Origin: Candidatus Pacearchaeota archaeon
GTDB taxonomy: Archaea; Nanobdellota; Nanobdellia; Pacearchaeales; GW2011-AR1
Assembly (NCBI GenBank): GCA_018303755.1
Contig: JAGVXO010000006.1
Span: 1,140-65,139, forward strand
Reading direction: 5' to 3'
Length of the DNA: 64,000 nucleotides
Shown here: one piece after another, positions 1 through 64,000 of the stretch
Numbering within the stretch: the stretch's first letter is position 1
Layout: each line of letters opens with the position of its first letter
The notes under the pieces: model-generated
What the model saw: the letters and a program-made list of their open reading frames with translations, nothing else
Told to the model about the DNA's origin: nothing
Databases searched by the model: none
Program-made: the position numbers and the translations under genes

Positions 1-564
1 GACACTCTTCAGATACTTGAAAAGCAAAGAGAGCTTTTTGATTTATATCTTGAAAGATTGAATCACTTTGAACTAGCAGATGAATTAAATATTATGCAGG
101 CATCTAGGGTAATACAAAAAGGAAAGGTAATGGAAAAAATACTTGAATCCCTTGAAAAAATGCTCATAGAATTAGGAGGCGATGGAAGCTTGTTAAAACT
201 AAGAATCAAAGAGCTTATGAGGGACGTAATAAAGGAAACATCACTTGTAATAAAAGATTATACTAATTTATCCTCTAAAAAGACGAATTCAATTCTTGAA
301 ACGCTGTCTTATGATGATTTAATTGATTTGGAAAATATCACCCTCGCGCTCGCGCAGAATGAGGGGGATAAGCCAGAGATATTAAAAGGCTGGAGGTTTT
401 TATCAAGAACTCATCTTTCTGAAAAAGAAATTGAGACAATTATCCGGGAAATGAAAGGGTTAAGAAAAGTGTTAAATGGTGCAAAAGAAGATTTTGAAAA
501 TTTAATCGGAGAGGAAAAATCATTTATCTTGTTAAATGATATAAAGAGATTAAAGGCGAAGTAA
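1..564 (+). CDS. partial CDS (5' end outside window); DisA-like linker/helix-hairpin-helix C-terminal region
   Basis: Frame 1 is open from base 1 (DTLQILEKQRELF...), so the TTG at 58 in the ORF track is probably internal. The tail KGWRFLSRTHLSEKEIETIIREMKGLRKVLNGAKEDFENLIG resembles the HhH C-terminus of DisA-type proteins (motif level only). Confidence 0.4.
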   Translation, partial: DTLQILEKQRELFDLYLERLNHFELADELNIMQASRVIQKGKVMEKILESLEKMLIELGGDGSLLKLRIKELMRDVIKETSLVIKDYTNLSSKKTNSILETLSYDDLIDLENITLALAQNEGDKPEILKGWRFLSRTHLSEKEIETIIREMKGLRKVLNGAKEDFENLIGEEKSFILLNDIKRLKAK

Positions 565-580
565 CTTCTGAAATGCCTTT

Positions 581-730
581 AATTTATTCTTCTAACAGCC
601 CATAATTTTGTATTATTTTAGGCAAGATTATTAACTTTTTTATTTTCTTTAACATTAATCGAAAAATTTAAAGAACCAATGTGAAAATGGATAGCAGATT
701 TGCAAGAAAATAAGTGAGTGAAGCGAGCAC
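581..730 (-). repeat. three-block intergenic repeat (my label IGR3B), full copy, reverse orientation
   Basis: It runs from rc-C block TTCTAACAGCCCATAATTTTG to rc-A block GCAGATTTGCAAGAAAATAAGTGAGTGAAGCGAGCAC. It starts 17 nt after the stop at 564. Confidence 0.75.
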
Positions 731-785
731 ATTAATAGTTAATTCAACACAAAAATACTTTTAAACTGCTGTTCCAAGCATTTTC

Positions 786-2483
786 ATGAAACTAACACGA
801 AGGCAGTTTATCGCATCGCTTGGAACTATTGCAGGAAATTCTTTAATTCCGATAGATTCTTCATCTGAAATCTTTGGTGCTTGGCCGGTTTTAAGAGAAT
901 GGAATTTTAATGAATTTCACAAATATTCTGATTGGGTTAGAAATATTTACAAATTTAAAAGAGATGGAACAGGAAAACAAAAAGGCGCAAAGATTGATAG
1001 AGTTATGATAGATGATGAAATGAATTTGTTGAATAATCCTGATTTTTTACAGAATGGAAATGCTCAATTAGGTAGTGATGATTTAGGTTTGTTGAAAGCG
1101 ATGTGCCATTGCGGAAGTTTTCCAGAATTGCTATTTCTATATTATAATTATCGGAGAGGACTGCCTGCTGTTGTCTCGCAGATAAAAATGAAAAAAGGAG
1201 GGGATATAAGATACTCTTATGGAAATCATCCTGTTGGAAGTGTTGATAGTGTTTCTTTTAATGGAAATTTTAGAGGTTTTTTAAGTGCTTCAATGGAAGG
1301 GGGTGAAAATGGATTTAATTTTGTTTCTGGAAATTTTAGGACAGCTCCTGATTTAGAAGCCACTGATTCTGTTCCTATTTCAATAAATCAAAGTTCTTTG
1401 GTTCCGGGGACAATGTGCTATAATGCCAACGGGCACTGCCTTGTTGTAGGGGATATTGATTCTTCAGGCGAGATTCATTTTCTTGATTCTCATCCAGACC
1501 ACTCAATAACTTTTAATCAGACACTTTCTGCAATACCCTTTGTCAAATCTGCTGAGCTTGGTGTTTCTGGATTATCAAGATGCTATGATGGTTTCAGAGT
1601 TATGCGCTTTGCAAAAATGCAGGGAGGAAAAGCGGTTCATTTTACAAATCAAGAAATGCTTGAGTTTGGATACAGCATTGAGCAGTATAAACTTATGGCA
1701 GAATTAAATGAAAATGGAAGTATAGAAATAAATGGAGAAAAAGTTTCTGACTATCCTGGAATTGTAAGAGCTTCATTAAGAACAGGAATTGAATCTCCTG
1801 TAAAATTTTTAGAATCATCTGTTTTAGAATTTTCAGAAATGCTCGAAGAACGAGCAGAGTTTGTCAGGCAGGCGTGGAATGATGTTCTGCAAAACGGAGT
1901 TATAACTTTTCCAAATGATTCTTCTGAAGAAAATATCTATCAGGCAAATGGGCGTTGGGAAGTATGGAGCTCTCCTTCAAGTGATGTTGACAGAAAGAAT
2001 AAATATTCTTATTTTACCCAAAGATTAAAATCAATGCTGGAAAATTTTGGAAATTCCCAGATATGCGATTATTCTGGATTTTCATCTAGAAAAGCACTTG
2101 CAGAATTTTTAATAAAAAGAAAAGAAGAATTATTTTTAGAAAAAGGAATTGTATATGAAAATTCAAGCGGAAAATCTTTTAGATTAGCTCTGTCAGATAT
2201 TGAAAGCAGATTGTTTGATATGTCCTTTGATCCTAATCATCCTCCTGAATTAAGATGGGGCGCGCCAGAAAATTCTGAAGAAAGACAGGGAATGAAATTA
2301 TTTAAAACGCCATTAAGAACAGGAGAAAGTTTGGATGCTTTGACAGCTTATAATCTTGAAAAAGGATTGAGGTATTATCCTGTTCGTCAGGCAACTCCGA
2401 CTTCATTAAATTTAGAAGCTAATCCTAAAACTCCACCATTTGAACTTTTTAATAAAGTTCTGGCATCTTATCTTGCGCCATAA
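786..2483 (+). CDS. secreted hypothetical protein with twin-arginine-type signal; possible papain-fold (NlpC/P60-like) hydrolase
   Basis: The N-terminus MKLTRRQFIASLGTIAG looks like a Tat signal. CHCGSF and NGHCLVVGD..GEIHFLDSHPD weakly resemble Cys/His catalytic segments. Confidence 0.6.
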   Translation: MKLTRRQFIASLGTIAGNSLIPIDSSSEIFGAWPVLREWNFNEFHKYSDWVRNIYKFKRDGTGKQKGAKIDRVMIDDEMNLLNNPDFLQNGNAQLGSDDLGLLKAMCHCGSFPELLFLYYNYRRGLPAVVSQIKMKKGGDIRYSYGNHPVGSVDSVSFNGNFRGFLSASMEGGENGFNFVSGNFRTAPDLEATDSVPISINQSSLVPGTMCYNANGHCLVVGDIDSSGEIHFLDSHPDHSITFNQTLSAIPFVKSAELGVSGLSRCYDGFRVMRFAKMQGGKAVHFTNQEMLEFGYSIEQYKLMAELNENGSIEINGEKVSDYPGIVRASLRTGIESPVKFLESSVLEFSEMLEERAEFVRQAWNDVLQNGVITFPNDSSEENIYQANGRWEVWSSPSSDVDRKNKYSYFTQRLKSMLENFGNSQICDYSGFSSRKALAEFLIKRKEELFLEKGIVYENSSGKSFRLALSDIESRLFDMSFDPNHPPELRWGAPENSEERQGMKLFKTPLRTGESLDALTAYNLEKGLRYYPVRQATPTSLNLEANPKTPPFELFNKVLASYLAP

Positions 2484-3198
2484 AAGGAATTGCGAGGTCA
2501 TATTTCCTAGAATTCACATAAAAAGGAATTATTTGCGCTGTTGTAAATCCTCTCTCATGCACAAGCACAATATCTCCATCTTGCGCTTCTGAACAATTTT
2601 TCATTATTGTTCCAGCACTTAATGGAGATTTTTTGGAATAGTATCTCCAGTCAAGTGTGTCAATATCCCAAAACTGAATTTCACTTTCCTGCGATTTGAT
2701 AAACTCTTTTATATCTGCTCTTGATGAACCATAAGGAAATCTGAAAAATTTTCTTATTCTTCTTATTCCTAAATGAGCATATGCTTCTTCTATCAGCTCT
2801 TCTGTTTTTTCAAACTGCTCTTTCGCACTTGCAAAACTTACTCTTTTAAAATCAGGGTGAGTGTATGAATGATTTCCTATAATACTTCCTGCCTCTAAAA
2901 CTTTATAGGCCTTTTCTCTCTGTGTCTTTAGTTGTTTCCCTATAAAATAAAAGATTGCATTTTCTCCATTTAAATTCCTGAGAATTTGCTCTGTATAATA
3001 AGAAGGGCCGTCATCTATTGTAAGAAAAATTCGTTTTGGTTGTTTTGGAAGAGCGGGTTTTTCTTCTGCAAATGATTCTAAGCCAGTTAATAATGTTCCT
3101 GCTGAGGCAGTGAATACAAGTCCATTTTTGAGGAATTCTCTTCTGTTCATTAAGCAGTTTATTAAAATTCTTTTTAAATAATTCTTGCATTTGAACAT
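2449..3198 (-). CDS. polysaccharide deacetylase (NodB homology domain) with Tat-type signal
   Basis: NodB motifs FLTIDDGPS and GNHSYTHPDF are present, with signal MNRREFLKNGLVFTASAG. An alternative start lies at 3150. The 3' end overlaps the convergent gene by 35 bp. Confidence 0.85.
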   Translation of the reverse strand: MFKCKNYLKRILINCLMNRREFLKNGLVFTASAGTLLTGLESFAEEKPALPKQPKRIFLTIDDGPSYYTEQILRNLNGENAIFYFIGKQLKTQREKAYKVLEAGSIIGNHSYTHPDFKRVSFASAKEQFEKTEELIEEAYAHLGIRRIRKFFRFPYGSSRADIKEFIKSQESEIQFWDIDTLDWRYYSKKSPLSAGTIMKNCSEAQDGDIVLVHERGFTTAQIIPFYVNSRKYDLAIPFMAQDKMPELY

Positions 3199-3260
3199 AT
3201 ATTTTATAAAAGATATATTGGATTTTATTATATAATTTAGAGAAAATAACTTTTTATAAT

Positions 3261-3414
3261 ATGCCCACTCTGCTCGCTTATCTATTTTTTAAATCCCTAA
3301 CCTGCATGGCCTCTTGATTTTTATGCTTTTAATTAGTATTAAGAATAAAGGAAAATGGGAATTGAAAAGATATTGAATTAGGGAAAATTATAAGATGTTA
3401 GCAAAATAGATTAT
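3261..3414 (+). repeat. IGR3B full copy, forward
   Basis: The A block is degenerate (GCTCGCTTATCTATTTTTTAAATCC). The C block is GAAAAGATATTGAATTAGGGAAAATTATAAGATGTTAGCAAAATAG. Confidence 0.7.
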
Positions 3415-3490
3415 TGGCTCGGCTTCGCCTCGCTCGCTTGTTTTGCAAATCCTCAATTTGTTTGGACATTGATTATTTGGATTTTTTAAA
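3415..3490 (+). repeat. IGR3B partial copy (A/B blocks), forward, tandem to the previous copy
   Basis: TGGCTCGGCTTCGCCTCGCTCGCTTGTTTTGCAAATCC...; it abuts the HerA-like gene's stop. Confidence 0.6.
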
Positions 3491-4798
3491 TCATACTCTT
3501 TTTTCAACTTTAACAGCTGTCGGCGCTTCACCGCCGTGCCATGTAATTCTTGGCTTTATTCTCATTGGATACAATCTTTCTGAATTGTCATCTAAGATTA
3601 TTGCGCTTCCTTTTAGATTAGGAAGATTGTCAATTTCTTGTTTTATGCTTTCGAGAAGATAAGTTTGCATTATTTCATTCAGCGCAGAAATATCAGGCTG
3701 TGCAGTAACTCTATGTGAAATAACAACATCTGCCTGAGTCATAACATCTCCATGTATCTGCCCTGGTTGCTGTGTTGCTAAGACAACAGAGATTCCTGGC
3801 TGTCTTCCCTCTCTAAGAAGCTGTATAAGTGCGTCTGATGCAGGAGTTTTGCCTGTTTTAGGAAGAAATTCATGAGCCTCGTCAATAAATATCCAAGCCA
3901 TTGGAACGTCTCTCACAGGCTTGAAGGAAAGATAATCAACTCCATGCCTGACTGCTTCTACTTCTTCTGCTTTTCTTGAGTTCATTCTTTCGTTGAAAAT
4001 TTTTCTTGATAATAGTCCTATGACAAGCGCCCTTACATTAAAAGCACCAATAGAGTTATAGACACTTAAATCGATAATTGTCGGCTCTCCTGATTTCAAT
4101 AACTCTTTAACACTAATGGGTCTAATGTTGCCTTCTGCAAAAACTCCCCATGTGCGCGCACTTTCAAAAAGCCCGATTGCAGAATTTTTTACATCAGAAC
4201 TATACTCTGTTTCTTTTTTTATCAAATCAATAATCTCTAGTATGCTAAAATTTTCTATATTAATATTAAAAAGAACTTTCTGTATTAAAACAGAAATAGG
4301 ATTTGTCATCTCTAATCCAAATATGAGCGTCCAATCCTCTGCTTTCATTTCAGAGACACTTAATGCAAATGATGCATCAACAGGAATTCCTTTTTCAATA
4401 TAATTCTCATAATGCCCGTAGGGAACAAGAACTCTCACAGAAATATTTTCTGGCTTTAAATTCCACTCATCAAGAAGCGCTTTTTCTTTGTTATTCTCAT
4501 ATTTCATTGTCCAGAAAATTCCCATTGTATCAAAAATAATCGGCGTGATATTTTTCCTTGATTCAATAGGAAGCCTTGAAATCTCTTCTGCAATAACTCC
4601 AAGCGAATAGGATTTTCCGCTTCCGCGTTTGCCGGCAACTAAAATTACATGGCTTCGGGCAATATCTAAAAAAATATTATTTGAAAGAGAGGTATACTGC
4701 CCCATTTTAACATAGCCTCTTCCAATTTTTATCAATCCTTTGTCTCCAAATCGCTTTTTGTCAGAATCATCTCTTCCTATAATAATATCATAAGGCAT
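3491..4798 (-). CDS. HerA/FtsK-like P-loop ATPase (DUF87 type)
   Basis: Walker A GKRGSGKSYSLG, Walker B WIFIDEAHEF, and LATQQPG are present. No NurA-like partner is adjacent. Confidence 0.75.
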   Translation of the reverse strand: MPYDIIIGRDDSDKKRFGDKGLIKIGRGYVKMGQYTSLSNNIFLDIARSHVILVAGKRGSGKSYSLGVIAEEISRLPIESRKNITPIIFDTMGIFWTMKYENNKEKALLDEWNLKPENISVRVLVPYGHYENYIEKGIPVDASFALSVSEMKAEDWTLIFGLEMTNPISVLIQKVLFNINIENFSILEIIDLIKKETEYSSDVKNSAIGLFESARTWGVFAEGNIRPISVKELLKSGEPTIIDLSVYNSIGAFNVRALVIGLLSRKIFNERMNSRKAEEVEAVRHGVDYLSFKPVRDVPMAWIFIDEAHEFLPKTGKTPASDALIQLLREGRQPGISVVLATQQPGQIHGDVMTQADVVISHRVTAQPDISALNEIMQTYLLESIKQEIDNLPNLKGSAIILDDNSERLYPMRIKPRITWHGGEAPTAVKVEKRV

Positions 4799-4822
4799 AA
4801 TAATATGTAAAGAAGCGCGTAT

Positions 4823-5152
4823 TTAATTATTTTGTTTTTCCAAAACATCAATCAATCTCTGATGGTATTCTTTGTACTTCCCATAGTCAATCAGCCCTAA
4901 TAATGCAATATCACATTCAGCACTTCGCCTAAGATTTCTTATTTTTCTAGATTTTAATCTAGGATAATAACGAGGATTTGTGCTTTGGTTAACATGCTCA
5001 ATCTCAGTTAATTTTCGTTCAATAACACTTGGAAGCGAGTCCTTAGTGCAATGATCACGATATTCTCCGTCACTGCTAAGAGCACTCAAATAAGTATATA
5101 ACATCCTGCATCTAAGTTTATCCCATCGCTCTCCCATGAATAAATAAGGCAA
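4823..5152 (-). CDS. hypothetical protein
   Basis: 109-aa ORF directly upstream of, and co-oriented with, the HerA-like ATPase. No recognisable motif. Confidence 0.5.
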   Translation of the reverse strand: MPYLFMGERWDKLRCRMLYTYLSALSSDGEYRDHCTKDSLPSVIERKLTEIEHVNQSTNPRYYPRLKSRKIRNLRRSAECDIALLGLIDYGKYKEYHQRLIDVLEKQNN

Positions 5153-5293
5153 TCATCATTTATTTAACTTTTGTTGTGCTGCAAAATCAAGGTTAATAAA
5201 ATGTTAATCAAGCGATTTAAAGCGATTTAATGTTAATTTACGGATTTTCAAAATCACCACAACCTTTTTAAACAATTTTTCTCTAATGAAAGG

Positions 5294-6262
5294 ATGGAAA
5301 GTGCAAAAGAACAGGTAGAAACTCCAAAAAAGAGTGTGATTAGTAAAATACCAAGGCATAATTGGGCTATTACAACCTATATCTTGGGAGTTCTTTTAAT
5401 ATTTTTAGTGATAAACAATGGGGGAATAACCGGCAAAACAGTCAGCGAATCAAAAGCTTCAGATGGATTAGTAAGCTACCTTAATTCACAAGTCGGCGGA
5501 GGAGTAACTTTTGTATCTTCAAAAAGTGATGGAAGTTTATACGAAATCACTGTCTCTTATCAGGGGCAGGAAATTCCGTTATATGTAACAAAAGACGGAA
5601 AATATTTTGTTCAAGGTGTTGCTCCATTAACTGCTTCAACAAGCACAACAAATACTGCTTCAACATCAGCAGAAATACCAAAATCTGACAAGCCAAAAAT
5701 AGAATTATTTGTAATGAGCTTTTGCCCTTATGGTGTTCAGGCAGAACAACTAATGAAACCAGTTTATGATTTGTTAAAAGACAAGGCAGATTTTAATATA
5801 AAGTTTATAGTCAATGTTGGCGGGACAACTCTTGATAGTGTTCAGTCGCTTCACGGGGCATTAGAAGCACAAGAAAATGCAAGGCAGGTTTGCATAAATA
5901 AATATTATCCAGATAAATTATGGGATTATATAACTGAAATAGATAATACTTGCTATCCTACATATAGCAAAGATATAGACATTTGCTGGAAAAAAGCAGC
6001 AGCAAAATTTAGTATAGATACAGCAAAAATTGAAAATTGTTTAAAATCAGAAGCAGTAACAATACTTAAAGAGCACGAAGGACTGACAGATAAATATGGC
6101 GTGAGCGGTTCGCCAACTATTGTGATTAATGGAGCAATGTATAGCGGAGGAAGAAGTGCAGATGCATTTAAGCAGGCAATATGCTCAGCATTTAATAATG
6201 CTCCGGCAGAATGTGAAAAAACTCTTTCAACAGCATCAGGAGCAGCAGCAGGAAATTGTTAA
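5294..6262 (+). CDS. membrane-anchored thioredoxin-fold (DsbA-like) protein
   Basis: It has an N-terminal TM helix and an S/T-rich linker. FCPYG stands where a CxxC is expected. The C-terminal YGVSGSPTIVINGAMY is typical of the DsbA/Trx fold. Confidence 0.6.
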   Translation: MESAKEQVETPKKSVISKIPRHNWAITTYILGVLLIFLVINNGGITGKTVSESKASDGLVSYLNSQVGGGVTFVSSKSDGSLYEITVSYQGQEIPLYVTKDGKYFVQGVAPLTASTSTTNTASTSAEIPKSDKPKIELFVMSFCPYGVQAEQLMKPVYDLLKDKADFNIKFIVNVGGTTLDSVQSLHGALEAQENARQVCINKYYPDKLWDYITEIDNTCYPTYSKDIDICWKKAAAKFSIDTAKIENCLKSEAVTILKEHEGLTDKYGVSGSPTIVINGAMYSGGRSADAFKQAICSAFNNAPAECEKTLSTASGAAAGNC

Positions 6263-6271
6263 TTCTATAAA

Positions 6272-6664
6272 ATGAAAATCTCAGAACTTAAAGCAGGGCA
6301 GGGAAATGTTAATATTGAAATAACTGTAAAATCTGTTGAAGAACCGAGAACTATAGATAAATACGGACGCAAGATAAGACTTGCAAATGCTGTTGTAACA
6401 GACGGAGAAAGCGAAATTAAGCTTACTTTATGGAATGATGATGTTGATAAAGTAAAAGAGGGAAGCATAATTAAAATAACTAATGGGTATATAAACGAAT
6501 TTCAGGGAGAAAAACAGCTGACAACAGGAAAATTTGGAAAAATGGAAATTGCCGGAGGAAAGTCAGGTAAAAAGGAAAGTAAAGAAGACAAGGATTCTTC
6601 AGAAGATAGCGAAGAAGGTTTTGAAGATTCTGGCGAAGAAAGCGAAGACACTGAGGATTATTAG
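6272..6664 (+). CDS. OB-fold single-stranded DNA-binding protein with acidic C-terminal tail
   Basis: MKISELKAGQGNVNIEITV...KLTLWNDDVDKVKEGSIIKITNGYINEFQGEKQLTTGKFGKMEI matches the single-OB archaeal SSB pattern. The tail is SSEDSEEGFEDSGEESEDTEDY. Confidence 0.7.
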   Translation: MKISELKAGQGNVNIEITVKSVEEPRTIDKYGRKIRLANAVVTDGESEIKLTLWNDDVDKVKEGSIIKITNGYINEFQGEKQLTTGKFGKMEIAGGKSGKKESKEDKDSSEDSEEGFEDSGEESEDTEDY

Positions 6665-6706
6665 TTTTCTTAGATAAGAATTATTATGAAATTTTGTTAA
6701 CAGAAT

Positions 6707-6746
6707 GAAAAGATTTTGAATGGATGGAGTTATGGGATGTTTAATA
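6707..6746 (+). repeat. IGR3B C-block fragment
   Basis: GAAAAGATTTTGAATGGATGGAGTTATGGGATGTTTAATA, immediately adjacent to 108-bp repeat copy A. Confidence 0.5.
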
Positions 6747-6848
6747 CTTGTGAAAAATCTCCAATCTTTAGATTGGAGTTAAAATGTATAGATTTTTCCC
6801 GGTTCTCCCAAAACCCAAACACAAACTCCACACTTTAGTGCGGGTATA
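6741..6848 (-). repeat. 108-bp repeat, copy A (last 22 codons of rnp3, stop, hairpin and T-run)
   Basis: It is identical to 57225..57332 at 105 of 108 positions by hand alignment. Confidence 0.9.
6752..6778 (-). terminator. hairpin plus T-run after the rnp3 stop
   Basis: On the minus strand, CTCCAATCT-AA-AGATTGGAG (9-bp stem) is followed by ATTTTTC, directly after the TAA. Confidence 0.5.
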
Positions 6849-7282
6849 TTGTCTGTTGCCATGCCTAAAGTCAGCAAAAGCGCGCGCATATTTTCTTTGT
6901 CTTTTGAGTTAACAAGAACAATTCTTGTTTTATTTTTTCTGCATAATTTGATATTTTGGATAATTCTTGAAAGATAAAATGCTTTTTGCTCTTTATTTAA
7001 GTTAAGTAGTTTTGAAATATTAATCCCTATTGCAATGTTATTTTTTAATGCTAATTTGCATAGAACATTATTTAATCCAGAATCTCTCTGGTCAAGCCGT
7101 TCATTTTTTCCAGAGTATTCAATGTCAGTCAAATAATCGCAGTATTTTCCCTCAATAATTTTTCTGTTAAATTCTGCATCTTTGGCAGAAACTGCTGTTT
7201 TAACTCCTTTTTTTGACAGTTCAATAAATTTAGTCCTGACTTCATTTAGACTATTACTATCAATTAAAACAATTTTTTCCAT
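6779..7282 (-). CDS. rnp3: RNase P protein component 3 (Rpp30 family)
   Basis: GLNNVLCKLALKNNIAIGINISKLL...RIVLVNSKDKENMRALLLTLG aligns by eye with the archaeal Rpp30 core. Start chosen at MEKIVLID; the ORF extends to 7393 but then overlaps the divergent gene. Confidence 0.6.
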   Translation of the reverse strand: MEKIVLIDSNSLNEVRTKFIELSKKGVKTAVSAKDAEFNRKIIEGKYCDYLTDIEYSGKNERLDQRDSGLNNVLCKLALKNNIAIGINISKLLNLNKEQKAFYLSRIIQNIKLCRKNKTRIVLVNSKDKENMRALLLTLGMATDNIPALKCGVCVWVLGEPGKIYTF

Positions 7283-7332
7283 AAGAATTAAAGAAAAACA
7301 AACTTTATAAAGGTTAAAAAAGAATTTTAAAG

Positions 7333-7641
7333 ATGGCAAGGCTATATAGAAAAGGCGAAATAGTCGATTTTGGAAGCTCTTGGTTTCCAACAATTAAAGA
7401 AGCTGAAATTTATGAAACAGAGAGAAAAGAAGATGAAAACATAATGAGCATAATGTGGATAATGAGAGAATTATTTAATGCTCCTTTTGAGGCAAACGGA
7501 GTTGGATACAGAGCAAAAAGTGCCGAAGATTATGCTCTTGCAAATCCAACAATTGAAACAATGACAATTGACGAATTTATGGAAAGATTAGAACACCCAA
7601 TGATTTCAAAATTATATTGGGACGGAGAATATGTTTTGTAA
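7333..7641 (+). CDS. hypothetical protein
   Basis: 102-aa ORF with no recognisable motif. Confidence 0.5.
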   Translation: MARLYRKGEIVDFGSSWFPTIKEAEIYETERKEDENIMSIMWIMRELFNAPFEANGVGYRAKSAEDYALANPTIETMTIDEFMERLEHPMISKLYWDGEYVL

Positions 7642-7648
7642 TTTTTTA

Positions 7649-8341
7649 TTATCCTTCAATAATCGTGCCTGTGAATCTTCTTGAGTTTAATAAATTATCC
7701 AGATTATTTATATTTGAGCCTACAATATAAGTCGTTATTTTATTATCCATTATTATTTTTGCTGCCTTCTGGTCAAGCACAAAATGCTGTCCTGGCGAGA
7801 ATTTCATTTTTAAAGCTACCTTATAAAAGTTACCCCAAGTTATTTGTGGAATAAATTTAGCATCTTTATGCTCCAAGGGATTTTTGTCATGAAGTCCTGA
7901 AACATTTGTTATATTTATAAAATCTGCTTCAAACTCTTCTGCAATCTGCGCCGAAGTTGTATCTGAAGTTTGGTTTGGATGATATTCTAAAGCTCCGCAA
8001 AAAACAATATCCTGCTTTTTTATCATTTCTTTTACTCCGTTTATCGTTGATGGAATTCCTTCCATCTGGTCATTCCCAAAAAAATAGCTCATAAAACGGG
8101 CATTTGTTCTTGTAACAGAAATTCCTGCAAAACTCTGGAGCTTTTCTGACATTCCCTGTTTTTTAAGACCCCCAATATACATTCTTGCAACACTTCCTCC
8201 TCCACAGACTATAATAAATTTATGTTTTTTTGAATGCTTTAAAATTAATTTTTTAAAATTTCTTAAAAATTTTATATTAATCTCATTATTCTTAAAAATC
8301 ATGCTTCCACCCAAGCTTATTACAATCACATCCTTTTTCAT
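7649..8341 (-). CDS. pyrH: uridylate (UMP) kinase, archaeal type (amino-acid-kinase fold)
   Basis: VIVISLGGS, IIVCGGGSVARMYI and NQTSDTTSAQIAEE are present. Start chosen at MKKDVIVISLGG; the ORF extends to 8434. Confidence 0.7.
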   Translation of the reverse strand: MKKDVIVISLGGSMIFKNNEINIKFLRNFKKLILKHSKKHKFIIVCGGGSVARMYIGGLKKQGMSEKLQSFAGISVTRTNARFMSYFFGNDQMEGIPSTINGVKEMIKKQDIVFCGALEYHPNQTSDTTSAQIAEEFEADFINITNVSGLHDKNPLEHKDAKFIPQITWGNFYKVALKMKFSPGQHFVLDQKAAKIIMDNKITTYIVGSNINNLDNLLNSRRFTGTIIEG

Positions 8342-8420
8342 CGCTATATTAAGAAGCCCTATTTTATAAATCCTGCCATAATCCGAAATTATAAACATAA
8401 AGAGCCAATGTATAAGCAGA

Positions 8421-9170
8421 TTAAAGAGCTGCAAAATCCAAAACTATCGATACTATTCCAACTGCGAAACAATAAAATGAGAACATCCAGAAATAATTCT
8501 TTTTTATTATTGCCTGCAAGAAATTAAGAAAAACCAAACTTAAAACAAAGCATAAAATAAATGCAAAAATAATGCTTGCATTTATTGCAGCTGCGGGCGT
8601 TTTTATTAGTTCAAGAACAAAAGCCCCGAGTGAGAGGGGAATAAAAAGCAAAAAAGAAAATTTGACTGCTTTTTCCCTTTCAATTCCTGAGAACATTGCA
8701 GAGGAAATTGTCATGCCGCTTCTTGAAATTCCTGGAAATACTGCGAGTGCCTGAAACAGCCCAATAAAAATAGAATTTTTAAAATTAATATCCTTATTGC
8801 CAGAAAATAATCTTGTAGAAAGAAGAATTGCTCCTGTAAAAATAAAAAAAATTCCAATAAGCCATAATGAAGAAAAAAGCGATTCAATCAAATTGCTGAA
8901 AAGAAATCCGACGAGTGCTGCAGGGATTGTTGCAATAATCCAGTAAATCCATAATCTCCTGTATTCTTTTTTAAAACTAAAAAGAGAAATCAGCTCTTTT
9001 CTTAAAAAAATAATCACTGCAAAAAGAGAGGCAAGATGCAAAAGAGTGATAAAAAATAAGTTGGGTTTTCCGAACAGAGTGCTTGCAACGGCTAAATGCC
9101 CAGAACTGCTAATAGGCAGAAACTCTGTTGCTGCCTGAATAATTGCCAGCAATAACTCATAAAACATCAA
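8421..9170 (-). CDS. uppP: undecaprenyl-diphosphate phosphatase
   Basis: Signature EFLPISSSGHL in a polytopic membrane protein, with the second motif PGISRSG. Confidence 0.9.
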   Translation of the reverse strand: MMFYELLLAIIQAATEFLPISSSGHLAVASTLFGKPNLFFITLLHLASLFAVIIFLRKELISLFSFKKEYRRLWIYWIIATIPAALVGFLFSNLIESLFSSLWLIGIFFIFTGAILLSTRLFSGNKDINFKNSIFIGLFQALAVFPGISRSGMTISSAMFSGIEREKAVKFSFLLFIPLSLGAFVLELIKTPAAAINASIIFAFILCFVLSLVFLNFLQAIIKKNYFWMFSFYCFAVGIVSIVLDFAAL

Positions 9171-9217
9171 TAAAGGGCGATAGCAATCTTTAAAAATCTT
9201 CTTTTACGCTTTAGATA

Positions 9218-9649
9218 ATGGTATTTAAAATAAACCTATCTGAAAAAGGGAAAACTTACCACTTTGAGTCAGATTCAGAGTTTCTCATAGGAAAGAAAAT
9301 AGGTGAGAAATTCAGAGGCAATGAATTGCTTCCAGAACTTTCATCCTATGAACTTGAAATAAAGGGAACAAGTGATATAGCCGGGCTTCCTGGTTCAGAA
9401 CAGATTGAAGGACCTGCACTTGCAAGACTTCTTTTAAAAAAAGGCAAGTTTTTGAGAAGAGTGCCTCACAAAGGGTTTAGAAGAAAAAAGAGTGTGAGGG
9501 GCAATGAAATTTCTCTGAGCATTTCGCAGATTAATCTTTCTGTTGTAAAAAAAGGCACAAAAGCGCTTGAAGAGATTTTCCCAGAGCAGAATAAGAAAAA
9601 AGAAGAGAACAAACAGGAAATAAAAAAAGAGATTTCTGAAGCTATTTAA
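9218..9649 (+). CDS. rps6e: 30S ribosomal protein S6e
   Basis: MVFKINLSEKGKTYHFE...ELEIKGTSDIAGLPG and the basic region RRKKSVRGNEIS are typical of S6e. Confidence 0.9.
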   Translation: MVFKINLSEKGKTYHFESDSEFLIGKKIGEKFRGNELLPELSSYELEIKGTSDIAGLPGSEQIEGPALARLLLKKGKFLRRVPHKGFRRKKSVRGNEISLSISQINLSVVKKGTKALEEIFPEQNKKKEENKQEIKKEISEAI

Positions 9650-9677
9650 TTGAGAAAAGATACCTCTGTGAAAATAA

Positions 9678-10880
9678 TTACCTGTGCTTATTCAAATCTC
9701 TTTTAAAAATCTTCTTAATACTCACGATTCCAATAAGTGCCATCATTAATCCAGTTGTAAAATAATTTGTTGCAGATAATCCGTGTGCAGGCGGATGGCT
9801 TGATGAATCATAAGGATTTGTGCCGACAGAAGTTTCATATGTGTTGCTATAGCCGTCTCCATCAATATCTTCATCATAAATATCTGCAATTCCATCATGA
9901 TCCATATCAGTATTTCCATTAGGGCTGTATTGCAATGGCTGTCCAACCCAGGAGATTAATTGTTCTCTTGTTCTTGGAACATTCGAGCTAACCAGTGCAC
10001 CTCCATTATAATCAATAACTTCTTCTGCTGTTTGCAAGGCTCTGTGATAAGTTGTTCCGTCTTTTGAAATTGGGTTTGTTTCTGGAACAACCCAGGCATT
10101 TCCAACTAATGACTGCATATCAGAAATGCTTGTCAGATCTCTGATAACACTGACGCAACTGCTAAATTCATTATCTCCGCGAATAGTACCTGCATCAATT
10201 ACTGCAGAAGTTCGTATAGCATTTCCTCCGTTGAATAGATTTCCTCTTAAGGTGATAGTATTTTCATCTTTTGACAAGGGCGGGTGATAAGTGATATTTA
10301 ATGCATAACCAGAAGAAACATTAAATTGAGCATTTGTAATTGATACATCATATGCTGTATTAATCTGCATAGGACTATTTACTATGCACGAGTCGCATTG
10401 AAAATCTCCTAAAACTACTGCTGAAGCATCAACTGAAGGTGAGCCTTTTAGAGTTACATTATCTGTATAGAGCCCGATAGTTTCTCTTGCTAAAAATGGA
10501 GCTTCAATAACAGAAGAACTGCTTGACACTCCGCTTAAACAGACATATCTATCATTTATATCCACATAGCCTGATTGTGCTGTGCTGAATGTTCCTATAC
10601 CTACATGAACATTTACCCCTTTTTTAATCGTACCTTTTGGAGTGTAAGCTATTGATGCATCTCCTTTTATGCTAAAAGTATTTGTTAAAACATCATCAAT
10701 ATTTGTATAGACTCCTTTTGGTATTCCGTCAGGATATTGTTTATGCGCTTGCTCAGGAGTTATTAAATCAACACTAGTCCACTGAATGTCTGCAGGCAGA
10801 GTTACTGCAGCATATCCTACACCTAAACACCCTAATATTGCACTTGTTGCTCCAAGTCGTGCATAAGAATTCCTATCCAT
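9678..10880 (-). CDS. cell-surface protein (signal peptide, beta-rich region, Ca-binding Asp repeats, C-terminal TM anchor)
   Basis: Start chosen at MDRNSYARLGATSAILGCLG. DMDHDGIADIYDEDIDGDGYSNTYE resembles thrombospondin-type-3-like Ca-binding repeats. The C-terminal anchor is GLMMALIGIVSIKKIFKR. Confidence 0.6.
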   Translation of the reverse strand: MDRNSYARLGATSAILGCLGVGYAAVTLPADIQWTSVDLITPEQAHKQYPDGIPKGVYTNIDDVLTNTFSIKGDASIAYTPKGTIKKGVNVHVGIGTFSTAQSGYVDINDRYVCLSGVSSSSSVIEAPFLARETIGLYTDNVTLKGSPSVDASAVVLGDFQCDSCIVNSPMQINTAYDVSITNAQFNVSSGYALNITYHPPLSKDENTITLRGNLFNGGNAIRTSAVIDAGTIRGDNEFSSCVSVIRDLTSISDMQSLVGNAWVVPETNPISKDGTTYHRALQTAEEVIDYNGGALVSSNVPRTREQLISWVGQPLQYSPNGNTDMDHDGIADIYDEDIDGDGYSNTYETSVGTNPYDSSSHPPAHGLSATNYFTTGLMMALIGIVSIKKIFKRDLNKHR

Positions 10881-10929
10881 AAAGATTCTATAAGGGATTA
10901 GTTTAAATAGTTTTCTTTGTTTTTTTAAA

Positions 10930-11214
10930 ATGGTTGCAGATAAAATTTCTATGCAGAAACTTATGAAATATCTTAATTTAACAAATAAGGCATTGGAGAT
11001 TATAAAAAATAAAATAATCAAAAGCAGAGAAAGTGAAGCAAAAAAAATTATCGAAATGGCAGCTAATTACTTAAGTGATGCAGCTCATTTTGAAAAAAAA
11101 GGAGATTTTGTAAATGCCTTTGCAGCTGTAAATTACGCGCACGGATGGATTGATGCAGGCGTCCGCCTTGGAATTTTTGATGTAAATGACAATAAAATTT
11201 TTACTGTGAAATAA
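10930..11214 (+). CDS. small conserved archaeal protein (DUF357-like)
   Basis: The family assignment is from memory of the motif FAAVNYAHGWIDAGVRLG. Confidence 0.5.
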   Translation: MVADKISMQKLMKYLNLTNKALEIIKNKIIKSRESEAKKIIEMAANYLSDAAHFEKKGDFVNAFAAVNYAHGWIDAGVRLGIFDVNDNKIFTVK

Positions 11215-11275
11215 AAAGATAAAACAATAAAATCATCACCATAAATTATTAATAATCATAGTTAAATAATAAATT

Positions 11276-12481
11276 ATGGAATTTAGTGATAAACCATTGG
11301 CTTACAGAATGCGCCCGAAATCAATTGAAGAATTTGTTGGGCAGGAGCATCTTACCGGAGAAGGCAAACCGATAAAAATAATGGTTGAATCGGGAAAAAT
11401 AAACAGTTCAATGATTTTCTGGGGTCCTCCTGGATGCGGAAAAACAACTCTTGCAAAAATAATTTCAAGAGCAGTTGATGCAGAGTTTGTTGAAATTTCA
11501 GCTGTTTCAGCAGGAAAAGAAGATATAAAAAAGGCAATTAATCAGGCAAAGCTGTTTAATAAAAAAACAATTCTCTTTTTAGATGAAATTCACAGATTTA
11601 ACAAAGCACAGCAGGATTTTCTTCTGCCTTATGTTGAAAAAGGAATACTTGCATTAATTGGGGCTACAACAGAGAATCCGAGTTTTGAAGTTATATCTGC
11701 ACTTTTGTCACGTTCAAGAGTATTTGTTCTTAACCGCCTTAATGAAAATGATTTGCTTAGGATAATTTCTAATGCTATTGAAAATGCAAGGGGATTAAAT
11801 AATAAAATAAACCTTAGTGAAGATAATAAAAAACTCATTGCGGTTCTTTCAAATGGAGATGCAAGAAATGCCCTGAACATACTTGAGCTGGCAGTTTCTT
11901 TAAGCAAAGAAAACGAAATAACAAAACAATCAATTTTAGATTCTACACAAAAAACTTCACTTGTTTATGACAAAAATGGAGAAGAGCATTATAATATAAT
12001 TTCAGCTATGCATAAATCTCTCAGAGATTCTGATGCTGATGGAGCAATTTACTGGGTGATGAGAATGATTGAAGCAGGCGAGGATCCAAAGTATATTGTG
12101 AGAAGAATGATTAGGTTTGCATCAGAAGATGTTGGCAACGCAGATACAAATGCCCTTGCTGTGGCGATTTCTGCAAAAAATGCTGTGGAATTTTTGGGTT
12201 ATCCTGAATGCGATACTGCACTTATACAATGCGCAGCTTATCTGGCAAATGCAAAAAAATCAAATTCGTGTTATGTCGCAGTAAATAAAGCAAGAGCAGA
12301 TATAAAAGAAACAGGAAATCTTCCAGTTCCACTTCATTTAAGAAATGCAGAAACAAATTTAATGAAAGAGCTCGGCTATGGAAAAGGATATAAGTATGCC
12401 CATAACTTTCCTGAAGCAAAAGTCGAGCAGGAGCATATGCCTGAAGAGCTGAAAGGAAAAAAGTATTACGAGGAGAAATGA
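11276..12481 (+). CDS. rarA: replication-associated recombination protein A (MgsA/RarA AAA+ ATPase)
   Basis: FWGPPGCGKTTLAKII and LFLDEIHRFNKAQQD are present. The MgsA C-terminal region is HYNIISAMHKSLRDSDADGAIYW. Confidence 0.9.
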   Translation: MEFSDKPLAYRMRPKSIEEFVGQEHLTGEGKPIKIMVESGKINSSMIFWGPPGCGKTTLAKIISRAVDAEFVEISAVSAGKEDIKKAINQAKLFNKKTILFLDEIHRFNKAQQDFLLPYVEKGILALIGATTENPSFEVISALLSRSRVFVLNRLNENDLLRIISNAIENARGLNNKINLSEDNKKLIAVLSNGDARNALNILELAVSLSKENEITKQSILDSTQKTSLVYDKNGEEHYNIISAMHKSLRDSDADGAIYWVMRMIEAGEDPKYIVRRMIRFASEDVGNADTNALAVAISAKNAVEFLGYPECDTALIQCAAYLANAKKSNSCYVAVNKARADIKETGNLPVPLHLRNAETNLMKELGYGKGYKYAHNFPEAKVEQEHMPEELKGKKYYEEK

Positions 12482-12537
12482 TTTCTTAAGAATTAATCAA
12501 GGAATAAATTTATAAACACAGAATTTCTGTATTAATT

Positions 12538-13098
12538 ATGAGCTTGATTTGGATTTGGGCAACTTCTGTGGGAATTGTTGCATTAATTGTTATTATGTTT
12601 GTTTATTATTACAACAAATTTGTTACAAAGGGCTTAAGAATCGATAATTCCCTTGCACAGATTGATGTTCAGCTTAAGAAAAGAGCAGATTTAGTCCCTA
12701 ATTTAATTGAAACAGTCAAGGGATATGCAAAGCACGAAAAAGGAATAATGGAAGATGTTACAAAAGCGCGAAAGGCGCTTCTTTCTGCAAAAGACATTCC
12801 TTCAAAAGTTCGGGCAGGAGACCAATTGCAAAATGCATTAAAATCGATTTTTGCAATAGCTGAAAATTATCCTCAGTTAAGAGCAAATGAAAATTTCTTG
12901 CAGCTGCAAAATGAATTGTCTGCAATAGAAGACAAAGTGGCTTATGCAAGGCAGTATTACAATGACACAATACTTGACTTCAATAATTCAGTAAAAGTAT
13001 TTCCTGGAAAATTCTTTGCTTCATTGTATAGTGTAAAAGAACGCCCATTTTTGGAAATAGCAGAAAGAGAAAGGGCAGTGCCGAAAGTTAGTTTTTAA
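12538..13098 (+). CDS. lemA: LemA family protein
   Basis: An N-terminal TM helix is followed by YNKFV...IDVQLKKRADLVPNLIETVKGYAKHE...NYPQLRANENF. Confidence 0.9.
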   Translation: MSLIWIWATSVGIVALIVIMFVYYYNKFVTKGLRIDNSLAQIDVQLKKRADLVPNLIETVKGYAKHEKGIMEDVTKARKALLSAKDIPSKVRAGDQLQNALKSIFAIAENYPQLRANENFLQLQNELSAIEDKVAYARQYYNDTILDFNNSVKVFPGKFFASLYSVKERPFLEIAERERAVPKVSF

Positions 13099-13140
13099 CT
13101 TTTCTTTAAAATCTTTTGTATATGAAATCCTGACAAGATA

Positions 13141-13232
13141 ATTTTTTCTAACATCCAATAATTCTGCCTTATTCAACATCTTTTCATTTAAGGTTATTTT
13201 GTTAAATGGTGTTTTATAAATTTTTAATATAT
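13141..13232 (-). repeat. IGR3B partial copy, reverse
   Basis: TTTTTTCTAACATCCAATAATTCTGCCTTATTCAACATCTTTTC..., 43 nt after the lemA stop. Confidence 0.65.
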
Positions 13233-13247
13233 AATAGAATTAAGATT

Positions 13248-13592
13248 TCAAGGTTTTTCCCGCTCTACTCCAAACTCTTCAAGAAGCCCGTATAATTGCA
13301 GTTCGTTATATGCCCCTCGAATATCTTCTCTTAGAATTAATTTGCTTTCATGACTCATTGCTCTTCTTTGCGCGCAGTCGTAAAGAAGTATTTCAAAACT
13401 TCCTCTTGCATCTTCTGTCTGCATAGGCAAAGCATCTCTAAGGTTTGCAGCTATTCCTTTTGCATCATCAGTTAAATAATACTTTGGTTTATCCCGTAAA
13501 TATTCATTTAACCAACTAGTCATTCTGTAAAACCAGTTTTTTGTCATAGATAACCATTCTTTTAATACTATAAAAAGACTATTGCAATACAA
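13248..13592 (-). CDS. hypothetical orphan protein
   Basis: 114-aa ORF (alternative start MTKNWFY at 13547). It is bracketed by two repeat-family copies and lies between lemA and htpX. Confidence 0.5.
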   Translation of the reverse strand: MYCNSLFIVLKEWLSMTKNWFYRMTSWLNEYLRDKPKYYLTDDAKGIAANLRDALPMQTEDARGSFEILLYDCAQRRAMSHESKLILREDIRGAYNELQLYGLLEEFGVEREKP

Positions 13593-13624
13593 AACGATAA
13601 ATAGGATATCAAGATCTCAAGAAA

Positions 13625-13705
13625 CAGAATAATCTATTTTACTAACATCCCATATTTTGCCTTATTTTAAGTTTGTCTATTGGTGTTTTTTCTTTTTTCA
13701 TTTTA
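13625..13705 (-). repeat. IGR3B partial copy, reverse
   Basis: TTTTACTAACATCCCATATTTTGCCTTATTTTAAGTTTGTCTATTGGTGTTTTTTCTTTTTTCATTTTA is nearly the reverse complement of 21466..21530. Confidence 0.7.
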
Positions 13706-13741
13706 TCAAAGATAAAAAACCTTTATAAATAATCTTTTACT

Positions 13742-14650
13742 ATGCAGATTATGGAACCGGCAAGAATTATATTTTATGACCAGATTGCACGAAACAAAAG
13801 AAACTCTGTTTTTCTTATGATTATCATAATTGCGATTTTTATTTTATTTGGATTTGTTATAGGCATGGCTTTTGGAAGAGATTATTTTATATTTATAATG
13901 ATTGTTTCAATAATTATTTCTATATTATATGTGTGGATTGGGTTTTATAATTCTGACAAAATCGCGCTCGCATCTGTTGGCGCAAAACCTGCTGACAGAA
14001 ATGCTTACAGAAATTTGTATAACTCGGTCGAATCAATGTCCCTTGCATCAGGAATGCCAATGCCAAGAGTGTATATTATGCCAGGAAGTCAGATAAATGC
14101 CTTTGCAACAGGGCGCAATCCTAAAAGTTCTGTGATTTGCGTGACAGAAGGTGCATTTGAAAAGCTTGATAAAAGAGAGCTTGAAGGGGTTATTGCACAT
14201 GAAATGAGTCATATTGCGAATTATGACATACGATTTATGACCCTGACTGCTGTGCTGGTTGGGATGATTGCAATTATTTCTGAGATATTCTTAAGGAGTT
14301 TGCATTTTTCAGGCGGAAATGACAGGGATAATAAAGCACAGATTATTTTTATTTTAATTGGAATACTTCTCGCAATTCTTGCGCCAATAGTCACTTATCT
14401 TGTTCAGATGGCAATATCAAGAAAGAGGGAATTCAGTGCAGATGCAACAGCAATTAAATTCACGCGCTCGCCGACAGGATTAGTTGGAGCTTTAAGAAAA
14501 ATCAAAAATGATTCTTCGTCAGAAAAAGTCCGCGTAAGCAAGGCAGTCGCGCCTTTGTTTATGTCTGATCCTTTTAAGCGTGACTTGAGCAATTTGTGGA
14601 GCACTCATCCGCCGATTGATAAAAGAATACAAATTTTAGAGAAGATGTGA
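13742..14650 (+). CDS. htpX: M48-family zinc metalloprotease, HtpX homolog
   Basis: HEMSHIANYD (HExxH), four TM segments, and C-terminal STHPPIDKRI. Confidence 0.85.
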   Translation: MQIMEPARIIFYDQIARNKRNSVFLMIIIIAIFILFGFVIGMAFGRDYFIFIMIVSIIISILYVWIGFYNSDKIALASVGAKPADRNAYRNLYNSVESMSLASGMPMPRVYIMPGSQINAFATGRNPKSSVICVTEGAFEKLDKRELEGVIAHEMSHIANYDIRFMTLTAVLVGMIAIISEIFLRSLHFSGGNDRDNKAQIIFILIGILLAILAPIVTYLVQMAISRKREFSADATAIKFTRSPTGLVGALRKIKNDSSSEKVRVSKAVAPLFMSDPFKRDLSNLWSTHPPIDKRIQILEKM

Positions 14651-14687
14651 TTCTTTAAGAATGTATTATTTAATGCTCGTAAAGATA

Positions 14688-15440
14688 CTATTTTTTAATG
14701 TTGTCATGTAGTTTTTCCAATACCCCCAGCTTCCCAAAGTTATAATATTGATTATCTTCTCCAATTGCATGCACTTCAAAATTCAGAAGCTGTGCAGGAG
14801 GAATAAAACACCTGTCATCAGACAAATGTTCATTCAGGCTTGTACCTGTATTAATCTCTCCAAAACTTGGAAGTATGATAAACTCTTTTCCGAGATATTT
14901 TCCTGCAAGAAAACACTTGTATTTTTCTGATTTTATTTTCTGTGAATCTTTAAGTGCTATTGCAGGATGAAGATGCCCCATCACAACTATTTCAATTTCG
15001 GGGGATAGAATCTCTTTATGCATAACATCTCCGTGGATAAATGCAAAACTTCCTTTTACATAAAAATCAAGGAGTTTTTGATAGGCAAAGTCCATTCTTT
15101 TTTCATGATTGCCTTTTATGACAATTAATTCAGGATTATCAGCCGTTTTACCAATTTCATCAATAAGCTCGACAAATAAATCCCTTTCAATTTTTTTATA
15201 AGCAAAAAAGTGCTTGATATCTCCGAGAAAAACAACTGTTTTAATATCCCTTTTTCGTTTTTTAATGTCTTCAATAATTTTTTTCAGTTCATCTTTCATA
15301 TTTTCAAATTCAGAATAAGGAATCTGAATATCTGCATTATTTATAAGGAATTCATATCCTAAATGCAAATCTCCGATTGCGAGTGTTTTAATTTCGGGGA
15401 TATATAATGCTTTGCTTATGAAAATGTATTTGGGGTTCAT
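14688..15440 (-). CDS. calcineurin-like metallophosphoesterase (Lhr-associated MPE type)
   Basis: Motifs GDLHLG, LGDIKH, KGNHE and GHLHP are present. It lies 8 bp downstream of lhr on the same strand. Confidence 0.8.
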   Translation of the reverse strand: MNPKYIFISKALYIPEIKTLAIGDLHLGYEFLINNADIQIPYSEFENMKDELKKIIEDIKKRKRDIKTVVFLGDIKHFFAYKKIERDLFVELIDEIGKTADNPELIVIKGNHEKRMDFAYQKLLDFYVKGSFAFIHGDVMHKEILSPEIEIVVMGHLHPAIALKDSQKIKSEKYKCFLAGKYLGKEFIILPSFGEINTGTSLNEHLSDDRCFIPPAQLLNFEVHAIGEDNQYYNFGKLGVLEKLHDNIKK

Positions 15441-15448
15441 TTTACAAT

Positions 15449-18040
15449 TTAAACACTTTTTCTCCCTTCAATTAATTTTATGTGCAGTTCGTGCATTCTT
15501 TTCAAGAATGCCTGCTTGTCCTCAATTCTTATCAAGTCCGTATGCCCTTGAATGAGCAAGTTAAGCGTAAATGGTGAAGGCAATTTAACCTCTATTATTT
15601 CTATTTTTATCATTTTATCATTAATTCTTTTTATCACTCTTTTCGCATTTTCAATATCCATCAAGTCCTCTAAAACCTCTCTTCTTGCTTCTTTTAATAT
15701 TGGAAAATTTTTAGATATTTTTCTGACAGCATTCAGCAGAAAATGGCTTTTCATCTGCTGTTTGCCGACGCTTTTGTCATGCCCTTTATAATTTCTAAGT
15801 ATCATAAGAGAGCGTGCAGCGCAGTGCCTGAATCTTCTCGCAAGTATGTCTGTTCTTTCAATTGCCTCTGTCAGCACTTCTTCAAGATTTTCGTCTGTAA
15901 GAAATTTAAGCGCTTTTTCAATTTGCAATTTTTCTCCTGCAAAATAAAATCCATTGTCATTTATTCCAATCTCAATATCTCTTCCGCCTGCCTGTGCCAT
16001 CAAATATCCGAGCGCTCTTGAAATTGCATCATTAACTCTTCTTCCATACATACTGCTGACTAAAAGATAATTTTTTTCTCCTTTGAATTTTTCAATTATT
16101 ATTTTTTCAGGAGTTGGAATCTCGGAAAATTTAAATTGTTCGTAAAAATAATTGTAAATCGCCTCTGCAGAAGAATCTTCAACATATAGATAATTTTTTA
16201 TAAATTCAATAATTCCTGCCTTGCTTTTTTTCTCAAACATTCTTTTATTAATCATGCCTCGAAATTTATTTATTTCGTTTGCAGAATCAAAGCTTAGCGG
16301 AAGCATTTCAGAAAACCAGGATGGAATTGTCGGATTTCTGTGAATTGCAGTTTTGACATAAAGATTCATTCCTTTTACATAACCATACTCATATTTGCTT
16401 CCTCCTAAAACAAATACATCTCCTCTTTTCATTCTTTCAAGAAAGCCCTCATCAATCGCGCCTATTTTTTCTCCTGCAGGCGCCAGCTTAACAGTTATAT
16501 ATGCCTCTTCTGGGATTGTGCCTATGTTTGTCATATAAATAACTCTCGCGAGCTTTCCTTTTTTGCCAATCATTTTAGTTTCTTCATCATACCATATTTT
16601 TCCATAAACATTGCTTTTTTCTAATGCGTACTCTCCTGCGAGGTAGCTTATTATGTCATAAAAATCATTCTTGCTTAATGTAGAATAACAATAACTTTTT
16701 TTAATAAGGGCAAAAATCTCATTAATATTCCACTGCTTGTAAATCGCCATGCCATATATCTGCTGTGCAAGAACATCAAGGCAATTTTTTGGAAAGGTAA
16801 TTTTATCTATTTTTCTTTCAATAACTTCTTTTTGAATTACTGCGCATTCTACTAAATCATCTCTGTCAGCTACAATAAATCTTCCTTTTGCAGTTTCGTG
16901 CAGTTTATGCCCTGCTCTGCCTATTCTTTGCAGCGCACGAGAAGATGCTTTAGGAGAGCCGAGCATTAAAACCAAGTCAATATATCCTATATCGATTCCC
17001 AACTCTAAACTTGTGCTGCACACAACTACTTTTATTTTGCCCTCTCTTAATCTTTCTTCTATGTCGAAACGTATTGTCTTGCTTAGAGAAGAATGATGCG
17101 CAGCAATATTATCATCTCCGTAAATTGCAGGAAATTTATCTTTTAAATGTGTTACAACTCTTTCTGTTCCTGCGCGCGTGTTTGTGAAAACAAGGGTTGT
17201 TTTGTGCTCTTGAATTAATTTATCAAGAAGAACATACATTTCTGAAGTTAAATTTTCATCATCAATAATATTTTTTACAGGAGTTAAAACCGCCAAATCT
17301 ATTTTCTTGGATAGAGGAACTTCAGCAATTTCAACATCCCTAAATTCCTCAATTCCAACAAGAAATTTTGCAACTTCCTCAAGAGGAGCAATTGTTGCGC
17401 TTAATCCTATTTTTACAGGCCAGATTTTGCTTACTTCATTTAATCTTTCAAGACTTATGCTTAGATATACTCCTCTTTTATTGCTTAGAGCGTGTATTTC
17501 ATCAACAATGCAGAATTCAACTGCTTTAAATGATTCAATAAAATTTTTGGTGGTAAGCACAATAGCAAGAGATTCTGGAGTTGTTATAAGGATATGTGGA
17601 GGATTTTTAGCCATTTTAACTCTTTCTGCAGGAGTTGTGTCACCTGTTCTTAATCCCACTCTTATTTTTTGCAGTTTAATTCCTTTTTTTTCTGCAAGCG
17701 CAGTTATTTCATTAAGAGGTTCTTCAAGATTTTTATGAATATCATTTGAAAGCGCCTTAAGAGGAGAAGTATAAACCGCATAAACTTTATTTTCAAGCTC
17801 TCCTTTTTCAGCAAGCATAACCAGGTAATTTATTATTGAAAGAAAAGCAGTCAGAGTTTTTGTGCCTCCTGTTGGTGCAGAAATTAAAATGTTTTTTCTT
17901 TCCCATATTGCAGAAACACCATATCTTTGAGTAATTGAAAATTCCTTAAACTTTGAAAAAAACCACTCTTTAACAAGAGGATGCAAAAGCCCGGCTATCT
18001 CAGCATCTTTTCTTTCTACAGCTCTTGCAATCTTTGTCAT
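15449..18040 (-). CDS. lhr: Lhr-family ATP-dependent DExH helicase
   Basis: SAPTGGTKT, VDEIHAL, LSATIAP, AAHHSSLS...STSLELGIDIG...LQRIGRAGH, plus the long Lhr-type C-terminal domain. Confidence 0.88.
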   Translation of the reverse strand: MTKIARAVERKDAEIAGLLHPLVKEWFFSKFKEFSITQRYGVSAIWERKNILISAPTGGTKTLTAFLSIINYLVMLAEKGELENKVYAVYTSPLKALSNDIHKNLEEPLNEITALAEKKGIKLQKIRVGLRTGDTTPAERVKMAKNPPHILITTPESLAIVLTTKNFIESFKAVEFCIVDEIHALSNKRGVYLSISLERLNEVSKIWPVKIGLSATIAPLEEVAKFLVGIEEFRDVEIAEVPLSKKIDLAVLTPVKNIIDDENLTSEMYVLLDKLIQEHKTTLVFTNTRAGTERVVTHLKDKFPAIYGDDNIAAHHSSLSKTIRFDIEERLREGKIKVVVCSTSLELGIDIGYIDLVLMLGSPKASSRALQRIGRAGHKLHETAKGRFIVADRDDLVECAVIQKEVIERKIDKITFPKNCLDVLAQQIYGMAIYKQWNINEIFALIKKSYCYSTLSKNDFYDIISYLAGEYALEKSNVYGKIWYDEETKMIGKKGKLARVIYMTNIGTIPEEAYITVKLAPAGEKIGAIDEGFLERMKRGDVFVLGGSKYEYGYVKGMNLYVKTAIHRNPTIPSWFSEMLPLSFDSANEINKFRGMINKRMFEKKSKAGIIEFIKNYLYVEDSSAEAIYNYFYEQFKFSEIPTPEKIIIEKFKGEKNYLLVSSMYGRRVNDAISRALGYLMAQAGGRDIEIGINDNGFYFAGEKLQIEKALKFLTDENLEEVLTEAIERTDILARRFRHCAARSLMILRNYKGHDKSVGKQQMKSHFLLNAVRKISKNFPILKEARREVLEDLMDIENAKRVIKRINDKMIKIEIIEVKLPSPFTLNLLIQGHTDLIRIEDKQAFLKRMHELHIKLIEGRKSV

Positions 18041-18093
18041 TTTAAGAATAAGAACCGATAGTTTAATTAATTTTAATTAAGCACAACATGGAT

Positions 18094-18693
18094 TTATATA
18101 ATTTGCCTATCCTCTTTTAACTCTTTTCTGGCAAGAATATATGCAATAACAGAAGCAAGTATTGAAGTAAGGATTATGATCAAAGTTGTAACAGTCTTTT
18201 GGTCAAAAGGAATCAAGGCAATTCTGACAGAATAAATGCCAAATATAAACAAAGTAAAATAAAAAATAATCAAGGAAAGAGTTTTCCAACCACTTATCCC
18301 ACTTTCTTCAATCACATCTCTTAAATAAACTGCAAGTGCAAAACCAATTGAAATAAGAACCAGAGAAGTTGTGAATGCCGGTATGACTATCAAGACATTA
18401 TCTACAAATGTTGTGAGCATTGAAATCTGCAGACGTCTTATGGCAAAATTTGCAAACACAATATAAATTGAAATTTCAACAATTAAAAGAAAGAGAATGA
18501 TAAAACTCGGGCGTATCTTCTTGTCCAAATTCAGCTTGCCAGCCAATTTTTTCAGAGAAAATTTAATAAACTTGCCAATGATTACCCCAAGAACAATTAT
18601 TGCCAATGTCACAAGCCCGTTTAATAAAAAGGTATTAATATTTGCCCCAGCTATTTCTCCATATTGATTAAGAAGAGTATTATTAATCTCCAT
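18094..18693 (-). CDS. integral membrane protein
   Basis: 199 aa with about 5 predicted hydrophobic helices. No catalytic motif. Confidence 0.5.
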   Translation of the reverse strand: MEINNTLLNQYGEIAGANINTFLLNGLVTLAIIVLGVIIGKFIKFSLKKLAGKLNLDKKIRPSFIILFLLIVEISIYIVFANFAIRRLQISMLTTFVDNVLIVIPAFTTSLVLISIGFALAVYLRDVIEESGISGWKTLSLIIFYFTLFIFGIYSVRIALIPFDQKTVTTLIIILTSILASVIAYILARKELKEDRQII

Positions 18694-18884
18694 AATAAGC
18701 TAAAGAGTTTTAAGTTTAAAAATATGGCGATTTTCGCTAAAAAATCATTTATTCCAGATTTCTAAGAATTATTATGTTAGAATCTTATTATTTTAACATT
18801 ATCTATTAAAAAATATGAAGAATTAATATATGAATAGATTATGATTTAGGAATAAAAATAAGTGCACCGAATGCGCACAATTAA

Positions 18885-19655
18885 TTAATCAAAATACATT
18901 CTTGATTTTAATTTATCTCTTATTCTTTTTATTGACTGAAGTTTTTTCTCTGAATATTTTGATTTCTGATTTTCATGTATGCGGTAAATATATGCTAAAA
19001 CAGGAATTCTACTGCATTTTATTCCATGCCCTATCATCTGAAGCCATAAATCATAGTCTTCACAGTTTGAAAGCTGTTCATCAAAGCGAAATTTGTCAAA
19101 TAACTCTTTTCTTGCAACAACAGAACCAACAGGAATAAATTTATTTTTGTCAAGATACTTCGCAGGCTCTTCATCCTCTTTGATGTCATCTCTTTCTACA
19201 GACTCTTTCAGAATTTCTGCAGGATTCCTAGAAAATTCTATTGACTCAATTATTTCTTTTTTCCCATCAGGAAAATTTATGATTATATCTCCATAAACAA
19301 AACCAATGTCTCTATGATTATCAAGATACTCAATCTGCTTTTCAAATCTATTGGGTATAGAAATATCATCTGAATCAAAAAAGCATACATAAATTCCTCT
19401 TGATTTTTTAATTCCCTCATTTCTTGCATGCGCAGCACCCTCATTTTTATCAAGATTAATAACTCCCACGCGCTCATCTTTTTTTGCAATTCCTTCTGCA
19501 ATTTCTAAAGTTGAATCAGTTGAACCGTCATTTACAATGATAACTTCAATATCCTCAAATGTGCTTTTTAGCACCGAACAAACTGATTCTTCAAGATACT
19601 TTTCAGAATTGTATGCAGCAATAATCACAGACAGTTTTGGATTTTCAGAGTTCAT
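18885..19655 (-). CDS. family 2 glycosyltransferase
   Basis: LSVIIAAYNSEKYLEESVCSVLKSTFEDIEVIIVNDGSTD and FFDSDD (DxD). Confidence 0.85.
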   Translation of the reverse strand: MNSENPKLSVIIAAYNSEKYLEESVCSVLKSTFEDIEVIIVNDGSTDSTLEIAEGIAKKDERVGVINLDKNEGAAHARNEGIKKSRGIYVCFFDSDDISIPNRFEKQIEYLDNHRDIGFVYGDIIINFPDGKKEIIESIEFSRNPAEILKESVERDDIKEDEEPAKYLDKNKFIPVGSVVARKELFDKFRFDEQLSNCEDYDLWLQMIGHGIKCSRIPVLAYIYRIHENQKSKYSEKKLQSIKRIRDKLKSRMYFD

Positions 19656-20878
19656 TTGTGTGCCAGAGTTTTATAAACATTATATACTTGAAGAGCCACA
19701 TTTTCCCATGCGAAAAGTTTTGCCCTTTCAATTGCCCTTCTTGAATATCTCTCCCTCAGCCTATAATCCCCTAATAATTTTAGAATATCCTCTGCAACCC
19801 TACTGCTGTTAAACTGGGAAATTAGTCCTGCATTTTCAACAACTTCTGGCAACCCTCCCCTATTTGAAACAACAACAGCATTACCACAAGCCATTGCCTC
19901 AAGAACACACAATCCAAAAGATTCATACCTTGATGGCTGAACATAAATTATGCACTCTTTGTATAATTTTGCAAGTGCTTCTCTATTAAGGGAATCATTA
20001 ATCCAGATAAATCTTTCAGGATATTCCTCTGATAATCTTTCAAATTCTACTTTTGTTTTATCCAAAGAAGTAATACTCTGTAATTTTGCAACAGCAATAA
20101 ACCTCGCCTCATTATTTTCCATCAAAACCTGTTCGGCAATTTTTGGAATAAGGTCAATTCCTTTTTCTAAGCTGAATCTTCCGACATATAATATTTTTTT
20201 CTGGCTGTAATCGTGATTCTCCGAGTTATATAATGATAAATCCACCCCATTTGGAATATAAACTACTTTCTTGCTTTTTACTTTAAAATCTTTTATAACC
20301 TCCTCCCGGATATTTTTTGATACTGCAATAAGGCAATCAGCATATTTAATTGTGCTCTCTATCCACTGAGATATGCTAAAGTATTCCTTTTCTTCTTTTG
20401 ACATAAATTTTACTCTATTTTTTTCAATCGCATGAAAAGTATGGACCCACTTTATCTTATTCAGATATTTTGAGATAAATGCTCCAGAAGTTAACCATCC
20501 ATGAGTATGAAGCACATTTATTTCAGATCTGCTGTGCTCCTTCGCAACCTCACTTATAACTTTGTTATCAAATATAAAATACATCATGCGTTTCTTTGTC
20601 ACAAAATCCTCTATTGAAACATCTAATTCTGTTTTTATTCTATGAATAACAATCCGCCCATTATCAATATACTGCTTTTTTATTGTGTTTTTATCTCCTT
20701 TTGCAAACACATGTACTTCACAGCCTATTTTTGCCAACTCTTGTGAAAGATAATATGCATGAACTGCAACACCATTATTGACACTAAGCAAATTATCGGG
20801 ATAGTAATAACTAATAATCGCAACTTTAAACGGCTTTTTAAACAGGTTTCTCAGATAAAATACAAATCTGTTTATCAT
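19652..20878 (-). CDS. family 4 (GT-B) glycosyltransferase
   Basis: The C-terminal motif is PSRYESFGLCVLEAMACGNAVVVSNRGGLPEVV. There is a 4-bp overlap with the downstream GT2 gene. Confidence 0.85.
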   Translation of the reverse strand: MINRFVFYLRNLFKKPFKVAIISYYYPDNLLSVNNGVAVHAYYLSQELAKIGCEVHVFAKGDKNTIKKQYIDNGRIVIHRIKTELDVSIEDFVTKKRMMYFIFDNKVISEVAKEHSRSEINVLHTHGWLTSGAFISKYLNKIKWVHTFHAIEKNRVKFMSKEEKEYFSISQWIESTIKYADCLIAVSKNIREEVIKDFKVKSKKVVYIPNGVDLSLYNSENHDYSQKKILYVGRFSLEKGIDLIPKIAEQVLMENNEARFIAVAKLQSITSLDKTKVEFERLSEEYPERFIWINDSLNREALAKLYKECIIYVQPSRYESFGLCVLEAMACGNAVVVSNRGGLPEVVENAGLISQFNSSRVAEDILKLLGDYRLRERYSRRAIERAKLFAWENVALQVYNVYKTLAHK

Positions 20879-20959
20879 TTTAATCCAATTCCTCCCCTCC
20901 TTTTAATTTTTCAGTCATTTTACTCTAAGGCTGTTTTCTCTTTTAAATGTTTTGAAAAT

Positions 20960-21358
20960 TTAATCAGGTAATACAAATTTTGGATATTTCTCAAAAAAAG
21001 AAGTTAATATAGTTTCATATTTGCACACTTTTTCGGGAGGAATATTGCCCCTCCTAATATCAAAATCAATCGGAATTCCCAACTTACCGGCAGGATAAAC
21101 TTCTTTTATTGCAATGAGGCAAGCTGCTAATTGCGCAATATCTCTTGGATTTTCTAACTTTTTATTTAAATAATCACTTAATAATTGTTTATATCTCCCA
21201 TATTCTGGAACTATTTGTTCTTGAATATCTGAAATTCCCAATTTCTTTTTTAATTCTTTTACCCTCGCAGATTCAACAATATCTTTGAAAAGTCCACTAT
21301 TGGGCATTTCAGCAACTTTACTTTCAACATCAGAATTTAATAAATTTTTTCTGTCCAT
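20960..21358 (-). CDS. hypothetical protein
   Basis: 132-aa ORF with no recognisable motif. Confidence 0.5.
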   Translation of the reverse strand: MDRKNLLNSDVESKVAEMPNSGLFKDIVESARVKELKKKLGISDIQEQIVPEYGRYKQLLSDYLNKKLENPRDIAQLAACLIAIKEVYPAGKLGIPIDFDIRRGNIPPEKVCKYETILTSFFEKYPKFVLPD

Positions 21359-21399
21359 GCAACTACCTATTAACAGGGTTTATAAAACCTTCCCCGGAT

Positions 21400-21540
21400 T
21401 TTTATATTCTACAAATCTCTAATCAGGTTGCACAATGGTTGTTTAATTGCTTTAATTTATATTAAATGAAAAAAAGAAAAAACACCAATAGACAAACTTA
21501 AAATAAGTAAAAATTATGAGATGTTAGCAGAATAAATATA
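21400..21540 (+). repeat. IGR3B copy, forward (no clear GC hairpin)
   Basis: TTTATATTCTACAAATCTCTAATC...GCTTTAATTTATATTAAATG...CTTAAAATAAGTAAAAATTATGAGATGTTAGCAGAATAAATATA. Confidence 0.7.
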
Positions 21541-21603
21541 CAATTTAATTAAATATTAGATAAGTTTAATTTAATATATTTAATATCTCCAATAATCAAA
21601 AAG

Positions 21604-21909
21604 TTAAATTAATTCTTCAATCTCTTCTTCAATTTCCTCTTCCTGTTCTTTTGAAATCGCAGGCTCGTTTTCTTTTATGTCTATTGATTTCTCTATTTCT
21701 CTGGAAATTTCTGGATTTTTGCCAATGTTTTGCAAAGAATCTTTTTTTGTTTTAAGCGATTCTTTTGATATTTTCAGCTTATTTTCAAGCATTGCATTTC
21801 CCTTGAACATATTTGCCAGGTCATATTCAGTATTTTTTATTCTCTTTTCAAGTTCATAAATCTCTTCTTCGAGTTTTTCCTGCTGTGTTTTTTCATCATC
21901 TGGCTTCAT
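21604..21909 (-). CDS. acidic coiled-coil protein
   Basis: 101 aa, E/K-rich with heptad-like composition. Confidence 0.45.
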   Translation of the reverse strand: MKPDDEKTQQEKLEEEIYELEKRIKNTEYDLANMFKGNAMLENKLKISKESLKTKKDSLQNIGKNPEISREIEKSIDIKENEPAISKEQEEEIEEEIEELI

Positions 21910-21980
21910 TTTAATTATTTCCTTGTGATTATCCCAATTTATTAAGGTATTTATATGTTTTTAATGCAATTAGAGAATGT

Positions 21981-22160
21981 CTATTTAATTAATCCAAGTT
22001 CAGAAGCAATATGGTTAAAATCATAGCCATTTTCTAATCTGTCATTTCTTTCAACTCTTATCTCTCCTTTAACACTCTTATATTTTCTCCACTTATCAAA
22101 TGCTCCCTGCCCTATTTTGCATTCTTCAAGTTCTTCATTTAAATCTCTTTCATTTCTCAT
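21981..22160 (-). CDS. small hypothetical protein (59 aa, below the ORF-track cutoff)
   Basis: Hand-translated as MRNERDLNEELEECKIGQGAFDKWRKYKSVKGEIRVERNDRLENGYDFNHIASELGLIK, running ATG to TAG. Confidence 0.3.
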   Translation of the reverse strand: MRNERDLNEELEECKIGQGAFDKWRKYKSVKGEIRVERNDRLENGYDFNHIASELGLIK

Positions 22161-22290
22161 AGATTAAGCTCAACCAGCCATATATTTATACTTTTATGTG
22201 ATTTAGTGATTAGATTTATAAGAATAAGTTAATGGCTTATGCAGAAAATAAAGAGATAATTTATAAATCTAAACAGGCAATATTTATTAT

Positions 22291-22911
22291 ATGGTAATCC
22301 TCGCATCAATATACCTCTTTTTTCTTGCATTGGTTTTTGCTCTTGTTGAGATAGAAATAGAGGGAAAATTTGGATGGGCAGAAAAACTGCCGACTTGGTA
22401 TAGAAAATCCGGACTTGCAAAAATATACACTTTTTTTAATAGCAAAAAACCCCTAACAGGATATCATCTTTTTATGCTGTTATTCCTTTTATTGATTATT
22501 CATTTTGGCTTTTTTGTAGGGCTACCATGGTCTTTATCAAAAGAATTAGAAATAATAACATATTATATCCTATTTCTTACTATTGAAGATTTTTTGTGGT
22601 TTGTTTTTAATCCAAATTACGGACTTAAAAATTTCAAGAAGAATAAGATTTGGTGGCATTATGATTGTAAATGGGTACTGGGTTTATTCCCATTAAATTA
22701 CCTTTCTGCAGTTTTAATTGCTATTTTATTAACTTATTTTTCATCTATAATCCAAGACAACACGCAATTTTTTTATTATTATTTGATTTCTCTTGGAATT
22801 CTAACACTTCTTGTTTTACTATCAGTAATTGTACTTTTGCCAATTTATAAGAAATGGTATTTCTTTATGAGGAAGAAAGATGAACGGAAAAAAAGCAATA
22901 TTTTTCATTAA
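22291..22911 (+). CDS. polytopic membrane protein
   Basis: 206 aa with multiple hydrophobic helices, inside the glycosyltransferase cluster. Confidence 0.55.
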   Translation: MVILASIYLFFLALVFALVEIEIEGKFGWAEKLPTWYRKSGLAKIYTFFNSKKPLTGYHLFMLLFLLLIIHFGFFVGLPWSLSKELEIITYYILFLTIEDFLWFVFNPNYGLKNFKKNKIWWHYDCKWVLGLFPLNYLSAVLIAILLTYFSSIIQDNTQFFYYYLISLGILTLLVLLSVIVLLPIYKKWYFFMRKKDERKKSNIFH

Positions 22912-22987
22912 TAAAAAGACATTAATTGATTAATATCCTGAAATAAAAATAGGTAAGATTTAAATAGAAAATAGGTTATTTTACAGT

Positions 22988-24178
22988 ATGAAGATAGCAA
23001 TTTTTACAGATACTTTTCTTCCGCAGGTTAATGGAGTAGTAACTGCCACAATAAGTTTAGCAAAAAATCTTGCAGATAGGGGACATAAAATTTATATAAT
23101 CTGCCCAAAATTTAATGGAACAAGTTATTTCAAGCATAAAAATATTCAGATTATAAGAATGGGTTCTATTCCTGCTTATTTTTATGAAGACTTCAGATTT
23201 ACTGCGCCCGTTAGTTTCAAGCTTTTTAATTTTCTAAAAAAAGAAAAAATAGATATTATTCATTTCCAGACACAAATGCCTTTGGGAATACAGGCCATAA
23301 TTCTCTCAAAACTTCTTAAAATACCCCTGATTGGGACTTTTCATACAAATATAGCAGACCCCGATTATCTAAAGCATATAAAATTAAATAACAAGTATGT
23401 TCAAAATATTTCCTGGATATACAATAGATTTTACTATAATAGATGTGATTTGATAACCTGTCCATCAGAAGTAACGAGGGAAGAATTATTAAAAAGTGGT
23501 TTTAAAGAACCAATAAAAGCAATATCAAATGGAATTAATCTTAATATTTTTAATAACTCAAATTGGAAACAAGTTAAAAAAAAGTACAATAAAAAAGGAA
23601 AAATACTCCTTTTTGTAGGGAGAATTGCGCATGAAAAAAATATCTTCTATCTTTTGGACTGCTTTAAATTAATATTAAAAAAAGTTCCAAATACGAAATT
23701 ACTGGTTGTTGGAGATGGACCCCAAATGACTCAGCTGAAACAAAAAATTAAGGATTTGAAAGTATCTAACAATATAATTTTAACAGGAAGAATCGCTCAT
23801 GAAAAGCTTATCAAATCTTCTATCTTTAAGATATCAGATTTATTTGTAACTGCTTCAACAACAGAAACGCAGGGTATATCAACCCTTGAAGCACAAGCTA
23901 ATGGTTTAGTATGTGTAGGCATAAATAAAGGGGGGATAAAGAATTTAATAAAAGATAATTATAATGGTTTTTTAGTTGAGAGAAATAATAAGAAAAAATT
24001 TGCAGATAGGATAATACAAATATTAACCGATAAAAATCTTTATAAAAAAATGAGAATTAATACATTGAAAGAGATTAAGAAACATGATATCTCAAAAATT
24101 ACAGGAATATGGGAAAAAGAATACACAAAATTAATTAAAAAATATAACCCTATAAATAAACAAAGCAATCTTTTATAA
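22988..24178 (+). CDS. family 4 (GT-B) glycosyltransferase
   Basis: MKIAIFTDTFLPQVNGV at the N-terminus and TETQGISTLEAQANGLVCVG near the C-terminus. Confidence 0.85.
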   Translation: MKIAIFTDTFLPQVNGVVTATISLAKNLADRGHKIYIICPKFNGTSYFKHKNIQIIRMGSIPAYFYEDFRFTAPVSFKLFNFLKKEKIDIIHFQTQMPLGIQAIILSKLLKIPLIGTFHTNIADPDYLKHIKLNNKYVQNISWIYNRFYYNRCDLITCPSEVTREELLKSGFKEPIKAISNGINLNIFNNSNWKQVKKKYNKKGKILLFVGRIAHEKNIFYLLDCFKLILKKVPNTKLLVVGDGPQMTQLKQKIKDLKVSNNIILTGRIAHEKLIKSSIFKISDLFVTASTTETQGISTLEAQANGLVCVGINKGGIKNLIKDNYNGFLVERNNKKKFADRIIQILTDKNLYKKMRINTLKEIKKHDISKITGIWEKEYTKLIKKYNPINKQSNLL

Positions 24179-24179
24179 A

Positions 24180-24902
24180 ATGCTGAGTATTGTTATTATC
24201 ACTAAAAACGAAGAAAAAACTATTCCTATATTGTTAAAATCAATAAAAAAACAAGATTTTAGTGATTATGAAGTTATTGTATCTGACGCAAAATCGATAG
24301 ATAACACTAGAGCAATTGCAAAAAAGTATAAATGCAGAATAGTTAAAGGGGGTTTACCCTCAGTAGGAAGGAATAATGGGGCTAAAGCTGCTAAAGGAAA
24401 TTTAATACTTTTTTTAGATTCAGATACTTATATTCCGAAAGGATTTCTAAAAGAAAATGTAGAAGAATTTAATAAGAAAAATCTCTGTATAGCAATACCT
24501 CTTACAAAACCAATCTCAACTAAATTTATCGATAAAATTCTCTATAGTCTATTTAGGGGATTTACAATAATCAGCCAGTATTTCTTCCCAAATGGCGCAG
24601 GATTTTGCATATTTTGTAAAAAAAAGGTATTTAAGAAAGTAAAAGGATTTGATGAAAAACTAATTTTAGGAGAAGATCATGATTTTATAAGAAGATGTTT
24701 AAAATATGGAAAGTTTGGGATTCTATATAGTAAACCAATCTTCTCAAGTGTGAGAAGATTTGATAGAGAAGGAAGAATCAAGCTCATAACAAAGTATCTT
24801 ATTTTAGGTTTGAATCAGGTAATATTGGGCAGAAAATCCTATTCTTCAATTTTTAATTATGAAATGCAAGGAGTCAATATTACAAGATTAAATAAAAAAT
24901 AG
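24180..24902 (+). CDS. family 2 glycosyltransferase
   Basis: MLSIVIITKNEEKTIPILLKSIKKQDFSDYEVIVSDAKSIDNT and LDSDT. It starts 2 bp after the GT4 stop. Confidence 0.85.
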   Translation: MLSIVIITKNEEKTIPILLKSIKKQDFSDYEVIVSDAKSIDNTRAIAKKYKCRIVKGGLPSVGRNNGAKAAKGNLILFLDSDTYIPKGFLKENVEEFNKKNLCIAIPLTKPISTKFIDKILYSLFRGFTIISQYFFPNGAGFCIFCKKKVFKKVKGFDEKLILGEDHDFIRRCLKYGKFGILYSKPIFSSVRRFDREGRIKLITKYLILGLNQVILGRKSYSSIFNYEMQGVNITRLNKK

Positions 24903-24911
24903 GCAATGTTT

Positions 24912-25568
24912 TTAATCTAAATTAAAAACTATCTTTCTTATTTTTCTTGAAAAAAGAGGAATCAATGAAAACCCCATTATCAAAATCGAAGCAAATAAAA
25001 ACTGTATTGAAAAAATATTTTGGGTGCTTTTCATAAAATAAATAGTTATAATTGTTCCAGGCATTATCCCTATTAACGTAGCAAGAATAAACGGCAGAAA
25101 TTTTATTCTTGATAAACCAGACCCGATATTAATCAATTCATAAGGTATTAAGGTTATTAATCTTAAAAAGAAAACTCTTAAAAATTCTTCATGTGAAAGA
25201 GTTTTATCATAGTCCTTTAATTTTTCAACATTTTTTCTAAATCTATTTTCAAAATATTCTCTTCCAATATATCTTGCAACAAAAAAGGATATGGCTGCGC
25301 CAATAGTTAGCCCTAGAATGCTAATAAAAAAGGCTATATATGAATTTAAAAGCAAGGCAGTTATTGCTACCGGGATAGTGAATATAAGCCCTACTGAAGA
25401 AGTGATTATAATTAGTACTAATAATAAAATTGGAACCCAGGAGCCAAAGGAACCAATATAATTTTCTAATTTAGCAATATTAAAACTAAAAGCCTTTTCA
25501 ATAAAATAGGTTGCTAAAATTATTAATAATATTACTAACACAAGTGAGATTACATGCCCCTTTTTCAT
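24912..25568 (-). CDS. TVP38/TMEM64 (DedA-related) membrane protein
   Basis: 218 aa and polytopic. The segment GLTIGAAISFFVARYIGREYF is typical of the VTT/DedA domain. Confidence 0.6.
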   Translation of the reverse strand: MKKGHVISLVLVILLIILATYFIEKAFSFNIAKLENYIGSFGSWVPILLLVLIIITSSVGLIFTIPVAITALLLNSYIAFFISILGLTIGAAISFFVARYIGREYFENRFRKNVEKLKDYDKTLSHEEFLRVFFLRLITLIPYELINIGSGLSRIKFLPFILATLIGIMPGTIITIYFMKSTQNIFSIQFLFASILIMGFSLIPLFSRKIRKIVFNLD

Positions 25569-25643
25569 TAAAATACTATGGAAGTGAGGTTTAAAAATTT
25601 AGGTTTCCATAACCTTTAAAATAGTTGAATACATTTAATTAAT

Positions 25644-26261
25644 ATGGGTAGAAAAAGAGAGTGGGCAAAAGAGTTTTGGAGCCATAAATGGCTTATATTC
25701 ATCTCGCTAATTTTCCTTGCAATTTCAATTTCGCTTGATTATGCCTCAAGCCTCTATTTAAAAAAAATTTCAACAGTTGTTGTTCCTGATTTAATTCTTG
25801 ATCATATCCCCACAATAGACTTATCGTTTATATTTATTTATGGTGCAATATTAGTGACATCTGTATTTTTCTTATATCCCCTATTTTTTAAAGTAAAAGA
25901 ACTGCACAAAGCAATTGCGCAGTTCAGCCTGCTGATTATGGTGCGCTCAATATTTACGACTTTAACACATCTGCAGGAGCCGATTTTATCAATAACCTAT
26001 CATGCACCAAAATTTCTTTTCTTTTTTAATGTTCAGAATGATTTATTTTTCTCAGGGCATACTGCCATTCCTTTCTTAGGATTTTTGCTTTTCAAAGACA
26101 GCAAAATAAAATACTTTTTCCTGGCAATGTCAGTAATAATGGCGATAACAGTTCTTTTTATGCACGCGCATTACAGCATTGATGTATTCAGCGCATTTTT
26201 CATAACATACGGCACTTTTAAAATAGGCGAATGGTTCTTTAAAATGATTGATAGGTATTAA
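25644..26261 (+). CDS. PAP2_C / sphingomyelin-synthase-like membrane phosphotransferase
   Basis: FSGHTAIPF and HAHYSIDVFSAF match the SGHT and HYxxDV motifs of the PAP2_C (SMS-like) family. Confidence 0.6.
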   Translation: MGRKREWAKEFWSHKWLIFISLIFLAISISLDYASSLYLKKISTVVVPDLILDHIPTIDLSFIFIYGAILVTSVFFLYPLFFKVKELHKAIAQFSLLIMVRSIFTTLTHLQEPILSITYHAPKFLFFFNVQNDLFFSGHTAIPFLGFLLFKDSKIKYFFLAMSVIMAITVLFMHAHYSIDVFSAFFITYGTFKIGEWFFKMIDRY

Positions 26262-26269
26262 TTATTGGT

Positions 26270-26400
26270 TTATTCTTTAAATATCCCATTCTTTTTCCTC
26301 ATTTTACATCCTTTCAATTTACTTTTATTTTTTTCAATTAAGTTTATCCAATGCCCAATTAAAACAAATAAAAAACCAATTAACAAGCAAATTTAGGATT
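26270..26400 (-). repeat. IGR3B copy, reverse
   Basis: AAATATCCCATTCTTTTTCCTCATTTTACATCCTTTCAATTT..., starting 9 nt after the stop at 26261. Confidence 0.65.
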
Positions 26401-26402
26401 TT

Positions 26403-26615
26403 CTAAGGCAATGTTCCAGATATTTTATCCCTTATCTTGCTTAAATTAATTAATTTCATTAAAACCAAAAGGGAGATTATCACAGCAATCAAAATTATAT
26501 AATAAATATCTTTCTGAATTTTTGAAAGCAATAGTGAATAAGAAGCGCCGAAAAGATACCCTGCAATCAAAAACATCCCAATTCCAACAATTACTCCAGG
26601 AATGTTATATTTCAA
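26403..26615 (-). CDS. small membrane protein
   Basis: 70 aa with two hydrophobic helices. Confidence 0.4.
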   Translation of the reverse strand: MKYNIPGVIVGIGMFLIAGYLFGASYSLLLSKIQKDIYYIILIAVIISLLVLMKLINLSKIRDKISGTLP

Positions 26616-26771
26616 GAAATCTTTATATTTTATAAGCTTGCCTGCTGAAAGAAAACTGCTCTACTTTAGTGGTGAGTGAATTTCAGCTTTCATGTTGGCA
26701 AGCTTATAAAAAGATTGTGAAAAGCCTTCTCTCAACCAAAAGCTTTTAACCTCATTCTAAATTAGATATTT

Positions 26772-28502
26772 ATGGAAACCAAATCAAAAATCCGCCAGCC
26801 GATTGTAACCATAGCAGGGCATGTAGACCATGGCAAGACAAGCATTCTTGATGCAATAAGAGGAAGTTCTGTTGTGCAGGCAGAGGCTGGAGGTATAACT
26901 CAGAAAATATCATTCACAAGCTTTCCCTCAGAAGCCCTTAGAAAAGCGTGTCCGCTGATAAAAAAATATGATTTAAATCTTGAAATACCTGGCTTTTTAT
27001 TTATTGATACACCCGGGCATGCAGCTTTTACAAGTTTGAGAAAACGCGGAGGAAGTTTGTCAGATTTGGCAGTTTTGGTAATTGATATAAATGAAGGGAT
27101 AAAACCGCAAACAGCAGAAGTTCTGCAGATTATGAAACATAATAAAACTCCTTTTATAATTGCCTTGAATAAAATAGACAAGATAAGAGGATGGAGCAGA
27201 ATTGAAGAAGAAGTTAAAAATAATATTGAAAGACAACCTGTTCATGCAAAGCAGGAATTTGACGAAAAATTTTATACAATTGTCGGCGCACTTAACAGCT
27301 ACGGATTTGATTCAGAATTATTTTATAGAATAAATGATTTCACAAAAAAAGTTGCGCTTGTTCCATGTTCTGCTAAAACAAAAGAAGGGCTTGCTGAAAT
27401 TCTTATGGTTTTATGCGGATTGTCACAGAGATTTTTAAAAGAGCGGATAACTCTTGGGAAAACTGCAAAAGGAATTATTCTCGAAATGAAAAAAGAAAAA
27501 AATATGAATCTTATTGAAGCAATACTCTATGACGGGACTCTTTCAGTAAATGATGAAATTGCAATCGCAAGTTTTGAAAAGCCAATACTAACAAAAGTAA
27601 AGGCAATTCATGAGATTCTGCCTTTATCGTTTAAATTTAAATCTGTTAACTGCTCTTCTGCTGCATCTGGAATAAGAATGCAAATTTCTTCAAAAGAAGG
27701 TGTGCTTCCTGGAATGCCTTTTATGACATATACCAATGAAACAGAAATTGCAGAAAGTTTTAAACAGCTTGGGGATTCAATAAAGCCAGATAAAAAAGGG
27801 ATAATCATAAAAGCAGATTCTCTCGGGAGTTTGGAAGCAATAATTTTAATGCTCAAAGAACATAATATAAAATTTGTAAAAGCAGGTATAGGCTCGATAA
27901 ACAAAAGTGATATACTAAGCGCAAAGGCGAATCTTGAAATTGATCCTATTGATGCATTAGTTGCTGGTTTTAATGTTGAAGTTGAAGAAGATGCTAAATC
28001 AGAAGGAATAAAAATAATTAGGGAAGACATTATATATAAACTGATAGAAAATCTGCAGAAGTTTAGAGAAGAAAAAGCTAGTGAAATAGAAAAAGAACGG
28101 CTGATGGAACTTGCAAATATTGCAAAGCTTGAAATTCTCCATCAGTATATTTTCAGAAATACATCTCCTGCAATTTTTGGAGTTAGAGTTGCAGCAGGAA
28201 AAATAAAATCAGGCATGGAATTAATTGATGGGCAAGGAGAAAGCATTGGAAGAATAAAACATATTGAATCAGAAGGAAAATCAGTTTTAGAGGCATCTTC
28301 AGGCATGGAAGTTGCAATTTCCATTCCAGGAGCAAACTTTGAAAGAAAGCTCAAGGATAAAAAATACCTTTTTTCAGAGCTAAGTGAAAGGCAATTCAAA
28401 AAGTTTAAAGATAATAAAGACTTGCTCTCAAGTGATGAAATTTCTGTTTTGCATGATATAAAAGCAATAAAGCAGAAGAAGAATGGTGGGTGGGGAAATT
28501 AG
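26772..28502 (+). CDS. infB: translation initiation factor aIF5B
   Basis: The GTPase motifs are PIVTIAGHVDHGKTSILD, DTPGH and NKID. The length and domain order are typical of aIF5B. Confidence 0.92.
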   Translation: METKSKIRQPIVTIAGHVDHGKTSILDAIRGSSVVQAEAGGITQKISFTSFPSEALRKACPLIKKYDLNLEIPGFLFIDTPGHAAFTSLRKRGGSLSDLAVLVIDINEGIKPQTAEVLQIMKHNKTPFIIALNKIDKIRGWSRIEEEVKNNIERQPVHAKQEFDEKFYTIVGALNSYGFDSELFYRINDFTKKVALVPCSAKTKEGLAEILMVLCGLSQRFLKERITLGKTAKGIILEMKKEKNMNLIEAILYDGTLSVNDEIAIASFEKPILTKVKAIHEILPLSFKFKSVNCSSAASGIRMQISSKEGVLPGMPFMTYTNETEIAESFKQLGDSIKPDKKGIIIKADSLGSLEAIILMLKEHNIKFVKAGIGSINKSDILSAKANLEIDPIDALVAGFNVEVEEDAKSEGIKIIREDIIYKLIENLQKFREEKASEIEKERLMELANIAKLEILHQYIFRNTSPAIFGVRVAAGKIKSGMELIDGQGESIGRIKHIESEGKSVLEASSGMEVAISIPGANFERKLKDKKYLFSELSERQFKKFKDNKDLLSSDEISVLHDIKAIKQKKNGGWGN

Positions 28503-28544
28503 GATAACAATCCTTTTAAACTAACATTTATTTTTAAATTTGTA

Positions 28545-29234
28545 ATGCAAAGAGAATCAAAAGAAGGGCCGTCAAGAACAGTAATTTCGGGATTTGAATT
28601 TATAAGAAGAGAACCACCTGAAATAAATCCTGGCATTGCATTATTCTATGCACAAACACCTCCAATAGGATTGAATATTATTTGTTACGGCTATTATTTT
28701 TCAAAAAGAGCTATATCTATGATAGATGAACATACTTTTCCAGAGGAAATACAAGAAGATATTGGGGATTGCATATCTTATCTAAAAAATATTGCAAAAA
28801 CTAATAAACATGGTTTTTTACGGGTAACTTCTGTTGGAGGAGTAGATGATCCAACAGCATTTCTTGAAGCCCCTGGAGATTTGCTAAAGAGAGAGGAAGA
28901 TTTAAAGAGCGGAGATGATGTTGATGAAATCTTTGATAAGGCATTCAAGGAGTATTATTCCCTTAGAAAATCAATGTTGATTGCAAAACCAACATCAAGA
29001 CCAATGATTACAAGAAACAATATTTTAGCATTTATTAATGAACATCAAACATTACCTTTGGGCGACAGACATACGGGGCTTATTTCTATGCTCGAGCATT
29101 TTTGCCCTGATGAAGCAGATATTGGAAAGGTATGCAGAATGATTGAAAATATGGAAAGATTAAATTATCTTAAAACAAAAATTCCTGATTTAGGCAATGG
29201 ATATGGAATAAGAAGATTTGCTATTCCAGAATAA
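28545..29234 (+). CDS. hypothetical protein
   Basis: 229-aa ORF with no recognisable motif. Confidence 0.5.
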   Translation: MQRESKEGPSRTVISGFEFIRREPPEINPGIALFYAQTPPIGLNIICYGYYFSKRAISMIDEHTFPEEIQEDIGDCISYLKNIAKTNKHGFLRVTSVGGVDDPTAFLEAPGDLLKREEDLKSGDDVDEIFDKAFKEYYSLRKSMLIAKPTSRPMITRNNILAFINEHQTLPLGDRHTGLISMLEHFCPDEADIGKVCRMIENMERLNYLKTKIPDLGNGYGIRRFAIPE

Positions 29235-29235
29235 A

Positions 29236-37985: not shown

Positions 37986-38271
37986 ATATTCTTAAACAGC
38001 AAAGAATATTTTATAAACATAGGTAATTAACTGAAATAAACAATAGTCATTTTATAAGGGTAACATAATAGAAAGATTTAAATACTAGGCATACATGGAT
38101 ATTTTATCACCTCTTTTTCCCCATTAGAGGTAATTCAACACTCTTTTTGAACGTTGGATTCCCTCTTCTCGGGGTTCTAATTTAATAATTAAAAAATTTT
38201 ATATATCCACTTAATCTTAAATTAATATGGCTCATTTTAATATAATTATAGAAAAAGATAAAAAGAAGAGT

Positions 38272-38481
38272 TTATTTCCCTTTAAACTCAGTATAATGGC
38301 ATTTTCCACAATATGCCCTGTTTTTTGCCTGCATAAGAAACACGCCTTGCCCGCACCTAGGGCAGAAATCGCTTCGTGTTATCTTGCTTCCTTCAATTTT
38401 ATATTTTGAATATTTTTTGCTTGTCGGCTTATTTCTATGCGGCTTTTTGCCTTGTTTAACACCTGTTTTTTTCTTTGCCAT
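38272..38481 (-). CDS. rps27ae: 30S ribosomal protein S27ae
   Basis: The zinc ribbon is [24 protein letters not shown]. Confidence 0.9.
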
Positions 38482-38777
38482 TATTTCTCTCCTGCCTGTG
38501 ATTTTTTAGCTTCTTCCTGCATTTTTTTTCTTTCTTTGCGCGTTATTACTTCATATTTAACAGCATATTCCGGCTTTTCATAAACTTTTGCAGTTATAAT
38601 AAATTCCTTTGAGCCAAAATTTGACTTAATTTTTTCTATAACAATTCCCTCTTTTTCAGCTTTGTATTTTTCAGACAGCTTGTCAATTACACTCTGTTTT
38701 GATGGAATAGTATTGCTATTTATAGAAAGTATAACCTCTTTTCGATGCATTATTGTATTATTTTTTTCCTGTTCCAT
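38481..38777 (-). CDS. rps24e: 30S ribosomal protein S24e
   Basis: [32 protein letters not shown]...[14 protein letters not shown]. Start chosen at MEQEKNN, abutting the upstream stop. Confidence 0.9.
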
Positions 38778-38778
38778 T

Positions 38779-38988
38779 TTATTTTCCTTTTTGGCAGTAA
38801 TCCGCCTTTTTATCAAGCTTTAGATTTTTTGCAATAACCGATAATTCGGGATTAAAAATTATCACTCTTCCTCTCACTTTGTCCGTTACTACCCTCTCCA
38901 TAGATGCTTTCTTCTTTTTTGTTTCTTTAACTTTCTCCTCACTCATTTCTTCTGCTTTTTCGCTTTTTTCAATAGTTTCTTGTTCCAT
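38779..38988 (-). CDS. spt4: Spt4 / RNA polymerase subunit E''-like protein lacking zinc-ribbon cysteines
   Basis: The C-terminal VRGRVIIFNPELSVIAKNLKLDKKADYCQKG aligns with the Spt4 core (W.G.viv.nPe.SeiAk..gi...g.Yal.v). The position between rpo7 and rps24e is the canonical one. The N-terminus is acidic/Lys-rich with no CxxC. Confidence 0.55.
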   Translation of the reverse strand: MEQETIEKSEKAEEMSEEKVKETKKKKASMERVVTDKVRGRVIIFNPELSVIAKNLKLDKKADYCQKGK

Positions 38989-38989
38989 T

Positions 38990-39262
38990 TTACGGCCTTA
39001 CTTTTGAATAATTTGCCTTATTCTGAACATAAGCTATCAACTTGCCAGGCGTATTAATTTTAGCATAATCTTCTTTCGACATATCAACTGCAAATTCTTC
39101 TTCAATTTCTATTATTACTTCCGTAATATCCAGTGAATCTGCTCCTAATTCTTCAAATGGTTTATTGTTTTCAAATTTTTTCTTCTCAATTTTTTCTGCA
39201 ATTATCTCTCTAATTTTTAATTCTATGCCTTCTCTGCTTATTCTTTCTGTTTCTGTGCTCAT
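38990..39262 (-). CDS. acyl carrier protein (phosphopantetheine-binding)
   Basis: EELGADSLDITEVIIEIEEEF is the classical ACP DSL motif plus helix II. The protein is 90 aa, with an ATGA overlap with the rpo7 stop. Confidence 0.85.
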   Translation of the reverse strand: MSTETERISREGIELKIREIIAEKIEKKKFENNKPFEELGADSLDITEVIIEIEEEFAVDMSKEDYAKINTPGKLIAYVQNKANYSKVRP

Positions 39263-39861
39263 TTTTTCTTTGTTTTCTTTGTTTTACTTGCCTCTGTTTT
39301 TTCAGGCGCTTCTTTTACTTTTTTCTCTTTTCTCTTTTCTTCCTCAATCCATTCAATTTTTCCAAGTCCGGGCTGTCTCATTGTAAGCCCAATTTTCAAC
39401 TCCCCAAGCTTAAAGCTTATTGCAACAATTCTTGCAATGCAGGCATCTCCTTTTTTCAGAGTTTTCTTGCCTGATTTTCCTACAAGGGTATTTGTCTTTG
39501 AAAAGCTGACATAATCTTCCATTGTCTGGCTTATATGAATCATTCCACGCGCAGCTCCGAGATTAATAAACGCCCCGAAATTTGTTATTTCTTCAATAAC
39601 GCCATAAATAATCTCCTGCATTTCGGGTTTCCAGATTACCAACTGAAAATTTGATTTGTAATATGCTGCGCCGTCGCCAGGAATTATTATGCCTTCAGCT
39701 ATTTCACTCACTCCTGCAACTGCAACAACCATTCCAAGTTCTTTATCAAAGTGGGTAGTATAGCTCTCTCTTAACTGCTGTTCAACAGCTTCCCGAGTAG
39801 GAAGCCCGAATAATCTCGGCTCTACCCTTATAAAATCTTCGACGTCAATTAAATAGAACAT
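39259..39861 (-). CDS. rpo7: DNA-directed RNA polymerase subunit Rpo7 (E')
   Basis: MFYLIDVEDFIRVEPRLFG... is followed by the S1 domain GVIEEITNFGAFINLGAARGMIHISQ. Confidence 0.88.
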   Translation of the reverse strand: MFYLIDVEDFIRVEPRLFGLPTREAVEQQLRESYTTHFDKELGMVVAVAGVSEIAEGIIIPGDGAAYYKSNFQLVIWKPEMQEIIYGVIEEITNFGAFINLGAARGMIHISQTMEDYVSFSKTNTLVGKSGKKTLKKGDACIARIVAISFKLGELKIGLTMRQPGLGKIEWIEEEKRKEKKVKEAPEKTEASKTKKTKKK

Positions 39862-39906
39862 TTCTTTAATAGAGATAAATCGGGGTTTATAAAGTTTATC
39901 AGCGCC

Positions 39907-40302
39907 TCACTCCTCAAGCATAATCCTGTTTTTTCCGCGGATTATGAGAAATTTCGCATTTGGAACTGCTTTCACTATCCTTTGTTTAAGCCCCCTATCA
40001 AGTGTGGCTGTAATTGTTTCAGGATATTGCTTAACATATTCTAAAATAGCAGAATCTGCGTTTGATTTATCTGAATGAACGACAAGTGAATTGTATTTTG
40101 CTAATATCTCCTTTGCAAGCTTTGCAGCATTTCTCTCAATAATTTTTGAGTCTTTATCCTCAGTTATTTTTTTCAGTTCTTTTATTACAGGAGACAAAAC
40201 AATAAGAGAATAAATTCCAAAAAGCTCTTCGAGTGAGTTAATAATATTTACCTTCTGCTTTACTGCACTCATTATAAAATTTGTATCTATTACTATTTTC
40301 AT
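39907..40302 (-). CDS. PIN-domain protein (Fcf1/Utp24-like)
   Basis: MKIVIDTNFIMSAV...; acidic residues are spaced as in PIN domains. It lies upstream of the rpo7 operon, as in many archaea. Confidence 0.7.
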   Translation of the reverse strand: MKIVIDTNFIMSAVKQKVNIINSLEELFGIYSLIVLSPVIKELKKITEDKDSKIIERNAAKLAKEILAKYNSLVVHSDKSNADSAILEYVKQYPETITATLDRGLKQRIVKAVPNAKFLIIRGKNRIMLEE

Positions 40303-40354
40303 ACAAATACTAATAATTAAGAAGTTTTAAATATTCCTTATTACTGAATAATTA

Positions 40355-40912
40355 ATGAAAGAGGTTAAACACGTAATTTCTGTGCTGAAAAATGCAGAGA
40401 AAGCCGCGATTAGAGAAGATATAGTCGCCCTGAAAAAACTTAGTGATATGACGATTCATTCTTCAGTAATTTCCCAGGATGAAGATAATGTGATGGTTGC
40501 AGTGATTATTTATGTTTTAAGCAAAGTCATTGAACGCGGAGAAAAATATTACAAAGGAGATTATAAAAAATATGTCAGTGTTTATGTTAATTTTATAAAA
40601 CAGGCAGTATATGCGCTTGAAAAAAATGATGAAATAAAATTTCGGGAAAGCATAAAAGAAATGTTCTCTTCAAAAGAGCTTGATCCTGAATTAAGAGGGC
40701 ATATATCTGATATTTTCAGAAAAGCCAAGATAAACAAAGCATCAAAGATTTATGAGCATGGAATTTCCATGGGCAAAACAGCAGAAATACTTGGAATCTC
40801 TATATGGGAACTCGCAGAATATTCTGGACAAACAGGAATAGCTGATTCTCCGTATAGTAAAACTATGGACATTAAAAAGAGGGTTAATAATGCAGTGGAG
40901 ATGTTCAAATGA
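40355..40912 (+). CDS. hypothetical protein with C-terminal helix-turn-helix
   Basis: GISMGKTAEILGISIWELAEY is HTH-like. There is an ATGA overlap with the downstream PIN-like gene. Confidence 0.45.
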   Translation: MKEVKHVISVLKNAEKAAIREDIVALKKLSDMTIHSSVISQDEDNVMVAVIIYVLSKVIERGEKYYKGDYKKYVSVYVNFIKQAVYALEKNDEIKFRESIKEMFSSKELDPELRGHISDIFRKAKINKASKIYEHGISMGKTAEILGISIWELAEYSGQTGIADSPYSKTMDIKKRVNNAVEMFK

Positions 40913-41583
40913 AAGCTATTATATTTGATTCAGGAACCCTTATAACCATGTCCATGAGCTGTTCTCTTGATTTAATAAGGAAGCTTAAAAAAATATTTCC
41001 TGGAAAATTTTTAATAACAAAAGAAATCGAAAAAGAAATTGTAGAGATACCAATGAAAATAAAAAAGTATAAGCTGGGCGCAATGTTCTTAAAAGACCTT
41101 ATAACTGACAAAATTCTTGAGTTTCCAGAATCTATGGGAATTGAGAGAAGCGAAATTGAGCATGAAACAAAAAAAATAAATTTAATTGCAAATAATTCTT
41201 TTTTTGTCGGAAATGAGCCGGTTAAAATAATTGATTTAGGAGAAGCATCTGCAGTTGCACTAAGCTTTATATTAAACTCGCGCAAAATAGACAACATAAT
41301 TGCAATTGATGAAAGAACAACAAGAGTTTTCTGTGAAAAGCCGGAAAATGTCAAAGGCATATTGGAAATGAAAACACACAAGCAGGTTGAGTTCAGGCAG
41401 AAGAGTTTATCAGAATTTAAGCAGATTAAGTTTATGCGCTCTTCAGAGCTGATTTATGTAGGATTTAAAAAAGGATTGCTGGAAAACAATTCAAAAGAAT
41501 TTCTTGATGCCCTGCTTTACAGCGCAAAATTCAAGGGCTGCGCTGTATCATCGGAAGAATTAAAAGAGATTGAACACCTTTAA
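40909..41583 (+). CDS. PIN-like nuclease-fold protein
   Basis: AIIFDSGTLI, IDLGEASAVAL and IAIDERTTR give D/E/D spacing consistent with a PIN domain. Confidence 0.5.
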   Translation: MKAIIFDSGTLITMSMSCSLDLIRKLKKIFPGKFLITKEIEKEIVEIPMKIKKYKLGAMFLKDLITDKILEFPESMGIERSEIEHETKKINLIANNSFFVGNEPVKIIDLGEASAVALSFILNSRKIDNIIAIDERTTRVFCEKPENVKGILEMKTHKQVEFRQKSLSEFKQIKFMRSSELIYVGFKKGLLENNSKEFLDALLYSAKFKGCAVSSEELKEIEHL

Positions 41584-41739
41584 GTTTAATCGTGGGCTTA
41601 AAGAGAAATTTAACATAAATCTTATTCATATCTTTTAAAGCAATAATATTATATGTAAAATAAAGGAAAGTAATGGGATTAAACCTCTTGCAAAATTCAG
41701 AATAGCAATATTTATAAATGACTTCACATTAATTTTTGC

Positions 41740-42606
41740 ATGAGACAGGTGATAAATTCAGTTTATGCAATAACTCTTCTTTTTTCTCTATTTGCTTTAA
41801 TGCCTGCAGTTTATGGACTTACAATTCATGTCAATGCAATTCCAAACACCGACGTATATGTAGCAGTTCTTGAAGCAGATAAAAGTTACACTCCCATAGA
41901 AACATTCACAAAAAATTCTGGTGAAACTGGAAAATTGGATTTAACTCTTTCAACTGACGCCAGCATGGTTGACATTATGGTTCTTGTAAAAAAAGAAAAG
42001 ATAAAAATAATGACAAACCGATTTGAGGACTATCAGATTTCTGGAGGCGAAATTTATCTGGACATATATGATTCCAGGGCTCTAAGCATTGGTTCAACAC
42101 CCTTTGAAGAGAAAAAAGAAGAACAAACTCAAACCGGACAAACACAAGAGTTAACACAAAATAATTCAGAGAATTTGCAAACACAGGAAAATCTGACAAA
42201 AGACCTTAATGTAGACATTCAAAAAACTGAAGAAAACATCCAGACTAATGAAGGAAGCAAAATAACTGCGCTTGCTGCATTGGGAAATAATGTAACTGAA
42301 ATATTCAATCAAAACAGATATTACTTTATATTCGGAATAATTGGAGTTGCAGCAATTATCTTTGTTATTTTGGGTGTCAGAATGGCAAAACATTCAAGCA
42401 AAGAACATTATTATGATGATAGGCCCCCGATAGTATTAGAAGACCCTACACTTGCACAGGTTGAAAGAGAGTTAAGAAGAGCAAGGCAGGAGTTAAGAGT
42501 TGCGCAGGAAAGCATAAGCAATGCAATTCATAAAAAAGATAGGGTTGCAGAAGTTGAAAAAAGAATTGCAGCAGATAAAGCAGAACTTGAAAAGCTAAGA
42601 GGATGA
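41740..42606 (+). CDS. secreted/membrane-anchored protein with Q/T-rich linker and cytoplasmic coiled coil
   Basis: It has a signal-like N-terminus, the TM helix YYFIFGIIGVAAIIFVILGV, and a coiled-coil C-terminus. Confidence 0.55.
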   Translation: MRQVINSVYAITLLFSLFALMPAVYGLTIHVNAIPNTDVYVAVLEADKSYTPIETFTKNSGETGKLDLTLSTDASMVDIMVLVKKEKIKIMTNRFEDYQISGGEIYLDIYDSRALSIGSTPFEEKKEEQTQTGQTQELTQNNSENLQTQENLTKDLNVDIQKTEENIQTNEGSKITALAALGNNVTEIFNQNRYYFIFGIIGVAAIIFVILGVRMAKHSSKEHYYDDRPPIVLEDPTLAQVERELRRARQELRVAQESISNAIHKKDRVAEVEKRIAADKAELEKLRG

Positions 42607-42708
42607 CAAAAAAGCAGTCCTTCAATACAACAACCTCAACAAACATCAAACCAACAGCAGAATAATTTCACACGAGAACAGCGGGAAAATAACCCTAATT
42701 CTCAATGA

Positions 42709-43119
42709 TCAAGGAGAAGAAAACTCTTCTATTGTGCCTGTTGAAGAAATGCATGCAAGACTAACTTGCGAGCCACTTGGTATAATAACCTCTTTATCTT
42801 CAATAACCATTTCCAAAGGTGTAGAAGGTGTCCATTCTTCATGATTAAGTTTTCTTAAGAGTATTTTTGCAAGATCTCCATAAAAACACGGCTCAATTAC
42901 TCCCTCTACCTGGCATATCGCCCTTGGTTCAAAAATTGAACCAATGCACTGAAGGACATGTTTTTCATTATCTTGATAATACAAATTATATATTTCTCTT
43001 CCATTTCTCACCATATGCGCATAAAGCTGGATTCTATCATGCCCATTTAGCGCTGGCTTTTTTCTTTTATCAGCTTCAACTTCTATTCCAATTTCTGTTT
43101 CTCTTAGTTCAGTTTCCAT
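42709..43119 (-). CDS. hypothetical orphan protein
   Basis: 136-aa ORF with no recognisable motif. Confidence 0.5.
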   Translation of the reverse strand: METELRETEIGIEVEADKRKKPALNGHDRIQLYAHMVRNGREIYNLYYQDNEKHVLQCIGSIFEPRAICQVEGVIEPCFYGDLAKILLRKLNHEEWTPSTPLEMVIEDKEVIIPSGSQVSLACISSTGTIEEFSSP

Positions 43120-43166
43120 AATCAGAAGTTGAGATATGGCTTTTTAAACCTTTCACTTTTGAATCC

Positions 43167-43312
43167 TGGCGCTTCGCGCCCGTTTGTTATTTCTTAAATC
43201 CTGTGCAATTTGCATATTGGTTATTCAAATGGTTTAATTTATTTTGATATAAACAGCGCCAAAGAATAAATATTAAATAAGGCAAAGTAGGGTATGTTTA
43301 AAAAATAAAAAA
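43167..43312 (+). repeat. IGR3B full copy, forward
   Basis: TGGCGCTTCGCGCCCGTTTGTTATTTCTTAAATCC...CATATTGGTTATTCAAATGGTTTAATTTATTTTG...AAATAAGGCAAAGTAGGGTATGTTTAAAAAAT. Confidence 0.8.
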
Positions 43313-43387
43313 GAATAGATTTATAATTAACAAAAATAGCATATTTGTATTGGATAAAGAAGAGTTAAATAAAATACCTTCTCTAAT

Positions 43388-43459
43388 GGAGCTGTAGTTC
43401 AATGGTTAGAATGTTGGTCTCCAGAACCAGTGATGGGGGTTCGATTCCCTCCAGCTCCA
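43388..43459 (+). tRNA. tRNA-Trp (anticodon CCA)
   Basis: Hand-folded. The acceptor is GGAGCTG/CAGCTCC, the anticodon arm TTGGT-CTCCAGA-ACCAG, the T arm GGGGG-TTCGATT-CCCTC, and the discriminator A. Confidence 0.9.
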
Positions 43460-43460
43460 T

Positions 43461-43535
43461 ATAATCCTGCGCCCACTTTTTATTTTGCAAATTCTTAATC
43501 TGTTTATTCCTTGGCTCTTTAGATTTTTTAAGATA
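43461..43535 (+). repeat. IGR3B partial copy (A/B blocks), forward, directly after tRNA-Trp
   Basis: ATAATCCTGCGCCCACTTTTTATTTTGCAAATTCTTAATCTGTTTATTCCTTGGCTCTTTAGATTTTTTAAG. Confidence 0.55.
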
Positions 43536-43573
43536 ATATTCAAAGAATAAAAGAAATAGGGGATTTAAAAAAA

Positions 43574-43766
43574 TCCCCTCACCAGGAATCGAACCTGGGA
43601 TCTCTCGGGTTCTGCACGAACATTTGGCTAATCAGGCTTCATTTTTATCCGAATTCGGAACATCTGCCCTAGTTAACTTACAACATCATAAGGAGATGTC
43701 ATAAGAAGAACCATTGGTTCTTTTTATTTCTACAGCCAAGCGCTCTAACCACTGAGCTATGAGGGG
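43574..43766 (-). tRNA. tRNA-Tyr (anticodon GTA) with 120-nt intron at the canonical 37/38 position
   Basis: Exon 1 is 43766..43730 (CCCCTCA TA GCTC AGTGGTTA GAGC G CTTGG CTGTAG). The intron is 43729..43610. Exon 2 is 43609..43574 (C CCGAG AGATC CCAGG TTCGATT CCTGG TGAGGGG A). It has the archaeal-type C1:G72 pair. Confidence 0.8.
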
Positions 43767-43789
43767 ATTATTAAGGATATGAAGCCGTG

Positions 43790-43799
43790 TTTTTAAAAG
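43790..43799 (-). promoter_or_regulatory. candidate TATA box for tRNA-Tyr
   Basis: The minus-strand sequence CTTTTAAAAA is centred about 28 nt upstream of the tRNA 5' end. Confidence 0.35.
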
Positions 43800-43818
43800 T
43801 TATTATTGCTTGAATAAC

Positions 43819-43940
43819 GGCGCGCTGCGGGCGCGCCTTTTTATAATGGCGCTTCGCGCTTGTTTTATTTTTCAAATCTGCTATCCATTCGTACATTGGC
43901 TCTTTAAAATTTTTTAATTGTTAGCAAATTTTCTAACCAT
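43819..43940 (+). repeat. extra GC hairpin plus IGR3B partial copy (A/B blocks), forward
   Basis: GGCGCGC-TGCGG-GCGCGCC (43819..43837) is followed by TTTTTATAA. Then comes TGGCGCTTCGCGCTTGTTTTATTTTTCAAATCTGCTATCCATTCGTACATTGGCTCTTTAAAA. Confidence 0.75.
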
Positions 43941-44050
43941 ATCAAGATATCAAAATTTCTTTTTAATTAAAAATAGAAAGTATTAAAAATGGCAATTTTA
44001 TAATATTTTAGGGTGAGGTAAAGAATCGCCTTAGAATTATAAAGAATAAA

Positions 44051-44368
44051 ATGAAAACTAAATTGACTGAAAGACATTATCAAGTTATTGAAAAGGATGA
44101 AAGCGGATTAATCCCTGCTTGGGTAGACCATATAGTCTATAACCCAGAAGGTATTCTCACCGCAGATAAGGGAGCTTATAAATTTGGTTTTTTTCCAAAG
44201 CATCCAAAAAATTATTCCCCACTTCCATCCCGTAGTGATAGAATATCATGGAAGCATATTCATGAAGAAATAAATAAGGATGGAGAGAGACAATTTCCAA
44301 AATTCACTCCTGAAGAAGTTTTAAGGATTCTTAGTATGTTAGAATTTTCTTTAGTCGATTCTAAATAA
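44051..44368 (+). CDS. hypothetical orphan protein
   Basis: 105-aa ORF lying between an A/B-block fragment and a C-block fragment of the repeat family. Confidence 0.5.
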   Translation: MKTKLTERHYQVIEKDESGLIPAWVDHIVYNPEGILTADKGAYKFGFFPKHPKNYSPLPSRSDRISWKHIHEEINKDGERQFPKFTPEEVLRILSMLEFSLVDSK

Positions 44369-44400
44369 AGAAAAGGGGATTAAAATAATAAAACACCCCT

Positions 44401-44466
44401 GAAAAGATGTAAAATGTGGGAAAAGAATGGAATGTTAAAAAAATTAATATTGTGCTCGCCGCCTTA
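44401..44466 (+). repeat. IGR3B C-block fragment plus the start of a further A block, forward
   Basis: GAAAAGATGTAAAATGTGGGAAAAGAATGGAATGTTAAAAAAATTAATATT followed by GTGCTCGCCGCC. It abuts the stop of the gene at 44478. Confidence 0.7.
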
Positions 44467-44477
44467 GAAAAATAAAA

Positions 44478-45881
44478 CTATTCAGAAACATTCTTTGGCT
44501 CATTTATAAAAAATGCTCTGTTTGAAGATGCCTCATGCATTTTCCCGTTTTTCTCGTACAAAACATTTGCAACAGGAAGCTCAAATCTTCCGACGATTTT
44601 AAGCTTTGAATATACAATATAAGTAAATATTCTTTCCTCTCCGTCGCCAAGATGATTAATAGTCCATTTTATTCTTCCGCTTGTTTTGTCAATGCTCGAA
44701 GGTGCAGTTCCGTACTGCTCATATAATTTTGTCATTGCAGGAACTCTGTCATAAATAGAAACTTTTTCAACGAATTTTTTCGCCTTCACATGCAAAGTAA
44801 CTTTCAGTGCAAAATCATTTGATTTGGTTTTTATATAATTCACCCTTTTAGTTATAACAACATATTTTGACATATAAGCATTAAAAATCAAAGTTATTGC
44901 TGCTATAGTCAAAATAAGAAGAAGCGGAAACATCCAGTTGGTTGTCATAACAACATTAAGCGATTCAGCCGGCTGAAGTTCTTTTTGCCAGGTATAATAA
45001 ACAAAAAATCCCTTTCTCTCACTTTTTACAGGTTCGGGAGACAATGTTGTAAAAAGGCGCGAAACAATATTCTTTCTTGCACTTGCCTCTGCTATTGTAG
45101 GAACATTGCCCTCGTTCTTTTTTTCTATTAAATTCTTATGAACTATTATTCCTGAGCTTGATTCTGATGTAGATATTCCGCTTTTTTCAAGAATCTTCAC
45201 AGGCGACTTTACAATGCCTTTTCTTCCGTCAATAGTATATTCTCCAGATAAAGAATATTCCCCATAAACAAGCTTCTTTAATTTTTCGCTGTTAATCTGA
45301 AGATGAACCTCTTTTTTTTCATATGGCTTTAAAGAAACAACTTGTGTCTGAGCATCCATAAACTCTGATGAGAAAACAAATTGTATACTATCATAGGTGC
45401 TGTCTTCTACATTATATAAATAGATTTTTACCTTGTCTGAATCGAGATTTATATTATCTGCACTCAAATCAAAAATCTCTGAAAAATCAACAAGCTTTAT
45501 CTCTATTTTTGTTTTTACATATTCTGAATTGTCTATTTTTGAGAAATAAAGCGGCACAGAAAGATAACCGACATTCTTTTTTATATTTTCAAGGGGCATA
45601 AATTCAAATCGAATTGTTTTTGTTTCTCCATATCCAAGGGAAAAGTTTTCAGGGGTTATTTTAAATCTTTCAAAGGTATATATTTGAAATGTGTCTGCAT
45701 AATCATTATTTTTCAGAGTAATATCAAAAACAGCAGGGGCATTTCCGTCATTGATTATTGTAGGAGCAACAGGCACAGCAGTTATTTCAAGATTAATCGC
45801 GCTTGCAAATGCAAAAGAAAATACCAGTAATGCAAAAATTGCAGATACTCCAAACACCCTTTTTAAATTATTCATATTCAA
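44478..45881 (-). CDS. surface/membrane protein (signal peptide, beta-rich ectodomain, one internal TM)
   Basis: The signal-like N-terminus is MNMNNLKRVFGVSAIFALLVFSFAFA. The TM segment is WMFPLLLILTIAAITLIF. Confidence 0.55.
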   Translation of the reverse strand: MNMNNLKRVFGVSAIFALLVFSFAFASAINLEITAVPVAPTIINDGNAPAVFDITLKNNDYADTFQIYTFERFKITPENFSLGYGETKTIRFEFMPLENIKKNVGYLSVPLYFSKIDNSEYVKTKIEIKLVDFSEIFDLSADNINLDSDKVKIYLYNVEDSTYDSIQFVFSSEFMDAQTQVVSLKPYEKKEVHLQINSEKLKKLVYGEYSLSGEYTIDGRKGIVKSPVKILEKSGISTSESSSGIIVHKNLIEKKNEGNVPTIAEASARKNIVSRLFTTLSPEPVKSERKGFFVYYTWQKELQPAESLNVVMTTNWMFPLLLILTIAAITLIFNAYMSKYVVITKRVNYIKTKSNDFALKVTLHVKAKKFVEKVSIYDRVPAMTKLYEQYGTAPSSIDKTSGRIKWTINHLGDGEERIFTYIVYSKLKIVGRFELPVANVLYEKNGKMHEASSNRAFFINEPKNVSE

Positions 45882-45969
45882 TTGAATGGTGTTCTATATA
45901 TAAACATTTTGATAGGATATTTTAAGAGTTTTTAACCTTTAAGAATGATGACACTTGAATTTATCAAGA

Positions 45970-46470
45970 TTATTTCATCCCCTCAATTGTCAGAAATGCC
46001 TTAACCTGCTCTGTTATTTCATCAACATCGCGGATTAGTTTTATCTCGTATTTTTTCATTGTGCCTTTAATTATATACTCATCATAAATTCCTCTTAAAA
46101 ACTTCATAAATGGATTTACATCCCATCTGCTTCCCCAGTCTCTTATCAAAGTTCCTGAAATCTTTACTTCAAATGTTCCCTGATTTGTTTTTACCTTTTT
46201 CCCGTTTTTTTCAACTTCGACTGACTTCATGCCGATTATTCTCCATGCAAGTTTCATTTGATTCTTGAAATAATCCGAAATTTTTTTATTTGCCTCCCAG
46301 ACAATTTCAATTTTCTTTGAATCTCCTGTCACTTCTTCTGAATATTTTTGCTCTTCAACATCATATTTCTCCTCAACAAGCCACCTGTAAACAAACTGAT
46401 AAACTTCCTTAAAATCAAACAAGCCGGACATTTTAACTTTCTGTTCAAATATCTTCTCTTTTTCAGCCAT
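45970..46470 (-). CDS. hypothetical protein
   Basis: 166-aa ORF with no recognisable motif. Confidence 0.5.
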   Translation of the reverse strand: MAEKEKIFEQKVKMSGLFDFKEVYQFVYRWLVEEKYDVEEQKYSEEVTGDSKKIEIVWEANKKISDYFKNQMKLAWRIIGMKSVEVEKNGKKVKTNQGTFEVKISGTLIRDWGSRWDVNPFMKFLRGIYDEYIIKGTMKKYEIKLIRDVDEITEQVKAFLTIEGMK

Positions 46471-46561
46471 AAATTAAATACATAAATGGGATATATAAAG
46501 TTTATCCAAGACTGCCAATTTAAAGGTGCATAAAAACAATCAAGGTAAACTTTATTTATCA

Positions 46562-46650
46562 GCCATGCTCCCTGTTTTATTCTGCAAATCTGCTAACTGT
46601 GAGTACATTGGAATTTTCATATGGGCATAATATTCAAATTCAAAAGAGAG
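46562..46650 (+). repeat. IGR3B partial copy (A/B blocks), forward
   Basis: GCCATGCTCCCTGTTTTATTCTGCAAATCTGCTAACTGTGAGTACATTGGAATTTTC. Confidence 0.65.
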
Positions 46651-46733
46651 TATAACGCCTTAACTTGACATTATCCCAAGAAGTCACTTTCCAATTATAC
46701 AAGAATATTTAAATAAGTAAAGCATAAAATTGT

Positions 46734-47294
46734 ATGGAAAAAAGAATAAGGGTGGGGGATATAATGACAAGAAATTATGTCCATGTCAAGCCAAACACTG
46801 CTTTGATTGACTGCGCAAAAGAAATGATAAAAAAAAGAGTTGGAAGCCTTATTATTAAAGAAGGTGATGAATTAAAAGGAATTATTACTGAAAAAGATAT
46901 TGTCTGGGCTTTAACAAAGAAGAAAGCAGACTTTGGAAGTATTCTTGCAAAAGATGTGGCTGCAAGAAAATTAATCACAATAAAACCAGACACTGGGATT
47001 GAAGAGGCGCTGCAAAAAATGAACAGGAGCAAAATAAGAAGAATGCCTGTTGTCTCAAACAAAAAAATAATTGGGTATATAACTTTAAAAGATATTGTAA
47101 AATTTATGCCTTCAATATTTCAGGAAAATAGGGAATTTGAAAGAATAAGAGAAGAAGAAGATAAAATACAAAGAAGCAGCGCTGCATCAAAAGGAAAATT
47201 CACCGAGGACTTATGTGAGGAATGTGGAAATTTTGATATTCTTGAAAAAATTGACGGAAGAATGATTTGCGAGTCGTGCAAAGATATTATGTAA
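46734..47294 (+). CDS. CBS-domain pair protein with C-terminal zinc ribbon
   Basis: Two CBS repeats are present (IMTRNYVHV..., VAARKLITIKPDT...). The C-terminus is CEECGNF...CESC. Confidence 0.75.
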   Translation: MEKRIRVGDIMTRNYVHVKPNTALIDCAKEMIKKRVGSLIIKEGDELKGIITEKDIVWALTKKKADFGSILAKDVAARKLITIKPDTGIEEALQKMNRSKIRRMPVVSNKKIIGYITLKDIVKFMPSIFQENREFERIREEEDKIQRSSAASKGKFTEDLCEECGNFDILEKIDGRMICESCKDIM

Positions 47295-47310
47295 ATTATG
47301 CAGAAATAAA

Positions 47311-47592
47311 TCAGTAATGCCTTTGAGAATTTTTTTGATGTGGATGAATATGCTCTTTATAATGTCTTTTATTTTCTAAATCTTCTTCGCGTCTACTACG
47401 CTGATCATTCACAATCATTCCAATAACTATTGCGGTTGTTCCAAATGCAGCTAAAGATCCTCCGGCAATGATATAATTATCATAGGGATTTCCAGAAGTA
47501 TCTTCTGCAAGTCTCCCTGCAAAAGCAACAAGTAATCCTGAAGCGCTTACAACAACTCCTGTTTTCAAAACCATATCCGCAAGAGAACCCAT
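47311..47592 (-). CDS. small membrane protein
   Basis: 93 aa with two hydrophobic helices and a basic tail. Confidence 0.4.
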   Translation of the reverse strand: MGSLADMVLKTGVVVSASGLLVAFAGRLAEDTSGNPYDNYIIAGGSLAAFGTTAIVIGMIVNDQRSRREEDLENKRHYKEHIHPHQKNSQRHY

Positions 47593-47628
47593 TAAATACT
47601 AAATGATTCATTTTATTTAAGGTTTGCT

Positions 47629-47670
47629 GTGTTCCATCGATTCTCTCATGCGCCCACCGAGAATCGAACT
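47629..47670 (-). repeat. 42-bp duplicate of the tRNA-Gly 3' end (22 nt) plus trailer (20 nt)
   Basis: It is identical to 47742..47783. It lacks the 5' T-stem strand, so it is a fragment and not a tRNA. Confidence 0.85.
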
Positions 47671-47761
47671 TAAAAACCACCTGCGGGTTTTTATAATCCT
47701 GCATGTGTGATTTAGTTTTCCTATCCTGCATGTGTATTTGAGTGTTCCATCGATTCTCTCA

Positions 47762-47832
47762 TGCGCCCACCGAGAATCGAACTCGGGTCGCCTCGTTGGC
47801 AACGAGACATTCTACCATTAAACCATGAGCGC
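47762..47832 (-). tRNA. tRNA-Gly (anticodon GCC)
   Basis: Hand-folded. The acceptor is GCGCTCA/TGGGCGC, the anticodon arm TCTCG-TTGCCAA-CGAGG, and the T arm CCGAG-TTCGATT-CTCGG. Confidence 0.9.
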
Positions 47833-47897
47833 AGAGCAATAGTATCAAAAAACCAATATTTAAAAAGACTTTGATATAAATAATACTATAAGATTTC

Positions 47898-47968
47898 AGG
47901 CCCTGTAGTCTAGTGGCAAAACGATTCGTTTACACCGAGTAGTCAGGAGTTCGATTCTCTTCAGGGCC
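47898..47968 (+). tRNA. tRNA-Val (anticodon TAC)
   Basis: Hand-folded. The acceptor is GGCCCTG/CAGGGCC, the anticodon arm ATTCG-TTTACAC-CGAGT, and the T arm AGGAG-TTCGATT-CTCTT. The D stem has one C:A mismatch. Confidence 0.8.
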
Positions 47969-48008
47969 ACTCAGTTAGTTTTAAAAATAACAAACCTTTT
48001 CTAAAAAA

Positions 48009-48413
48009 ATGCAAACATTTTTGCCATACCCGAATTTTGAAAAATCTCTGAAATGCTTAGACAGCCGAAGGCTTGGAAAACAAAGAGTTGAAGCGCATCA
48101 GATATTAAACATTATATTGGGCAGGACAAACAAAAAAGGATGGAAAAATCATCCTGCTGTAAAAATGTGGAAAAAGAATCCAAATGCGCTTAAACTTTAT
48201 TTTAATAACTCTCTGGAAGAATGGATTTTAAGGGGCTATAAAAACAATATGAAATTTGAAAAAATAAGAGGAAAAATAATTTCTCCAAAATGGCTTGGAA
48301 ATAGAAAATTCCACGCCTCGCACAGAAGCAACCTGCTAAGAAAAAATAAAGAATTTTATTCAAAATTCAAATGGAAGGAAAAAACAAATATAGATTATGT
48401 TTGGCCAGAATAA
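48009..48413 (+). CDS. conserved small protein of the MQTFLPYP...LGKQR...HPA family (function unproven)
   Basis: MQTFLPYPNFEKSLKCLDSRRLGKQRVEAHQIL...GWKNHPAVKMW is a widely conserved N-terminal signature, recognised from memory. Confidence 0.55.
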   Translation: MQTFLPYPNFEKSLKCLDSRRLGKQRVEAHQILNIILGRTNKKGWKNHPAVKMWKKNPNALKLYFNNSLEEWILRGYKNNMKFEKIRGKIISPKWLGNRKFHASHRSNLLRKNKEFYSKFKWKEKTNIDYVWPE

Positions 48414-48414
48414 A

Positions 48415-48789
48415 TTATCTTTTCTTCCTCGCCAAATCATAAATCCCAACCAAAAACACGCCTTCAATTAATCCTGCAATCAAATAAAATTCAGAAAAGT
48501 AAGTTAAATAATTTCCACCCGCAGGCATTATAAACAAAGGCACTGTAATTATCATATCCAAAATTATTCCAGTTGCAACCATAATCAATCCAAGCAAAAA
48601 ACCATTTAACCTATCTTTGCTTTTATAATAAAGCCATGCACAGAAAAAAGCCATTGGAATCATTAAAATGTAATGTATGATATAAGTTGCTAAATTGCTG
48701 AATTTAAGCATAATCATCGTAATGCTTATCTCAACAAAGATTAGAAACCAGAACAATACTCCTACTCCCAAAGCGCGCGTTAATTTCAT
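48415..48789 (-). CDS. membrane protein
   Basis: 124 aa with four hydrophobic helices. Confidence 0.5.
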   Translation of the reverse strand: MKLTRALGVGVLFWFLIFVEISITMIMLKFSNLATYIIHYILMIPMAFFCAWLYYKSKDRLNGFLLGLIMVATGIILDMIITVPLFIMPAGGNYLTYFSEFYLIAGLIEGVFLVGIYDLARKKR

Positions 48790-48867
48790 AAATTATACAG
48801 GAGAGCCATATTTAAAAATGTTCTTACTTTTCAAAATGTTTATATAATCTAAATAACTTGTTAAGGA

Positions 48868-49110
48868 ATGGACGCATCACAAATATATATTCTAATTTCA
48901 ATAATTCTTTTGCTGATAATTGCAATTGTAATCTTTTTTGCAAAAAAAGACAAAAAACAAAAACCACTTACTCCTTTGGCAGGACTTGCATTTGCATTCA
49001 TCATTGCAGGAATTGTCTTTGGAAAAAGCAGAGCAGCAGGTTATAGTTTAATAGGAGCAGGGGTTTTATTAGCAATAATTGATATTGTCATAAAATTCAA
49101 GAAAAAATGA
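48868..49110 (+). CDS. small membrane protein
   Basis: 80 aa with two hydrophobic helices. The other-frame ORF 48858..49046 is rejected. Confidence 0.45.
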   Translation: MDASQIYILISIILLLIIAIVIFFAKKDKKQKPLTPLAGLAFAFIIAGIVFGKSRAAGYSLIGAGVLLAIIDIVIKFKKK

Positions 49111-49259
49111 AAAACAAATTAAGAAAAGATTGGATGCTGGGATTTTTAGGATTTTTAGGATTCTGGGGAATTCCTGAAATTCTAACACAGGATTGGTTTG
49201 GTGCTTTATGGCTGCTTTGGTTTATTTGGTTTAGTTATTTTATACCAAGAAAAGGATAA
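49107..49259 (+). CDS. small membrane protein (50 aa, below the ORF-track cutoff)
   Basis: Hand-translated as MKNKLRKDWMLGFLGFLGFWGIPEILTQDWFGALWLLWFIWFSYFIPRKG. There is an ATGA overlap with the upstream stop. Confidence 0.35.
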   Translation: MKNKLRKDWMLGFLGFLGFWGIPEILTQDWFGALWLLWFIWFSYFIPRKG

Positions 49260-49262
49260 AAG

Positions 49263-49673
49263 ATGGTGAAAATTAATAAATTCATATTCTGGACGCCGAG
49301 AATACTGGCGATTTTATTTATATTATTCTTAGCATTGTTTTCTCTGGATGTTTTTGATGGAAATTATGGATTCTGGGAAACATTTTTAGGATTATTTATG
49401 CATAATCTTCCGTCACTTATTTTATTGATTATCTTAATAATCTCTTGGAAGCATGAATTAGTTGGAGCAGTTGCTTTTATATCAGCAGGATTGTTATATA
49501 TAGTATTTGCAATAACACGAGCAGAAACATGGCAAATGGTTTTGTTATGGATATTTCAAATCTCCGGAATTGCTTTCCTCATAGGCATTTTATTCTTAAT
49601 TTGCTGGAAACAAAAGAAAAAATCTGGCAGAAAAATTATATTAAAAGGGCGTAAAACAAATACAAAGCATTAA
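49263..49673 (+). CDS. membrane protein
   Basis: 136 aa with four hydrophobic helices and a basic tail. Confidence 0.5.
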   Translation: MVKINKFIFWTPRILAILFILFLALFSLDVFDGNYGFWETFLGLFMHNLPSLILLIILIISWKHELVGAVAFISAGLLYIVFAITRAETWQMVLLWIFQISGIAFLIGILFLICWKQKKKSGRKIILKGRKTNTKH

Positions 49674-49698
49674 TAAAGTCAAATTTCCTGCATTCTTT

Positions 49699-49794
49699 AT
49701 GCCGAAAAATGGTTGCAGAAAATGCCGCAAACTTTTAAGAGGAACTTGTCGTAAATGCAGAGTTAGAAATCGCACAACCAATGGTTCTCCATAA
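49699..49794 (+). CDS. very small basic zinc-ribbon-like protein (31 aa)
   Basis: Hand-translated as MPKNGCRKCRKLLRGTCRKCRVRNRTTNGSP, giving CxxC-x8-CxxC. Confidence 0.3.
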   Translation: MPKNGCRKCRKLLRGTCRKCRVRNRTTNGSP

Positions 49795-49876
49795 TTGCCA
49801 AAATATTACAAAAGTTTTATAAACCTCTCTTCTACCTAAATTTATAAACTGCAAAATATATTATCTAGTATACAAA

Positions 49877-51655
49877 ATGGAAAAACAAACAACGCCAAAA
49901 AATCTGAACGAGCAGATTAATAATCCTAAATATATTCCTGCAGGCGGAATGCCAGAGATCTCAGAACATGAAAAAAAGGAAATTGACAAGCAGAAAAAAG
50001 AGCTTGATAAATTAAAGGATAATATAACTAAAAAATATCCATTTACAATTGCAATAGGAATTCTTCCTCAGCAGTATGTTCCAAAAATTGAGCAGGAAGA
50101 AAACATTCCTGAATCAGAAAAAAATGAAAAAAGAATTCACATTGTGCATATAATTCCAGAAGAGCAGTTTAAAAATATTCCAAAAATAAAAAAAGAGCTT
50201 CTTGAACTAACAAAAGAAATGAAGCCAAAAGCCTGGTTTCACATAATAACTCCTGTTGATATCTGGAATTTTTTAATGGATTCAAGGTATGACTTAAGCA
50301 GTGCAGTTGCAATGGCTTTTCCGCTTTATGACAAGGGGCTTTTAGGCGCTTTAAGAGTTGCAGAAGTGCACAAAAGCCTGGTTTTAAGAAAATTTGAAAA
50401 ATATGTGAGCAGTTATGTTATCGCAGGAAGCCTAGTAAGGGGAACTGCAACAAAAACTTCTGATATTGATGTTTTTGTGATAATTGATGATACAGATGTC
50501 AAAAGAATGCCAAGACTGGAATTAAGAGAAAGATTAAGAAGTATTATTTATCAATATATTCCAGAAGCGTCTGCAATTGCAGGAGTTAAAAATAAGCTTG
50601 AACCGCAAATTTATTTATTAACTGATTTCTGGGAAGCTGTAAAAGACGCGCATCCTGTGATGTTTACTTTTATAAGAGATGGAGTTGCACTTTACGACAA
50701 AGGAACATTCACTCCTTGGAAGCTTCTTCTTAAGATGGGAAAAATAAAGCCATCTCCAGAAGCAATTGATATGTTCATGTCAATGGGCGACAAAACAGCT
50801 GATACAGTTAATAGAAGATTAATTGATGCAATGATTGATATTTATTACGGAGTTTTAACTCCATCACAAGCATTGCTTATGCTTTATGGCTTGGCTCCAC
50901 CGACGCACAAGGAAACTCCAACAGTATTTAAGGAGATATTTCATGATAAAGAGAAATTAATTGAGGCAAAATATGTTAAAACACTTGAAAGAGCAGTTAG
51001 GTTATTTAAGGATTATGAACACGGAAAACTCAAAAAAATGAAAGGAGAGGAAATTGACACTCTTCTTAAAGAAATGGAGGATTATATAAAAAGAATGAAG
51101 CAGTTGAGAGAGCAGATTGAAAAAGCTGTGCAGAAAAAAACAATAGAGCAGATTGAACACGAAGTATTTGAAATTCTTGCAAATCTTCTAGGCAAAAAAT
51201 CAAGAAAAGAATTAATCTCCACTTTTGACAAAGAGCTTGTTAAAAAAGGCAAAATGCCTCAAAAAATGCTTTCTATAATTAAAGATATAGAGACTGCTGT
51301 AGCTGACATGAAAAAAGGAAAAACAAAAAATGCAGAAAGCGTGAGAAAAGATTCTGTTATTTTAATGAATCATCTTATTGATTATGGGCAGAGATGCGAC
51401 CTGGTTGCAATTGACAAATCAAGAATGCAGATTATTTACAAAAACAACAGGGCAGAACTTATTTTCACAGAGCAGGAAGCATTTTTAATAGAAGGGCAAT
51501 CAATCAAAAAAATAACTGACAAAGTTGAGAATTCAAATCCAGAAGCGCTCAATAAAGCAATTGCATCTCAAAAAGGAAAACTGCAGATAAAATTCTCTCC
51601 TAAGATTTTTGAGCTTATAAGAAAAGAGCTCGGCGATTTCGAGATTGTGATTTAG
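49877..51655 (+). CDS. large Pol-beta-type nucleotidyltransferase-domain protein with helical C-terminal region
   Basis: GSLVRGTATKTSDIDVFVIIDD is present. The downstream helical region is paralogous to that of 59991..60818. Confidence 0.65.
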   Translation: MEKQTTPKNLNEQINNPKYIPAGGMPEISEHEKKEIDKQKKELDKLKDNITKKYPFTIAIGILPQQYVPKIEQEENIPESEKNEKRIHIVHIIPEEQFKNIPKIKKELLELTKEMKPKAWFHIITPVDIWNFLMDSRYDLSSAVAMAFPLYDKGLLGALRVAEVHKSLVLRKFEKYVSSYVIAGSLVRGTATKTSDIDVFVIIDDTDVKRMPRLELRERLRSIIYQYIPEASAIAGVKNKLEPQIYLLTDFWEAVKDAHPVMFTFIRDGVALYDKGTFTPWKLLLKMGKIKPSPEAIDMFMSMGDKTADTVNRRLIDAMIDIYYGVLTPSQALLMLYGLAPPTHKETPTVFKEIFHDKEKLIEAKYVKTLERAVRLFKDYEHGKLKKMKGEEIDTLLKEMEDYIKRMKQLREQIEKAVQKKTIEQIEHEVFEILANLLGKKSRKELISTFDKELVKKGKMPQKMLSIIKDIETAVADMKKGKTKNAESVRKDSVILMNHLIDYGQRCDLVAIDKSRMQIIYKNNRAELIFTEQEAFLIEGQSIKKITDKVENSNPEALNKAIASQKGKLQIKFSPKIFELIRKELGDFEIVI

Positions 51656-51699
51656 ATTATTAAAAATTTCAGAGTACAAATTACCAATTTACCAATTGC

Positions 51700-51909
51700 C
51701 TACATTATATCCCAAGCTATTGCTAACATAGCAAGAAGACCTGCATCTAATCCCTCCCTAACATTATTTGGAATGTGCAATCCATACATGTGTTTAACTC
51801 TTTGAATATCCTCTTGTGTTCCAGCATTATTTACCTCTAAAAAATATTCTCTATAATTTTCAAGCATTTGGACAACTTCCTGAGGTGTATAAACTTCTTT
51901 ATCTTCCAT
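51700..51909 (-). CDS. hypothetical small protein
   Basis: 69-aa ORF with no motif. Confidence 0.4.
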   Translation of the reverse strand: MEDKEVYTPQEVVQMLENYREYFLEVNNAGTQEDIQRVKHMYGLHIPNNVREGLDAGLLAMLAIAWDIM

Positions 51910-52029
51910 ATCTCTCCTTAAATTATTCTATTTTTAAAGTTTTATATCTTTCACAAATGCACTTTCAAATCCAAAAAGCTTTTTAAAAAGCTTTTTAAAC
52001 ACTCTTATCTGGTTAATTAGGTGATTAAA

Positions 52030-52284
52030 ATGAATGGAATGATTGTTCAGTTCAGGCGTGGAAGGCATGTAATTGAAGAAAAACATTTTCTCATAGAAGT
52101 AAATGCAAAAGACAGGGAAGAAGCTGAAAAGTTCGTCGGAAAAGAGGTTGTATGGACTTCAAAGTCAGGAAAAAAAATAAAAGGTAAAATTTCGGGAGCT
52201 CATGGAAACAAAGGGCTTGTAAGGGCAATATTTGAAAAAGGACTACCAGGACAGGCATTAACAAACGAGGTTGAAATAAAATGA
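52030..52284 (+). CDS. rpl35ae: 50S ribosomal protein L35Ae
   Basis: GMIVQFRRGRHVIEEKHFLIEV...GKISGAHGNKGLVRAIFEKGLPGQA. The ATG at 52030 is preceded by GGTGAT; the ORF track starts at the GTG at 52021. Confidence 0.88.
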   Translation: MNGMIVQFRRGRHVIEEKHFLIEVNAKDREEAEKFVGKEVVWTSKSGKKIKGKISGAHGNKGLVRAIFEKGLPGQALTNEVEIK

Positions 52285-52463
52285 GCGGAATAGATTGCGA
52301 GAGAGTAGTTGAGTTAGTTGAATTTAGTGATGAAGAAAGAATGCAACACTATCAATTTAGAGCAGTAGAAACAATGTTTAGGGATATTACTATAATTTCC
52401 AGATATCCTAATTTTCTTAAATATTTGAATAATTATTCTTTAATGATAGGAGTCACAAACTAA
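52281..52463 (+). CDS. questionable small ORF between rpl35ae and rpl10e
   Basis: 60 aa with ATGA coupling to the rpl35ae stop. No motif; it could be non-coding spacer. Confidence 0.3.
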   Translation: MSGIDCERVVELVEFSDEERMQHYQFRAVETMFRDITIISRYPNFLKYLNNYSLMIGVTN

Positions 52464-52464
52464 A

Positions 52465-52998
52465 ATGGTAGCATTAAGAAAAGCATGTGCATACTCAAAG
52501 AAATACACACGCCCTTATACAAGAATATCAAAGAAAAAATCAAAAAGTTTTATAAAAACAGTTCCGCAGATTAAAATTCCAAAATTTACTGCAGGAATAA
52601 AAGCAAAAGCAGGCAATTTTGAATATACTATTTCTCTTGTAAGCACTGAAAAAATTCAGGCAAGGGATAATGCCCTTGAAGCATCAAGGCAGTATGTTAC
52701 AAGAGAGCTTGACAAACTTATTCCAGGGCAGTTTTATCTTCAACTAAGTGTTTATCCGCACCATATTTTAAGAGAAAATAAAATGCTTACAGGAGCAGGA
52801 AGTGACAGAATGCAAACGGGAATGCAGAGGTCTTTTGGGAAAACAATAGGCAGAGCTGCGCTTATAAAACCTGGACAAAGGATTTTTACAGCAATGGCCT
52901 CTGGAGACAAAAGCATAAGAATAATCAGGGCAGCGTTTAATGCAGTAAAATCAAAGCTTCCTGGAAGGACAACAATTACGCTTGTGAAAAACCAGTAA
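52465..52998 (+). CDS. rpl10e: 50S ribosomal protein L10e (uL16)
   Basis: MVALRKACAYSKKYTRPYTRISKKKSKSFIKTVP...GAGSDRMQTGMQRSFGK. Confidence 0.9.
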   Translation: MVALRKACAYSKKYTRPYTRISKKKSKSFIKTVPQIKIPKFTAGIKAKAGNFEYTISLVSTEKIQARDNALEASRQYVTRELDKLIPGQFYLQLSVYPHHILRENKMLTGAGSDRMQTGMQRSFGKTIGRAALIKPGQRIFTAMASGDKSIRIIRAAFNAVKSKLPGRTTITLVKNQ

Positions 52999-53010
52999 AA
53001 TTTTTAATAT

Positions 53011-53155
53011 ATTTATTCTGCAAATCTGTGAACTTATTAATATGCTTGAATTTATACAATTTAATATGGAATAAGATTAATTGAAAAAATAAAGACAAAC
53101 TAAAAAAAGGTAAAATGTGGGGAGAAATTATGGGATGTTAGAAAAATTTATTTTA
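53011..53155 (+). repeat. IGR3B copy lacking the hairpin, forward, unit 1 of a 3-unit tandem array
   Basis: ATTTATTCTGCAAATCTGTGAAC...GGTAAAATGTGGGGAGAAATTATGGGATGTTAGAAAAATTTATTTTA. It starts 13 nt after the rpl10e stop. Confidence 0.8.
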
Positions 53156-53305
53156 GTGCGCTTCGCGCTTGTTTTATTTTTCAAATCCAACGCCATTTGT
53201 ATATTGGTTCTTCAAATGCTTTAATTTATATTTAATGAAAAAATAAAGTGCAATTTAAAAAACATTAAACAAGGAAAGTTATTGGATGTTAACAGAATAA
53301 ATATA
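53156..53305 (+). repeat. IGR3B full copy (subtype 1), forward, unit 2
   Basis: GTGCGCTTCGCGCTTGTTTTATTTTTCAAATCC...TATATTGGTTCTTCAAATGCTTTAATTTATATTTAATG...GGAAAGTTATTGGATGTTAACAGAATAAATATA. Confidence 0.85.
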
Positions 53306-53475
53306 GTGTTCGCTTCGCTCACCTATCTATTTTGCAAATCTCTAATCTGTTTATACATCAATTAATTTATATTCAAGTCATTTAATTTATAACAATAAAG
53401 AAGATTATGTAAAAATAAACCTTCAAGGAGAAAATGTAAAATAAGGAAAAGTAATGGTATAGTGGAAAAATATTC
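53306..53475 (+). repeat. IGR3B full copy (subtype 2), forward, unit 3
   Basis: GTGTTCGCTTCGCTCACCTATCTATTTTGCAAATCTCTAATCTGTTTATACATCAATTAATT...CCTTCAAGGAGAAAATGTAAAATAAGGAAAAGTAATGG. Confidence 0.85.
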
Positions 53476-53516
53476 AACCTAACAAACTTTATATATCCCA
53501 ATAATTTAAATTTGAT

Positions 53517-53717
53517 ATGATAAATACAAAAACTTTCTTTATCACGGAAAGTATAATCTCCATCGTGCTTGGGATAATTATAATCTTAAATACAAAAATA
53601 CCAATAATCGGCGCAGTTATTGCAAAAAATGAGCTTTCTCTTCAATCAGGAGTATTGTGGGGGGCTTTTTTCACATTTTTAGGAGTTGCGCTTCTTGTAA
53701 TTGAATTGAAAAGATAA
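53517..53717 (+). CDS. small membrane protein
   Basis: 66 aa with two hydrophobic helices. Confidence 0.4.
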   Translation: MINTKTFFITESIISIVLGIIIILNTKIPIIGAVIAKNELSLQSGVLWGAFFTFLGVALLVIELKR

Positions 53718-53781
53718 TTCTTATTGCAATTATATCAATAGAGAACATAAATATTTAAATTCTTCCTGAATTAAAAAAAAT

Positions 53782-54456
53782 ATGCAAGAAAAAATATCGG
53801 TTTATATTGCAGCTGCTTTGTTTAATGCCAGAGAAGCCCATTTTAATTCCTGTATTGTTAAAGCTCTTGAAAGAAGAGGTTATAAAACGAATTTTCCGCA
53901 AAGAGATGGTTTTGAATTTGCGGATTTGGCAGAGACGCTTAAAGAAACTCTTTCTCAAGAAGAAATACCGACTGCAGTTCAGGAGATTATTTATCATTTT
54001 GATATGGGTTTCCTTCTCCCGAGAAGTGATGTAATCTTAGCAAATCTCGATGAACCAATTGATGAAGGGGTCGTTACAGAAATTTCCTATGCACAATTAA
54101 TGGGAAAACCAGTAATTGGATTAAGAACAGACATTAGAAGTCCTTATGGTTCATTAACAGACAGGTTTAAGGGCATGCATTTTTTTCCTGCATTGCAATG
54201 TAATGAATTCGTTGCATATAAAATGCCCACTAACTCATCTCTTCTAAGCGATTCTGAAAATGAGTTTTATTCCCTTGCTAATGCAATTGCCCAAAGAATA
54301 TCTGCCTTAATGATAAATCCTCAGGAAACTATTCCAGATTATGTTTCCAGAAACCCAAATATAAGTAAGATTATTAAAAGAGCAGAACAATTATTCGGGG
54401 GTATTAAAAACATTCATTCTAAACAAGGGCTTGAAACAATTGCAAGAAGATATTAA
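53782..54456 (+). CDS. nucleoside 2-deoxyribosyltransferase-like protein
   Basis: ISVYIAAALFNAREAHFN and DEGVVTEISYAQLMGKPVIGL fit the NDT family pattern. Confidence 0.55.
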   Translation: MQEKISVYIAAALFNAREAHFNSCIVKALERRGYKTNFPQRDGFEFADLAETLKETLSQEEIPTAVQEIIYHFDMGFLLPRSDVILANLDEPIDEGVVTEISYAQLMGKPVIGLRTDIRSPYGSLTDRFKGMHFFPALQCNEFVAYKMPTNSSLLSDSENEFYSLANAIAQRISALMINPQETIPDYVSRNPNISKIIKRAEQLFGGIKNIHSKQGLETIARRY

Positions 54457-54530
54457 GAACATAAATAACATATAAAACAAAGATAATCGCACATAACAAA
54501 ATTTATTAATGCACTTTAATTAAACCTAAC

Positions 54531-57194
54531 ATGGATGAATTAAAAAAAGTAGGCGATATGGGTTATATCCGCTGGCTTTTTGAACTGAACAAAGATTCTG
54601 GGCAGATTGCAGGAGGCAAGGGCGCTAATCTTGCAGAGATATTTAATTCGGGGCTGCCGGTTCCGCCGGCATTTGTTATTACAACAAATGCATATTATCA
54701 TTTTCTTGACTCTGCAAAATTAACTCCAAAAATAAACTCTCTTCTTAACAGCATAAACGTCGATAATACTGCTGAGCTCGAAGAAAAAGCATTAGAAATA
54801 AGAAAGATTATTTCAAGCGCAGAAATGCCAGATGATTTAAAAAATGAAATACTCGAAGCATATGAAGATTTAAGCATTGATAAAAAAACATTAAGTATGG
54901 CGAAAAGTGATGCACTTCATATACTTAAAAATCTTCATCAAAAGTCATTTGTTGCCGTGCGCTCAAGTGCAACAACAGAAGACTTAGCAGGCGCAAGTTT
55001 TGCAGGGCAGCAGGAAACATACCTTAATATTAAAGGAGATAAGGAAATTATTGAGGCTGTGAAAAAAGTTTTTGCGAGCTTGTTCACTGCAAGGGCAATA
55101 TATTACAGGAAGAAAAAAGGATTTTCAAAAGAAAAATTCGCACTCGCAGCAGTTGTGCAGAAAATGGTTGATTCTGACAAATCAGGCGTGATGTTCTCAA
55201 AAAATCCAGTTGAATCAAATAATAATATTGTAATTGAGGCGGTTTTTGGATTGGGCGAAGGCATTGTTTCTGGAAGAATAAAGCCAGACACTTATGAAGT
55301 TTCAGAAGAATTAAAAATAATAAGCAAAAAAATATCGCAGAAAAAGATTGCAATAACAAGAAATTCAAATGGCGAAAATATTGATGTTAGGCTTACAGAA
55401 GAAAGAGGCAATGAGCAGGTATTAACTGAAAGCGAGATAAAATCCCTTGCAAATCTTGCTATCAAGATTGAAGAGCATTATGGCAAACCGCAGGATATAG
55501 AATTCGCACTTGAAAAAGGGGAGATTTATATTGTTCAAACCAGGCCAATAACCACTTCTGTTAAAAAAAAGCAGGGAGAGGTGCATGGAGAGCCAATTCT
55601 GCACGGATTAGCTGCATCTCCTGGAATTGCGTCAGGAGCAGTAAAAATTGTTCATAGTATAAATGAACTTTCAAAAGTAAAAAAAGGAGACATCCTAGTT
55701 ACAAAAATGACAAATCCAGATATGGTTGTTACAATGCAAAAATCATCTGCAATTGTGACTGATGAAGGAGGATTAACTTGTCATGCCTCAATTGTATCAA
55801 GAGAAATGGGAATTCCTGCAGTTGTTGGAACAGGCAATGCAACAAATCTCCTAAAAGACGAACAAATAATCACTGTAGATGGATTCAGAGGAAAGGTTTA
55901 TTCTGGAAAAGCAGAAGCAGTTGAATCAGAAGTAAAACCAATAGTTGCTACAAAAACAAAAATAAAAGTAATGGTAGATTTACCAGAAGCTGCTGAAAGA
56001 GCTGCAAAAACTCAGGCAAAATCAATAGGACTTTTAAGATTAGAAGGAATAATTGCCTCAAATGGGAAACATCCGCATTTTTACTTAAAAAATAATATCT
56101 TGGAAGAATATTCTGAAATGCTTGCAGAAGGAATTTTAAAAATATCTGAGAAATTTAAGGAGATTTGGATAAGAACCTCAGATATAAGAAGCGACGAATA
56201 CAGCGCCCTTGAAGGTGCCCCAAAAAATATAGAGATAAATCCAATGCTTGGAATGCACGGCATAAGATTTTCTTTGAAAAATCCAAAACTGCTTGAAGCA
56301 GAGTTCCGAGCAGTAAAAAAGTGCGTACTTAAACACTCAGATAAAATTTTCGGAGTTATGATGCCTCAGATAATTTCTGCAAATGAAATTTCAGAAGCAA
56401 AAAAAATTGCGAAAAATGTTGGGCTTATTGGATTAAGCAATGTGAGAATAGGAATTATGGTTGAAACGCCTGCCGCATGCCTGATTATAAAAGATTTGCT
56501 TAAAGAAGGAATTGATTTTGTAAGTTTTGGAACAAATGATTTAACCCAATATACCCTTGCAATTGACAGGGGCAATGAAAGTGTGCAGTATTTATATAAC
56601 GAATTGCACCCTGCTGTGCTTAATGCAATTAAAAGGGTGATAAGAACATGCAAAGAAATGGAAGTTGAATCGAGTATATGCGGACAGGCAGGAAGCAACA
56701 AGGAAATGGTCAAATTTCTGGTTGAAAATGAAATCAACAGCATTTCTGTAAATGCTGACGCTGCTTTCACAATATCTTCATATGTTGCAGAGCTTGAAAA
56801 AAACGGAAATACAGAAAATAAATCTGCTGAAAATATCTATAAGAAAAATGAAAAAAACAATCAGCAAAAAAACAGATTTGATAGCCGTTATGAAAATAAA
56901 TTCAGCAGCAAACACGAAAAAAATCCTGAAAAACTTGTTGAAGAAATTGAAGAAGAAATAAGCAAAGAAATTTCAAATGCTGAATTCACAGAAGAAGCAG
57001 GATGTTCAGAACAATCTGCAGAGCCCCAGCAGTTCAGTAAAAAACTAAATGCCCCATCTTATGTTGCATCAAACACAGAATTCAAACACCACGACGACGC
57101 TTATGAAATGGCTGCTCTGAAAGCTCTTTTTGGCGAAGGAGAATCAAAAGAAATGCAAATTCCAAAATCAGAATCCAGCCTAAAAGACGACTAG
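54531..57194 (+). CDS. ppsA: phosphoenolpyruvate synthase (pyruvate, water dikinase) with low-complexity C-terminal extension
   Basis: GGKGANLAEI is present. The phospho-His loop is TDEGGLTCHASIVSREMGIPAVVG, and the PEP-utilising motif is SFGTNDLTQYTLAIDR. The last ~130 aa are N/K/E-rich. Confidence 0.9.
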   Translation: MDELKKVGDMGYIRWLFELNKDSGQIAGGKGANLAEIFNSGLPVPPAFVITTNAYYHFLDSAKLTPKINSLLNSINVDNTAELEEKALEIRKIISSAEMPDDLKNEILEAYEDLSIDKKTLSMAKSDALHILKNLHQKSFVAVRSSATTEDLAGASFAGQQETYLNIKGDKEIIEAVKKVFASLFTARAIYYRKKKGFSKEKFALAAVVQKMVDSDKSGVMFSKNPVESNNNIVIEAVFGLGEGIVSGRIKPDTYEVSEELKIISKKISQKKIAITRNSNGENIDVRLTEERGNEQVLTESEIKSLANLAIKIEEHYGKPQDIEFALEKGEIYIVQTRPITTSVKKKQGEVHGEPILHGLAASPGIASGAVKIVHSINELSKVKKGDILVTKMTNPDMVVTMQKSSAIVTDEGGLTCHASIVSREMGIPAVVGTGNATNLLKDEQIITVDGFRGKVYSGKAEAVESEVKPIVATKTKIKVMVDLPEAAERAAKTQAKSIGLLRLEGIIASNGKHPHFYLKNNILEEYSEMLAEGILKISEKFKEIWIRTSDIRSDEYSALEGAPKNIEINPMLGMHGIRFSLKNPKLLEAEFRAVKKCVLKHSDKIFGVMMPQIISANEISEAKKIAKNVGLIGLSNVRIGIMVETPAACLIIKDLLKEGIDFVSFGTNDLTQYTLAIDRGNESVQYLYNELHPAVLNAIKRVIRTCKEMEVESSICGQAGSNKEMVKFLVENEINSISVNADAAFTISSYVAELEKNGNTENKSAENIYKKNEKNNQQKNRFDSRYENKFSSKHEKNPEKLVEEIEEEISKEISNAEFTEEAGCSEQSAEPQQFSKKLNAPSYVASNTEFKHHDDAYEMAALKALFGEGESKEMQIPKSESSLKDD

Positions 57195-57224
57195 CTTGAT
57201 GAAGTGCTTGATATTTTTTAATGA

Positions 57225-57332
57225 TTAATACTCGTGAAAAATCTCCAATCTTTAGATTGGAGTTAAAATGTATAGATTTTTCCCGGTTCTCCCAAAACCC
57301 AAGCACAAATTCCACACTTTAGTGCGGGTATA
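57225..57332 (-). repeat. 108-bp repeat, copy B (intergenic, downstream of ppsA)
   Basis: It is a near-identical copy of 6741..6848. The rnp3 reading frame is retained only as a 23-codon stub behind an upstream stop. Confidence 0.9.
57237..57262 (-). terminator. same hairpin plus T-run within repeat copy B
   Basis: The sequence is identical to 6752..6778. Confidence 0.35.
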
Positions 57333-57431
57333 CTCAAATGGTTTTGTGATATTTAAAACAAATATTATACAAACTTCCTGTCTTTTAATTTCTAAGAAAA
57401 TATTTTTATACTTCAAATTGTTAAAAACATT

Positions 57432-57818
57432 ATGAACAAAAATAGGATTTTAGGAATTATCTTAATCTTAACTGGAATTATCCTTATTCTAAGCTCCCAG
57501 ACAGCCCTCTTAGGTGCAGTTGTTGGATTAAAAAAAATTTCCTCAGGCACAAGTTTGATTATTGGGATTATGTTTATTACACTTGGAATTGCATTTTTAA
57601 TTTATCAACAAAGATATCACTCTCGTTTTAAAAGTAAGGATTCATTAACAGAACATAATCAACATGCCCATTACAGCACAAGAGAACATTTCAAGCAAGT
57701 ATATGGAAGATATCCAAATAGTTTTGAAGAGAAAAAATTCAGAAGAATTCTTCATGAAAGAGGAGAGCTGTCTGATGTTGTTTTTGAAACAGGCGAAAGA
57801 AAAAGAAAAAGCGCGTGA
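57432..57818 (+). CDS. small membrane protein with basic cytoplasmic tail
   Basis: 128 aa with two hydrophobic helices followed by a charged region. Confidence 0.45.
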   Translation: MNKNRILGIILILTGIILILSSQTALLGAVVGLKKISSGTSLIIGIMFITLGIAFLIYQQRYHSRFKSKDSLTEHNQHAHYSTREHFKQVYGRYPNSFEEKKFRRILHERGELSDVVFETGERKRKSA

Positions 57819-57864
57819 ATCTCAATATACAAATTAATATAAATCATTTATTTTTGATTTATTT

Positions 57865-58242
57865 ATGGAAGTTGCAAGGCAAATAAGGTATTATGTTAAA
57901 ACAGATACTGCAGAGCAGGAAGTAATGAGGCATTTATGGATAGTATGCATTATCAACCAGCAAAAAGAAATTGAAAGAATACAAGAAAAATTATTAAAAA
58001 CTCTTGCGCCTGTTGATGAATTCACAGTGATAGTAGAGAATCTGATAAATAAATCAAGAGGTATGCATTATAAGGTATTAGGATTTAAAAGCAAAAGATG
58101 GGAAATGAGTTGCGAAGAAAGAAAAGAAACTTATGATGTGCCTCGTGGACAATTTAAGTTAGACAGAGAGCTTAGTCGCCTCGGAGAGCCAGTAGATGAA
58201 TGGTTTGAAGAAAATTATATCCCTGCAATTTTAAGAAGATAG
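57865..58242 (+). CDS. hypothetical orphan protein
   Basis: 125-aa ORF with no motif. Confidence 0.45.
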   Translation: MEVARQIRYYVKTDTAEQEVMRHLWIVCIINQQKEIERIQEKLLKTLAPVDEFTVIVENLINKSRGMHYKVLGFKSKRWEMSCEERKETYDVPRGQFKLDRELSRLGEPVDEWFEENYIPAILRR

Positions 58243-58344
58243 TTAAACCTTTCCTTTGTTACCACTACTTAATAACACATATAGAAAGATTTATAAAGAG
58301 GACGTGCATAGAAAAAGTATAATAAATTAATAATAAAAAAGAAA

Positions 58345-59175
58345 ATGGCAGTTAAAGAAGTTTTACAGGAGAATATAGACCTTGAACATAGAGTTAGTCA
58401 AGGGGCTGAAATTCTTAGTAAGACTATTGCGCCAGAATCAGAAGAAGAGCAAAAATATAATCAAGGAGCAAGAGCACTTATTGGAAGTGAGGCAGTTAAA
58501 CTAAGACCTCATCCAGGGGTTGATTTTTACCTGACTGCAGAACCGCAGTTTGTTGCAGGAGCTGCAAAATCACTTGCAAGAGATGCTCAAAAAAAAGTCG
58601 TTGATGCAGTAATTGGAGATATAAAAGGAACTCTTGAAATTCTTGCAGAAAAACAATTGCCTTCTGTTTTAACTTTAGTCGCTCCATCATCAGGTCATGA
58701 TGATACTCATAAAAAGCATAGAAAATACTTTGAAATGCAAGAAAGAATATACTCCACAAAAGGTTCAGACGAGCCAAACATTGCAGAATATCTAAAACCA
58801 TTTGATGGTACTTGCCCTAATTATGATGCTTTTATAATTAGAATTGCAACTCAAAAAGTGAAAGTAAAAGACAAAGATGGGAAAGATGTGGAAAAGATAG
58901 TTGCAACTGACTTCGGAAAACAGCTTGCTGCAGATTATGTTGAAAGCCATTTAAGGGCAGTTGTTGAAAACTTTGTAGAAGGCGAAGGCAAAGACAGAAA
59001 AATAAATTATGCAAGATTAAAAGAATATCACGCTGAAAACTTCGGAGCACTTAAATATGAAACTGACGAAGACAAAGCAAAGAAACATAGCATTGCTTAT
59101 AATTTAGCAAGAATTAGTGTAAAGCCGACAGAGCCAAAAGCGCCAGACGCAGACGAAGAAGCTGAAGTTGCTTAA
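58345..59175 (+). CDS. hypothetical orphan protein
   Basis: 276-aa ORF with an A/E/K/G-rich composition unlike the neighbouring core genes. Confidence 0.55.
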   Translation: MAVKEVLQENIDLEHRVSQGAEILSKTIAPESEEEQKYNQGARALIGSEAVKLRPHPGVDFYLTAEPQFVAGAAKSLARDAQKKVVDAVIGDIKGTLEILAEKQLPSVLTLVAPSSGHDDTHKKHRKYFEMQERIYSTKGSDEPNIAEYLKPFDGTCPNYDAFIIRIATQKVKVKDKDGKDVEKIVATDFGKQLAADYVESHLRAVVENFVEGEGKDRKINYARLKEYHAENFGALKYETDEDKAKKHSIAYNLARISVKPTEPKAPDADEEAEVA

Positions 59176-59189
59176 TAATTTAATTCAGA

Positions 59190-59340
59190 TTGGCGCTTCG
59201 CGCCCATTTATTCTTCAAATCTCTAATCTGCCTATATATTCATTATTCAAATGCTTTAATTTATTTTAAAATAAAAAAGAAAAGTAAATTGAAGAGATGT
59301 AAAATAAGACAAGGGTATGAAATCTTTAAAGAAATAATCA
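59190..59340 (+). repeat. IGR3B full copy, forward
   Basis: TGGCGCTTCGCGCCCATTTATTCTTCAAATCTCTAATC...ATTATTCAAATGCTTTAATTTATTTTAAAAT...GAAGAGATGTAAAATAAGACAAGGGTATG. Confidence 0.8.
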
Positions 59341-59375
59341 GTATATTATACACCTTTTTATTCTTGAAAATTCAA

Positions 59376-59753
59376 TTACATATGCCTCAATAAATAATCT
59401 GTAAATTCCTCAAAAAAATTACAGGTTTTTAGGAGTTCTTCACGGCTTCCAGCATAATTATCTTCCATTGCTTTTTCCAGCACTTGTCTATAATCTTTCA
59501 GAGCATTAAGCTCTCTTTCTAATCCCCCATAATATACTATTTTCTTTTCATCTATAAATCTGGAGTATCTATCAAATGCCCGTCCTCCAGGAACAAGCTC
59601 TGCTACCAAATTCAATCCATCACAAAGAGCCTGCAAATCATTCTGTGTTTTTTTTGCTTGTAAAACAACTCTTTGAAGAGCTCCTGCAACTCTGCTTGAA
59701 ATTAATGGTTCTGCCCAGATGCTTTTGGGTTTTGAAATTTGAGATGCGCTCAT
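59376..59753 (-). CDS. hypothetical orphan protein
   Basis: 125-aa ORF bracketed by two full-length repeat-family copies. Confidence 0.5.
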   Translation of the reverse strand: MSASQISKPKSIWAEPLISSRVAGALQRVVLQAKKTQNDLQALCDGLNLVAELVPGGRAFDRYSRFIDEKKIVYYGGLERELNALKDYRQVLEKAMEDNYAGSREELLKTCNFFEEFTDYLLRHM

Positions 59754-59809
59754 CTCAACTAGAATAAAAAGGATTATATAAATATTATTGGGATAATCAA
59801 TAATTATTG

Positions 59810-59973
59810 ATGCGCTTCGCGCCTTTTAATATTTTTGAAATCCTGCGCCATTTATACATTAGTTTTTTAGATATTTTATTTGATATTGGATAAAATTTAT
59901 TTAAAAAAATGAACTCCAATGAGCTCGCTTAAAATAAGGCAAAATTATGGCATGTTAGCAAAATAAATTATAT
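59810..59973 (+). repeat. IGR3B full copy, forward
   Basis: ATGCGCTTCGCGCCTTTTAATATTTTTGAAATCCTGCGCCATTTATACATTAG...CTTAAAATAAGGCAAAATTATGGCATGTTAGCAAAATAAATTATAT. Confidence 0.8.
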
Positions 59974-59990
59974 TAATTATATCCGAAAAT

Positions 59991-60818
59991 TTATTTCACC
60001 AGCTCTTTCACCAACCGTGTCATCACGCCTATAAACTCCTCTGTTCGCGCCTGCCATTTGTCAATCTCAACTCCTTTTAAATCAGTTATTTCTCTGTGGT
60101 CAATCTGCTTATGGATTGCATACAAATCCCTGAACCATATAACATAATCCATTTTCAACATCTTATTTTCAACAAATGTCTCTTTTAACATTAAAGGAAT
60201 TTCTTCAGGTGAAGGAGGTGCAACTTGGGCTGACATTAAAGCTGCTTGTGCAGAATCAACCATTGCCCAGAATAAACCTTCGATAGAGCCAAGTTCAGCC
60301 ATCTTGCTTCTCATAAAATGCGCAGGCGCACGATTAAGCGCCATATAAACTGCTTCTGGAGTTGACTTGATTCTTCCCTGAATTAATAATGACTTTAATG
60401 GATTAAAAAATCCTCCAATATCCACCATTGCCTCTCCATAGCGGAGAACATTCAAAATAGTCGGGTCTCCTTTCATTAAATCACTCCACCACGTTGTTAA
60501 TTTCACAGTATTTATGTGGAGTTCTTTTTTATAGCGGTTCGCCTCAACAATTTTTCCAAGCTCTTCTCTATACCATGCAATTAATTCCTGATCCCACTGA
60601 ACTGCCGCGTCGTCAATAATAATTATCAAGTCAATATCTGAATTTGGAGTTGCGCTGTTTTTTGCAGAAGAGCCGAATAAAACAATTGCTTTTACAATTT
60701 TATCAAACTGCCTATATACCTTGACTGAAAAATCCATTGCTATGTCTTTGTCAGATTTCAAATCAAGAACAGGAAATAGTTTTCTGTCTTTCTTTTTCTT
60801 AGAAACTTTATTCACCAT
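59991..60818 (-). CDS. Pol-beta-type nucleotidyltransferase-domain protein with helical C-terminal domain
   Basis: VLFGSSAKNSATPNSDIDLIIIIDD is present. The C-terminal region IKSTPEAVYMALNRAP...APPSPEEIPLMLKETF parallels IKPSPEAIDMFMSMGD...APPTHKETPTVFKEIF in 49877..51655. Confidence 0.7.
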   Translation of the reverse strand: MVNKVSKKKKDRKLFPVLDLKSDKDIAMDFSVKVYRQFDKIVKAIVLFGSSAKNSATPNSDIDLIIIIDDAAVQWDQELIAWYREELGKIVEANRYKKELHINTVKLTTWWSDLMKGDPTILNVLRYGEAMVDIGGFFNPLKSLLIQGRIKSTPEAVYMALNRAPAHFMRSKMAELGSIEGLFWAMVDSAQAALMSAQVAPPSPEEIPLMLKETFVENKMLKMDYVIWFRDLYAIHKQIDHREITDLKGVEIDKWQARTEEFIGVMTRLVKELVK

Positions 60819-61100
60819 CTTTTATTACTTAAATCAGGTTAATTTTGTTTTTAAAACTTCCGACAATGAAATTAGTTACCCTCTTCGAAGTGAGTGACCC
60901 AAAAAGATTTATCTTTTTTAGGCTGGAACGAACTATCTTGAAGAGGTTTGCGAGGATTCTACAATTTGTTTGAGCAAAAGTTTACAAATGTGCTGGGTGG
61001 TCAGGGGAAGAGTTTAGGTGGGAAGGGGCACTTTCGATAATTTTAATAGTATCAAGTCTAGAATGATAAAGATTAAAAATAGAATAATCTGAAAAATGAT

Positions 61101-61445
61101 ATGTATCAAAATAAAAAATCTATGAAAAAGCGTCTGGATATAGAAAGAAGATATATTGCAGAGATGGTGCAATATGCAAGGAGAGTTCAAGATTATTTAT
61201 GGGGGGATAAAAATGACAGCTGGCCTCTGGAAGAATGGAAAAGGATGTTTGAAAAGAGAATCTGCAAAATTGATGATATAGACCCCAAAAATCCACATGC
61301 AGATGTTGAACTTAAAAAAAGATTGATTCAAAATGCTGCACTCTGCATTAATTTACTTTCGATTATAGAACTCCGTGGAATTCCCGGGGATAAATATCAT
61401 ACAGCAAGCAATCTTCCACAATATACAAGAAGGAAAGCCAGATAG
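61101..61445 (+). CDS. hypothetical orphan protein
   Basis: 114-aa ORF flanked by a 13-bp GC-rich inverted repeat at 61021..61033 and 61459..61471. Confidence 0.45.
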   Translation: MYQNKKSMKKRLDIERRYIAEMVQYARRVQDYLWGDKNDSWPLEEWKRMFEKRICKIDDIDPKNPHADVELKKRLIQNAALCINLLSIIELRGIPGDKYHTASNLPQYTRRKAR

Positions 61446-61618
61446 TTCTCATTATAAGAAGTGCCCCTTCCTAGTTTTCTTATTAAATAAACGCAACAGC
61501 AGTTGCGCATTCTAGGGGAAAAGCACATTTATAAATTGTAACTAATGAAAGTTTTACGAATTTGCTATCTCAATAATTATTATAAACATTCAAATATCTC
61601 TAAAATAACAAAAAAACC

Positions 61619-62056
61619 ATGTTAAAACCTAAACAAATCTTAAGATGGGAAGATTTAGAAAACATAGCAAAAGGGGCAATTATCATTGTAACTTTCAAGC
61701 GCCCTGGAGTGTATATTGGAAAAGGCATAGGATGTATCTCTAAAGATTTAGAAGATAACCTGCTGCAATTTCATGATTATATTGAAAGAGAAAGAGATAA
61801 AATGGGTGAAAATAGAAAATTTAACCTTGATGAAAAAAGATTTAAATTAATTCGTTCAGAAGATGGAAATGTTATCAGTTTAACTTATGGGTGTAATAGA
61901 GAAGGAAAAGTCGATTGCACTCATTGGGCTTGTAAACAATATCATGAATTATCAAAGGCATTTAGAGAAGGAAAAGAATTACTGGAAAGGGCGGGACTTT
62001 GGGAGCCAAGAATATTTGGGTATCCTACATATTTGAGTATGTTTTCTGAATTTTAG
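61619..62056 (+). CDS. hypothetical orphan protein
   Basis: 145-aa ORF with no motif. Confidence 0.45.
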   Translation: MLKPKQILRWEDLENIAKGAIIIVTFKRPGVYIGKGIGCISKDLEDNLLQFHDYIERERDKMGENRKFNLDEKRFKLIRSEDGNVISLTYGCNREGKVDCTHWACKQYHELSKAFREGKELLERAGLWEPRIFGYPTYLSMFSEF

Positions 62057-62062
62057 AAAAAA

Positions 62063-62377
62063 TTAGGCAAAGGGACAAGGAGTAAGGTGCGCTCTTAACT
62101 CTTCATAATTTCTCGTTGGATCAAATTTCAGGCGTTTAAGAGTATTATATCCTCCTCTTATTTTTTCAGAATTGAATCTATTTTTTAATGGGTGACCTTC
62201 TGGCAATTTCTCAAAAAGATCAAATATATATTGAACAGAGGGAAGACCCTGCGGTGTAGTTGAAGAAGAAGCACAAATCACGTATCCTGAAGTATTTTGT
62301 TTAAAATATTCTCCTGCCGATACCAATAAGGGTAATGCGGCTTCCAAATGGTCAATTTCAGTGAGTCTTTTTATCAT
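62063..62377 (-). CDS. hypothetical orphan protein
   Basis: 104-aa ORF with no motif. Confidence 0.45.
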   Translation of the reverse strand: MIKRLTEIDHLEAALPLLVSAGEYFKQNTSGYVICASSSTTPQGLPSVQYIFDLFEKLPEGHPLKNRFNSEKIRGGYNTLKRLKFDPTRNYEELRAHLTPCPFA

Positions 62378-62465
62378 TTTTTAGAGAAAGATAATAGCAT
62401 TATAAAGATTATTCTTCTTTAGTATATAAGTGTTTAAGTATAATAAACCTTGCGTACATATTAAT

Positions 62466-63407
62466 CTATATTCTCCTAAAGTAAGATAATCTTGCTCTGT
62501 TATGCAAGATTATTCTTGTCATTACTTGAACAAATTTGCTATGGTATCTAACTTTTGTTAAATTTCCATAAACCCTCTTGAATGCAGAATGAAAACTTTC
62601 GCAATGAACTCTTAAATAATATTCCTGAAGCCATTCAATAATATCAATCATAAATTCAATATACATTTCTCTCCAAGAATCATCGCCATTCATTTTATTG
62701 ATTTTCTTTGGATAAACATAAGGCACCATTCCAAATTCAACTATCTTTCTTACTAATTCCCTATCATTAAATCCTGCATCTAATCTTAAACTTTCTCCAT
62801 CCACCTCTTCGATTAATGAATGCATTGCTTTGCATTCATCTTCACCAGAAAAATCAAAAGCCTGTATTATTTCTCTTGAATCAACAATAGAAGTAAGAAA
62901 CTCTTTTGTTGAACTTTTATTCATTCCATAATTTTGTTTTCTTGAAGTTTCTAATCCACTTCCATCGCCCATCAATATTCCATCTGAATCTTTTGTTCTA
63001 TCAAATATTTGTTTTAATATGTACGCAACTTCTGGCCTGTTATAGGCATTGCCTATAACTCTGTCATCAATTTTCTCTATAATCTTTGCGGATATTCCAA
63101 ATACTTCTATAAATCCTTGTGCGTCTCTTTCTGTTAATCCAAATGCCTCACAAATAAGAATTGCTTTGCATAAAAGTTTAGGATTTGTTAATGGCTTTCC
63201 AACTTTTCTCTTGGGATTTTGACATTTATCAACTTCCTCGTTGATAAATGCTATTGTTTCTTTAATATTATTAATCTGAGATAGATTGTACGCAACCCAA
63301 TCTATCTTCCTTGGTTCTCTATCAACATAAATCTTCTTGGATTTATCTTCTCTTCCCTCGTTGATAAATTCAACGAGCCTTCTGAATTCTTTATTAGGGT
63401 ATATCAT
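62466..63407 (-). CDS. DDE transposase (IS4/IS5 superfamily)
   Basis: GDGSG, LDAGF and the Y-x2-R-x3-E-x6-K signature in YYLRVHCESFHSAFK are present. Confidence 0.8.
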   Translation of the reverse strand: MIYPNKEFRRLVEFINEGREDKSKKIYVDREPRKIDWVAYNLSQINNIKETIAFINEEVDKCQNPKRKVGKPLTNPKLLCKAILICEAFGLTERDAQGFIEVFGISAKIIEKIDDRVIGNAYNRPEVAYILKQIFDRTKDSDGILMGDGSGLETSRKQNYGMNKSSTKEFLTSIVDSREIIQAFDFSGEDECKAMHSLIEEVDGESLRLDAGFNDRELVRKIVEFGMVPYVYPKKINKMNGDDSWREMYIEFMIDIIEWLQEYYLRVHCESFHSAFKRVYGNLTKVRYHSKFVQVMTRIILHNRARLSYFRRI

Positions 63408-63510
63408 TTTTTAATAATTGTAGTGTTCACTATACATCTGCTTTTCTATACATATTTATATATATTATACTATAGAAAAGCTTATATAATGTAGTGCTCA
63501 TATTATTAGT

Positions 63511-63660
63511 ATGTATATCCGAGCAAATAAAAGAGGCAATAGAACATATTATTATATTGTAGAATCAATTAGAAAAGGCAGCAAAGTAATACAAAGAGTT
63601 ATTCTTTATCTTGGTACAGCAGAAACAGTTCTTAAAAAGCTTAAATCAGGGGAGAATTAG
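63511..63660 (+). CDS. small ORF inside the IS (49 aa)
   Basis: MYIRANKRGNRTYYYIVESIRKGSKVIQRVILYLGTAETVLKKLKSGEN. The pattern resembles N-termini of some IS4-group transposases (from memory), so this is possibly a remnant or accessory ORF. Confidence 0.3.
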   Translation: MYIRANKRGNRTYYYIVESIRKGSKVIQRVILYLGTAETVLKKLKSGEN

Positions 63661-63725
63661 TACGCAAGGTTAGTATAATAAGATTAAAAAGAAGAATTTT
63701 TAATCTCTTTCTATGTAGTATTTAT

Positions 63726-64000
63726 ATGAAGAAGTATAAGGTATTTCGTTCTGTTGGCTTTCAAGAAGAAATTGAAAAATATGATAAAAATATTCAAGAC
63801 AGAATAGATAAAATTGAGGAGAGACTAACTGAAAATTTAGAATATGGAAATCCCTTAGGGACAAAATGGTTTCAGGAATCAAGATTTGAAAACTACAGGA
63901 TTTATTATCTAATTTATGAAGATTTGCAGGCAGTTTATATGGTTGCAATAAGCAGTAAAAAAGACCAGCAAAAAACAATTAATACAATAAGATTATTTCT
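63726..64000 (+). CDS. RelE/ParE-family toxin-like protein (3' end outside window)
   Basis: It is not in the ORF track because there is no stop in the window. Hand-translated as MKKYKVFRSVGFQEEIEKYDKNIQDRIDKIEERLTENLEYGNPLGTKWFQESRFENYRIYYLIYEDLQAVYMVAISSKKDQ...; the YRIYY..v.vvaI..kkd pattern is RelE/ParE-like. Confidence 0.55.
   Translation, partial: MKKYKVFRSVGFQEEIEKYDKNIQDRIDKIEERLTENLEYGNPLGTKWFQESRFENYRIYYLIYEDLQAVYMVAISSKKDQQKTINTIRLF

Follow-up and report, generated by a model that had tools for sequence, protein, structure and literature searches.

The spacers of this archaeal locus raise the question of what kind of small non-coding repeat could be present in so many copies between genes, and of why it has been kept there. 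The window, by which we mean the whole stretch of 64,000 nucleotides that was analysed, comes from a Pacearchaeota-like DPANN archaeon of groundwater, since the nearest homologues of its aIF5B carry a Pacearchaeota annotation, and a DPANN host had indeed been assumed in the preliminary description of this DNA. The nhmmer profile of the repeat was seeded with the 11 full copies listed in that description and iterated once, and it gave 26 matches in the window at E<=1 and 22 copies or fragments at the strict threshold of E<1e-4, in agreement with the earlier count of more than 20, with 12 of the copies being full-length or near full-length. The units are 150-170 nt in size, none contains an ORF, and they are intergenic, with an overlap with ORFs that totals just 42 nt in the window. 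They cover 2,848 nt, which amounts to 4.45% of the window or, when only its non-ORF DNA is considered (ORFs being counted from 90 aa upwards), to 21.5%. Copies are found in about one third of the spacers (49 of 163), where the median spacer length is 309 nt compared with 78.5 nt for spacers without a copy. Profile searches of the reversed window and of the window with shuffled intergenic DNA each returned zero matches below E=0.1, which excludes chance as the source of the family, and the 25-mer previously quoted for block A is expected 0.00 times in shuffled sequence. A total of 89 distinct copies are present in 266 kb of DNA from the same population (the window plus other contigs). We confirm that this is a genuine, very dense and non-coding repeat family with three conserved blocks.

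The 11 full copies reported before are all real and their coordinates match those of the profile copies to within a few bases (Table 1). A weak fragment that had been placed near 18725 corresponds to a real match, although about 70 nt away, another at 41651 is borderline by profile (E=0.04), and a third at 35598 does not belong to the family by profile and is merely a terminator-like hairpin at 35607-35621. The two A-block subtypes that were distinguished do exist but they are the extremes of a wider spectrum, and the block sequences quoted came from individual copies rather than from a consensus, the exact block-A string occurring just twice.

Table 1. Matches to the repeat profile in the window; "unlisted" marks matches absent from the list in the preliminary description.
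Position	Strand	Type	nhmmer E (profile positions)	A block and neighbourhood
582-732	-	Full copy	4.5e-27 (3-162)	C end 17 nt past stop of ORF 58-564(+); A block CT-rich variant GTGCTCGCTTCACTCAC, no hairpin; A end 53 nt upstream of ATG 786, gene's own TATA box between
3261-3411	+	Full copy	1.3e-25	A block degenerate; A end 62 nt from start of gene 2449-3198(-)
3426-3496	+	Partial copy, blocks A+B; unlisted	2e-11 (10-83)	Head-to-tail behind 3261-3411; adjoins stop of gene 3491-4798(-)
13138-13209	-	C-block-only fragment; unlisted	3.6e-10 (91-162)	39 nt past stop of 12538-13098(+)
13632-13754	-	B+C partial copy; unlisted	7.9e-12 (38-162)	Block-B-aligned part overlaps real BRE/TATA AACCTTTATAAAT of M48 peptidase gene (Pfam), likely start ATG at 13751
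18797-18880	-	A+B partial copy	2e-7 (3-85)	Hairpin GTGCGCATTCGGTGCAC and T tract, 4 nt past stop of 18885-19655(-)
21392-21537	+	Near-full copy; unlisted	9e-26 (14-162)	No GC hairpin; between two minus-strand genes, C end toward a stop, A end toward a start
26267-26403	-	B+C partial copy; unlisted	1.8e-18 (32-163)	C end 5 nt past stop of 25644-26261(+); upstream of aIF5B
29942-30104	-	Full copy	2.3e-26	Divergent spacer; hairpin GGCGC-TTC-GCGCT 60 nt upstream of tRNA-His
32915-33080	-	Full copy (32915-33105 with extra palindrome)	6e-28	Second GC palindrome GGCGCACCTACGGGCGCGCC at about 33083-33105, beyond A end; A end 68 nt from ATG at 33149
34612-34763	+	Full copy, unit 1 of head-to-tail dimer	1.6e-30	Hairpin GTGC-TTC-GCGC; A end 48 nt from start of 33844-34563(-)
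34765-34938	+	Full copy, unit 2 of dimer	1.1e-27	A block CT-rich, GCGTTCGCTTCGCTCAC; whole dimer 34612-34938 is 79% identical to 53153-53471
41651-41679	+	Doubtful short C-block fragment	0.039 only	
43167-43309	+	Full copy	1.8e-28	Divergent spacer; hairpin GGCGC-TTC-GCGCC 47 nt from start of 42709-43119(-); C end 77 nt upstream of tRNA-Trp
43467-43573	+	A+B partial copy; unlisted	1.2e-14	Begins 6 nt past tRNA-Trp 3' end; T tract CTTTTTATTTTG at position expected for tRNA-Trp terminator
43846-43928	+	A+B partial copy (43817-43928 with extra palindrome); unlisted	1.6e-15	Preceded by GC palindrome GGCGCGC-TGCG-GGCGCGCC at 43819-43837; element about 50 nt upstream of minus-strand tRNA-like gene
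44346-44448	+	C-block fragment; unlisted	7.3e-12 (68-162)	Followed by truncated A block TATTGTGCTCGCCGCC, extent to 44465; ends at stop of 44478-45881(-)
46567-46622	+	A-block fragment; unlisted	4.8e-7 (16-69)	96 nt from start of 45970-46470(-)
53012-53151	+	Unit 1 of head-to-tail trimer; unlisted	2.1e-13 (25-162)	No hairpin; begins 13 nt past stop of ribosomal protein L10e/L16 gene (52465-52998)
53154-53302	+	Full copy, unit 2 of trimer	8.2e-31	Hairpin GTGCGC-TTC-GCGC
53304-53472	+	Full copy, unit 3 of trimer	1.3e-27	A block CT-rich, GTGTTCGCTTCGCTCAC
59190-59338	+	Full copy	1.5e-28	Between convergent genes; hairpin and T tract 14 nt past stop of 58345-59175(+); C end 37 nt from stop of 59376-59753(-)
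59810-59968	+	Full copy	2.1e-30	Between two minus-strand genes; C end 22 nt from stop of 59991-60818(-), A end 56 nt from start at 59753

The units are oriented with respect to the genes around them. The neighbour of the C end is a stop codon, usually that of a converging gene, in 28 cases and a start codon in 9 (p=0.0026), and the distance to the stop is mostly -5 to 22 nt, although such short distances could merely reflect the scant room downstream of genes. The A end faces a start in 23 cases and a stop in 13 (p=0.13, not significant), and at starts 33-80 nt separate it from the ATG, a stretch that contains the BRE/TATA of the gene itself. Where the flanking genes run in the same direction, the arrangement with C at the stop and A at the start is favoured 16:6 (p=0.05). 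The strands are also asymmetric in their T tracts, as determined in the 45 full copies: the reverse strand of the B-C part has a run of at least five T in 43 and of at least four in all 45, while for block A a run of at least four is present on the forward strand in 34 and on the reverse strand in 2, and only 16 copies have one of at least five at the A end. Each of the 18 genes with its stop turned to a C end meets a T5+ run within 120 nt, compared with 81 of 162 other genes. Polarity toward neighbouring genes and T-tract asymmetry, the most informative feature of the repeat, had previously been overlooked.

The GC hairpin described at one end is real, but it is stable in only 36 of the 61 A blocks used for hairpin counts (59%), with the other 25 (41%) being CT-rich variants that cannot fold. 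It is short (a stem of 4-8 bp) with loops of the UUC/UUCG type, and the A-block stems show compensatory changes, the check suggested earlier being positive at the fifth stem pair (G:C 10, T:A 4, G:A 0, T:C 2; Fisher p=0.008). Alternative stems include GCGCGCC-GAA-GGCGCGC and GCGCGCCC-TTCG-GGCGCGC, the A region may hold one to three GC palindromes, and in one strain a 29-nt deletion has removed one of these blocks. A-block hairpins also rank top in a scan for intrinsic terminators. Experiments in archaea showed that aCPSF1-dependent termination is strongest with at least two U4 tracts (PMC8716108), and a gene for a beta-CASP/RMMBL (aCPSF-type) protein is present in one of the loci.

The pairwise identity of the copies is tightly distributed around 64% and star-like, and the copies are old, which points to an early burst followed by decay. 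In the three closest relatives, whose aIF5B is about 70-72% identical, the syntenic loci (47 kb) contain neither a copy nor a comparable repeat and the spacers are short, and hence the expansion is lineage-specific. The family had previously not been recognised as any described archaeal one, and this holds: no archaeal genome among 185,579 GTDB species representatives matched the subtype-1 pattern, Rfam gave no family match even at E<=5, the phage collection contained no match, and the published literature searched contained no description. Among the copies compared there was no empty site, insertion polymorphism, target duplication or near-identical pair.

We propose, with about even confidence, that the units are a decayed, lineage-specific selfish repeat that the host has come to tolerate or to use as an archaeal terminator working in both directions. 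A non-coding and non-autonomous interspersed repeat would have entered the spacers between the genes of a single Pacearchaeota-like lineage and decayed later, and it is an insertional or selfish origin of this kind that we infer. Its A end consists of a GC hairpin, intact or decayed, behind which the forward strand has a T tract, such that transcription arriving from the A side would meet a hairpin plus a U tract. The B-C part is A-rich on the forward strand and thus presents several U4-U10 tracts on the reverse. Together the two ends could constitute a U-tract terminator of the archaeal type that is met from either side. Copies may then have persisted and kept their orientation because they serve as terminators in both directions or as insulators of adjacent genes, or at least are tolerated in this role, with the putatively stronger side, C, preferentially turned to a gene 3' end. 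The repeat might have spread by local tandem duplication or by a hairpin-recognising mechanism of the single-strand or rolling-circle type, as the strict head-to-tail arrays and the single hairpin-bearing end are compatible with either route. U tracts do not explain the conservation of the non-T motifs TGCAAATC, CATTGGT, AAGG and TGGGATGTTAG, which up to 99% of copies retain.

The units were initially likened to REP/BIME or to IS200/IS605-derived (PATE-like) elements, in which case a Y1 HUH transposase located elsewhere would mobilise single-stranded DNA via the hairpin, and this we consider unlikely. The covarying hairpin near one terminus, its alternative stems, the additional palindromes of the A region and the 29-nt deletion would all suit such an origin, as would the absence of convincing terminal inverted repeats (also reported earlier), and PATEs show that palindrome elements without a transposase have a precedent in archaea (PMC3119063). 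However, in PATEs and IS605-type elements a palindrome is found close to each terminus (PMC3119063), while about 27 of the 45 full copies here lack a trailing GC block after C (counted from the alignment) and 25 of the 61 A blocks cannot form the hairpin. No target oligonucleotide is conserved on the 5' side of the element, and recent copies are absent. All 15 multi-copy spacers are arranged head-to-tail with no alternating orientation, unlike REPs in BIMEs. Moreover, the transposase search that had been suggested found no IS200-type Y1 motif in six-frame translations of the 266 kb of population DNA, in which no multi-copy protein gene was found either.

It is less probable again that each unit is a small ncRNA gene in which block B drives block C and the hairpin and U tract of the next A block terminate it. 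Block B is TATA-like (TTTAATTTATA), the loop types and compensatory stem changes would befit an RNA, and head-to-tail arrays place a hairpin and T tract directly after C, but solitary copies mostly have no terminator there, and A+B-only and C-only fragments are roughly equal in frequency. With the genome's own BRE/TATA matrix, which in 77 of 162 genes has its first position at -39 relative to the ATG, there is no canonical promoter at a fixed unit position and none of these positions outperforms random 160-nt windows; the median best score is 6.0 forward and 5.1 reverse, compared with 4.9 for random sequence and 8.8 for real promoters, and the best fixed column has a negative mean score. RNAalifold gave no consensus structure on either strand, the fold z-scores of single copies are only +0.3 to -1.8, Rfam was blank as noted above, and C/D-box motifs were not seen in the consensus.

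A cis-regulatory module, in which a dimeric transcription factor would bind the GC palindrome and from this upstream position control the promoter next to it, is improbable: the core is palindromic and the A end tends to lie just upstream of a gene's BRE/TATA, but the bias toward starts is not significant, 13 of the A ends are turned to a stop codon, no phase is preferred in the distance to the ATG, 41% of A blocks are not palindromic, orthologous genes are expressed in relatives without the module, and blocks B and C are left unaccounted for. We give least credence to a classical MITE with degenerate inverted ends recognised by a DDE transposase. The size, AT-richness and intergenic position of the units are compatible, the post-hairpin segment TTTATTNTTTGCAAATC...CCAT shows weak similarity to the reverse complement of the C end (TTTATTTTTCTAACATCCCAT; profile-profile z=2.05, permutation p=0.04), and an rve (DDE integrase-core) fragment, the sole candidate mobilising gene found in the 266 kb, is present at L035:80-523, although such a gene would be out of place for an element that lacks inverted repeats. 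However, inverted similarity inside single copies is at the level of shuffles (mean z=0.18) and so the resemblance may be purely compositional, a strongly base-paired fold is absent, no target duplications were seen, and strict head-to-tail arrays are atypical of MITEs.

Several known systems resemble the present family in part. REPs are extragenic GC-rich imperfect palindromes of high copy number that are often found just downstream of genes and are sometimes clustered; they are palindromes of 20-40 nt without long conserved flanks, alternate in BIMEs and are tied to a Y1 HUH gene (RAYT). The present family is likewise extragenic, abundant and often post-gene, with clustered GC-rich imperfect palindromes, but it has neither the short flankless palindrome, nor the alternating orientation, nor, in the 266 kb of population DNA, the Y1 HUH link. 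The IS200/IS605-derived PATEs of haloarchaea are also archaeal, transposase-free, heterogeneous in sequence and without inverted terminal repeats, and they too have a palindrome close to an end and lose internal parts through repeat-mediated deletion, which recalls the 29-nt deletion above, but their palindromes are near both termini and their ends are like those of resident IS605-type transposons (PMC3119063), whereas here the palindrome is at one end only and no IS605-type element was found in the 266 kb. Pneumococcal BOX (boxA-boxB(n)-boxC) is a modular three-block intergenic repeat of similar total size, with many copies and with partial versions that lack some modules, but it forms a stable stem-loop via boxA-boxC pairing, has IS-related inverted ends and varies in tandem number in boxB only (PMC3049150), in contrast to the unsupported A-C pairing and the tandem repetition of whole units in the present family. 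Pneumococcal SPRITEs are terminator-like interspersed repeats that are enriched beside the 3' ends of coding sequences and were proposed to be co-opted terminators (PMC3049150). Both they and the present units are small, non-coding and interspersed, have a stem followed by a U-rich tract near coding-sequence 3' ends, lack their own transposase and can be read as parasitic DNA possibly co-opted as terminators. SPRITE differs in its bacterial host, its unrelated sequence and its architecture, which is essentially one 18 bp stem plus a U tract, compared with 150-170 nt in three blocks, an often missing hairpin of 4-8 bp, terminator-like tracts in both directions and head-to-tail arrays. Hence the family described here may represent a new, lineage-specific archaeal case of selfish intergenic repeats, a kind known from bacteria.

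We conclude that the intergenic repeat of this window is a real, dense and previously undescribed interspersed repeat, of a kind that is known in general but unusual in its architecture and its host. The window is AT-rich (G+C 28-35%), and seed-and-extend repeat finding recovers many related segments of 30-90 nt in both orientations. The 11 copies listed as full in the preliminary description are alignable end to end, and an nhmmer profile seeded with them and iterated once confirmed all 11 positions and gave 26 matches in the window at E ≤ 1, 22 of them at E < 1e-4 (strongest E = 1e-31), in agreement with the more than 20 copies in 64 kb that had been claimed. The same profile returns nothing below E = 0.1 from the reversed window or from a window with shuffled intergenic sequence. 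Three weaker fragments had also been proposed, of which the one near 18725 is a real family member misplaced from its true position at 18797-18880, that at 41651 is borderline by profile, and that at 35598 is no more than a terminator-like hairpin unrelated to the family. The family covers 2,848 nt, or 4.45% of the window, and makes up 21.5% of the sequence left once ORFs of 90 aa or more are excluded; just 42 nt of it overlap ORFs.

The unit is 141-174 nt long and, as first described, is without a conserved ORF. Read forward, from the hairpin-bearing A end to the opposite C end, its conserved motifs are a GC block with the consensus GCGCTTCGCGC, TATT(C/T)TGCAAATC, CATTGGT and TTTTAATTTATA, followed by an A-rich segment whose length varies, then (GA)TGTAAAATAAGG and finally AAAATTATGGGATGTTAGAAAAATAAAT. 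A leaderless mini-ORF beginning at the reverse-strand CCAATG was rejected, as only about two-thirds of the copies have the ATG and the block spacing shifts by 1-2 nt. Pairwise identity among full copies forms a narrow peak at 64% (range 55-77%, with strain orthologues and one duplicated dimer as the exceptions); the family is star-like and old, without recent copies. Partial copies are of both sorts (A and B only; B and C, or C only), with ~15 5'-truncated and 13 3'-truncated by hand count, and thus target-primed retro-insertion into T runs, which predicts an excess of 5' truncations, is unsupported. Where a spacer holds several copies they are invariably co-oriented head-to-tail (15 of 15 spacers, 17 adjacent pairs, p ~8e-6), with gaps of 1-2 nt. 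Clusters in the window are on the + strand in eight of eight cases to the right of 34.6 kb and on the - strand in six of eight to the left, and other loci, which mix orientations within 10 kb, speak against a chromosomal polarity switch. An all-against-all blastn of 203 kb gave no longer autonomous versions, only a gene-plus-upstream duplication and a duplicated pair of units, the 34.6/53.1 kb dimer.

The genes of the window are archaeal (aIF5B, Lhr helicase, PEP synthase). The aIF5B protein recurs, on contigs that are clonal at 99.95% identity or more, in several groundwater metagenomes, and its nearest homologues beyond these, several of them labelled Pacearchaeota, reach only 68-72% identity. 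A scan of metagenome contigs with the subtype-1 A-block pattern as query gave 75 loci, with family members in 28 (G+C 30-35%) and no overlap with the window; the window and these 28 loci (~266 kb) hold 89 distinct copies (full-length in 45 cases), or ~1 copy per 3 kb. Among 185,579 GTDB species representatives the pattern matched no archaeal genome, and its 21 matches, all bacterial and single, are read as chance. The only match in IMG/VR is also taken as chance because its contig is as long as a metagenome locus without family members, and a phage collection gave zero matches to the family. In three relatives, the syntenic loci (47 kb in all) contain neither a family member (best E = 0.097) nor a comparable repeat family, and the relatives' gene maps have much shorter spacers. 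With the pattern missing from the GTDB archaea and the family from these syntenic loci, it is a lineage-specific gain. Strain pairs have the same copies on both sides, with no empty site among them, and their substitution rates (0.7% in elements, 0.9% in coding sequence, 0.5% in other spacers) rest on too few differences to judge purifying selection. DPANN archaea are usually pictured as streamlined, with scant space for selfish DNA; here one non-coding family fills ~30% of the spacers and roughly one fifth of all non-coding DNA, and the nearest relatives have none.

The C end of the units lies toward a stop in 28 cases and toward a start in 9 (p = 0.0026), with a usual distance to the stop codon of between -5 and 22 nt. 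For the A end the counts are 23 starts and 13 stops; its distance to the ATG is 33-80 nt, and the BRE/TATA of the gene itself is located within that interval. Units are found in 49 of 163 spacers, with a median spacer length of 309 nt compared with 78.5 nt for those without a unit, and between genes of the same direction the arrangement with C at the stop and A at the start prevails by 16:6. T runs of four or more occur in A on the forward strand in 34 of the 45 full copies (reverse strand, 2 of 45), and in B-C the reverse strand shows a run of at least five in 43 and of at least four in all 45. Each of the 18 genes whose stop faces a C end has a T5+ run within 120 nt, compared with 81 of 162 other genes. 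The A hairpin with its T tract is among the strongest matches of an intrinsic-terminator scan, and one A block begins 6 nt past tRNA-Trp. Transcription arriving from the C side would thus encounter at least four U4-U10 tracts, and from the A side the hairpin and one or two U tracts. Archaeal termination is signaled by U tracts and does not require a hairpin, with at least two U4 tracts giving the highest aCPSF1-dependent efficiency (PMC8716108), and a gene for an aCPSF-type beta-CASP protein is present in one locus.

Given this rule and the tracts on both sides of the unit, we propose two-way termination. The family would be a decayed selfish repeat whose copies may be kept in spacers by their predicted ability to stop transcription arriving from either side, or may be harmless there for the same reason, and the orientation bias would reflect selection placing the stronger side toward gene ends. 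Both function and mobilisation are inferred, and the two-way proposal accounts neither for the marked conservation of the non-T motifs nor for the route of spread. Four other explanations, in descending order of our confidence, are a hairpin-dependent HUH or PATE/REP-like element, a small RNA gene family, an upstream transcription-factor site and a degenerate MITE.

The first of these, though the strongest of the four, is unlikely, and it draws on the A block, where a GC palindrome (11-20 nt) sits within the conserved ~150 nt unit. The hairpin originally described is stable (dG ≤ -5 kcal/mol) in 36 of 61 A blocks, but the remaining 25 are CT-rich (e.g., TCGCTTCGCTC, TCATTTCATTC, GCTCGCTCGTTTCACTC) and cannot fold. 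Complementarity is kept across the stem variants GGCGC/GCGCC, GTGCGC/GCGCAC, GTGC/GCAC, GCGCC/GGCGC, GCGCGC-TTCG-GCGCGC, GCGCGCCC-TTCG-GGCGCGC and GCGCGCC-GAA-GGCGCGC. Compensatory substitution is found at the fifth stem pair, which covaries in the exact-core copies (G:C 10, T:A 4, G:A 0, T:C 2; Fisher p = 0.008). The two halves of the CT-rich A blocks are altered in parallel (TCGCT-TCGCT / TCATT-TCATT), as direct rather than inverted repeats, and are strand-asymmetric. In many copies A is preceded by one or two additional GC blocks, one of which a 29-nt deletion has removed in one strain, and the intergenic GC islands of the window are confined to A regions and tRNAs. A search for a mobilizing Y1/HUH transposase (Y1 motif regex, six-frame ORFs of the 266 kb) gave no IS200/RAYT-like motif combination, and in the same 266 kb there is no IS605-type element and, by all-against-all blastp, no multi-copy gene. 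Pfam scans of part of the proteins returned only one rve fragment, the sole transposase-like sequence in the 266 kb and probably an IS remnant.

A small RNA gene family has the covarying stem in its favor and is nonetheless improbable. Rfam 15 gives gathering scores in the window only for four tRNAs, a trimer reaches at best E = 0.18-0.39, far under gathering scores, and the unit thus matches no described ncRNA family; RNAalifold yields a consensus structure for neither strand, and single-unit folds are no better than shuffles (z +0.3 to -1.8). A C/D-box or other structured RNA was rejected, its motifs being absent and Rfam and RNAalifold negative. A transcription-factor site upstream of genes, to which the A ends facing starts would conform, is very improbable. 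In 77 of 162 genes the promoter motif of this genome, CACAGAAAGCTTTATAAA, begins exactly 39 nt before the ATG (BRE/TATA matrix, window and loci), and this fixed position implies that mRNAs would be mostly leaderless. These promoters are remarkably uniform and can be used to correct start calls (e.g., 13751 rather than 13742). Block B was rejected as a canonical promoter in general, as the matrix scores no fixed unit position above random windows; a single partial copy, 13632-13754, does overlap a real promoter. MITEs are marked by terminal inverted repeats and target-site duplication, and a degenerate MITE is the least probable of the four. The terminal inverted repeats that had been reported missing are marginal at best (post-hairpin segment against C end, profile z = 2.05, p = 0.04; per-copy mean z = 0.18, no better than shuffles), and any target duplication would, at 64% identity, show only against an empty site.

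Several neighboring features were noted in the same sequences and are listed below with the other coordinates. The tRNA-like gene was missed by ARAGORN and Rfam, and ARAGORN instead gives a dubious permuted tmRNA at 43370-43937. The second repeat family has two TTTA-loop hairpins (CTCCAATC-TTTA-GATTGGAG and CCACAC-TTTA-GTGCGG), a minus-strand fold of z = -2.5 and no Rfam match. The 42-nt direct repeat duplicates the 3' segment of tRNA-Gly 113 nt away and could be a remnant of an integration (att-like) event. The small-protein paralogues have a long conserved leader that ends in TGATTGAAAGGAGGTGATAAAATG and contains a strong Shine-Dalgarno sequence; roughly half of the genes in this genome have a TATA box at -29 and thus a leaderless appearance. 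At L034 and L035 the small-protein gene is preceded by two repeat units, and the whole region is duplicated. OapB and OapC, whose genes were also noted, are origin-associated proteins and suggest a replication origin nearby.

Coordinates of individual features in the window and in metagenome loci (L-numbers, positions within each locus)
Feature	Location	Strand	Remarks
CT-rich A blocks (examples)	window 34767-34783, 53306-53323, 716-732
Extra GC palindrome	window 43819-43837		GGCGCGC-TGCG-GGCGCGCC
rve fragment	L035:80-523		147-aa ORF; C-terminal part of rve integrase core (DDE transposase) only
tRNA-like gene	window 43574-43770	-	perfect 7-bp acceptor stem CCCCTCA/TGAGGGG; D and T arms intact; >100 nt interruption after anticodon loop (CTGTAGA)
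Second repeat family	window 6737-6848, 57221-57332; L065:9390-9520; L086:7643-7770		112-nt unit; 96% identity between window copies, 93-97% in L065/L086
Weak C-block-like segment	window 6704-6750		ahead of second-family copy; unseen by profile
Exact 42-nt direct repeat	window 47629-47670, 47742-47783		second copy overlaps 3' part of tRNA-Gly
tRNA-Gly	window 47761-47833	-
Paralogous small proteins	L034:2109, L035:3863, L074:287, L099:3459, L049:1432, one L086 gene		first ~85 residues in common
OapB and OapC genes	L056:10212-11042
Repeat unit	L056:11052-11196		begins 9 nt past OapC stop

The family probably disrupts assemblies of its lineage, and it also yields spurious small ORF, tmRNA and terminator calls. 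If the units are two-way terminators, a repeat would supply transcription-unit boundaries wholesale in an archaeon and would provide ~300 natural variants for studying U-tract and aCPSF1-dependent termination, and if the route of spread is identified it may expose a mobilisation mechanism new to archaea. A wider conjecture, to which we give rather little credence, is that the family would be the first archaeal counterpart of bacterial REP/SPRITE-type elements. It would serve a DPANN archaeon of reduced genome as a genome-wide two-way terminator/insulator cassette, and would have spread through a hairpin-dependent (HUH or rolling-circle like) mechanism, not yet described, that requires a palindrome at only one end and produces arrays in head-to-tail order exclusively. 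The conserved non-T motifs TGCAAATC, CATTGGT and TGGGATGTTAG would be recognized by that machinery or by an RNA- or DNA-binding factor of the host.

REP/BIME elements are recognized by an imperfect palindrome of 20-40 nt, a conserved tetranucleotide foot, clusters that alternate in orientation and a repeat-flanked Y1 HUH (RAYT) gene. The likeness to them initially suggested is not supported, as all 15 multi-copy spacers are co-oriented rather than alternating. The palindrome here is 11-20 nt within a ~150 nt unit, and no fixed GTAG-like foot was seen on it. PATEs have no inverted terminal repeats, are too short for a transposase and carry palindromes near both termini, and their ends resemble resident IS605-type transposons and insert beside a 4-6 nt target without duplication (PMC3119063). 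The family has in common with them the first two of these features but has its GC palindromes at the A end only, with ~27 of 45 full copies lacking a GC block after C (hand count from the alignment), which also speaks against the IS200/IS605-derived origin once considered. BOX elements have outer modules that pair as a stem-loop and an inner module that varies in number, whereas here A and C form no stem and whole units, not block B, are repeated. The alternating clusters that define REP/BIME, the palindromes at both ends that define PATEs and the A-C stem that defines BOX elements are not found in it, and the family should not be filed under any of the three. The closest precedent for a terminator-like interspersed repeat is the pneumococcal SPRITE (PMC3049150), which the family appears to resemble by function, with both a predicted stem or U tract toward incoming transcription and an enrichment at the 3' ends of coding sequences.

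What the first reader, a model, noticed from the sequence alone, without database searches (positions are those of the whole stretch)
38990..39262. Acyl carrier protein gene embedded in the rpo7-spt4-rps24e-rps27ae operon
The 90-aa product carries an unmistakable ACP core (EELGADSLDITEVIIEIEEEF, with the phosphopantetheine Ser in DSL).

Its ATG overlaps the rpo7 stop (ATGA) and its stop abuts the spt4-like start. It is therefore translationally coupled inside one of the most conserved archaeal information-processing operons.

Archaea generally lack ACP and ACP-dependent fatty-acid synthesis. No ACP synthase, KS, AT or other FAS/PKS/NRPS gene is present in this window. The partner and function of this carrier protein in a reduced archaeon are unclear. 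Possibilities include a lipid-scavenging or remodelling role, or a moonlighting role as seen for mitochondrial ACP.
Basis: partly seen in the sequence, partly recalled or inferred. Interest (0 to 1): 0.65.

Follow-up and report, generated by a model that had tools for sequence, protein, structure and literature searches.

The report
Bacterial-type acyl carrier gene in Pacearchaeote operon
A small DPANN archaeon (Pacearchaeota) carries a real, bacterial-type acyl carrier protein gene wedged between two transcription genes, but only this one lineage has it, and the spot often holds unrelated small genes in relatives, so it is a curiosity, not a new system.

Summary
Window 38990-39262 (minus strand) encodes a 90-aa protein. 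It passes Pfam PP-binding (E 2.9e-12), has Ser43 in GADSLD, and models as a four-helix ACP (TM 0.82-0.86 to AcpP structures).

Its ATG overlaps the rpo7 stop (ATGA). Its TAA lies 1 nt before a zinc-less Spt4-like gene, followed by rps24e and rps27ae.

GenBank already names it "acyl carrier protein [Candidatus Pacearchaeota archaeon]" (MBS3099715.1).

It is an orphan. Among about 15 billion proteins nothing outside its own cluster exceeds about 50% identity. The nearest hits (40-49%) are AcpP-like; the ones I could place are bacterial. None of the 80 most similar GTDB species loci (Rpo7 61-85% identical) has an ACP near rpo7.

In 24 of 77 of those species the rpo7-spt4 junction holds at least 150 nt, and 22 of the 24 carry an unrelated, tightly coupled ORF. 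So the position looks like a permissive slot and is not evidence of a link to transcription.

The 64 kb contain no PPTase, KS, AT, Fab or Pls gene. The rest of the genome could not be searched.

Best reading: a horizontally acquired, constitutively co-expressed carrier protein whose partners lie elsewhere. Its function is inferred, not shown. Interest is low to moderate.

The parts
38990..39262 (-). Acyl carrier protein gene, 90 aa, bacterial AcpP-like. It is a lineage-specific single-gene insertion.
   Evidence: - Pfam PP-binding E=2.9e-12.
- PDB ACP matches.
- AF2 four-helix model with TM 0.82-0.86 to ACP structures.
- NCBIfam AcpP models are the best hits but fall below their cut-offs.
- GenBank MBS3099715.1 is named 'acyl carrier protein'.
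39134..39136 (-). Codon of Ser43, the predicted 4'-phosphopantetheine attachment site in GADSLD at the start of helix II.
   Evidence: Invariant D42-S43 (100%) and L44 (99%) in an alignment with 75 homologues. The AF2 model starts helix II at residue 43. The modification itself was not tested.
39259..39861 (-). rpo7 (rpoE'), RNA polymerase stalk subunit. It is the first gene of the unit, and its TGA stop overlaps the ACP ATG (ATGA).
   Evidence: Pfam SHS2_Rpb7-N E=1.7e-13 and S1 E=2.1e-7. Junction sequence read.
39886..39893 (-). TATA-box-like TTTATAAA, with 24 nt between it and the rpo7 ATG. Candidate archaeal promoter giving a leaderless or near-leaderless transcript. This is inferred.
   Evidence: Read directly from the sequence. 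No tool here models archaeal promoters.
38779..38988 (-). Spt4-like gene, 69 aa. It lacks the four-Cys zinc ribbon and starts 1 nt after the ACP stop.
   Evidence: - NCBIfam Spt4 (NF041664) E=3.8e-6, 26.7 bits against a cut-off of 50, covering residues 32-65 only.
- Pfam Spt4 E=1.3e-3.
- The nine closest relatives have the same zinc-less form.
38481..38777 (-). rps24e, 98 aa from the ATG, starting 1 nt after the spt4 stop.
   Evidence: Pfam Ribosomal_S24e E=6.3e-15. The gene call agrees.
38272..38481 (-). rps27ae, 69 aa. Its ATG overlaps the S24e stop (TAATG), with a GGAGAG Shine-Dalgarno-like motif upstream.
   Evidence: Pfam Ribosomal_S27 E=4.7e-14. Junction read.
38251..38268 (-). T-rich tract (CTTCTTTTTATCTTTTTC) just after the rps27ae stop. 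Candidate archaeal terminator marking the end of the unit. This is inferred.
   Evidence: Read directly from the sequence.

Best explanation
This is a real, intact gene for a bacterial-type (AcpP-like) acyl carrier protein. One Pacearchaeota lineage acquired it horizontally as a single gene, and it sits between rpo7 and spt4.

**Expression (inferred from anatomy)**
- A TATA-like box lies upstream of rpo7 and a T-tract follows rps27ae.
- All internal gene junctions are 1 nt or shorter, or overlap.
- The ACP is therefore co-transcribed with rpo7, spt4, rps24e and rps27ae. It has no Shine-Dalgarno motif of its own, so it is probably translated by termination-reinitiation at the ATGA overlap. That would give constitutive, moderate expression.

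**Mechanism (inferred from family knowledge)**
- A phosphopantetheinyl transferase encoded elsewhere converts apo-ACP to holo-ACP on Ser43.
- The thiol then carries acyl groups to bacterial-type partner enzymes through the conserved acidic helix II.
- In a reduced, probably symbiotic archaeon the most plausible use is handling or transfer of scavenged or partly synthesised fatty acyl chains, not bulk de novo synthesis.

**Position**
- The location reflects a permissive insertion slot, not a functional tie to transcription.
For: **Shown**
- PP-binding domain above the Pfam threshold.
- The best PDB and NCBIfam matches are all type II FAS ACPs.
- The AF2 model has four helices, TM(target) 0.82-0.86 and rmsd 1.2-1.6 A to P. 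falciparum, E. coli, Aquifex and Thermotoga ACPs.
- The query matches 19 of the 27 columns that are at least 70% conserved among 75 homologues. These include F36, L39-D45, E48, E54, E56 and F57, that is the DSL motif and recognition helix II, while the termini are diverged.
- Only its own 90% cluster is close. The next best hits are 40-49% identical AcpP-like proteins.
  - Named hits are Clostridia.
  - P0063 and P0072 sit next to a ketoacyl synthase.
  - P0062 follows a bacterial gltX.
- None of the 80 most similar GTDB species loci has an ACP within +/-4 kb of rpo7. The nine closest have rpo7 followed at once by spt4.
- In 24 of 77 relatives the same junction holds at least 150 nt. In 22 of these it carries an unrelated ORF of 54-121 aa that starts at or within 5 nt of the rpo7 stop. 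This compares with 4/76 and 11/73 for the next two junctions.
- GC 0.30 and GC3 0.22 lie within the host range of 0.33+/-0.03 and 0.25+/-0.05.
- Identical arrangement in 24 contigs read, with 36 contigs on record.
Against: - No PPTase, KS, AT, Fab, Pls or acyl-ACP synthetase gene in the 64 kb. The rest of the genome could not be searched, so no partner is known.
- It scores below the curated AcpP cut-offs (TIGR00517 55.9 against 70.45; NF002150 58.5 against 66).
- Three non-conservative changes fall at conserved positions: D to K at 63, A to Y at 66, V to P at 72.
- Net charge is only -5.5 against -15 for E. coli AcpP.
- All contigs are clonal, so no polymorphism was available to test purifying selection.
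- Transcription, translation and phosphopantetheinylation are all unobserved.
Confidence: 0.6

Rival explanations
1. Neutral passenger. The ACP gene was recently captured in a permissive slot and has no working partners. It is expressed as apo-protein without function, on its way to loss.
For: - Present in a single species-level lineage only.
- The slot accumulates unrelated ORFans in relatives.
- No partner gene within 64 kb.
- Below the AcpP cut-offs, with three non-conservative substitutions and reduced acidity.
Against: - The ORF is intact, and conservation is concentrated on the DSL motif and helix II while the rest has diverged to below 50% identity. That is the pattern expected under selection on the PPTase and partner surface.
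- Composition is fully host-like.
- The ATGA and 1-nt junctions are exact, in a streamlined genome where useless DNA is usually lost.
Confidence: 0.15
2. A carrier protein for a pathway other than fatty acids. Examples are an aminoacyl, D-alanyl or peptidyl carrier, or a polyketide or glycolipid O-acylation carrier, working with an adenylating ligase encoded elsewhere.
For: - Stand-alone PP-binding proteins serve many pathways.
- The protein fails the AcpP equivalog cut-offs.
- Several glycosyltransferases and a PAP2-family gene lie in the window at 18.9-26.3 kb.
Against: - The top matches by sequence and by fold are all FAS-type AcpP.
- DltC models score only 17-21 bits against cut-offs of 52-68.
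- The window has no adenylation, condensation, DltA, DltB or DltD gene.
Confidence: 0.15
3. Moonlighting structural subunit. The ACP fold has been recruited as an accessory protein of the RNA polymerase stalk (Rpo4/7), of Spt4/5 or of the ribosome, as mitochondrial ACP is in complex I, the Nfs1-ISD11 complex and mitoribosome assembly.
For: - It is translationally coupled between rpo7 and spt4.
- Fold matches include ACP chains in the ISD11-Nfs1 complex (E. coli and mitochondrial ACP) and in complex I.
- Many relatives place other small proteins at the same spot.
Against: - The slot holds unrelated proteins, including membrane proteins, and is empty in the nine closest relatives, so position alone carries little information.
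- No LYR-family protein appears in the window's Pfam annotation.
- There is no precedent in archaea.
Confidence: 0.07
4. Assembly or binning artefact: a bacterial fragment mis-joined into an archaeal contig.
For: The nearest homologues that could be placed are bacterial.
Against: - The same 273-nt gene, with a 4-nt overlap on one side and a 1-nt spacer on the other, occurs in 24 contigs read from several separately assembled samples held by ENA, with further copies on record from JGI, Logan and NCBI.
- Its composition is host-like.
Confidence: 0.01

Closest known systems
Bacterial type II FAS acyl carrier protein AcpP (for example E. coli AcpP; Aquifex aeolicus ACP, PDB 2EHS; Thermotoga ACP, 6LVT)
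   Same: - Size of the core and four-helix fold.
- GADSLD motif with the Ser at the start of helix II.
- Acidic helix II (E48, E54-E56, F57).
- Best sequence and fold matches.
   Different: - Only about 36-42% identical to the solved ACPs and at most 49% identical to any known ACP; below the NCBIfam AcpP cut-offs.
- Roughly 10-residue N-terminal and 7-residue C-terminal extensions, and loop I shorter by 2-3 residues.
- K63, Y66 and P72 at conserved D, A and V positions.
- Net charge -5.5 instead of about -15.
- Not next to any fab or pls gene. It is encoded in an archaeon between rpo7 and spt4.
Sporadic archaeal ACPs acquired from bacteria (Lombard, Lopez-Garcia and Moreira 2012, reviewed in PMC3533463) and bacterial FAS genes in DPANN (PMC8204110; PMC10936187)
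   Same: A bacterial-type ACP-pathway component found in an archaeon, patchily distributed, best explained by horizontal transfer. DPANN archaea are already known to hold FabG, FabI, FabZ and other bacterial lipid genes.
   Different: - In the reviewed cases ACP comes together with ACP synthase and MCAT. Here no processing gene was found in 64 kb.
- The gene stands alone inside an information-processing operon.
- The DPANN reports concern mostly Woesearchaeota and clusters with MEP or FAS genes, not this locus.
Mitochondrial ACP (NDUFAB1 / ACPM), structural subunit of complex I, the Nfs1-ISD11 complex and a mitoribosome assembly module
   Same: Same fold and motif. These chains appear among the matches. 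It is a precedent for an ACP embedded in machinery unrelated to lipid synthesis.
   Different: That role depends on LYR-motif partner proteins that bind the acyl-phosphopantetheine. None is known in archaea and none was seen in this window. Position is the only hint here.
E. coli rpmF-plsX-fabHDG-acpP-fabF cluster (from established knowledge)
   Same: An ACP gene co-transcribed with a ribosomal protein gene, giving growth-linked expression.
   Different: There the ACP is surrounded by its fab and pls partners. Here the operon has no lipid gene at all.

Membership tests
PP-binding / carrier protein superfamily (Pfam PF00550) | Profile match above the curated gathering score | tested here: met
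   47.1 bits against 20.8, E=2.9e-12, profile positions 2-67 of 67.
PP-binding / carrier protein superfamily (Pfam PF00550) | Conserved Ser in a (D/G)S(L/I) motif at the N-terminus of helix II | tested here: met
   G40-A41-D42-S43-L44-D45. D and S are invariant in 75 homologues. Helix II starts at residue 43 in the model.
PP-binding / carrier protein superfamily (Pfam PF00550) | Four-helix bundle fold | tested here: met
   AF2 model with mean pLDDT 76 and helices at 10-25, 43-57, 63-68 and 72-86. Foldseek TM(target) 0.82-0.86 and rmsd 1.2-1.6 A to ACP crystal structures.
PP-binding / carrier protein superfamily (Pfam PF00550) | Ser carries 4'-phosphopantetheine in vivo | not testable with these tools
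   Needs mass spectrometry or an in vitro PPTase assay.
AcpP, the fatty-acid-synthesis ACP (NCBIfam TIGR00517 / PRK00982 equivalogs) | Score above the curated equivalog or subfamily cut-off | tested here: not met
   - TIGR00517: 55.9 against 70.45.
- NF002150: 58.5 against 66.
- NF002148: 56.8 against 71.
- For comparison, the neighbours P0063 and P0072 pass, at 113.5 and 76.1.
AcpP, the fatty-acid-synthesis ACP (NCBIfam TIGR00517 / PRK00982 equivalogs) | Genomic association with fab or pls genes (fabD, fabG, fabF, plsX) | tested here: not met
   None found in the 64-kb window. The rest of the genome was not searchable.
AcpP, the fatty-acid-synthesis ACP (NCBIfam TIGR00517 / PRK00982 equivalogs) | Strongly acidic protein (pI about 4) with an acidic recognition helix II | tested here: inconclusive
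   The acidic residues of helix II are kept. Overall pI is 4.87 and charge -5.5, at the upper edge of the homologues' range (5th-95th percentile 4.05-4.93).
AcpP, the fatty-acid-synthesis ACP (NCBIfam TIGR00517 / PRK00982 equivalogs) | A holo-ACP synthase (AcpS or Sfp, PF01648) in the same genome | not testable with these tools
   None in the window: there are no precomputed Pfam hits, and phmmer with AcpS and Sfp sequences recalled from memory gave only noise, E>0.1. Other contigs of this genome could not be retrieved.
DltC, D-alanyl carrier protein | Match to the DltC equivalog models and dltA, dltB, dltD neighbours | tested here: not met
   NF003464 20.8 bits against 68 and TIGR01688 17.1 against 52.35. 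No dlt genes in the window.
Mitochondrial-type structural ACP | LYR-motif partner protein that binds the acyl-phosphopantetheine | tested here: not met
   No Complex1_LYR-family hit among the window's gene products. Absence from the whole genome was not tested.

The most novel reading that the evidence does not exclude
The rpo7-spt4 junction of Pacearchaeota and Woesearchaeota is a dedicated slot for lineage-specific small proteins made in step with the RNA polymerase stalk and Spt4. In this lineage a bacterial ACP fold has been co-opted as such an accessory factor. It might couple acyl-CoA or phosphopantetheine status to transcription, as mitochondrial ACP couples acyl status to complex I, Fe-S and mitoribosome assembly.
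Probability: 0.05. Interest if true: 0.75.

Novelty: new member of a known kind. Interest (0 to 1): 0.3.

Why it matters
- **If functional:** the gene would show that at least one Pacearchaeote uses ACP-linked acyl chemistry. That bears on how DPANN archaea with little lipid biosynthesis build or remodel membranes, and on how far the archaeal/bacterial "lipid divide" is blurred by gene transfer.
- **Why caution is needed:** it is a single, already-annotated gene in one lineage, with no partner in view. On its own it adds one more case to the known pattern of bacterial genes in DPANN.
- **The more general by-product:** in these archaea the rpo7-spt4 junction is a recurrent landing place for tightly coupled small genes. 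Embedding in a conserved operon should therefore not be read as functional linkage.

Tried and rejected
1. **Close relatives of the ACP.** The word-index search and the full HMMER scan of 1.84 billion representatives found nothing closer than about 50% identity outside its own cluster. No donor and no archaeal sister could be named, and a tree from a 90-aa protein at 40-49% identity was judged uninformative.
2. **Conservation of the insertion.** None of the 80 most similar GTDB species loci has an ACP near rpo7, tested with phmmer and with an ACP HMM run at --max. The one hit, at E=0.006, fell on an S24e ORF and is noise.
3. **Selection from polymorphism.** All contigs are 99.95-100% identical and the ACP gene has no variant site. 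The only cluster variant, P0314, is an ACP-spt4 frameshift fusion on a single 1.5-kb contig, so it is a deletion or an assembly error.
4. **Compositional sign of recent transfer.** None; GC and GC3 are host-like.
5. **Viral origin.** No relative in IMG/VR.
6. **PPTase or a second carrier protein in the window.** None.
7. **Identity of ORFs inserted at the same junction in relatives.** Ten of them have no Pfam family, and none resembles ACP.
8. **Whole-genome partner search.** Not possible.
9. **ACP standing in for the lost Spt4 zinc ribbon.** Rejected, because the nine closest relatives also lack the ribbon but have no ACP.

Full report
**1. The observation**

- The ORF at window 38990..39262 lies on the minus strand and encodes 90 aa: MSTETERISREGIELKIREIIAEKIEKKKFENNKPFEELGADSLDITEVIIEIEEEFAVDMSKEDYAKINTPGKLIAYVQNKANYSKVRP.
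- It matches Pfam PP-binding end to end: E=2.9e-12, 47.1 bits against a gathering score of 20.8.
- It matches 106 distinct PDB sequences, all of them acyl carrier proteins. The best is Aquifex ACP 2EHS at E=2.2e-12.
- NCBIfam ranks the fatty-acid-synthesis AcpP models first, but every one falls below its curated cut-off. TIGR00517 scores 55.9 against 70.45 and NF002150 scores 58.5 against 66. DltC and other specialised carriers score far lower.
- An AlphaFold2 model (mean pLDDT 76) has the four ACP helices, with Ser43 at the start of helix II. It superposes on P. falciparum, E. coli, Aquifex and Thermotoga ACPs at TM 0.82-0.86 and rmsd 1.2-1.6 A.
- The family assignment is therefore secure at the level of the carrier-protein superfamily, with AcpP as the nearest kind. 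It is not secure at the level of an AcpP equivalog.

**2. Anatomy of the locus**

Read on the minus strand, the order is:

1. A TTTATAAA box at 39893..39886, with 24 nt between it and the rpo7 ATG.
2. rpo7 (39861..39259).
3. The ACP, whose ATG overlaps the rpo7 TGA (ATGA).
4. TAA, one base, then the ATG of a 69-aa Spt4-like gene (38988..38779).
5. One base, then rps24e (38777..38481).
6. A TAATG overlap into rps27ae (38481..38272).
7. A T-rich tract (CTTCTTTTTATCTTTTTC).

- Pfam and NCBIfam confirm Rpo7, S24e and S27ae. Spt4 is confirmed for its C-terminal half only, and below the cut-offs.
- No junction has room for a promoter or terminator. Co-transcription and translational coupling of the ACP are therefore strong inferences, though neither was observed.
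- The ACP start has no Shine-Dalgarno-like motif upstream, so reinitiation at ATGA is the likely mode of translation. This is inference.

**3. Whose genome, and is the arrangement real**

- The protein is GenBank MBS3099715.1, "acyl carrier protein [Candidatus Pacearchaeota archaeon]". Its neighbour Rpo7 is MBS3099716.1, and the Spt4-like gene is a "hypothetical protein" with tag J4463_00665.
- The protein is on record on 36 contigs. The 24 read (5 places shown) come from separately assembled groundwater samples and carry the identical arrangement.
- All are 99.95-100% identical to the window at the nucleotide level.
- GC (0.30) and GC3 (0.22) of the gene lie within the window's gene-wise range of 0.33+/-0.03 and 0.25+/-0.05.
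- A chimeric assembly is excluded.

**4. Relatives of the protein**

- The word-index search of 5.8 billion clusters found only its own cluster. The next hits are 38-56% identical over 51-79% of the query, and the named ones are Clostridia.
- The exhaustive HMMER scan of 1.84 billion 50%-identity representatives found 2592 hits at E<=1e-3 but only one, the protein itself, below 1e-30. The best single-domain hits are 40-49% identical.
- Contexts of the nearest hits:
  - P0063 and P0072 are canonical AcpPs that sit immediately upstream of a ketoacyl synthase.
  - P0062 (48% identical, and sharing the TPGxLIAYV stretch) overlaps the end of a bacterial-type gltX.
- The gene is therefore of bacterial type, with no identifiable donor. 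It is as far from every sampled ACP as ACPs of different phyla are from each other.
- Against 75 single-domain homologues it matches 19 of the 27 columns that are at least 70% conserved.
  - The matches are concentrated in F36, L39-D45, E48, E54, E56-F57, E64-D65, T71, G73 and Y78.
  - The mismatches are I25, E38, T47, I51 and M61 (mostly conservative) and K63, Y66 and P72 (not conservative).
- Its net charge is -5.5, against -15 for E. coli AcpP.
- The modification motif and the recognition helix are preserved while the rest has drifted. This is the pattern expected for a carrier still recognised by a PPTase and partner enzymes, but it is indirect evidence.

**5. Is the insertion conserved?**

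- Rpo7, unlike the ACP, has many close relatives. Dozens of clusters are 75-85% identical, and the named ones are mostly annotated Pacearchaeota or Nanoarchaeota.
- I fetched the 80 most similar loci from GTDB species representatives, with Rpo7 61-85% identical. I located PIN, Rpo7, Spt4, S24e, S27ae and ScpA in each.
- None has an ACP within about 4 kb of rpo7, by phmmer or by an ACP HMM with filters off.
- In the nine loci closest by Rpo7 identity (L008-L016, 72-85%) spt4 starts within a few bases of the rpo7 stop.
- The ACP is therefore most simply a gain on the terminal branch leading to this organism.

**6. The junction is a variable slot**

| Junction | Species with at least 150 nt between the genes |
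|---|---|
| rpo7 to spt4 | 24 of 77 |
| spt4 to rps24e | 4 of 76 |
| rps24e to rps27ae | 11 of 73 |

- In 22 of the 24 rpo7-spt4 cases the space holds an ORF of 54-121 aa. It starts at the rpo7 stop (about half by the same ATGA overlap) or within 5 nt of it.
- Ten of these ORFs were scanned and have no Pfam family.
- Three pairs are homologous to each other: L021/L026, L033/L055 (small membrane proteins) and L027/L086. This argues that they are real genes.
- The ACP is the only one with a recognisable domain.
- In this clade, then, the position between rpo7 and spt4 repeatedly accepts unrelated small genes and couples them to rpo7. It should not be taken as evidence that the ACP works with the transcription machinery.
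- The ACP-spt4 junction (GTAAAATGGAA) resembles the rpo7-spt4 junctions of relatives (for example AAATAAAATGGAA in L011). This fits an insertion just upstream of the old rpo7 stop, but that reading is speculative.

**7. Partners**

- Precomputed Pfam annotation covers window 5.5-64 kb. NCBIfam covers the ORFs of the first 5 kb.
- Neither shows a PPTase, KS, AT, Fab, Pls, adenylation or LYR protein.
- phmmer with AcpS and Sfp sequences recalled from memory gave only noise, and the ACP HMM found no second carrier.
- Lipid- or envelope-related genes present are two GT4 and two GT2 glycosyltransferases, a PAP2_C protein, a VTT/DedA protein and BacA. None of them depends on ACP.
- The rest of the genome could not be reached with the tools at hand. 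This is the main gap.

**8. What is known**

- Most archaea lack ACP, ACP synthase and MCAT. The few that have them gained them from bacteria, and archaeal fatty-acid synthesis is thought to be ACP-independent (PMC3533463).
- Bacterial fatty-acid-synthesis genes have been reported in DPANN archaea:
  - Woesearchaeota, next to MEP-pathway genes (PMC8204110).
  - FabG, FabI and FabZ in oxygen-deficient-zone DPANN MAGs (PMC10936187).
- I found no paper that mentions an ACP between rpo7 and spt4. That is absence from the searched library only.

**9. Verdict**

- The gene is a lineage-specific, horizontally acquired, bacterial-type ACP that is almost certainly co-expressed with rpo7 and spt4.
- I think it most likely works as a phosphopantetheinylated acyl carrier with partners encoded elsewhere (confidence about 0.6 for the whole statement). 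Only the fold, the motif and the anatomy are shown.
- Rivals are a functionless passenger (0.15), a carrier for a non-fatty-acid pathway (0.15) and a moonlighting structural role (0.07).
- It is a new member of a known kind, already annotated in GenBank, and of low to moderate interest (0.3).
- The by-products may be of more general interest than the ACP itself. They are the variable rpo7-spt4 slot and the zinc-less Spt4 of this Pacearchaeota subclade.

Noticed in passing
window 38779-38988 (-); loci L008-L016: The Spt4-like protein lacks the CxxC...CxxC zinc ribbon. A Lys/Glu-rich stretch takes its place and only the C-terminal half is kept. The nine closest GTDB relatives share this form, while more distant Pacearchaeota and Woesearchaeota loci have a canonical 61-63-aa zinc-ribbon Spt4. 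GenBank calls it a hypothetical protein.
   Followed up: partly
loci L017-L086, between rpo7 and spt4: 24 of 77 related species have at least 150 nt between rpo7 and spt4. In 22 of these the space holds an unrelated ORF of 54-121 aa coupled to the rpo7 stop, often by an ATGA overlap. Ten were scanned and have no Pfam family, and three pairs are homologous to each other. This junction is far more variable than spt4-rps24e (4/76) or rps24e-rps27ae (11/73).
   Followed up: partly
window ~6741-6852 and ~57224-57335 (+); L004 593-723: An intergenic direct repeat of about 110 nt, 95-97% identical, containing the hairpin CTCCAATC-TTTA-GATTGGAG. A third copy lies at a different place in a strain-variant contig. 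It has no Rfam match, and its fold is only mildly better than shuffles (z=-1.9). It could be a small mobile element or a non-coding RNA.
   Followed up: partly
P0314 (JGI contig of 1554 nt), corresponding to window ~38900-39262: The only variant in the ACP's 90% cluster is a 109-aa protein: ACP residues 1-85 fused to a frameshifted reading of spt4. This means a deletion across the ACP-spt4 junction, or an assembly error, on a single short contig.
   Followed up: partly
L004 1-1541 versus window beyond 47721: One contig of the same population departs from the window beyond position 47721. It carries SecD/F and ribosomal protein L15e genes in place of the window's genes, which indicates a strain-level rearrangement next to the tRNA-Gly and tRNA-Val genes.
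   Followed up: no
window 43370-43937 (+): ARAGORN calls a permuted 'tmRNA*' that overlaps tRNA-Trp. Rfam finds only the tRNA. This is almost certainly a false positive.
   Followed up: partly
L090 101-1572: The nearest single-domain homologue of the ACP (P0062, 48% identical) overlaps the stop of a bacterial gltX by 4 nt. This is a second case of an ACP gene whose start overlaps the end of an information-processing gene, here in an uncultured bacterium.
   Followed up: partly

Follow-up and report, generated by a model that had tools for sequence, protein, structure and literature searches.

Strictly head-to-tail arrays of mutually unrelated, mosaic repeat units in a Pacearchaeota-like archaeal genome

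The intergenic repeat family described here forms arrays in which neighbouring units always point in the same direction and meet at stereotyped junctions, and in which neighbours are no more alike than units taken at random from the genome. These arrays are tentatively interpreted, with a probability that we place a little short of even, as stacks of independently derived copies, which would have been added singly in a fixed orientation and register and then scrambled by short-tract exchange. Positions given below refer to the window, i.e., the whole stretch of 64,000 nucleotides that was analysed, and family-wide numbers refer to the assembly from which it was taken.

An iterated nhmmer search of the whole 0.77-Mb Pacearchaeota-like assembly identified 227 copies of a ~149-nt unit, which together make up 29.7 kb, or 3.9% of the genome. 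The units are non-coding and are dispersed over ~165 intergenic loci, where they are found in every intergenic context; arrays number 58. Each is composed of an AT-rich leader, (A)TATTG, a GC mini-hairpin (one per unit, not two) and a core of ~130 nt with a sequence referred to as block C at its end; the motif 5' of the hairpin is weak (W-A-W-T-T-G), and the end of block C (...AAAATAA) adjoins the ATATTG and hairpin of the next unit. Conserved blocks alternate with variable sequence along the unit. The median pairwise identity within the family is 65% (mean of all unit pairs, 0.651), the nearest relative of each unit is ~78% identical, and identical runs between units do not exceed 20 nt. Because the units are merely ~65% alike, Tandem Repeats Finder reports no array.

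Table 1. Repeat units, flanking genes and the shared tract at the three array loci of the window.
Feature	Position	Strand	Basis
Array at 53 kb, unit 1	53011..53155	+	nhmmer 53011-53147, model 18-146, E 9.6e-12
Array at 53 kb, unit 2	53156..53307	+	nhmmer 53156-53300, model 1-148, E 7e-28
Array at 53 kb, unit 3	53308..53475	+	nhmmer 53308-53471, model 1-146, E 3.2e-23
Array at 34 kb, unit 1	34614..34768	+	nhmmer 34614-34761, model 1-148, E 1.9e-27
Array at 34 kb, unit 2	34769..34943	+	nhmmer 34769-34938, model 1-148, E 2.6e-22
Array at 3 kb, unit 1, full length	3263..3408	+	nhmmer model 1-147, E 8.5e-21
Array at 3 kb, linker and truncated unit	3409..3497	+	nhmmer 3425-3497, model 3-79, E 1.1e-8
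rpl10e (Ribosomal_L16 family), 5' of the array at 53 kb	52465..52998	+	ORF; PF00252 (Pfam) in the identical genes of further assemblies
66-aa small membrane-protein gene, 3' of the array at 53 kb	53517..53717	+	ORF; loci of relatives
Putative recently shared tract, copy at 34 kb	34762..34908	+	change-point analysis; repeat families D9 and D18; alignment
Putative recently shared tract, copy at 53 kb (partner of 34762-34908)	53301..53444	+	change-point analysis; repeat families D9 and D18; alignment

A preliminary description of this DNA had pointed to head-to-tail units at 53011-53475 and 34614-34943 and to a third tandem pair near 3261..3490. The nhmmer search delimits units in both of the former places, and the third pair is recovered as 3263-3408 and 3425-3497, the latter truncated (Table 1). 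The first unit at 53 kb, which begins 12 nt past the stop codon of rpl10e (52996-52998), is a core without the 5' hairpin; it starts with block B (ATTTATTCTGCAAATC), and its interval in Table 1 takes in an 8-nt spacer, TTATTTTA. The second unit is built from a perfect hairpin, GTGCGCTTCGCGC (53156-53168), which with its T-rich tail scored as terminator-like on the + strand, the core, a block C variant, GGATGTTAACAGAATAA, and the spacer ATATAGT. In the third unit the hairpin, GTTCGCTTCGCTCAC (53308-53322), carries tandem T.C/C.T mismatches and block C is degenerate (GGTATAGTGGAAAAAT). At 34 kb, the first unit is composed of the hairpin GTGTGCTTCGCGC (34614-34626), the core, block C (GGGTGTTAACAAAACAA) and the spacer ATATAGC, and the second of the hairpin GTTCGCTTCGCTCAC (34769-34783), the core and block C (GGGGATGTTAGAAAAATTA). 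The linker at 3 kb carries a longer hairpin module, GGCTCGGCTTCGCCTCGCTCG (~3417-3437), and the unit behind it breaks off at model position 79, where a minus-strand gene (3491-4798) ends.

The array at 53 kb is interpreted as an insertion, because the spacer between rpl10e and the next gene, a membrane-protein gene that is syntenic with rpl10e in relatives, is 518 nt here and 22-31 nt in three relatives. As the closest rpl10e is only 67% identical, the intergenic DNA of these relatives is unalignable and the spacer length alone is comparable. Within the species, the arrays at 53 and 34 kb are base-for-base identical in other assemblies and rpl10e itself has SNPs; in this strain comparison, where 24 contigs were read per locus, no array-length polymorphism was seen among the listed places (9 for the array at 53 kb and 2 for that at 34 kb). 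Logan contigs at 80% likeness contained other family copies only, with no usable joints.

Across the whole genome there are 62 pairs of neighbouring units with a separation of 150 nt or less, and every one of them is co-oriented, without a single inverted pair. The ratio of same to opposite orientation is 17:6 at separations of 151-1000 nt and 56:48, i.e., random, beyond 1 kb. Simulated random intergenic placement yields ~44 adjacent pairs, ~22 of them co-oriented, so that the 62 observed pairs are ~1.4 times the expected number, and 29 junctions are 12 nt or shorter, where the same type of simulation predicts 5.6. The excess in adjacency is small, and the real signals are the co-orientation and the exact junctions. 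Of 51 junctions, 19 consist of 4-7 nt with the consensus (A)TATTG and the others contain 1-4 extra GC-hairpin modules; the junctions contain family material only. The direct abutment described earlier holds in the sense that there are no unique spacers, but the gaps are non-zero, with a short (A)TATTG-like spacer between the units.

Between co-directional genes the orientation of the units is biased 55:25, a ratio that, like the other context statistics, is approximate because gene calls were made by a crude, greedy choice of the longest ORF. Since all intergenic contexts are occupied and this bias is just 55:25, the context of flanking genes does not explain the co-orientation. Unit orientation showed no link to GC skew or to gene-strand balance, which would have been a signature of replication direction, and the upstream members of arrays look neither older nor younger than the downstream ones.

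If arrays grew by local tandem duplication, i.e., by slippage or unequal sister-chromatid exchange, with neighbours that have since diverged or been overwritten by conversion, strict head-to-tail order and exact register would be predicted. The mean identity of adjacent units is 0.648, compared with 0.651 for all pairs (p = 0.54), and the highest value for an adjacent pair is 0.78. None of the 62 neighbour pairs exceeds random likeness; the rank of a neighbour among all copies is uniform, and the neighbour is never the nearest relative of a unit. Hairpin types differ between neighbours, and the assemblies show no length polymorphism. As two neighbours resemble each other no more than two units picked at random do, recent slippage, one of the processes put forward in the preliminary description, is unsupported. 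Pervasive conversion could erase the likeness of neighbours, and we consider an origin by local duplication quite improbable.

The same description had proposed that a composite of ~330 bp, a subtype-1 unit followed by a subtype-2 unit, has itself been copied between the loci at 34 and 53 kb. The order of units is indeed the same at the two loci, where the unit with the GTTCGCTTCGCTCAC hairpin comes second, behind one whose hairpin is perfect (GTG[T/C]GCTTCGCGC), and the similar junctions are present as quoted: TTAACAAAACAAATATAGC is followed by GTTCGCTTCGCTCAC at 34751-34783 and TTAACAGAATAAATATAGT by GTTCGCTTCGCTCAC at 53290-53322. In arrays where both hairpins could be typed, T1 precedes T2 five times and T2 precedes T1 once, and T2 hairpins are upstream in 2 cases and downstream in 14. 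However, the first units of the two dimers are at the background of the family, with 67% identity against a median of 65% (rank 34%), or 0.66 against 0.64 expected, while the second units (unit 2 at 34 kb and unit 3 at 53 kb) are 87% identical, the third closest of 22,241 unit pairs. A change-point analysis gives a log-likelihood ratio of -21.8 for the whole dimer as a recent copy and of +33.9 for the best shared tract, which runs from position 147 of the first unit to position 119 of the second (start supported from position 132 of the first unit to spacer position 2, end at positions 113-121 of the second unit). This tract, with coordinates accurate to about 10 nt (Table 1), covers the spacer and, in the second unit, the hairpin and body as far as model position ~119, and excludes block C of that unit; the repeat families D9 and D18, which correspond to it, are 89-90% identical.

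The near-identity of the junctions, which had been taken as a mark of dimer copying, mostly reflects conservation throughout the family: the 29-nt tail plus spacer is 72% identical between the two loci, a value equalled by 12% of random unit pairs, and the tails at 34 and 53 kb are each matched better by other units. Among 1,420 array pairs, none shows joint copying of both members, the correlation between upstream and downstream identity being -0.06. Neither are the hairpin subtypes whole-unit subfamilies, as the core identity is 0.653 between units with the same hairpin type and 0.649 between units with different types. Judged from the sequences, the similarity of the two loci is that of one shared ~145-nt tract and not of a copied 330-bp composite, and the dimer as a copying unit is highly improbable. 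Because neighbours are unrelated and the "double unit" is one stretch of ~145 bases, the observation is a notable detail of a lineage-specific repeat, not a new system.

The absence of whole-unit relationships extends throughout the family. Segment identities are uncorrelated across units (rho of 0.07 or less), pairs that are closest in one ~50-nt segment drop to background identity in the next, and the variants of one part (hairpin, left body, right body or tail) combine independently of those of the others (Cramer's V 0.07-0.31). The 13 strongest recent tracts include none that covers a whole unit and 6 that end at positions 109-120. Pairs from the same contig account for 4 of the top 10 recent tracts, compared with 0.54 expected. 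The family is a mosaic of independently assorting segments, and no two copies recently share a whole unit or dimer. For annotation this means that similarity between two family loci signifies exchanged segments rather than copied composites, that hairpin "subtypes" are not subfamilies and that whole-unit trees of the repeat are meaningless. Pervasive conversion could also have wiped out the traces of old local duplications, and homology-driven exchange could by itself hold arrays in register.

It may then be asked whether homology-guided exchange between dispersed copies alone has built and resized the arrays, with no end-specific insertion, e.g., by unequal crossing-over, by integration of unit-length circles into resident units or by template switching at conserved blocks. 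Orientation and register would be kept automatically in such a process, and the strongly mosaic family, the enrichment of closest pairs within contigs and the limits of recent tracts, which start and stop in conserved blocks (the tract shared by the 34- and 53-kb loci stops at about position 119, before block C), are all as expected from it. However, arrays must already exist before more can form in this way, units of ~65% identity with such short identical runs are a poor substrate for homologous recombination, and the assemblies read for the two loci do not differ in array length. Furthermore, another mechanism is needed in any case, because homologous exchange cannot carry units to ~165 unique intergenic loci. 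We consider exchange alone possible, although on balance unlikely.

The tentatively preferred reading, stacks of independently derived copies, combines insertion and exchange. Units would be inserted one by one, in a single orientation, at the boundary of a resident unit, i.e., at the end of block C next to ATATTG and the hairpin, by the same process that spread the family over about 165 intergenic loci, and would leave no target duplication. Later, copies would exchange short tracts, through ectopic gene conversion or through template switching, and the breakpoints would fall in conserved blocks; the ~145-nt similarity between 34 and 53 kb would be one such tract, and the arrays appear to be stable at present. 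Insertion at a preferred site, the end of block C, had already been suggested in the preliminary description, and the uniform co-orientation, stereotyped junctions and unrelated neighbours support growth in register and in one direction at the junction of block C and the next hairpin. Insertion at unit ends is deduced from the arrangement, since no empty site or polymorphic array was found.

The insertion process probably reads the hairpin on one strand, that with G.A/A.G mismatches in the stem. Hairpin mismatches on the + strand are pyrimidine-pyrimidine in 112 cases and purine-purine in 4; the stem pairs 3-13 and 4-12 are G-C/C-G in 13 units or T.C/C.T in 33 units, with few intermediates, and the tandem T.C/C.T mismatches of the GTTCGCTTCGCTCAC hairpin are G.A/A.G on the opposite strand. 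Read on the minus strand, the hairpin is located ~6 nt from the unit end, and stacked hairpin modules are direct in orientation. The remainder of the unit shows little common structure. Although its mean folding energy is -11.3/-10.9 kcal/mol, compared with -9.2 for shuffled sequences, RNAalifold found 0 consensus pairs on both strands, and no long hairpin of the attC type is formed. In the consensus, block B (TTATTYTGCAAATC) looks like block C (GATGTTAGCAGAATAA) in reverse complement, with the hairpin outside that pair, but folds of the units showed neither pairing nor covariation of the two blocks; a secondary structure of the unit as a whole, like a pairing between these blocks, was rejected, there being no consistent fold across units. 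Rfam matches in the 64-kb window are four tRNAs only, with none for the repeat, and those at 52950-53550 are at the level of chance (E 0.18 and 0.39).

These properties bear on the idea that arrays are under selection for a function, as stacked terminators or insulators behind genes or as tandem small-RNA genes. Units reside near stop codons, at a median of 25-39 nt, with start codons farther off, at about 90-105 nt, both of their ends are T-rich when read inward, with a T-run of 6 or more in 48% of units (minus strand), the hairpin followed by TGTTTTATTT is terminator-like by score, and conserved blocks with variable sequence in between would fit a functional element. However, at loci 60 nt or less from a stop codon the units show only a weak bias in their orientation to the gene upstream (65:49, p = 0.16), the bias between co-directional genes is likewise limited, and distances to start codons vary widely. 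Neither strand has a consensus RNA fold, Rfam gives no match, the region is absent from RNA runs of the same studies, and forty relatives manage without the repeat. Selection would also leave the never-inverted neighbours unexplained. Maintenance of the arrays for a function is deemed improbable.

The family appears to be private to this lineage: 40 relatives have 0-2 marginal matches each, a search of 185,579 GTDB species genomes returned only 24 single chance matches in unrelated bacteria, and IMG/VR gave no match. In the literature searched, no comparable repeat is described for DPANN archaea. DPANN archaea are thought to have streamlined genomes, and despite this streamlining one private repeat family occupies about 4% of the genome. 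The head-to-tail rule, the lack of target duplication, the one-strand hairpins and the mosaicism jointly constrain how the family is spread and maintained. This pattern points to an orientation-dependent process, probably one with single-stranded DNA as its substrate, and to highly active short-patch recombination in a tiny groundwater archaeon that cannot be grown.

A target-site duplication was not detected: for 54 solitary full-length units the longest common substring of the flanks has a mean length of 4.20 nt, compared with 4.50 +/- 0.13 for randomly paired flanks. A six-frame search of the 82%-complete assembly gave no match to the Y1 HUH transposase (PF01797), for which the controls match in 6 of 14 genomes, and a TnpB-type domain is absent from the same assembly; Y2_Tnp (PF04986) had no match here, but the controls gave none either. 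A single IS630-type DDE_3 gene is present in this 82%-complete assembly (C9:45.7-46.7 kb) and was rejected as the cognate autonomous element, its flanks being without unit-like ends. A further reading, to which we assign a low probability, is that of a new archaeal mobile-element class that homes to its own end by means of a hairpin-reading enzyme outside the Y1, TnpB and IS630 types. Such an enzyme would read the G.A-mismatched, GCGAAGC-type mini-hairpin on single-stranded DNA, new units would enter directly behind a resident block C in one orientation and without target duplication, and the same machinery, or replication stalling caused by the hairpin, would drive the short-tract exchange that makes the mosaic. 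If so, a genome of <1 Mb would harbor a self-stacking, self-recombining repeat system.

Among known systems, CRISPR arrays consist of short (about 23-50 nt), near-identical repeats with unique spacers, and the distinction from CRISPR drawn in the preliminary description holds, as the units here are ~149 nt long, ~65% identical and without unique spacers. In a slippage satellite, neighbours are closest relatives, whereas here they never are. MITEs are likewise ~150 nt, AT-rich, intergenic and present in high copy number, and the ends of the present unit have some resemblance to imperfect inverted repeats (TTATTYTGCAAATC ... GATGTTAGCAGAATAA); however, MITEs insert either way, while neighbours here are never inverted, there is no target-site duplication, and the one DDE transposase present, of the IS630 type, has ends unrelated to the unit. 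The IS200/IS605-derived PATEs of haloarchaea likewise lack a target duplication and have a strand-asymmetric hairpin, and their orientation-specific insertion beside a short AT-rich motif would be matched by that proposed here, but they have a fixed short target 5' of the left end and sub-terminal hairpins at both ends, compared with one hairpin per unit here, where TnpA and TnpB are lacking and unit orientation is uncorrelated with GC skew.

Enterobacterial REP/BIME clusters are mobilised by RAYT (Y1 HUH) transposases. They, too, are imperfect palindromes, GC-rich within intergenic DNA that is richer in AT and often located just 3' of genes, and they form clusters with defined linkers; in both systems the hairpin is strand-specific and could plausibly be recognised in single-stranded form. 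REPs alternate in orientation, in contrast to the 62 direct and 0 inverted pairs found here, where each hairpin has a ~130-nt core and no Y1 transposase was found. Rolling-circle elements (IS91/ISCR in bacteria and Helitrons in eukaryotes) form head-to-tail tandem arrays, and their read-through yields identical neighbours. Such elements have a Rep/Y2 HUH protein and a 3' hairpin close to the end. The present unit may be likened to them in its minus-strand end with a short GC hairpin plus about 6 nt, its AT-rich flanks, the lack of target duplication and the strictly head-to-tail arrays, but the neighbours here are unrelated copies rather than identical ones, and no Rep/Y2 gene was detected in the Y2_Tnp search, in which the controls gave no match either. 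Integron cassettes are also arranged in strictly co-oriented head-to-tail arrays, and their repeated attC site is conserved in structure, variable in sequence and better folded on one strand; unlike the non-coding units at about 165 loci described here, which have no attC-like fold, cassettes carry genes and sit at one locus beside intI. Finally, the BOX elements of Streptococcus pneumoniae are composed of boxA, boxB repeated n times, and boxC. They, too, are short, non-coding, intergenic modular repeats in which a module can be repeated in direct tandem; they occur as numerous dispersed copies and have no transposase of their own. The two families are unrelated in sequence, and while BOX stacks an internal box of 45 nt, the repeat described here stacks whole ~150-nt units, with GC mini-hairpin modules between them, as mosaics of ~65% identity in an archaeal host.

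The head-to-tail arrays truly belong to this repeat family and stand out statistically, but the specific idea of a copied dimer is wrong. The family was delimited by an nhmmer search seeded with the six units of the preliminary description and iterated over the assembly (769 kb, 36 contigs, 32% G+C, 82% complete; the window is C6:1140-65139) to convergence at E ≤ 1e-3. The resulting 227 matches, 127 on the plus and 100 on the minus strand, occupy 29.7 kb, i.e., 3.9% of the genome, and 121 of them are near full length. The rpl10e gene, the genes present and the size of the genome are in keeping with a DPANN archaeon. The consensus unit has 149 positions; its parts are listed in the table together with the arrays at about 3, 34 and 53 kb of the window (3k, 34k and 53k). 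A W-A-W-T-T-G leader is found 5' of the hairpin also in solitary units that reside in unique DNA, and in the closest unit pairs likeness starts about 3 nt 5' of the hairpin and ends at block C, the 3' end of the unit. A unit is therefore taken to be composed of leader, hairpin and core. No target-site duplication of units was found, whole units display no consistent fold and a search of Rfam gave no match.

Parts of the consensus unit, units of the three arrays, and the tract shared by two of them
Feature	Position in window	Description
Consensus part 1		GC mini-hairpin, GTGCGCTTCGCGCAC
Consensus part 2		T-rich block, TTTTATTYTGCAAATC
Consensus part 3		left body, variable, includes CATTGGTT
Consensus part 4		TA-rich centre, TTTAATTTATATTAA
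Consensus part 5		A-rich stretch
Consensus part 6		right body, e.g. CCAATGAAAAGATGTAAAATAAGG
Consensus part 7		block C, AAAGTTATGGGATGTTAGAAAAATAA
3k unit 1	3263-3408	
3k unit 2	3425-3497	ends at model position 79, exactly at the end of minus-strand gene 3491-4798
34k unit 1	34614-34761	complete
34k unit 2	34769-34938	complete
53k unit 1	53011-53147	core without hairpin, starts 12 nt past the rpl10e stop codon
53k unit 2	53156-53300	complete
53k unit 3	53308-53471	complete
Recently shared tract	about 34762-34908 and 53301-53444	

All seven units named in the preliminary description were recovered at their places (E 1e-8 to 7e-28) and the junction sequences quoted for the 34k and 53k arrays are correct, which confirms the underlying observation. 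The units had been described as directly abutting; the head-to-tail order holds, but the distance is not zero, i.e., an AT-rich spacer of 4-8 nt joins them. The third tandem pair, at 3k, is present but amounts to one and a half units.

Genome-wide, neighbouring units are always direct and in register. Those at most 40 nt apart are co-oriented in 48 cases and those 41-150 nt apart in 14, with no inverted pair in either class, while the ratio of co-oriented to inverted neighbours is 4:1 at 151-400 nt, 13:5 at 401-1000 nt and 56:48 beyond 1 kb. At a limit of 150 nt, 120 of the 227 units are found in 58 arrays (55 dimers, two trimers and one tetramer). Because intergenic regions are short, simulated random insertion also yields 44 ± 5 adjacent pairs, about 22 of them co-oriented, and 5.6 junctions within 12 nt, compared to 29 observed; the simulation thus identifies absolute co-orientation and the stereotyped junction as the real signals. 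Gene context was ruled out as the source of co-orientation, as units reside in all contexts (80 co-directional, 45 convergent and 41 divergent loci) and the orientation bias between co-directional genes is only 55:25. Stop codons are near the units (median distance 25-39 nt) and start codons more distant (about 90-105 nt), and the strand that faces the upstream gene shows a weak bias (65:49, p = 0.16). Selection for a role as terminator or insulator, which is compatible with other readings, would fit this placement behind genes but leaves the absence of inverted neighbours unaccounted for, and we consider it unlikely.

Among the 51 measurable junctions, 19 have a length of 4-7 nt (ATTG, TATTG, TATAGC, TATTGT and similar) and a few are 10-12 nt long because the next hairpin belongs to a longer type. 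The remainder, 20-95 nt, consist wholly of one to four extra GC-hairpin modules, each with a TATTG or TAATTTG leader. As had been noted earlier, the arrays are not CRISPR-like, since no unique spacers are found within them.

Unit orientation follows neither GC skew nor gene strand. Although it is random genome-wide beyond 1 kb, all 16 units of the 33-kb contig C20, outside the window, share one orientation. Within the window, five plus-strand units or fragments are found in 43169-46617 (at 43169, 43467, 43849, 44340 and 46562), the first two of which bracket an intact tRNA gene (43388-43459). In 38% of arrays the 5'-most unit is missing its hairpin or a larger part; the share is 19% among last units and 22% among solitary units (p about 0.04).

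The preliminary description had proposed that a subtype1-subtype2 dimer of about 330 bp was copied between the 34k and 53k arrays. Identity between the second units (34769, 53306), counted on profile columns, is 87%, which ranks third among 22,241 pairs; for the first units (34614, 53156) it is 67%, near the family median of 65%. In a change-point analysis with the family-wide match probability of each column as background, the best recently shared tract starts at the end of unit 1 or in the spacer and stops at position 119 of unit 2 (log-likelihood ratio +33.9), where support for the start covers U1:132 (model position 132 of the first unit) to spacer position 2 and support for the end covers positions 113-121 of unit 2. 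The alternatives score +23.1 (spacer to end of unit 2), -21.8 (whole dimer) and -44.9 (unit 1 alone), and block C of unit 2 is at background (identity 0.69 vs 0.71 expected). Furthermore, over all 1,420 array pairs the relatedness of upstream members and that of downstream members show r = -0.06, and none of these pairs is jointly close. The likeness of the junctions is largely family conservation: tail and spacer (29 nt) are 72% identical, which is matched by 12% of random pairs, and several other units fit the tail at each locus better than the two fit each other. Dimer copying as the origin of arrays was thus tested and failed, and is extremely improbable. Hairpin types were also rejected as whole-unit subfamilies (core identity 0.653 within and 0.649 between types); GTTCGCTTCGCTCAC-type hairpins are found in the upstream array member in 2 cases and in the downstream member in 14.

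Neighbouring units are unrelated copies. The identity of adjacent units, at most 0.78, averages 0.648 vs 0.651 over all pairs (Mann-Whitney p = 0.54), the ranks of neighbours among all copies follow a uniform distribution (KS p = 0.31) and in no case is the neighbour the nearest relative, while each unit has elsewhere a relative of about 78% identity. These data do not support slippage, suggested earlier, or local duplication as a recent process; an old local duplication with its traces since erased by conversion is quite unlikely. The identities of four segments (hairpin, left body, right body and tail) are uncorrelated (rho ≤ 0.07, 6,555 pairs), and segment variant classes assort nearly independently (Cramer's V 0.07-0.21; 0.31 for the two body halves). 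In the 23 pairs whose right bodies reach 89% identity or more, left-body identity is just 61%. A scan of all pairs revealed 13 strong recent tracts of 41-124 positions, none of which spans a whole unit and 6 of which end at positions 109-120; the 34k/53k tract ranks among the longest. No two copies recently share more than a sub-unit tract. Of the ten closest pairs, four have both members on one contig at distances of 8-37 kb, vs 0.54 expected. Such a mosaic is what short-tract exchange between copies (ectopic gene conversion or template switching) leaves behind, and not what whole-element copying gives. Homology-guided exchange alone, which is somewhat unlikely, would account for both register and mosaicism but leaves dispersal to unique loci and the first arrays unaccounted for.

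The unit hairpin is strand-asymmetric. Internal mismatches on the plus strand are pyrimidine-pyrimidine in 112 cases and purine-purine in 4, so that on the opposite strand the GAA loops, which are of the GCGAAGC type, are flanked by G.A, A.G or A.A. Within the stem, pairs 3-13 and 4-12 are both Watson-Crick in 13 units and both T.C/C.T in 33, with few intermediates. The asymmetry is scarcely reflected in nearest-neighbour energies (DNA parameters; -3.35 vs -3.47 kcal/mol), where the minus-strand hairpin is more stable in 67 units vs 29. GC-hairpin modules that lack a core, or are stacked two to four before one, are found genome-wide (e.g., contigs C9, C17, C20 and C21, and 3417-3437 in the window; examples are GGCTCGCCCTGCGGGCTCGCC, GGCTCGGCTTCGCCTCGCC and GTGCTCGCAATTGCACTCAC). 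Their strand sense is always the same, and the strand with pyrimidine-pyrimidine mismatches agrees with that of the unit hairpin.

As judged from sequence searches, the family is private to this lineage. At most marginal matches were obtained in 40 relatives, units are found at none of 39 rpl10e loci of relatives, and a 20-base pattern with 30 copies in this genome gave 24 single chance matches among 185,579 species genomes and none in IMG/VR. Identity to the nearest rpl10e reaches only 67%, which indicates a long branch. In relatives, a similar small membrane-protein gene comes next after rpl10e, and 22-31 nt separate the two in three genomes, 47-294 nt in most others; the spacer of 518 nt found here indicates that the 53k array is inserted DNA. 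The 66-aa ORF 3' of this array (53517-53717) is a real gene with synteny conserved among same-genus relatives; a TATA-like box of its own, CTTTATATAT, lies straight after the array, about 25 nt 5' of the ATG. Within the population the arrays are stable: those at 34k and 53k are base-for-base identical in other assemblies of the species, among which rpl10e has SNP sites at 52674, 52803 and 52872 and the adjoining 465-nt array has 0 differences. No Y1 or TnpB gene was found in the 82%-complete assembly, and the ends of the one IS630-type gene are unrelated to the unit. Two other repeats were seen in the window. An exact 42-nt direct duplication (family D19; 47629-47670 and 47742-47783) overlaps the end of minus-strand tRNA 47762-47832 and looks like an integration scar, and a 112-nt direct repeat of 96% identity (family D7; 6737-6848 and 57221-57332) has its copies 50 kb apart and bears no relation to the unit family.

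The best account of these arrays, which we infer only tentatively, is that the process that disperses the family would place new units one by one, with a fixed orientation, at the border of a unit already resident, and that short-tract conversion would afterwards scramble every copy. Although the family fails or does not settle the defining tests of BOX, BIME, IS200/IS605 derivatives, rolling-circle elements and integrons, these are the systems nearest to it in working: BOX and BIME are modular intergenic repeats like this family, and in IS200/IS605 derivatives, rolling-circle elements and integron attC recombination there is no target duplication, a hairpin is read and a single orientation is found.
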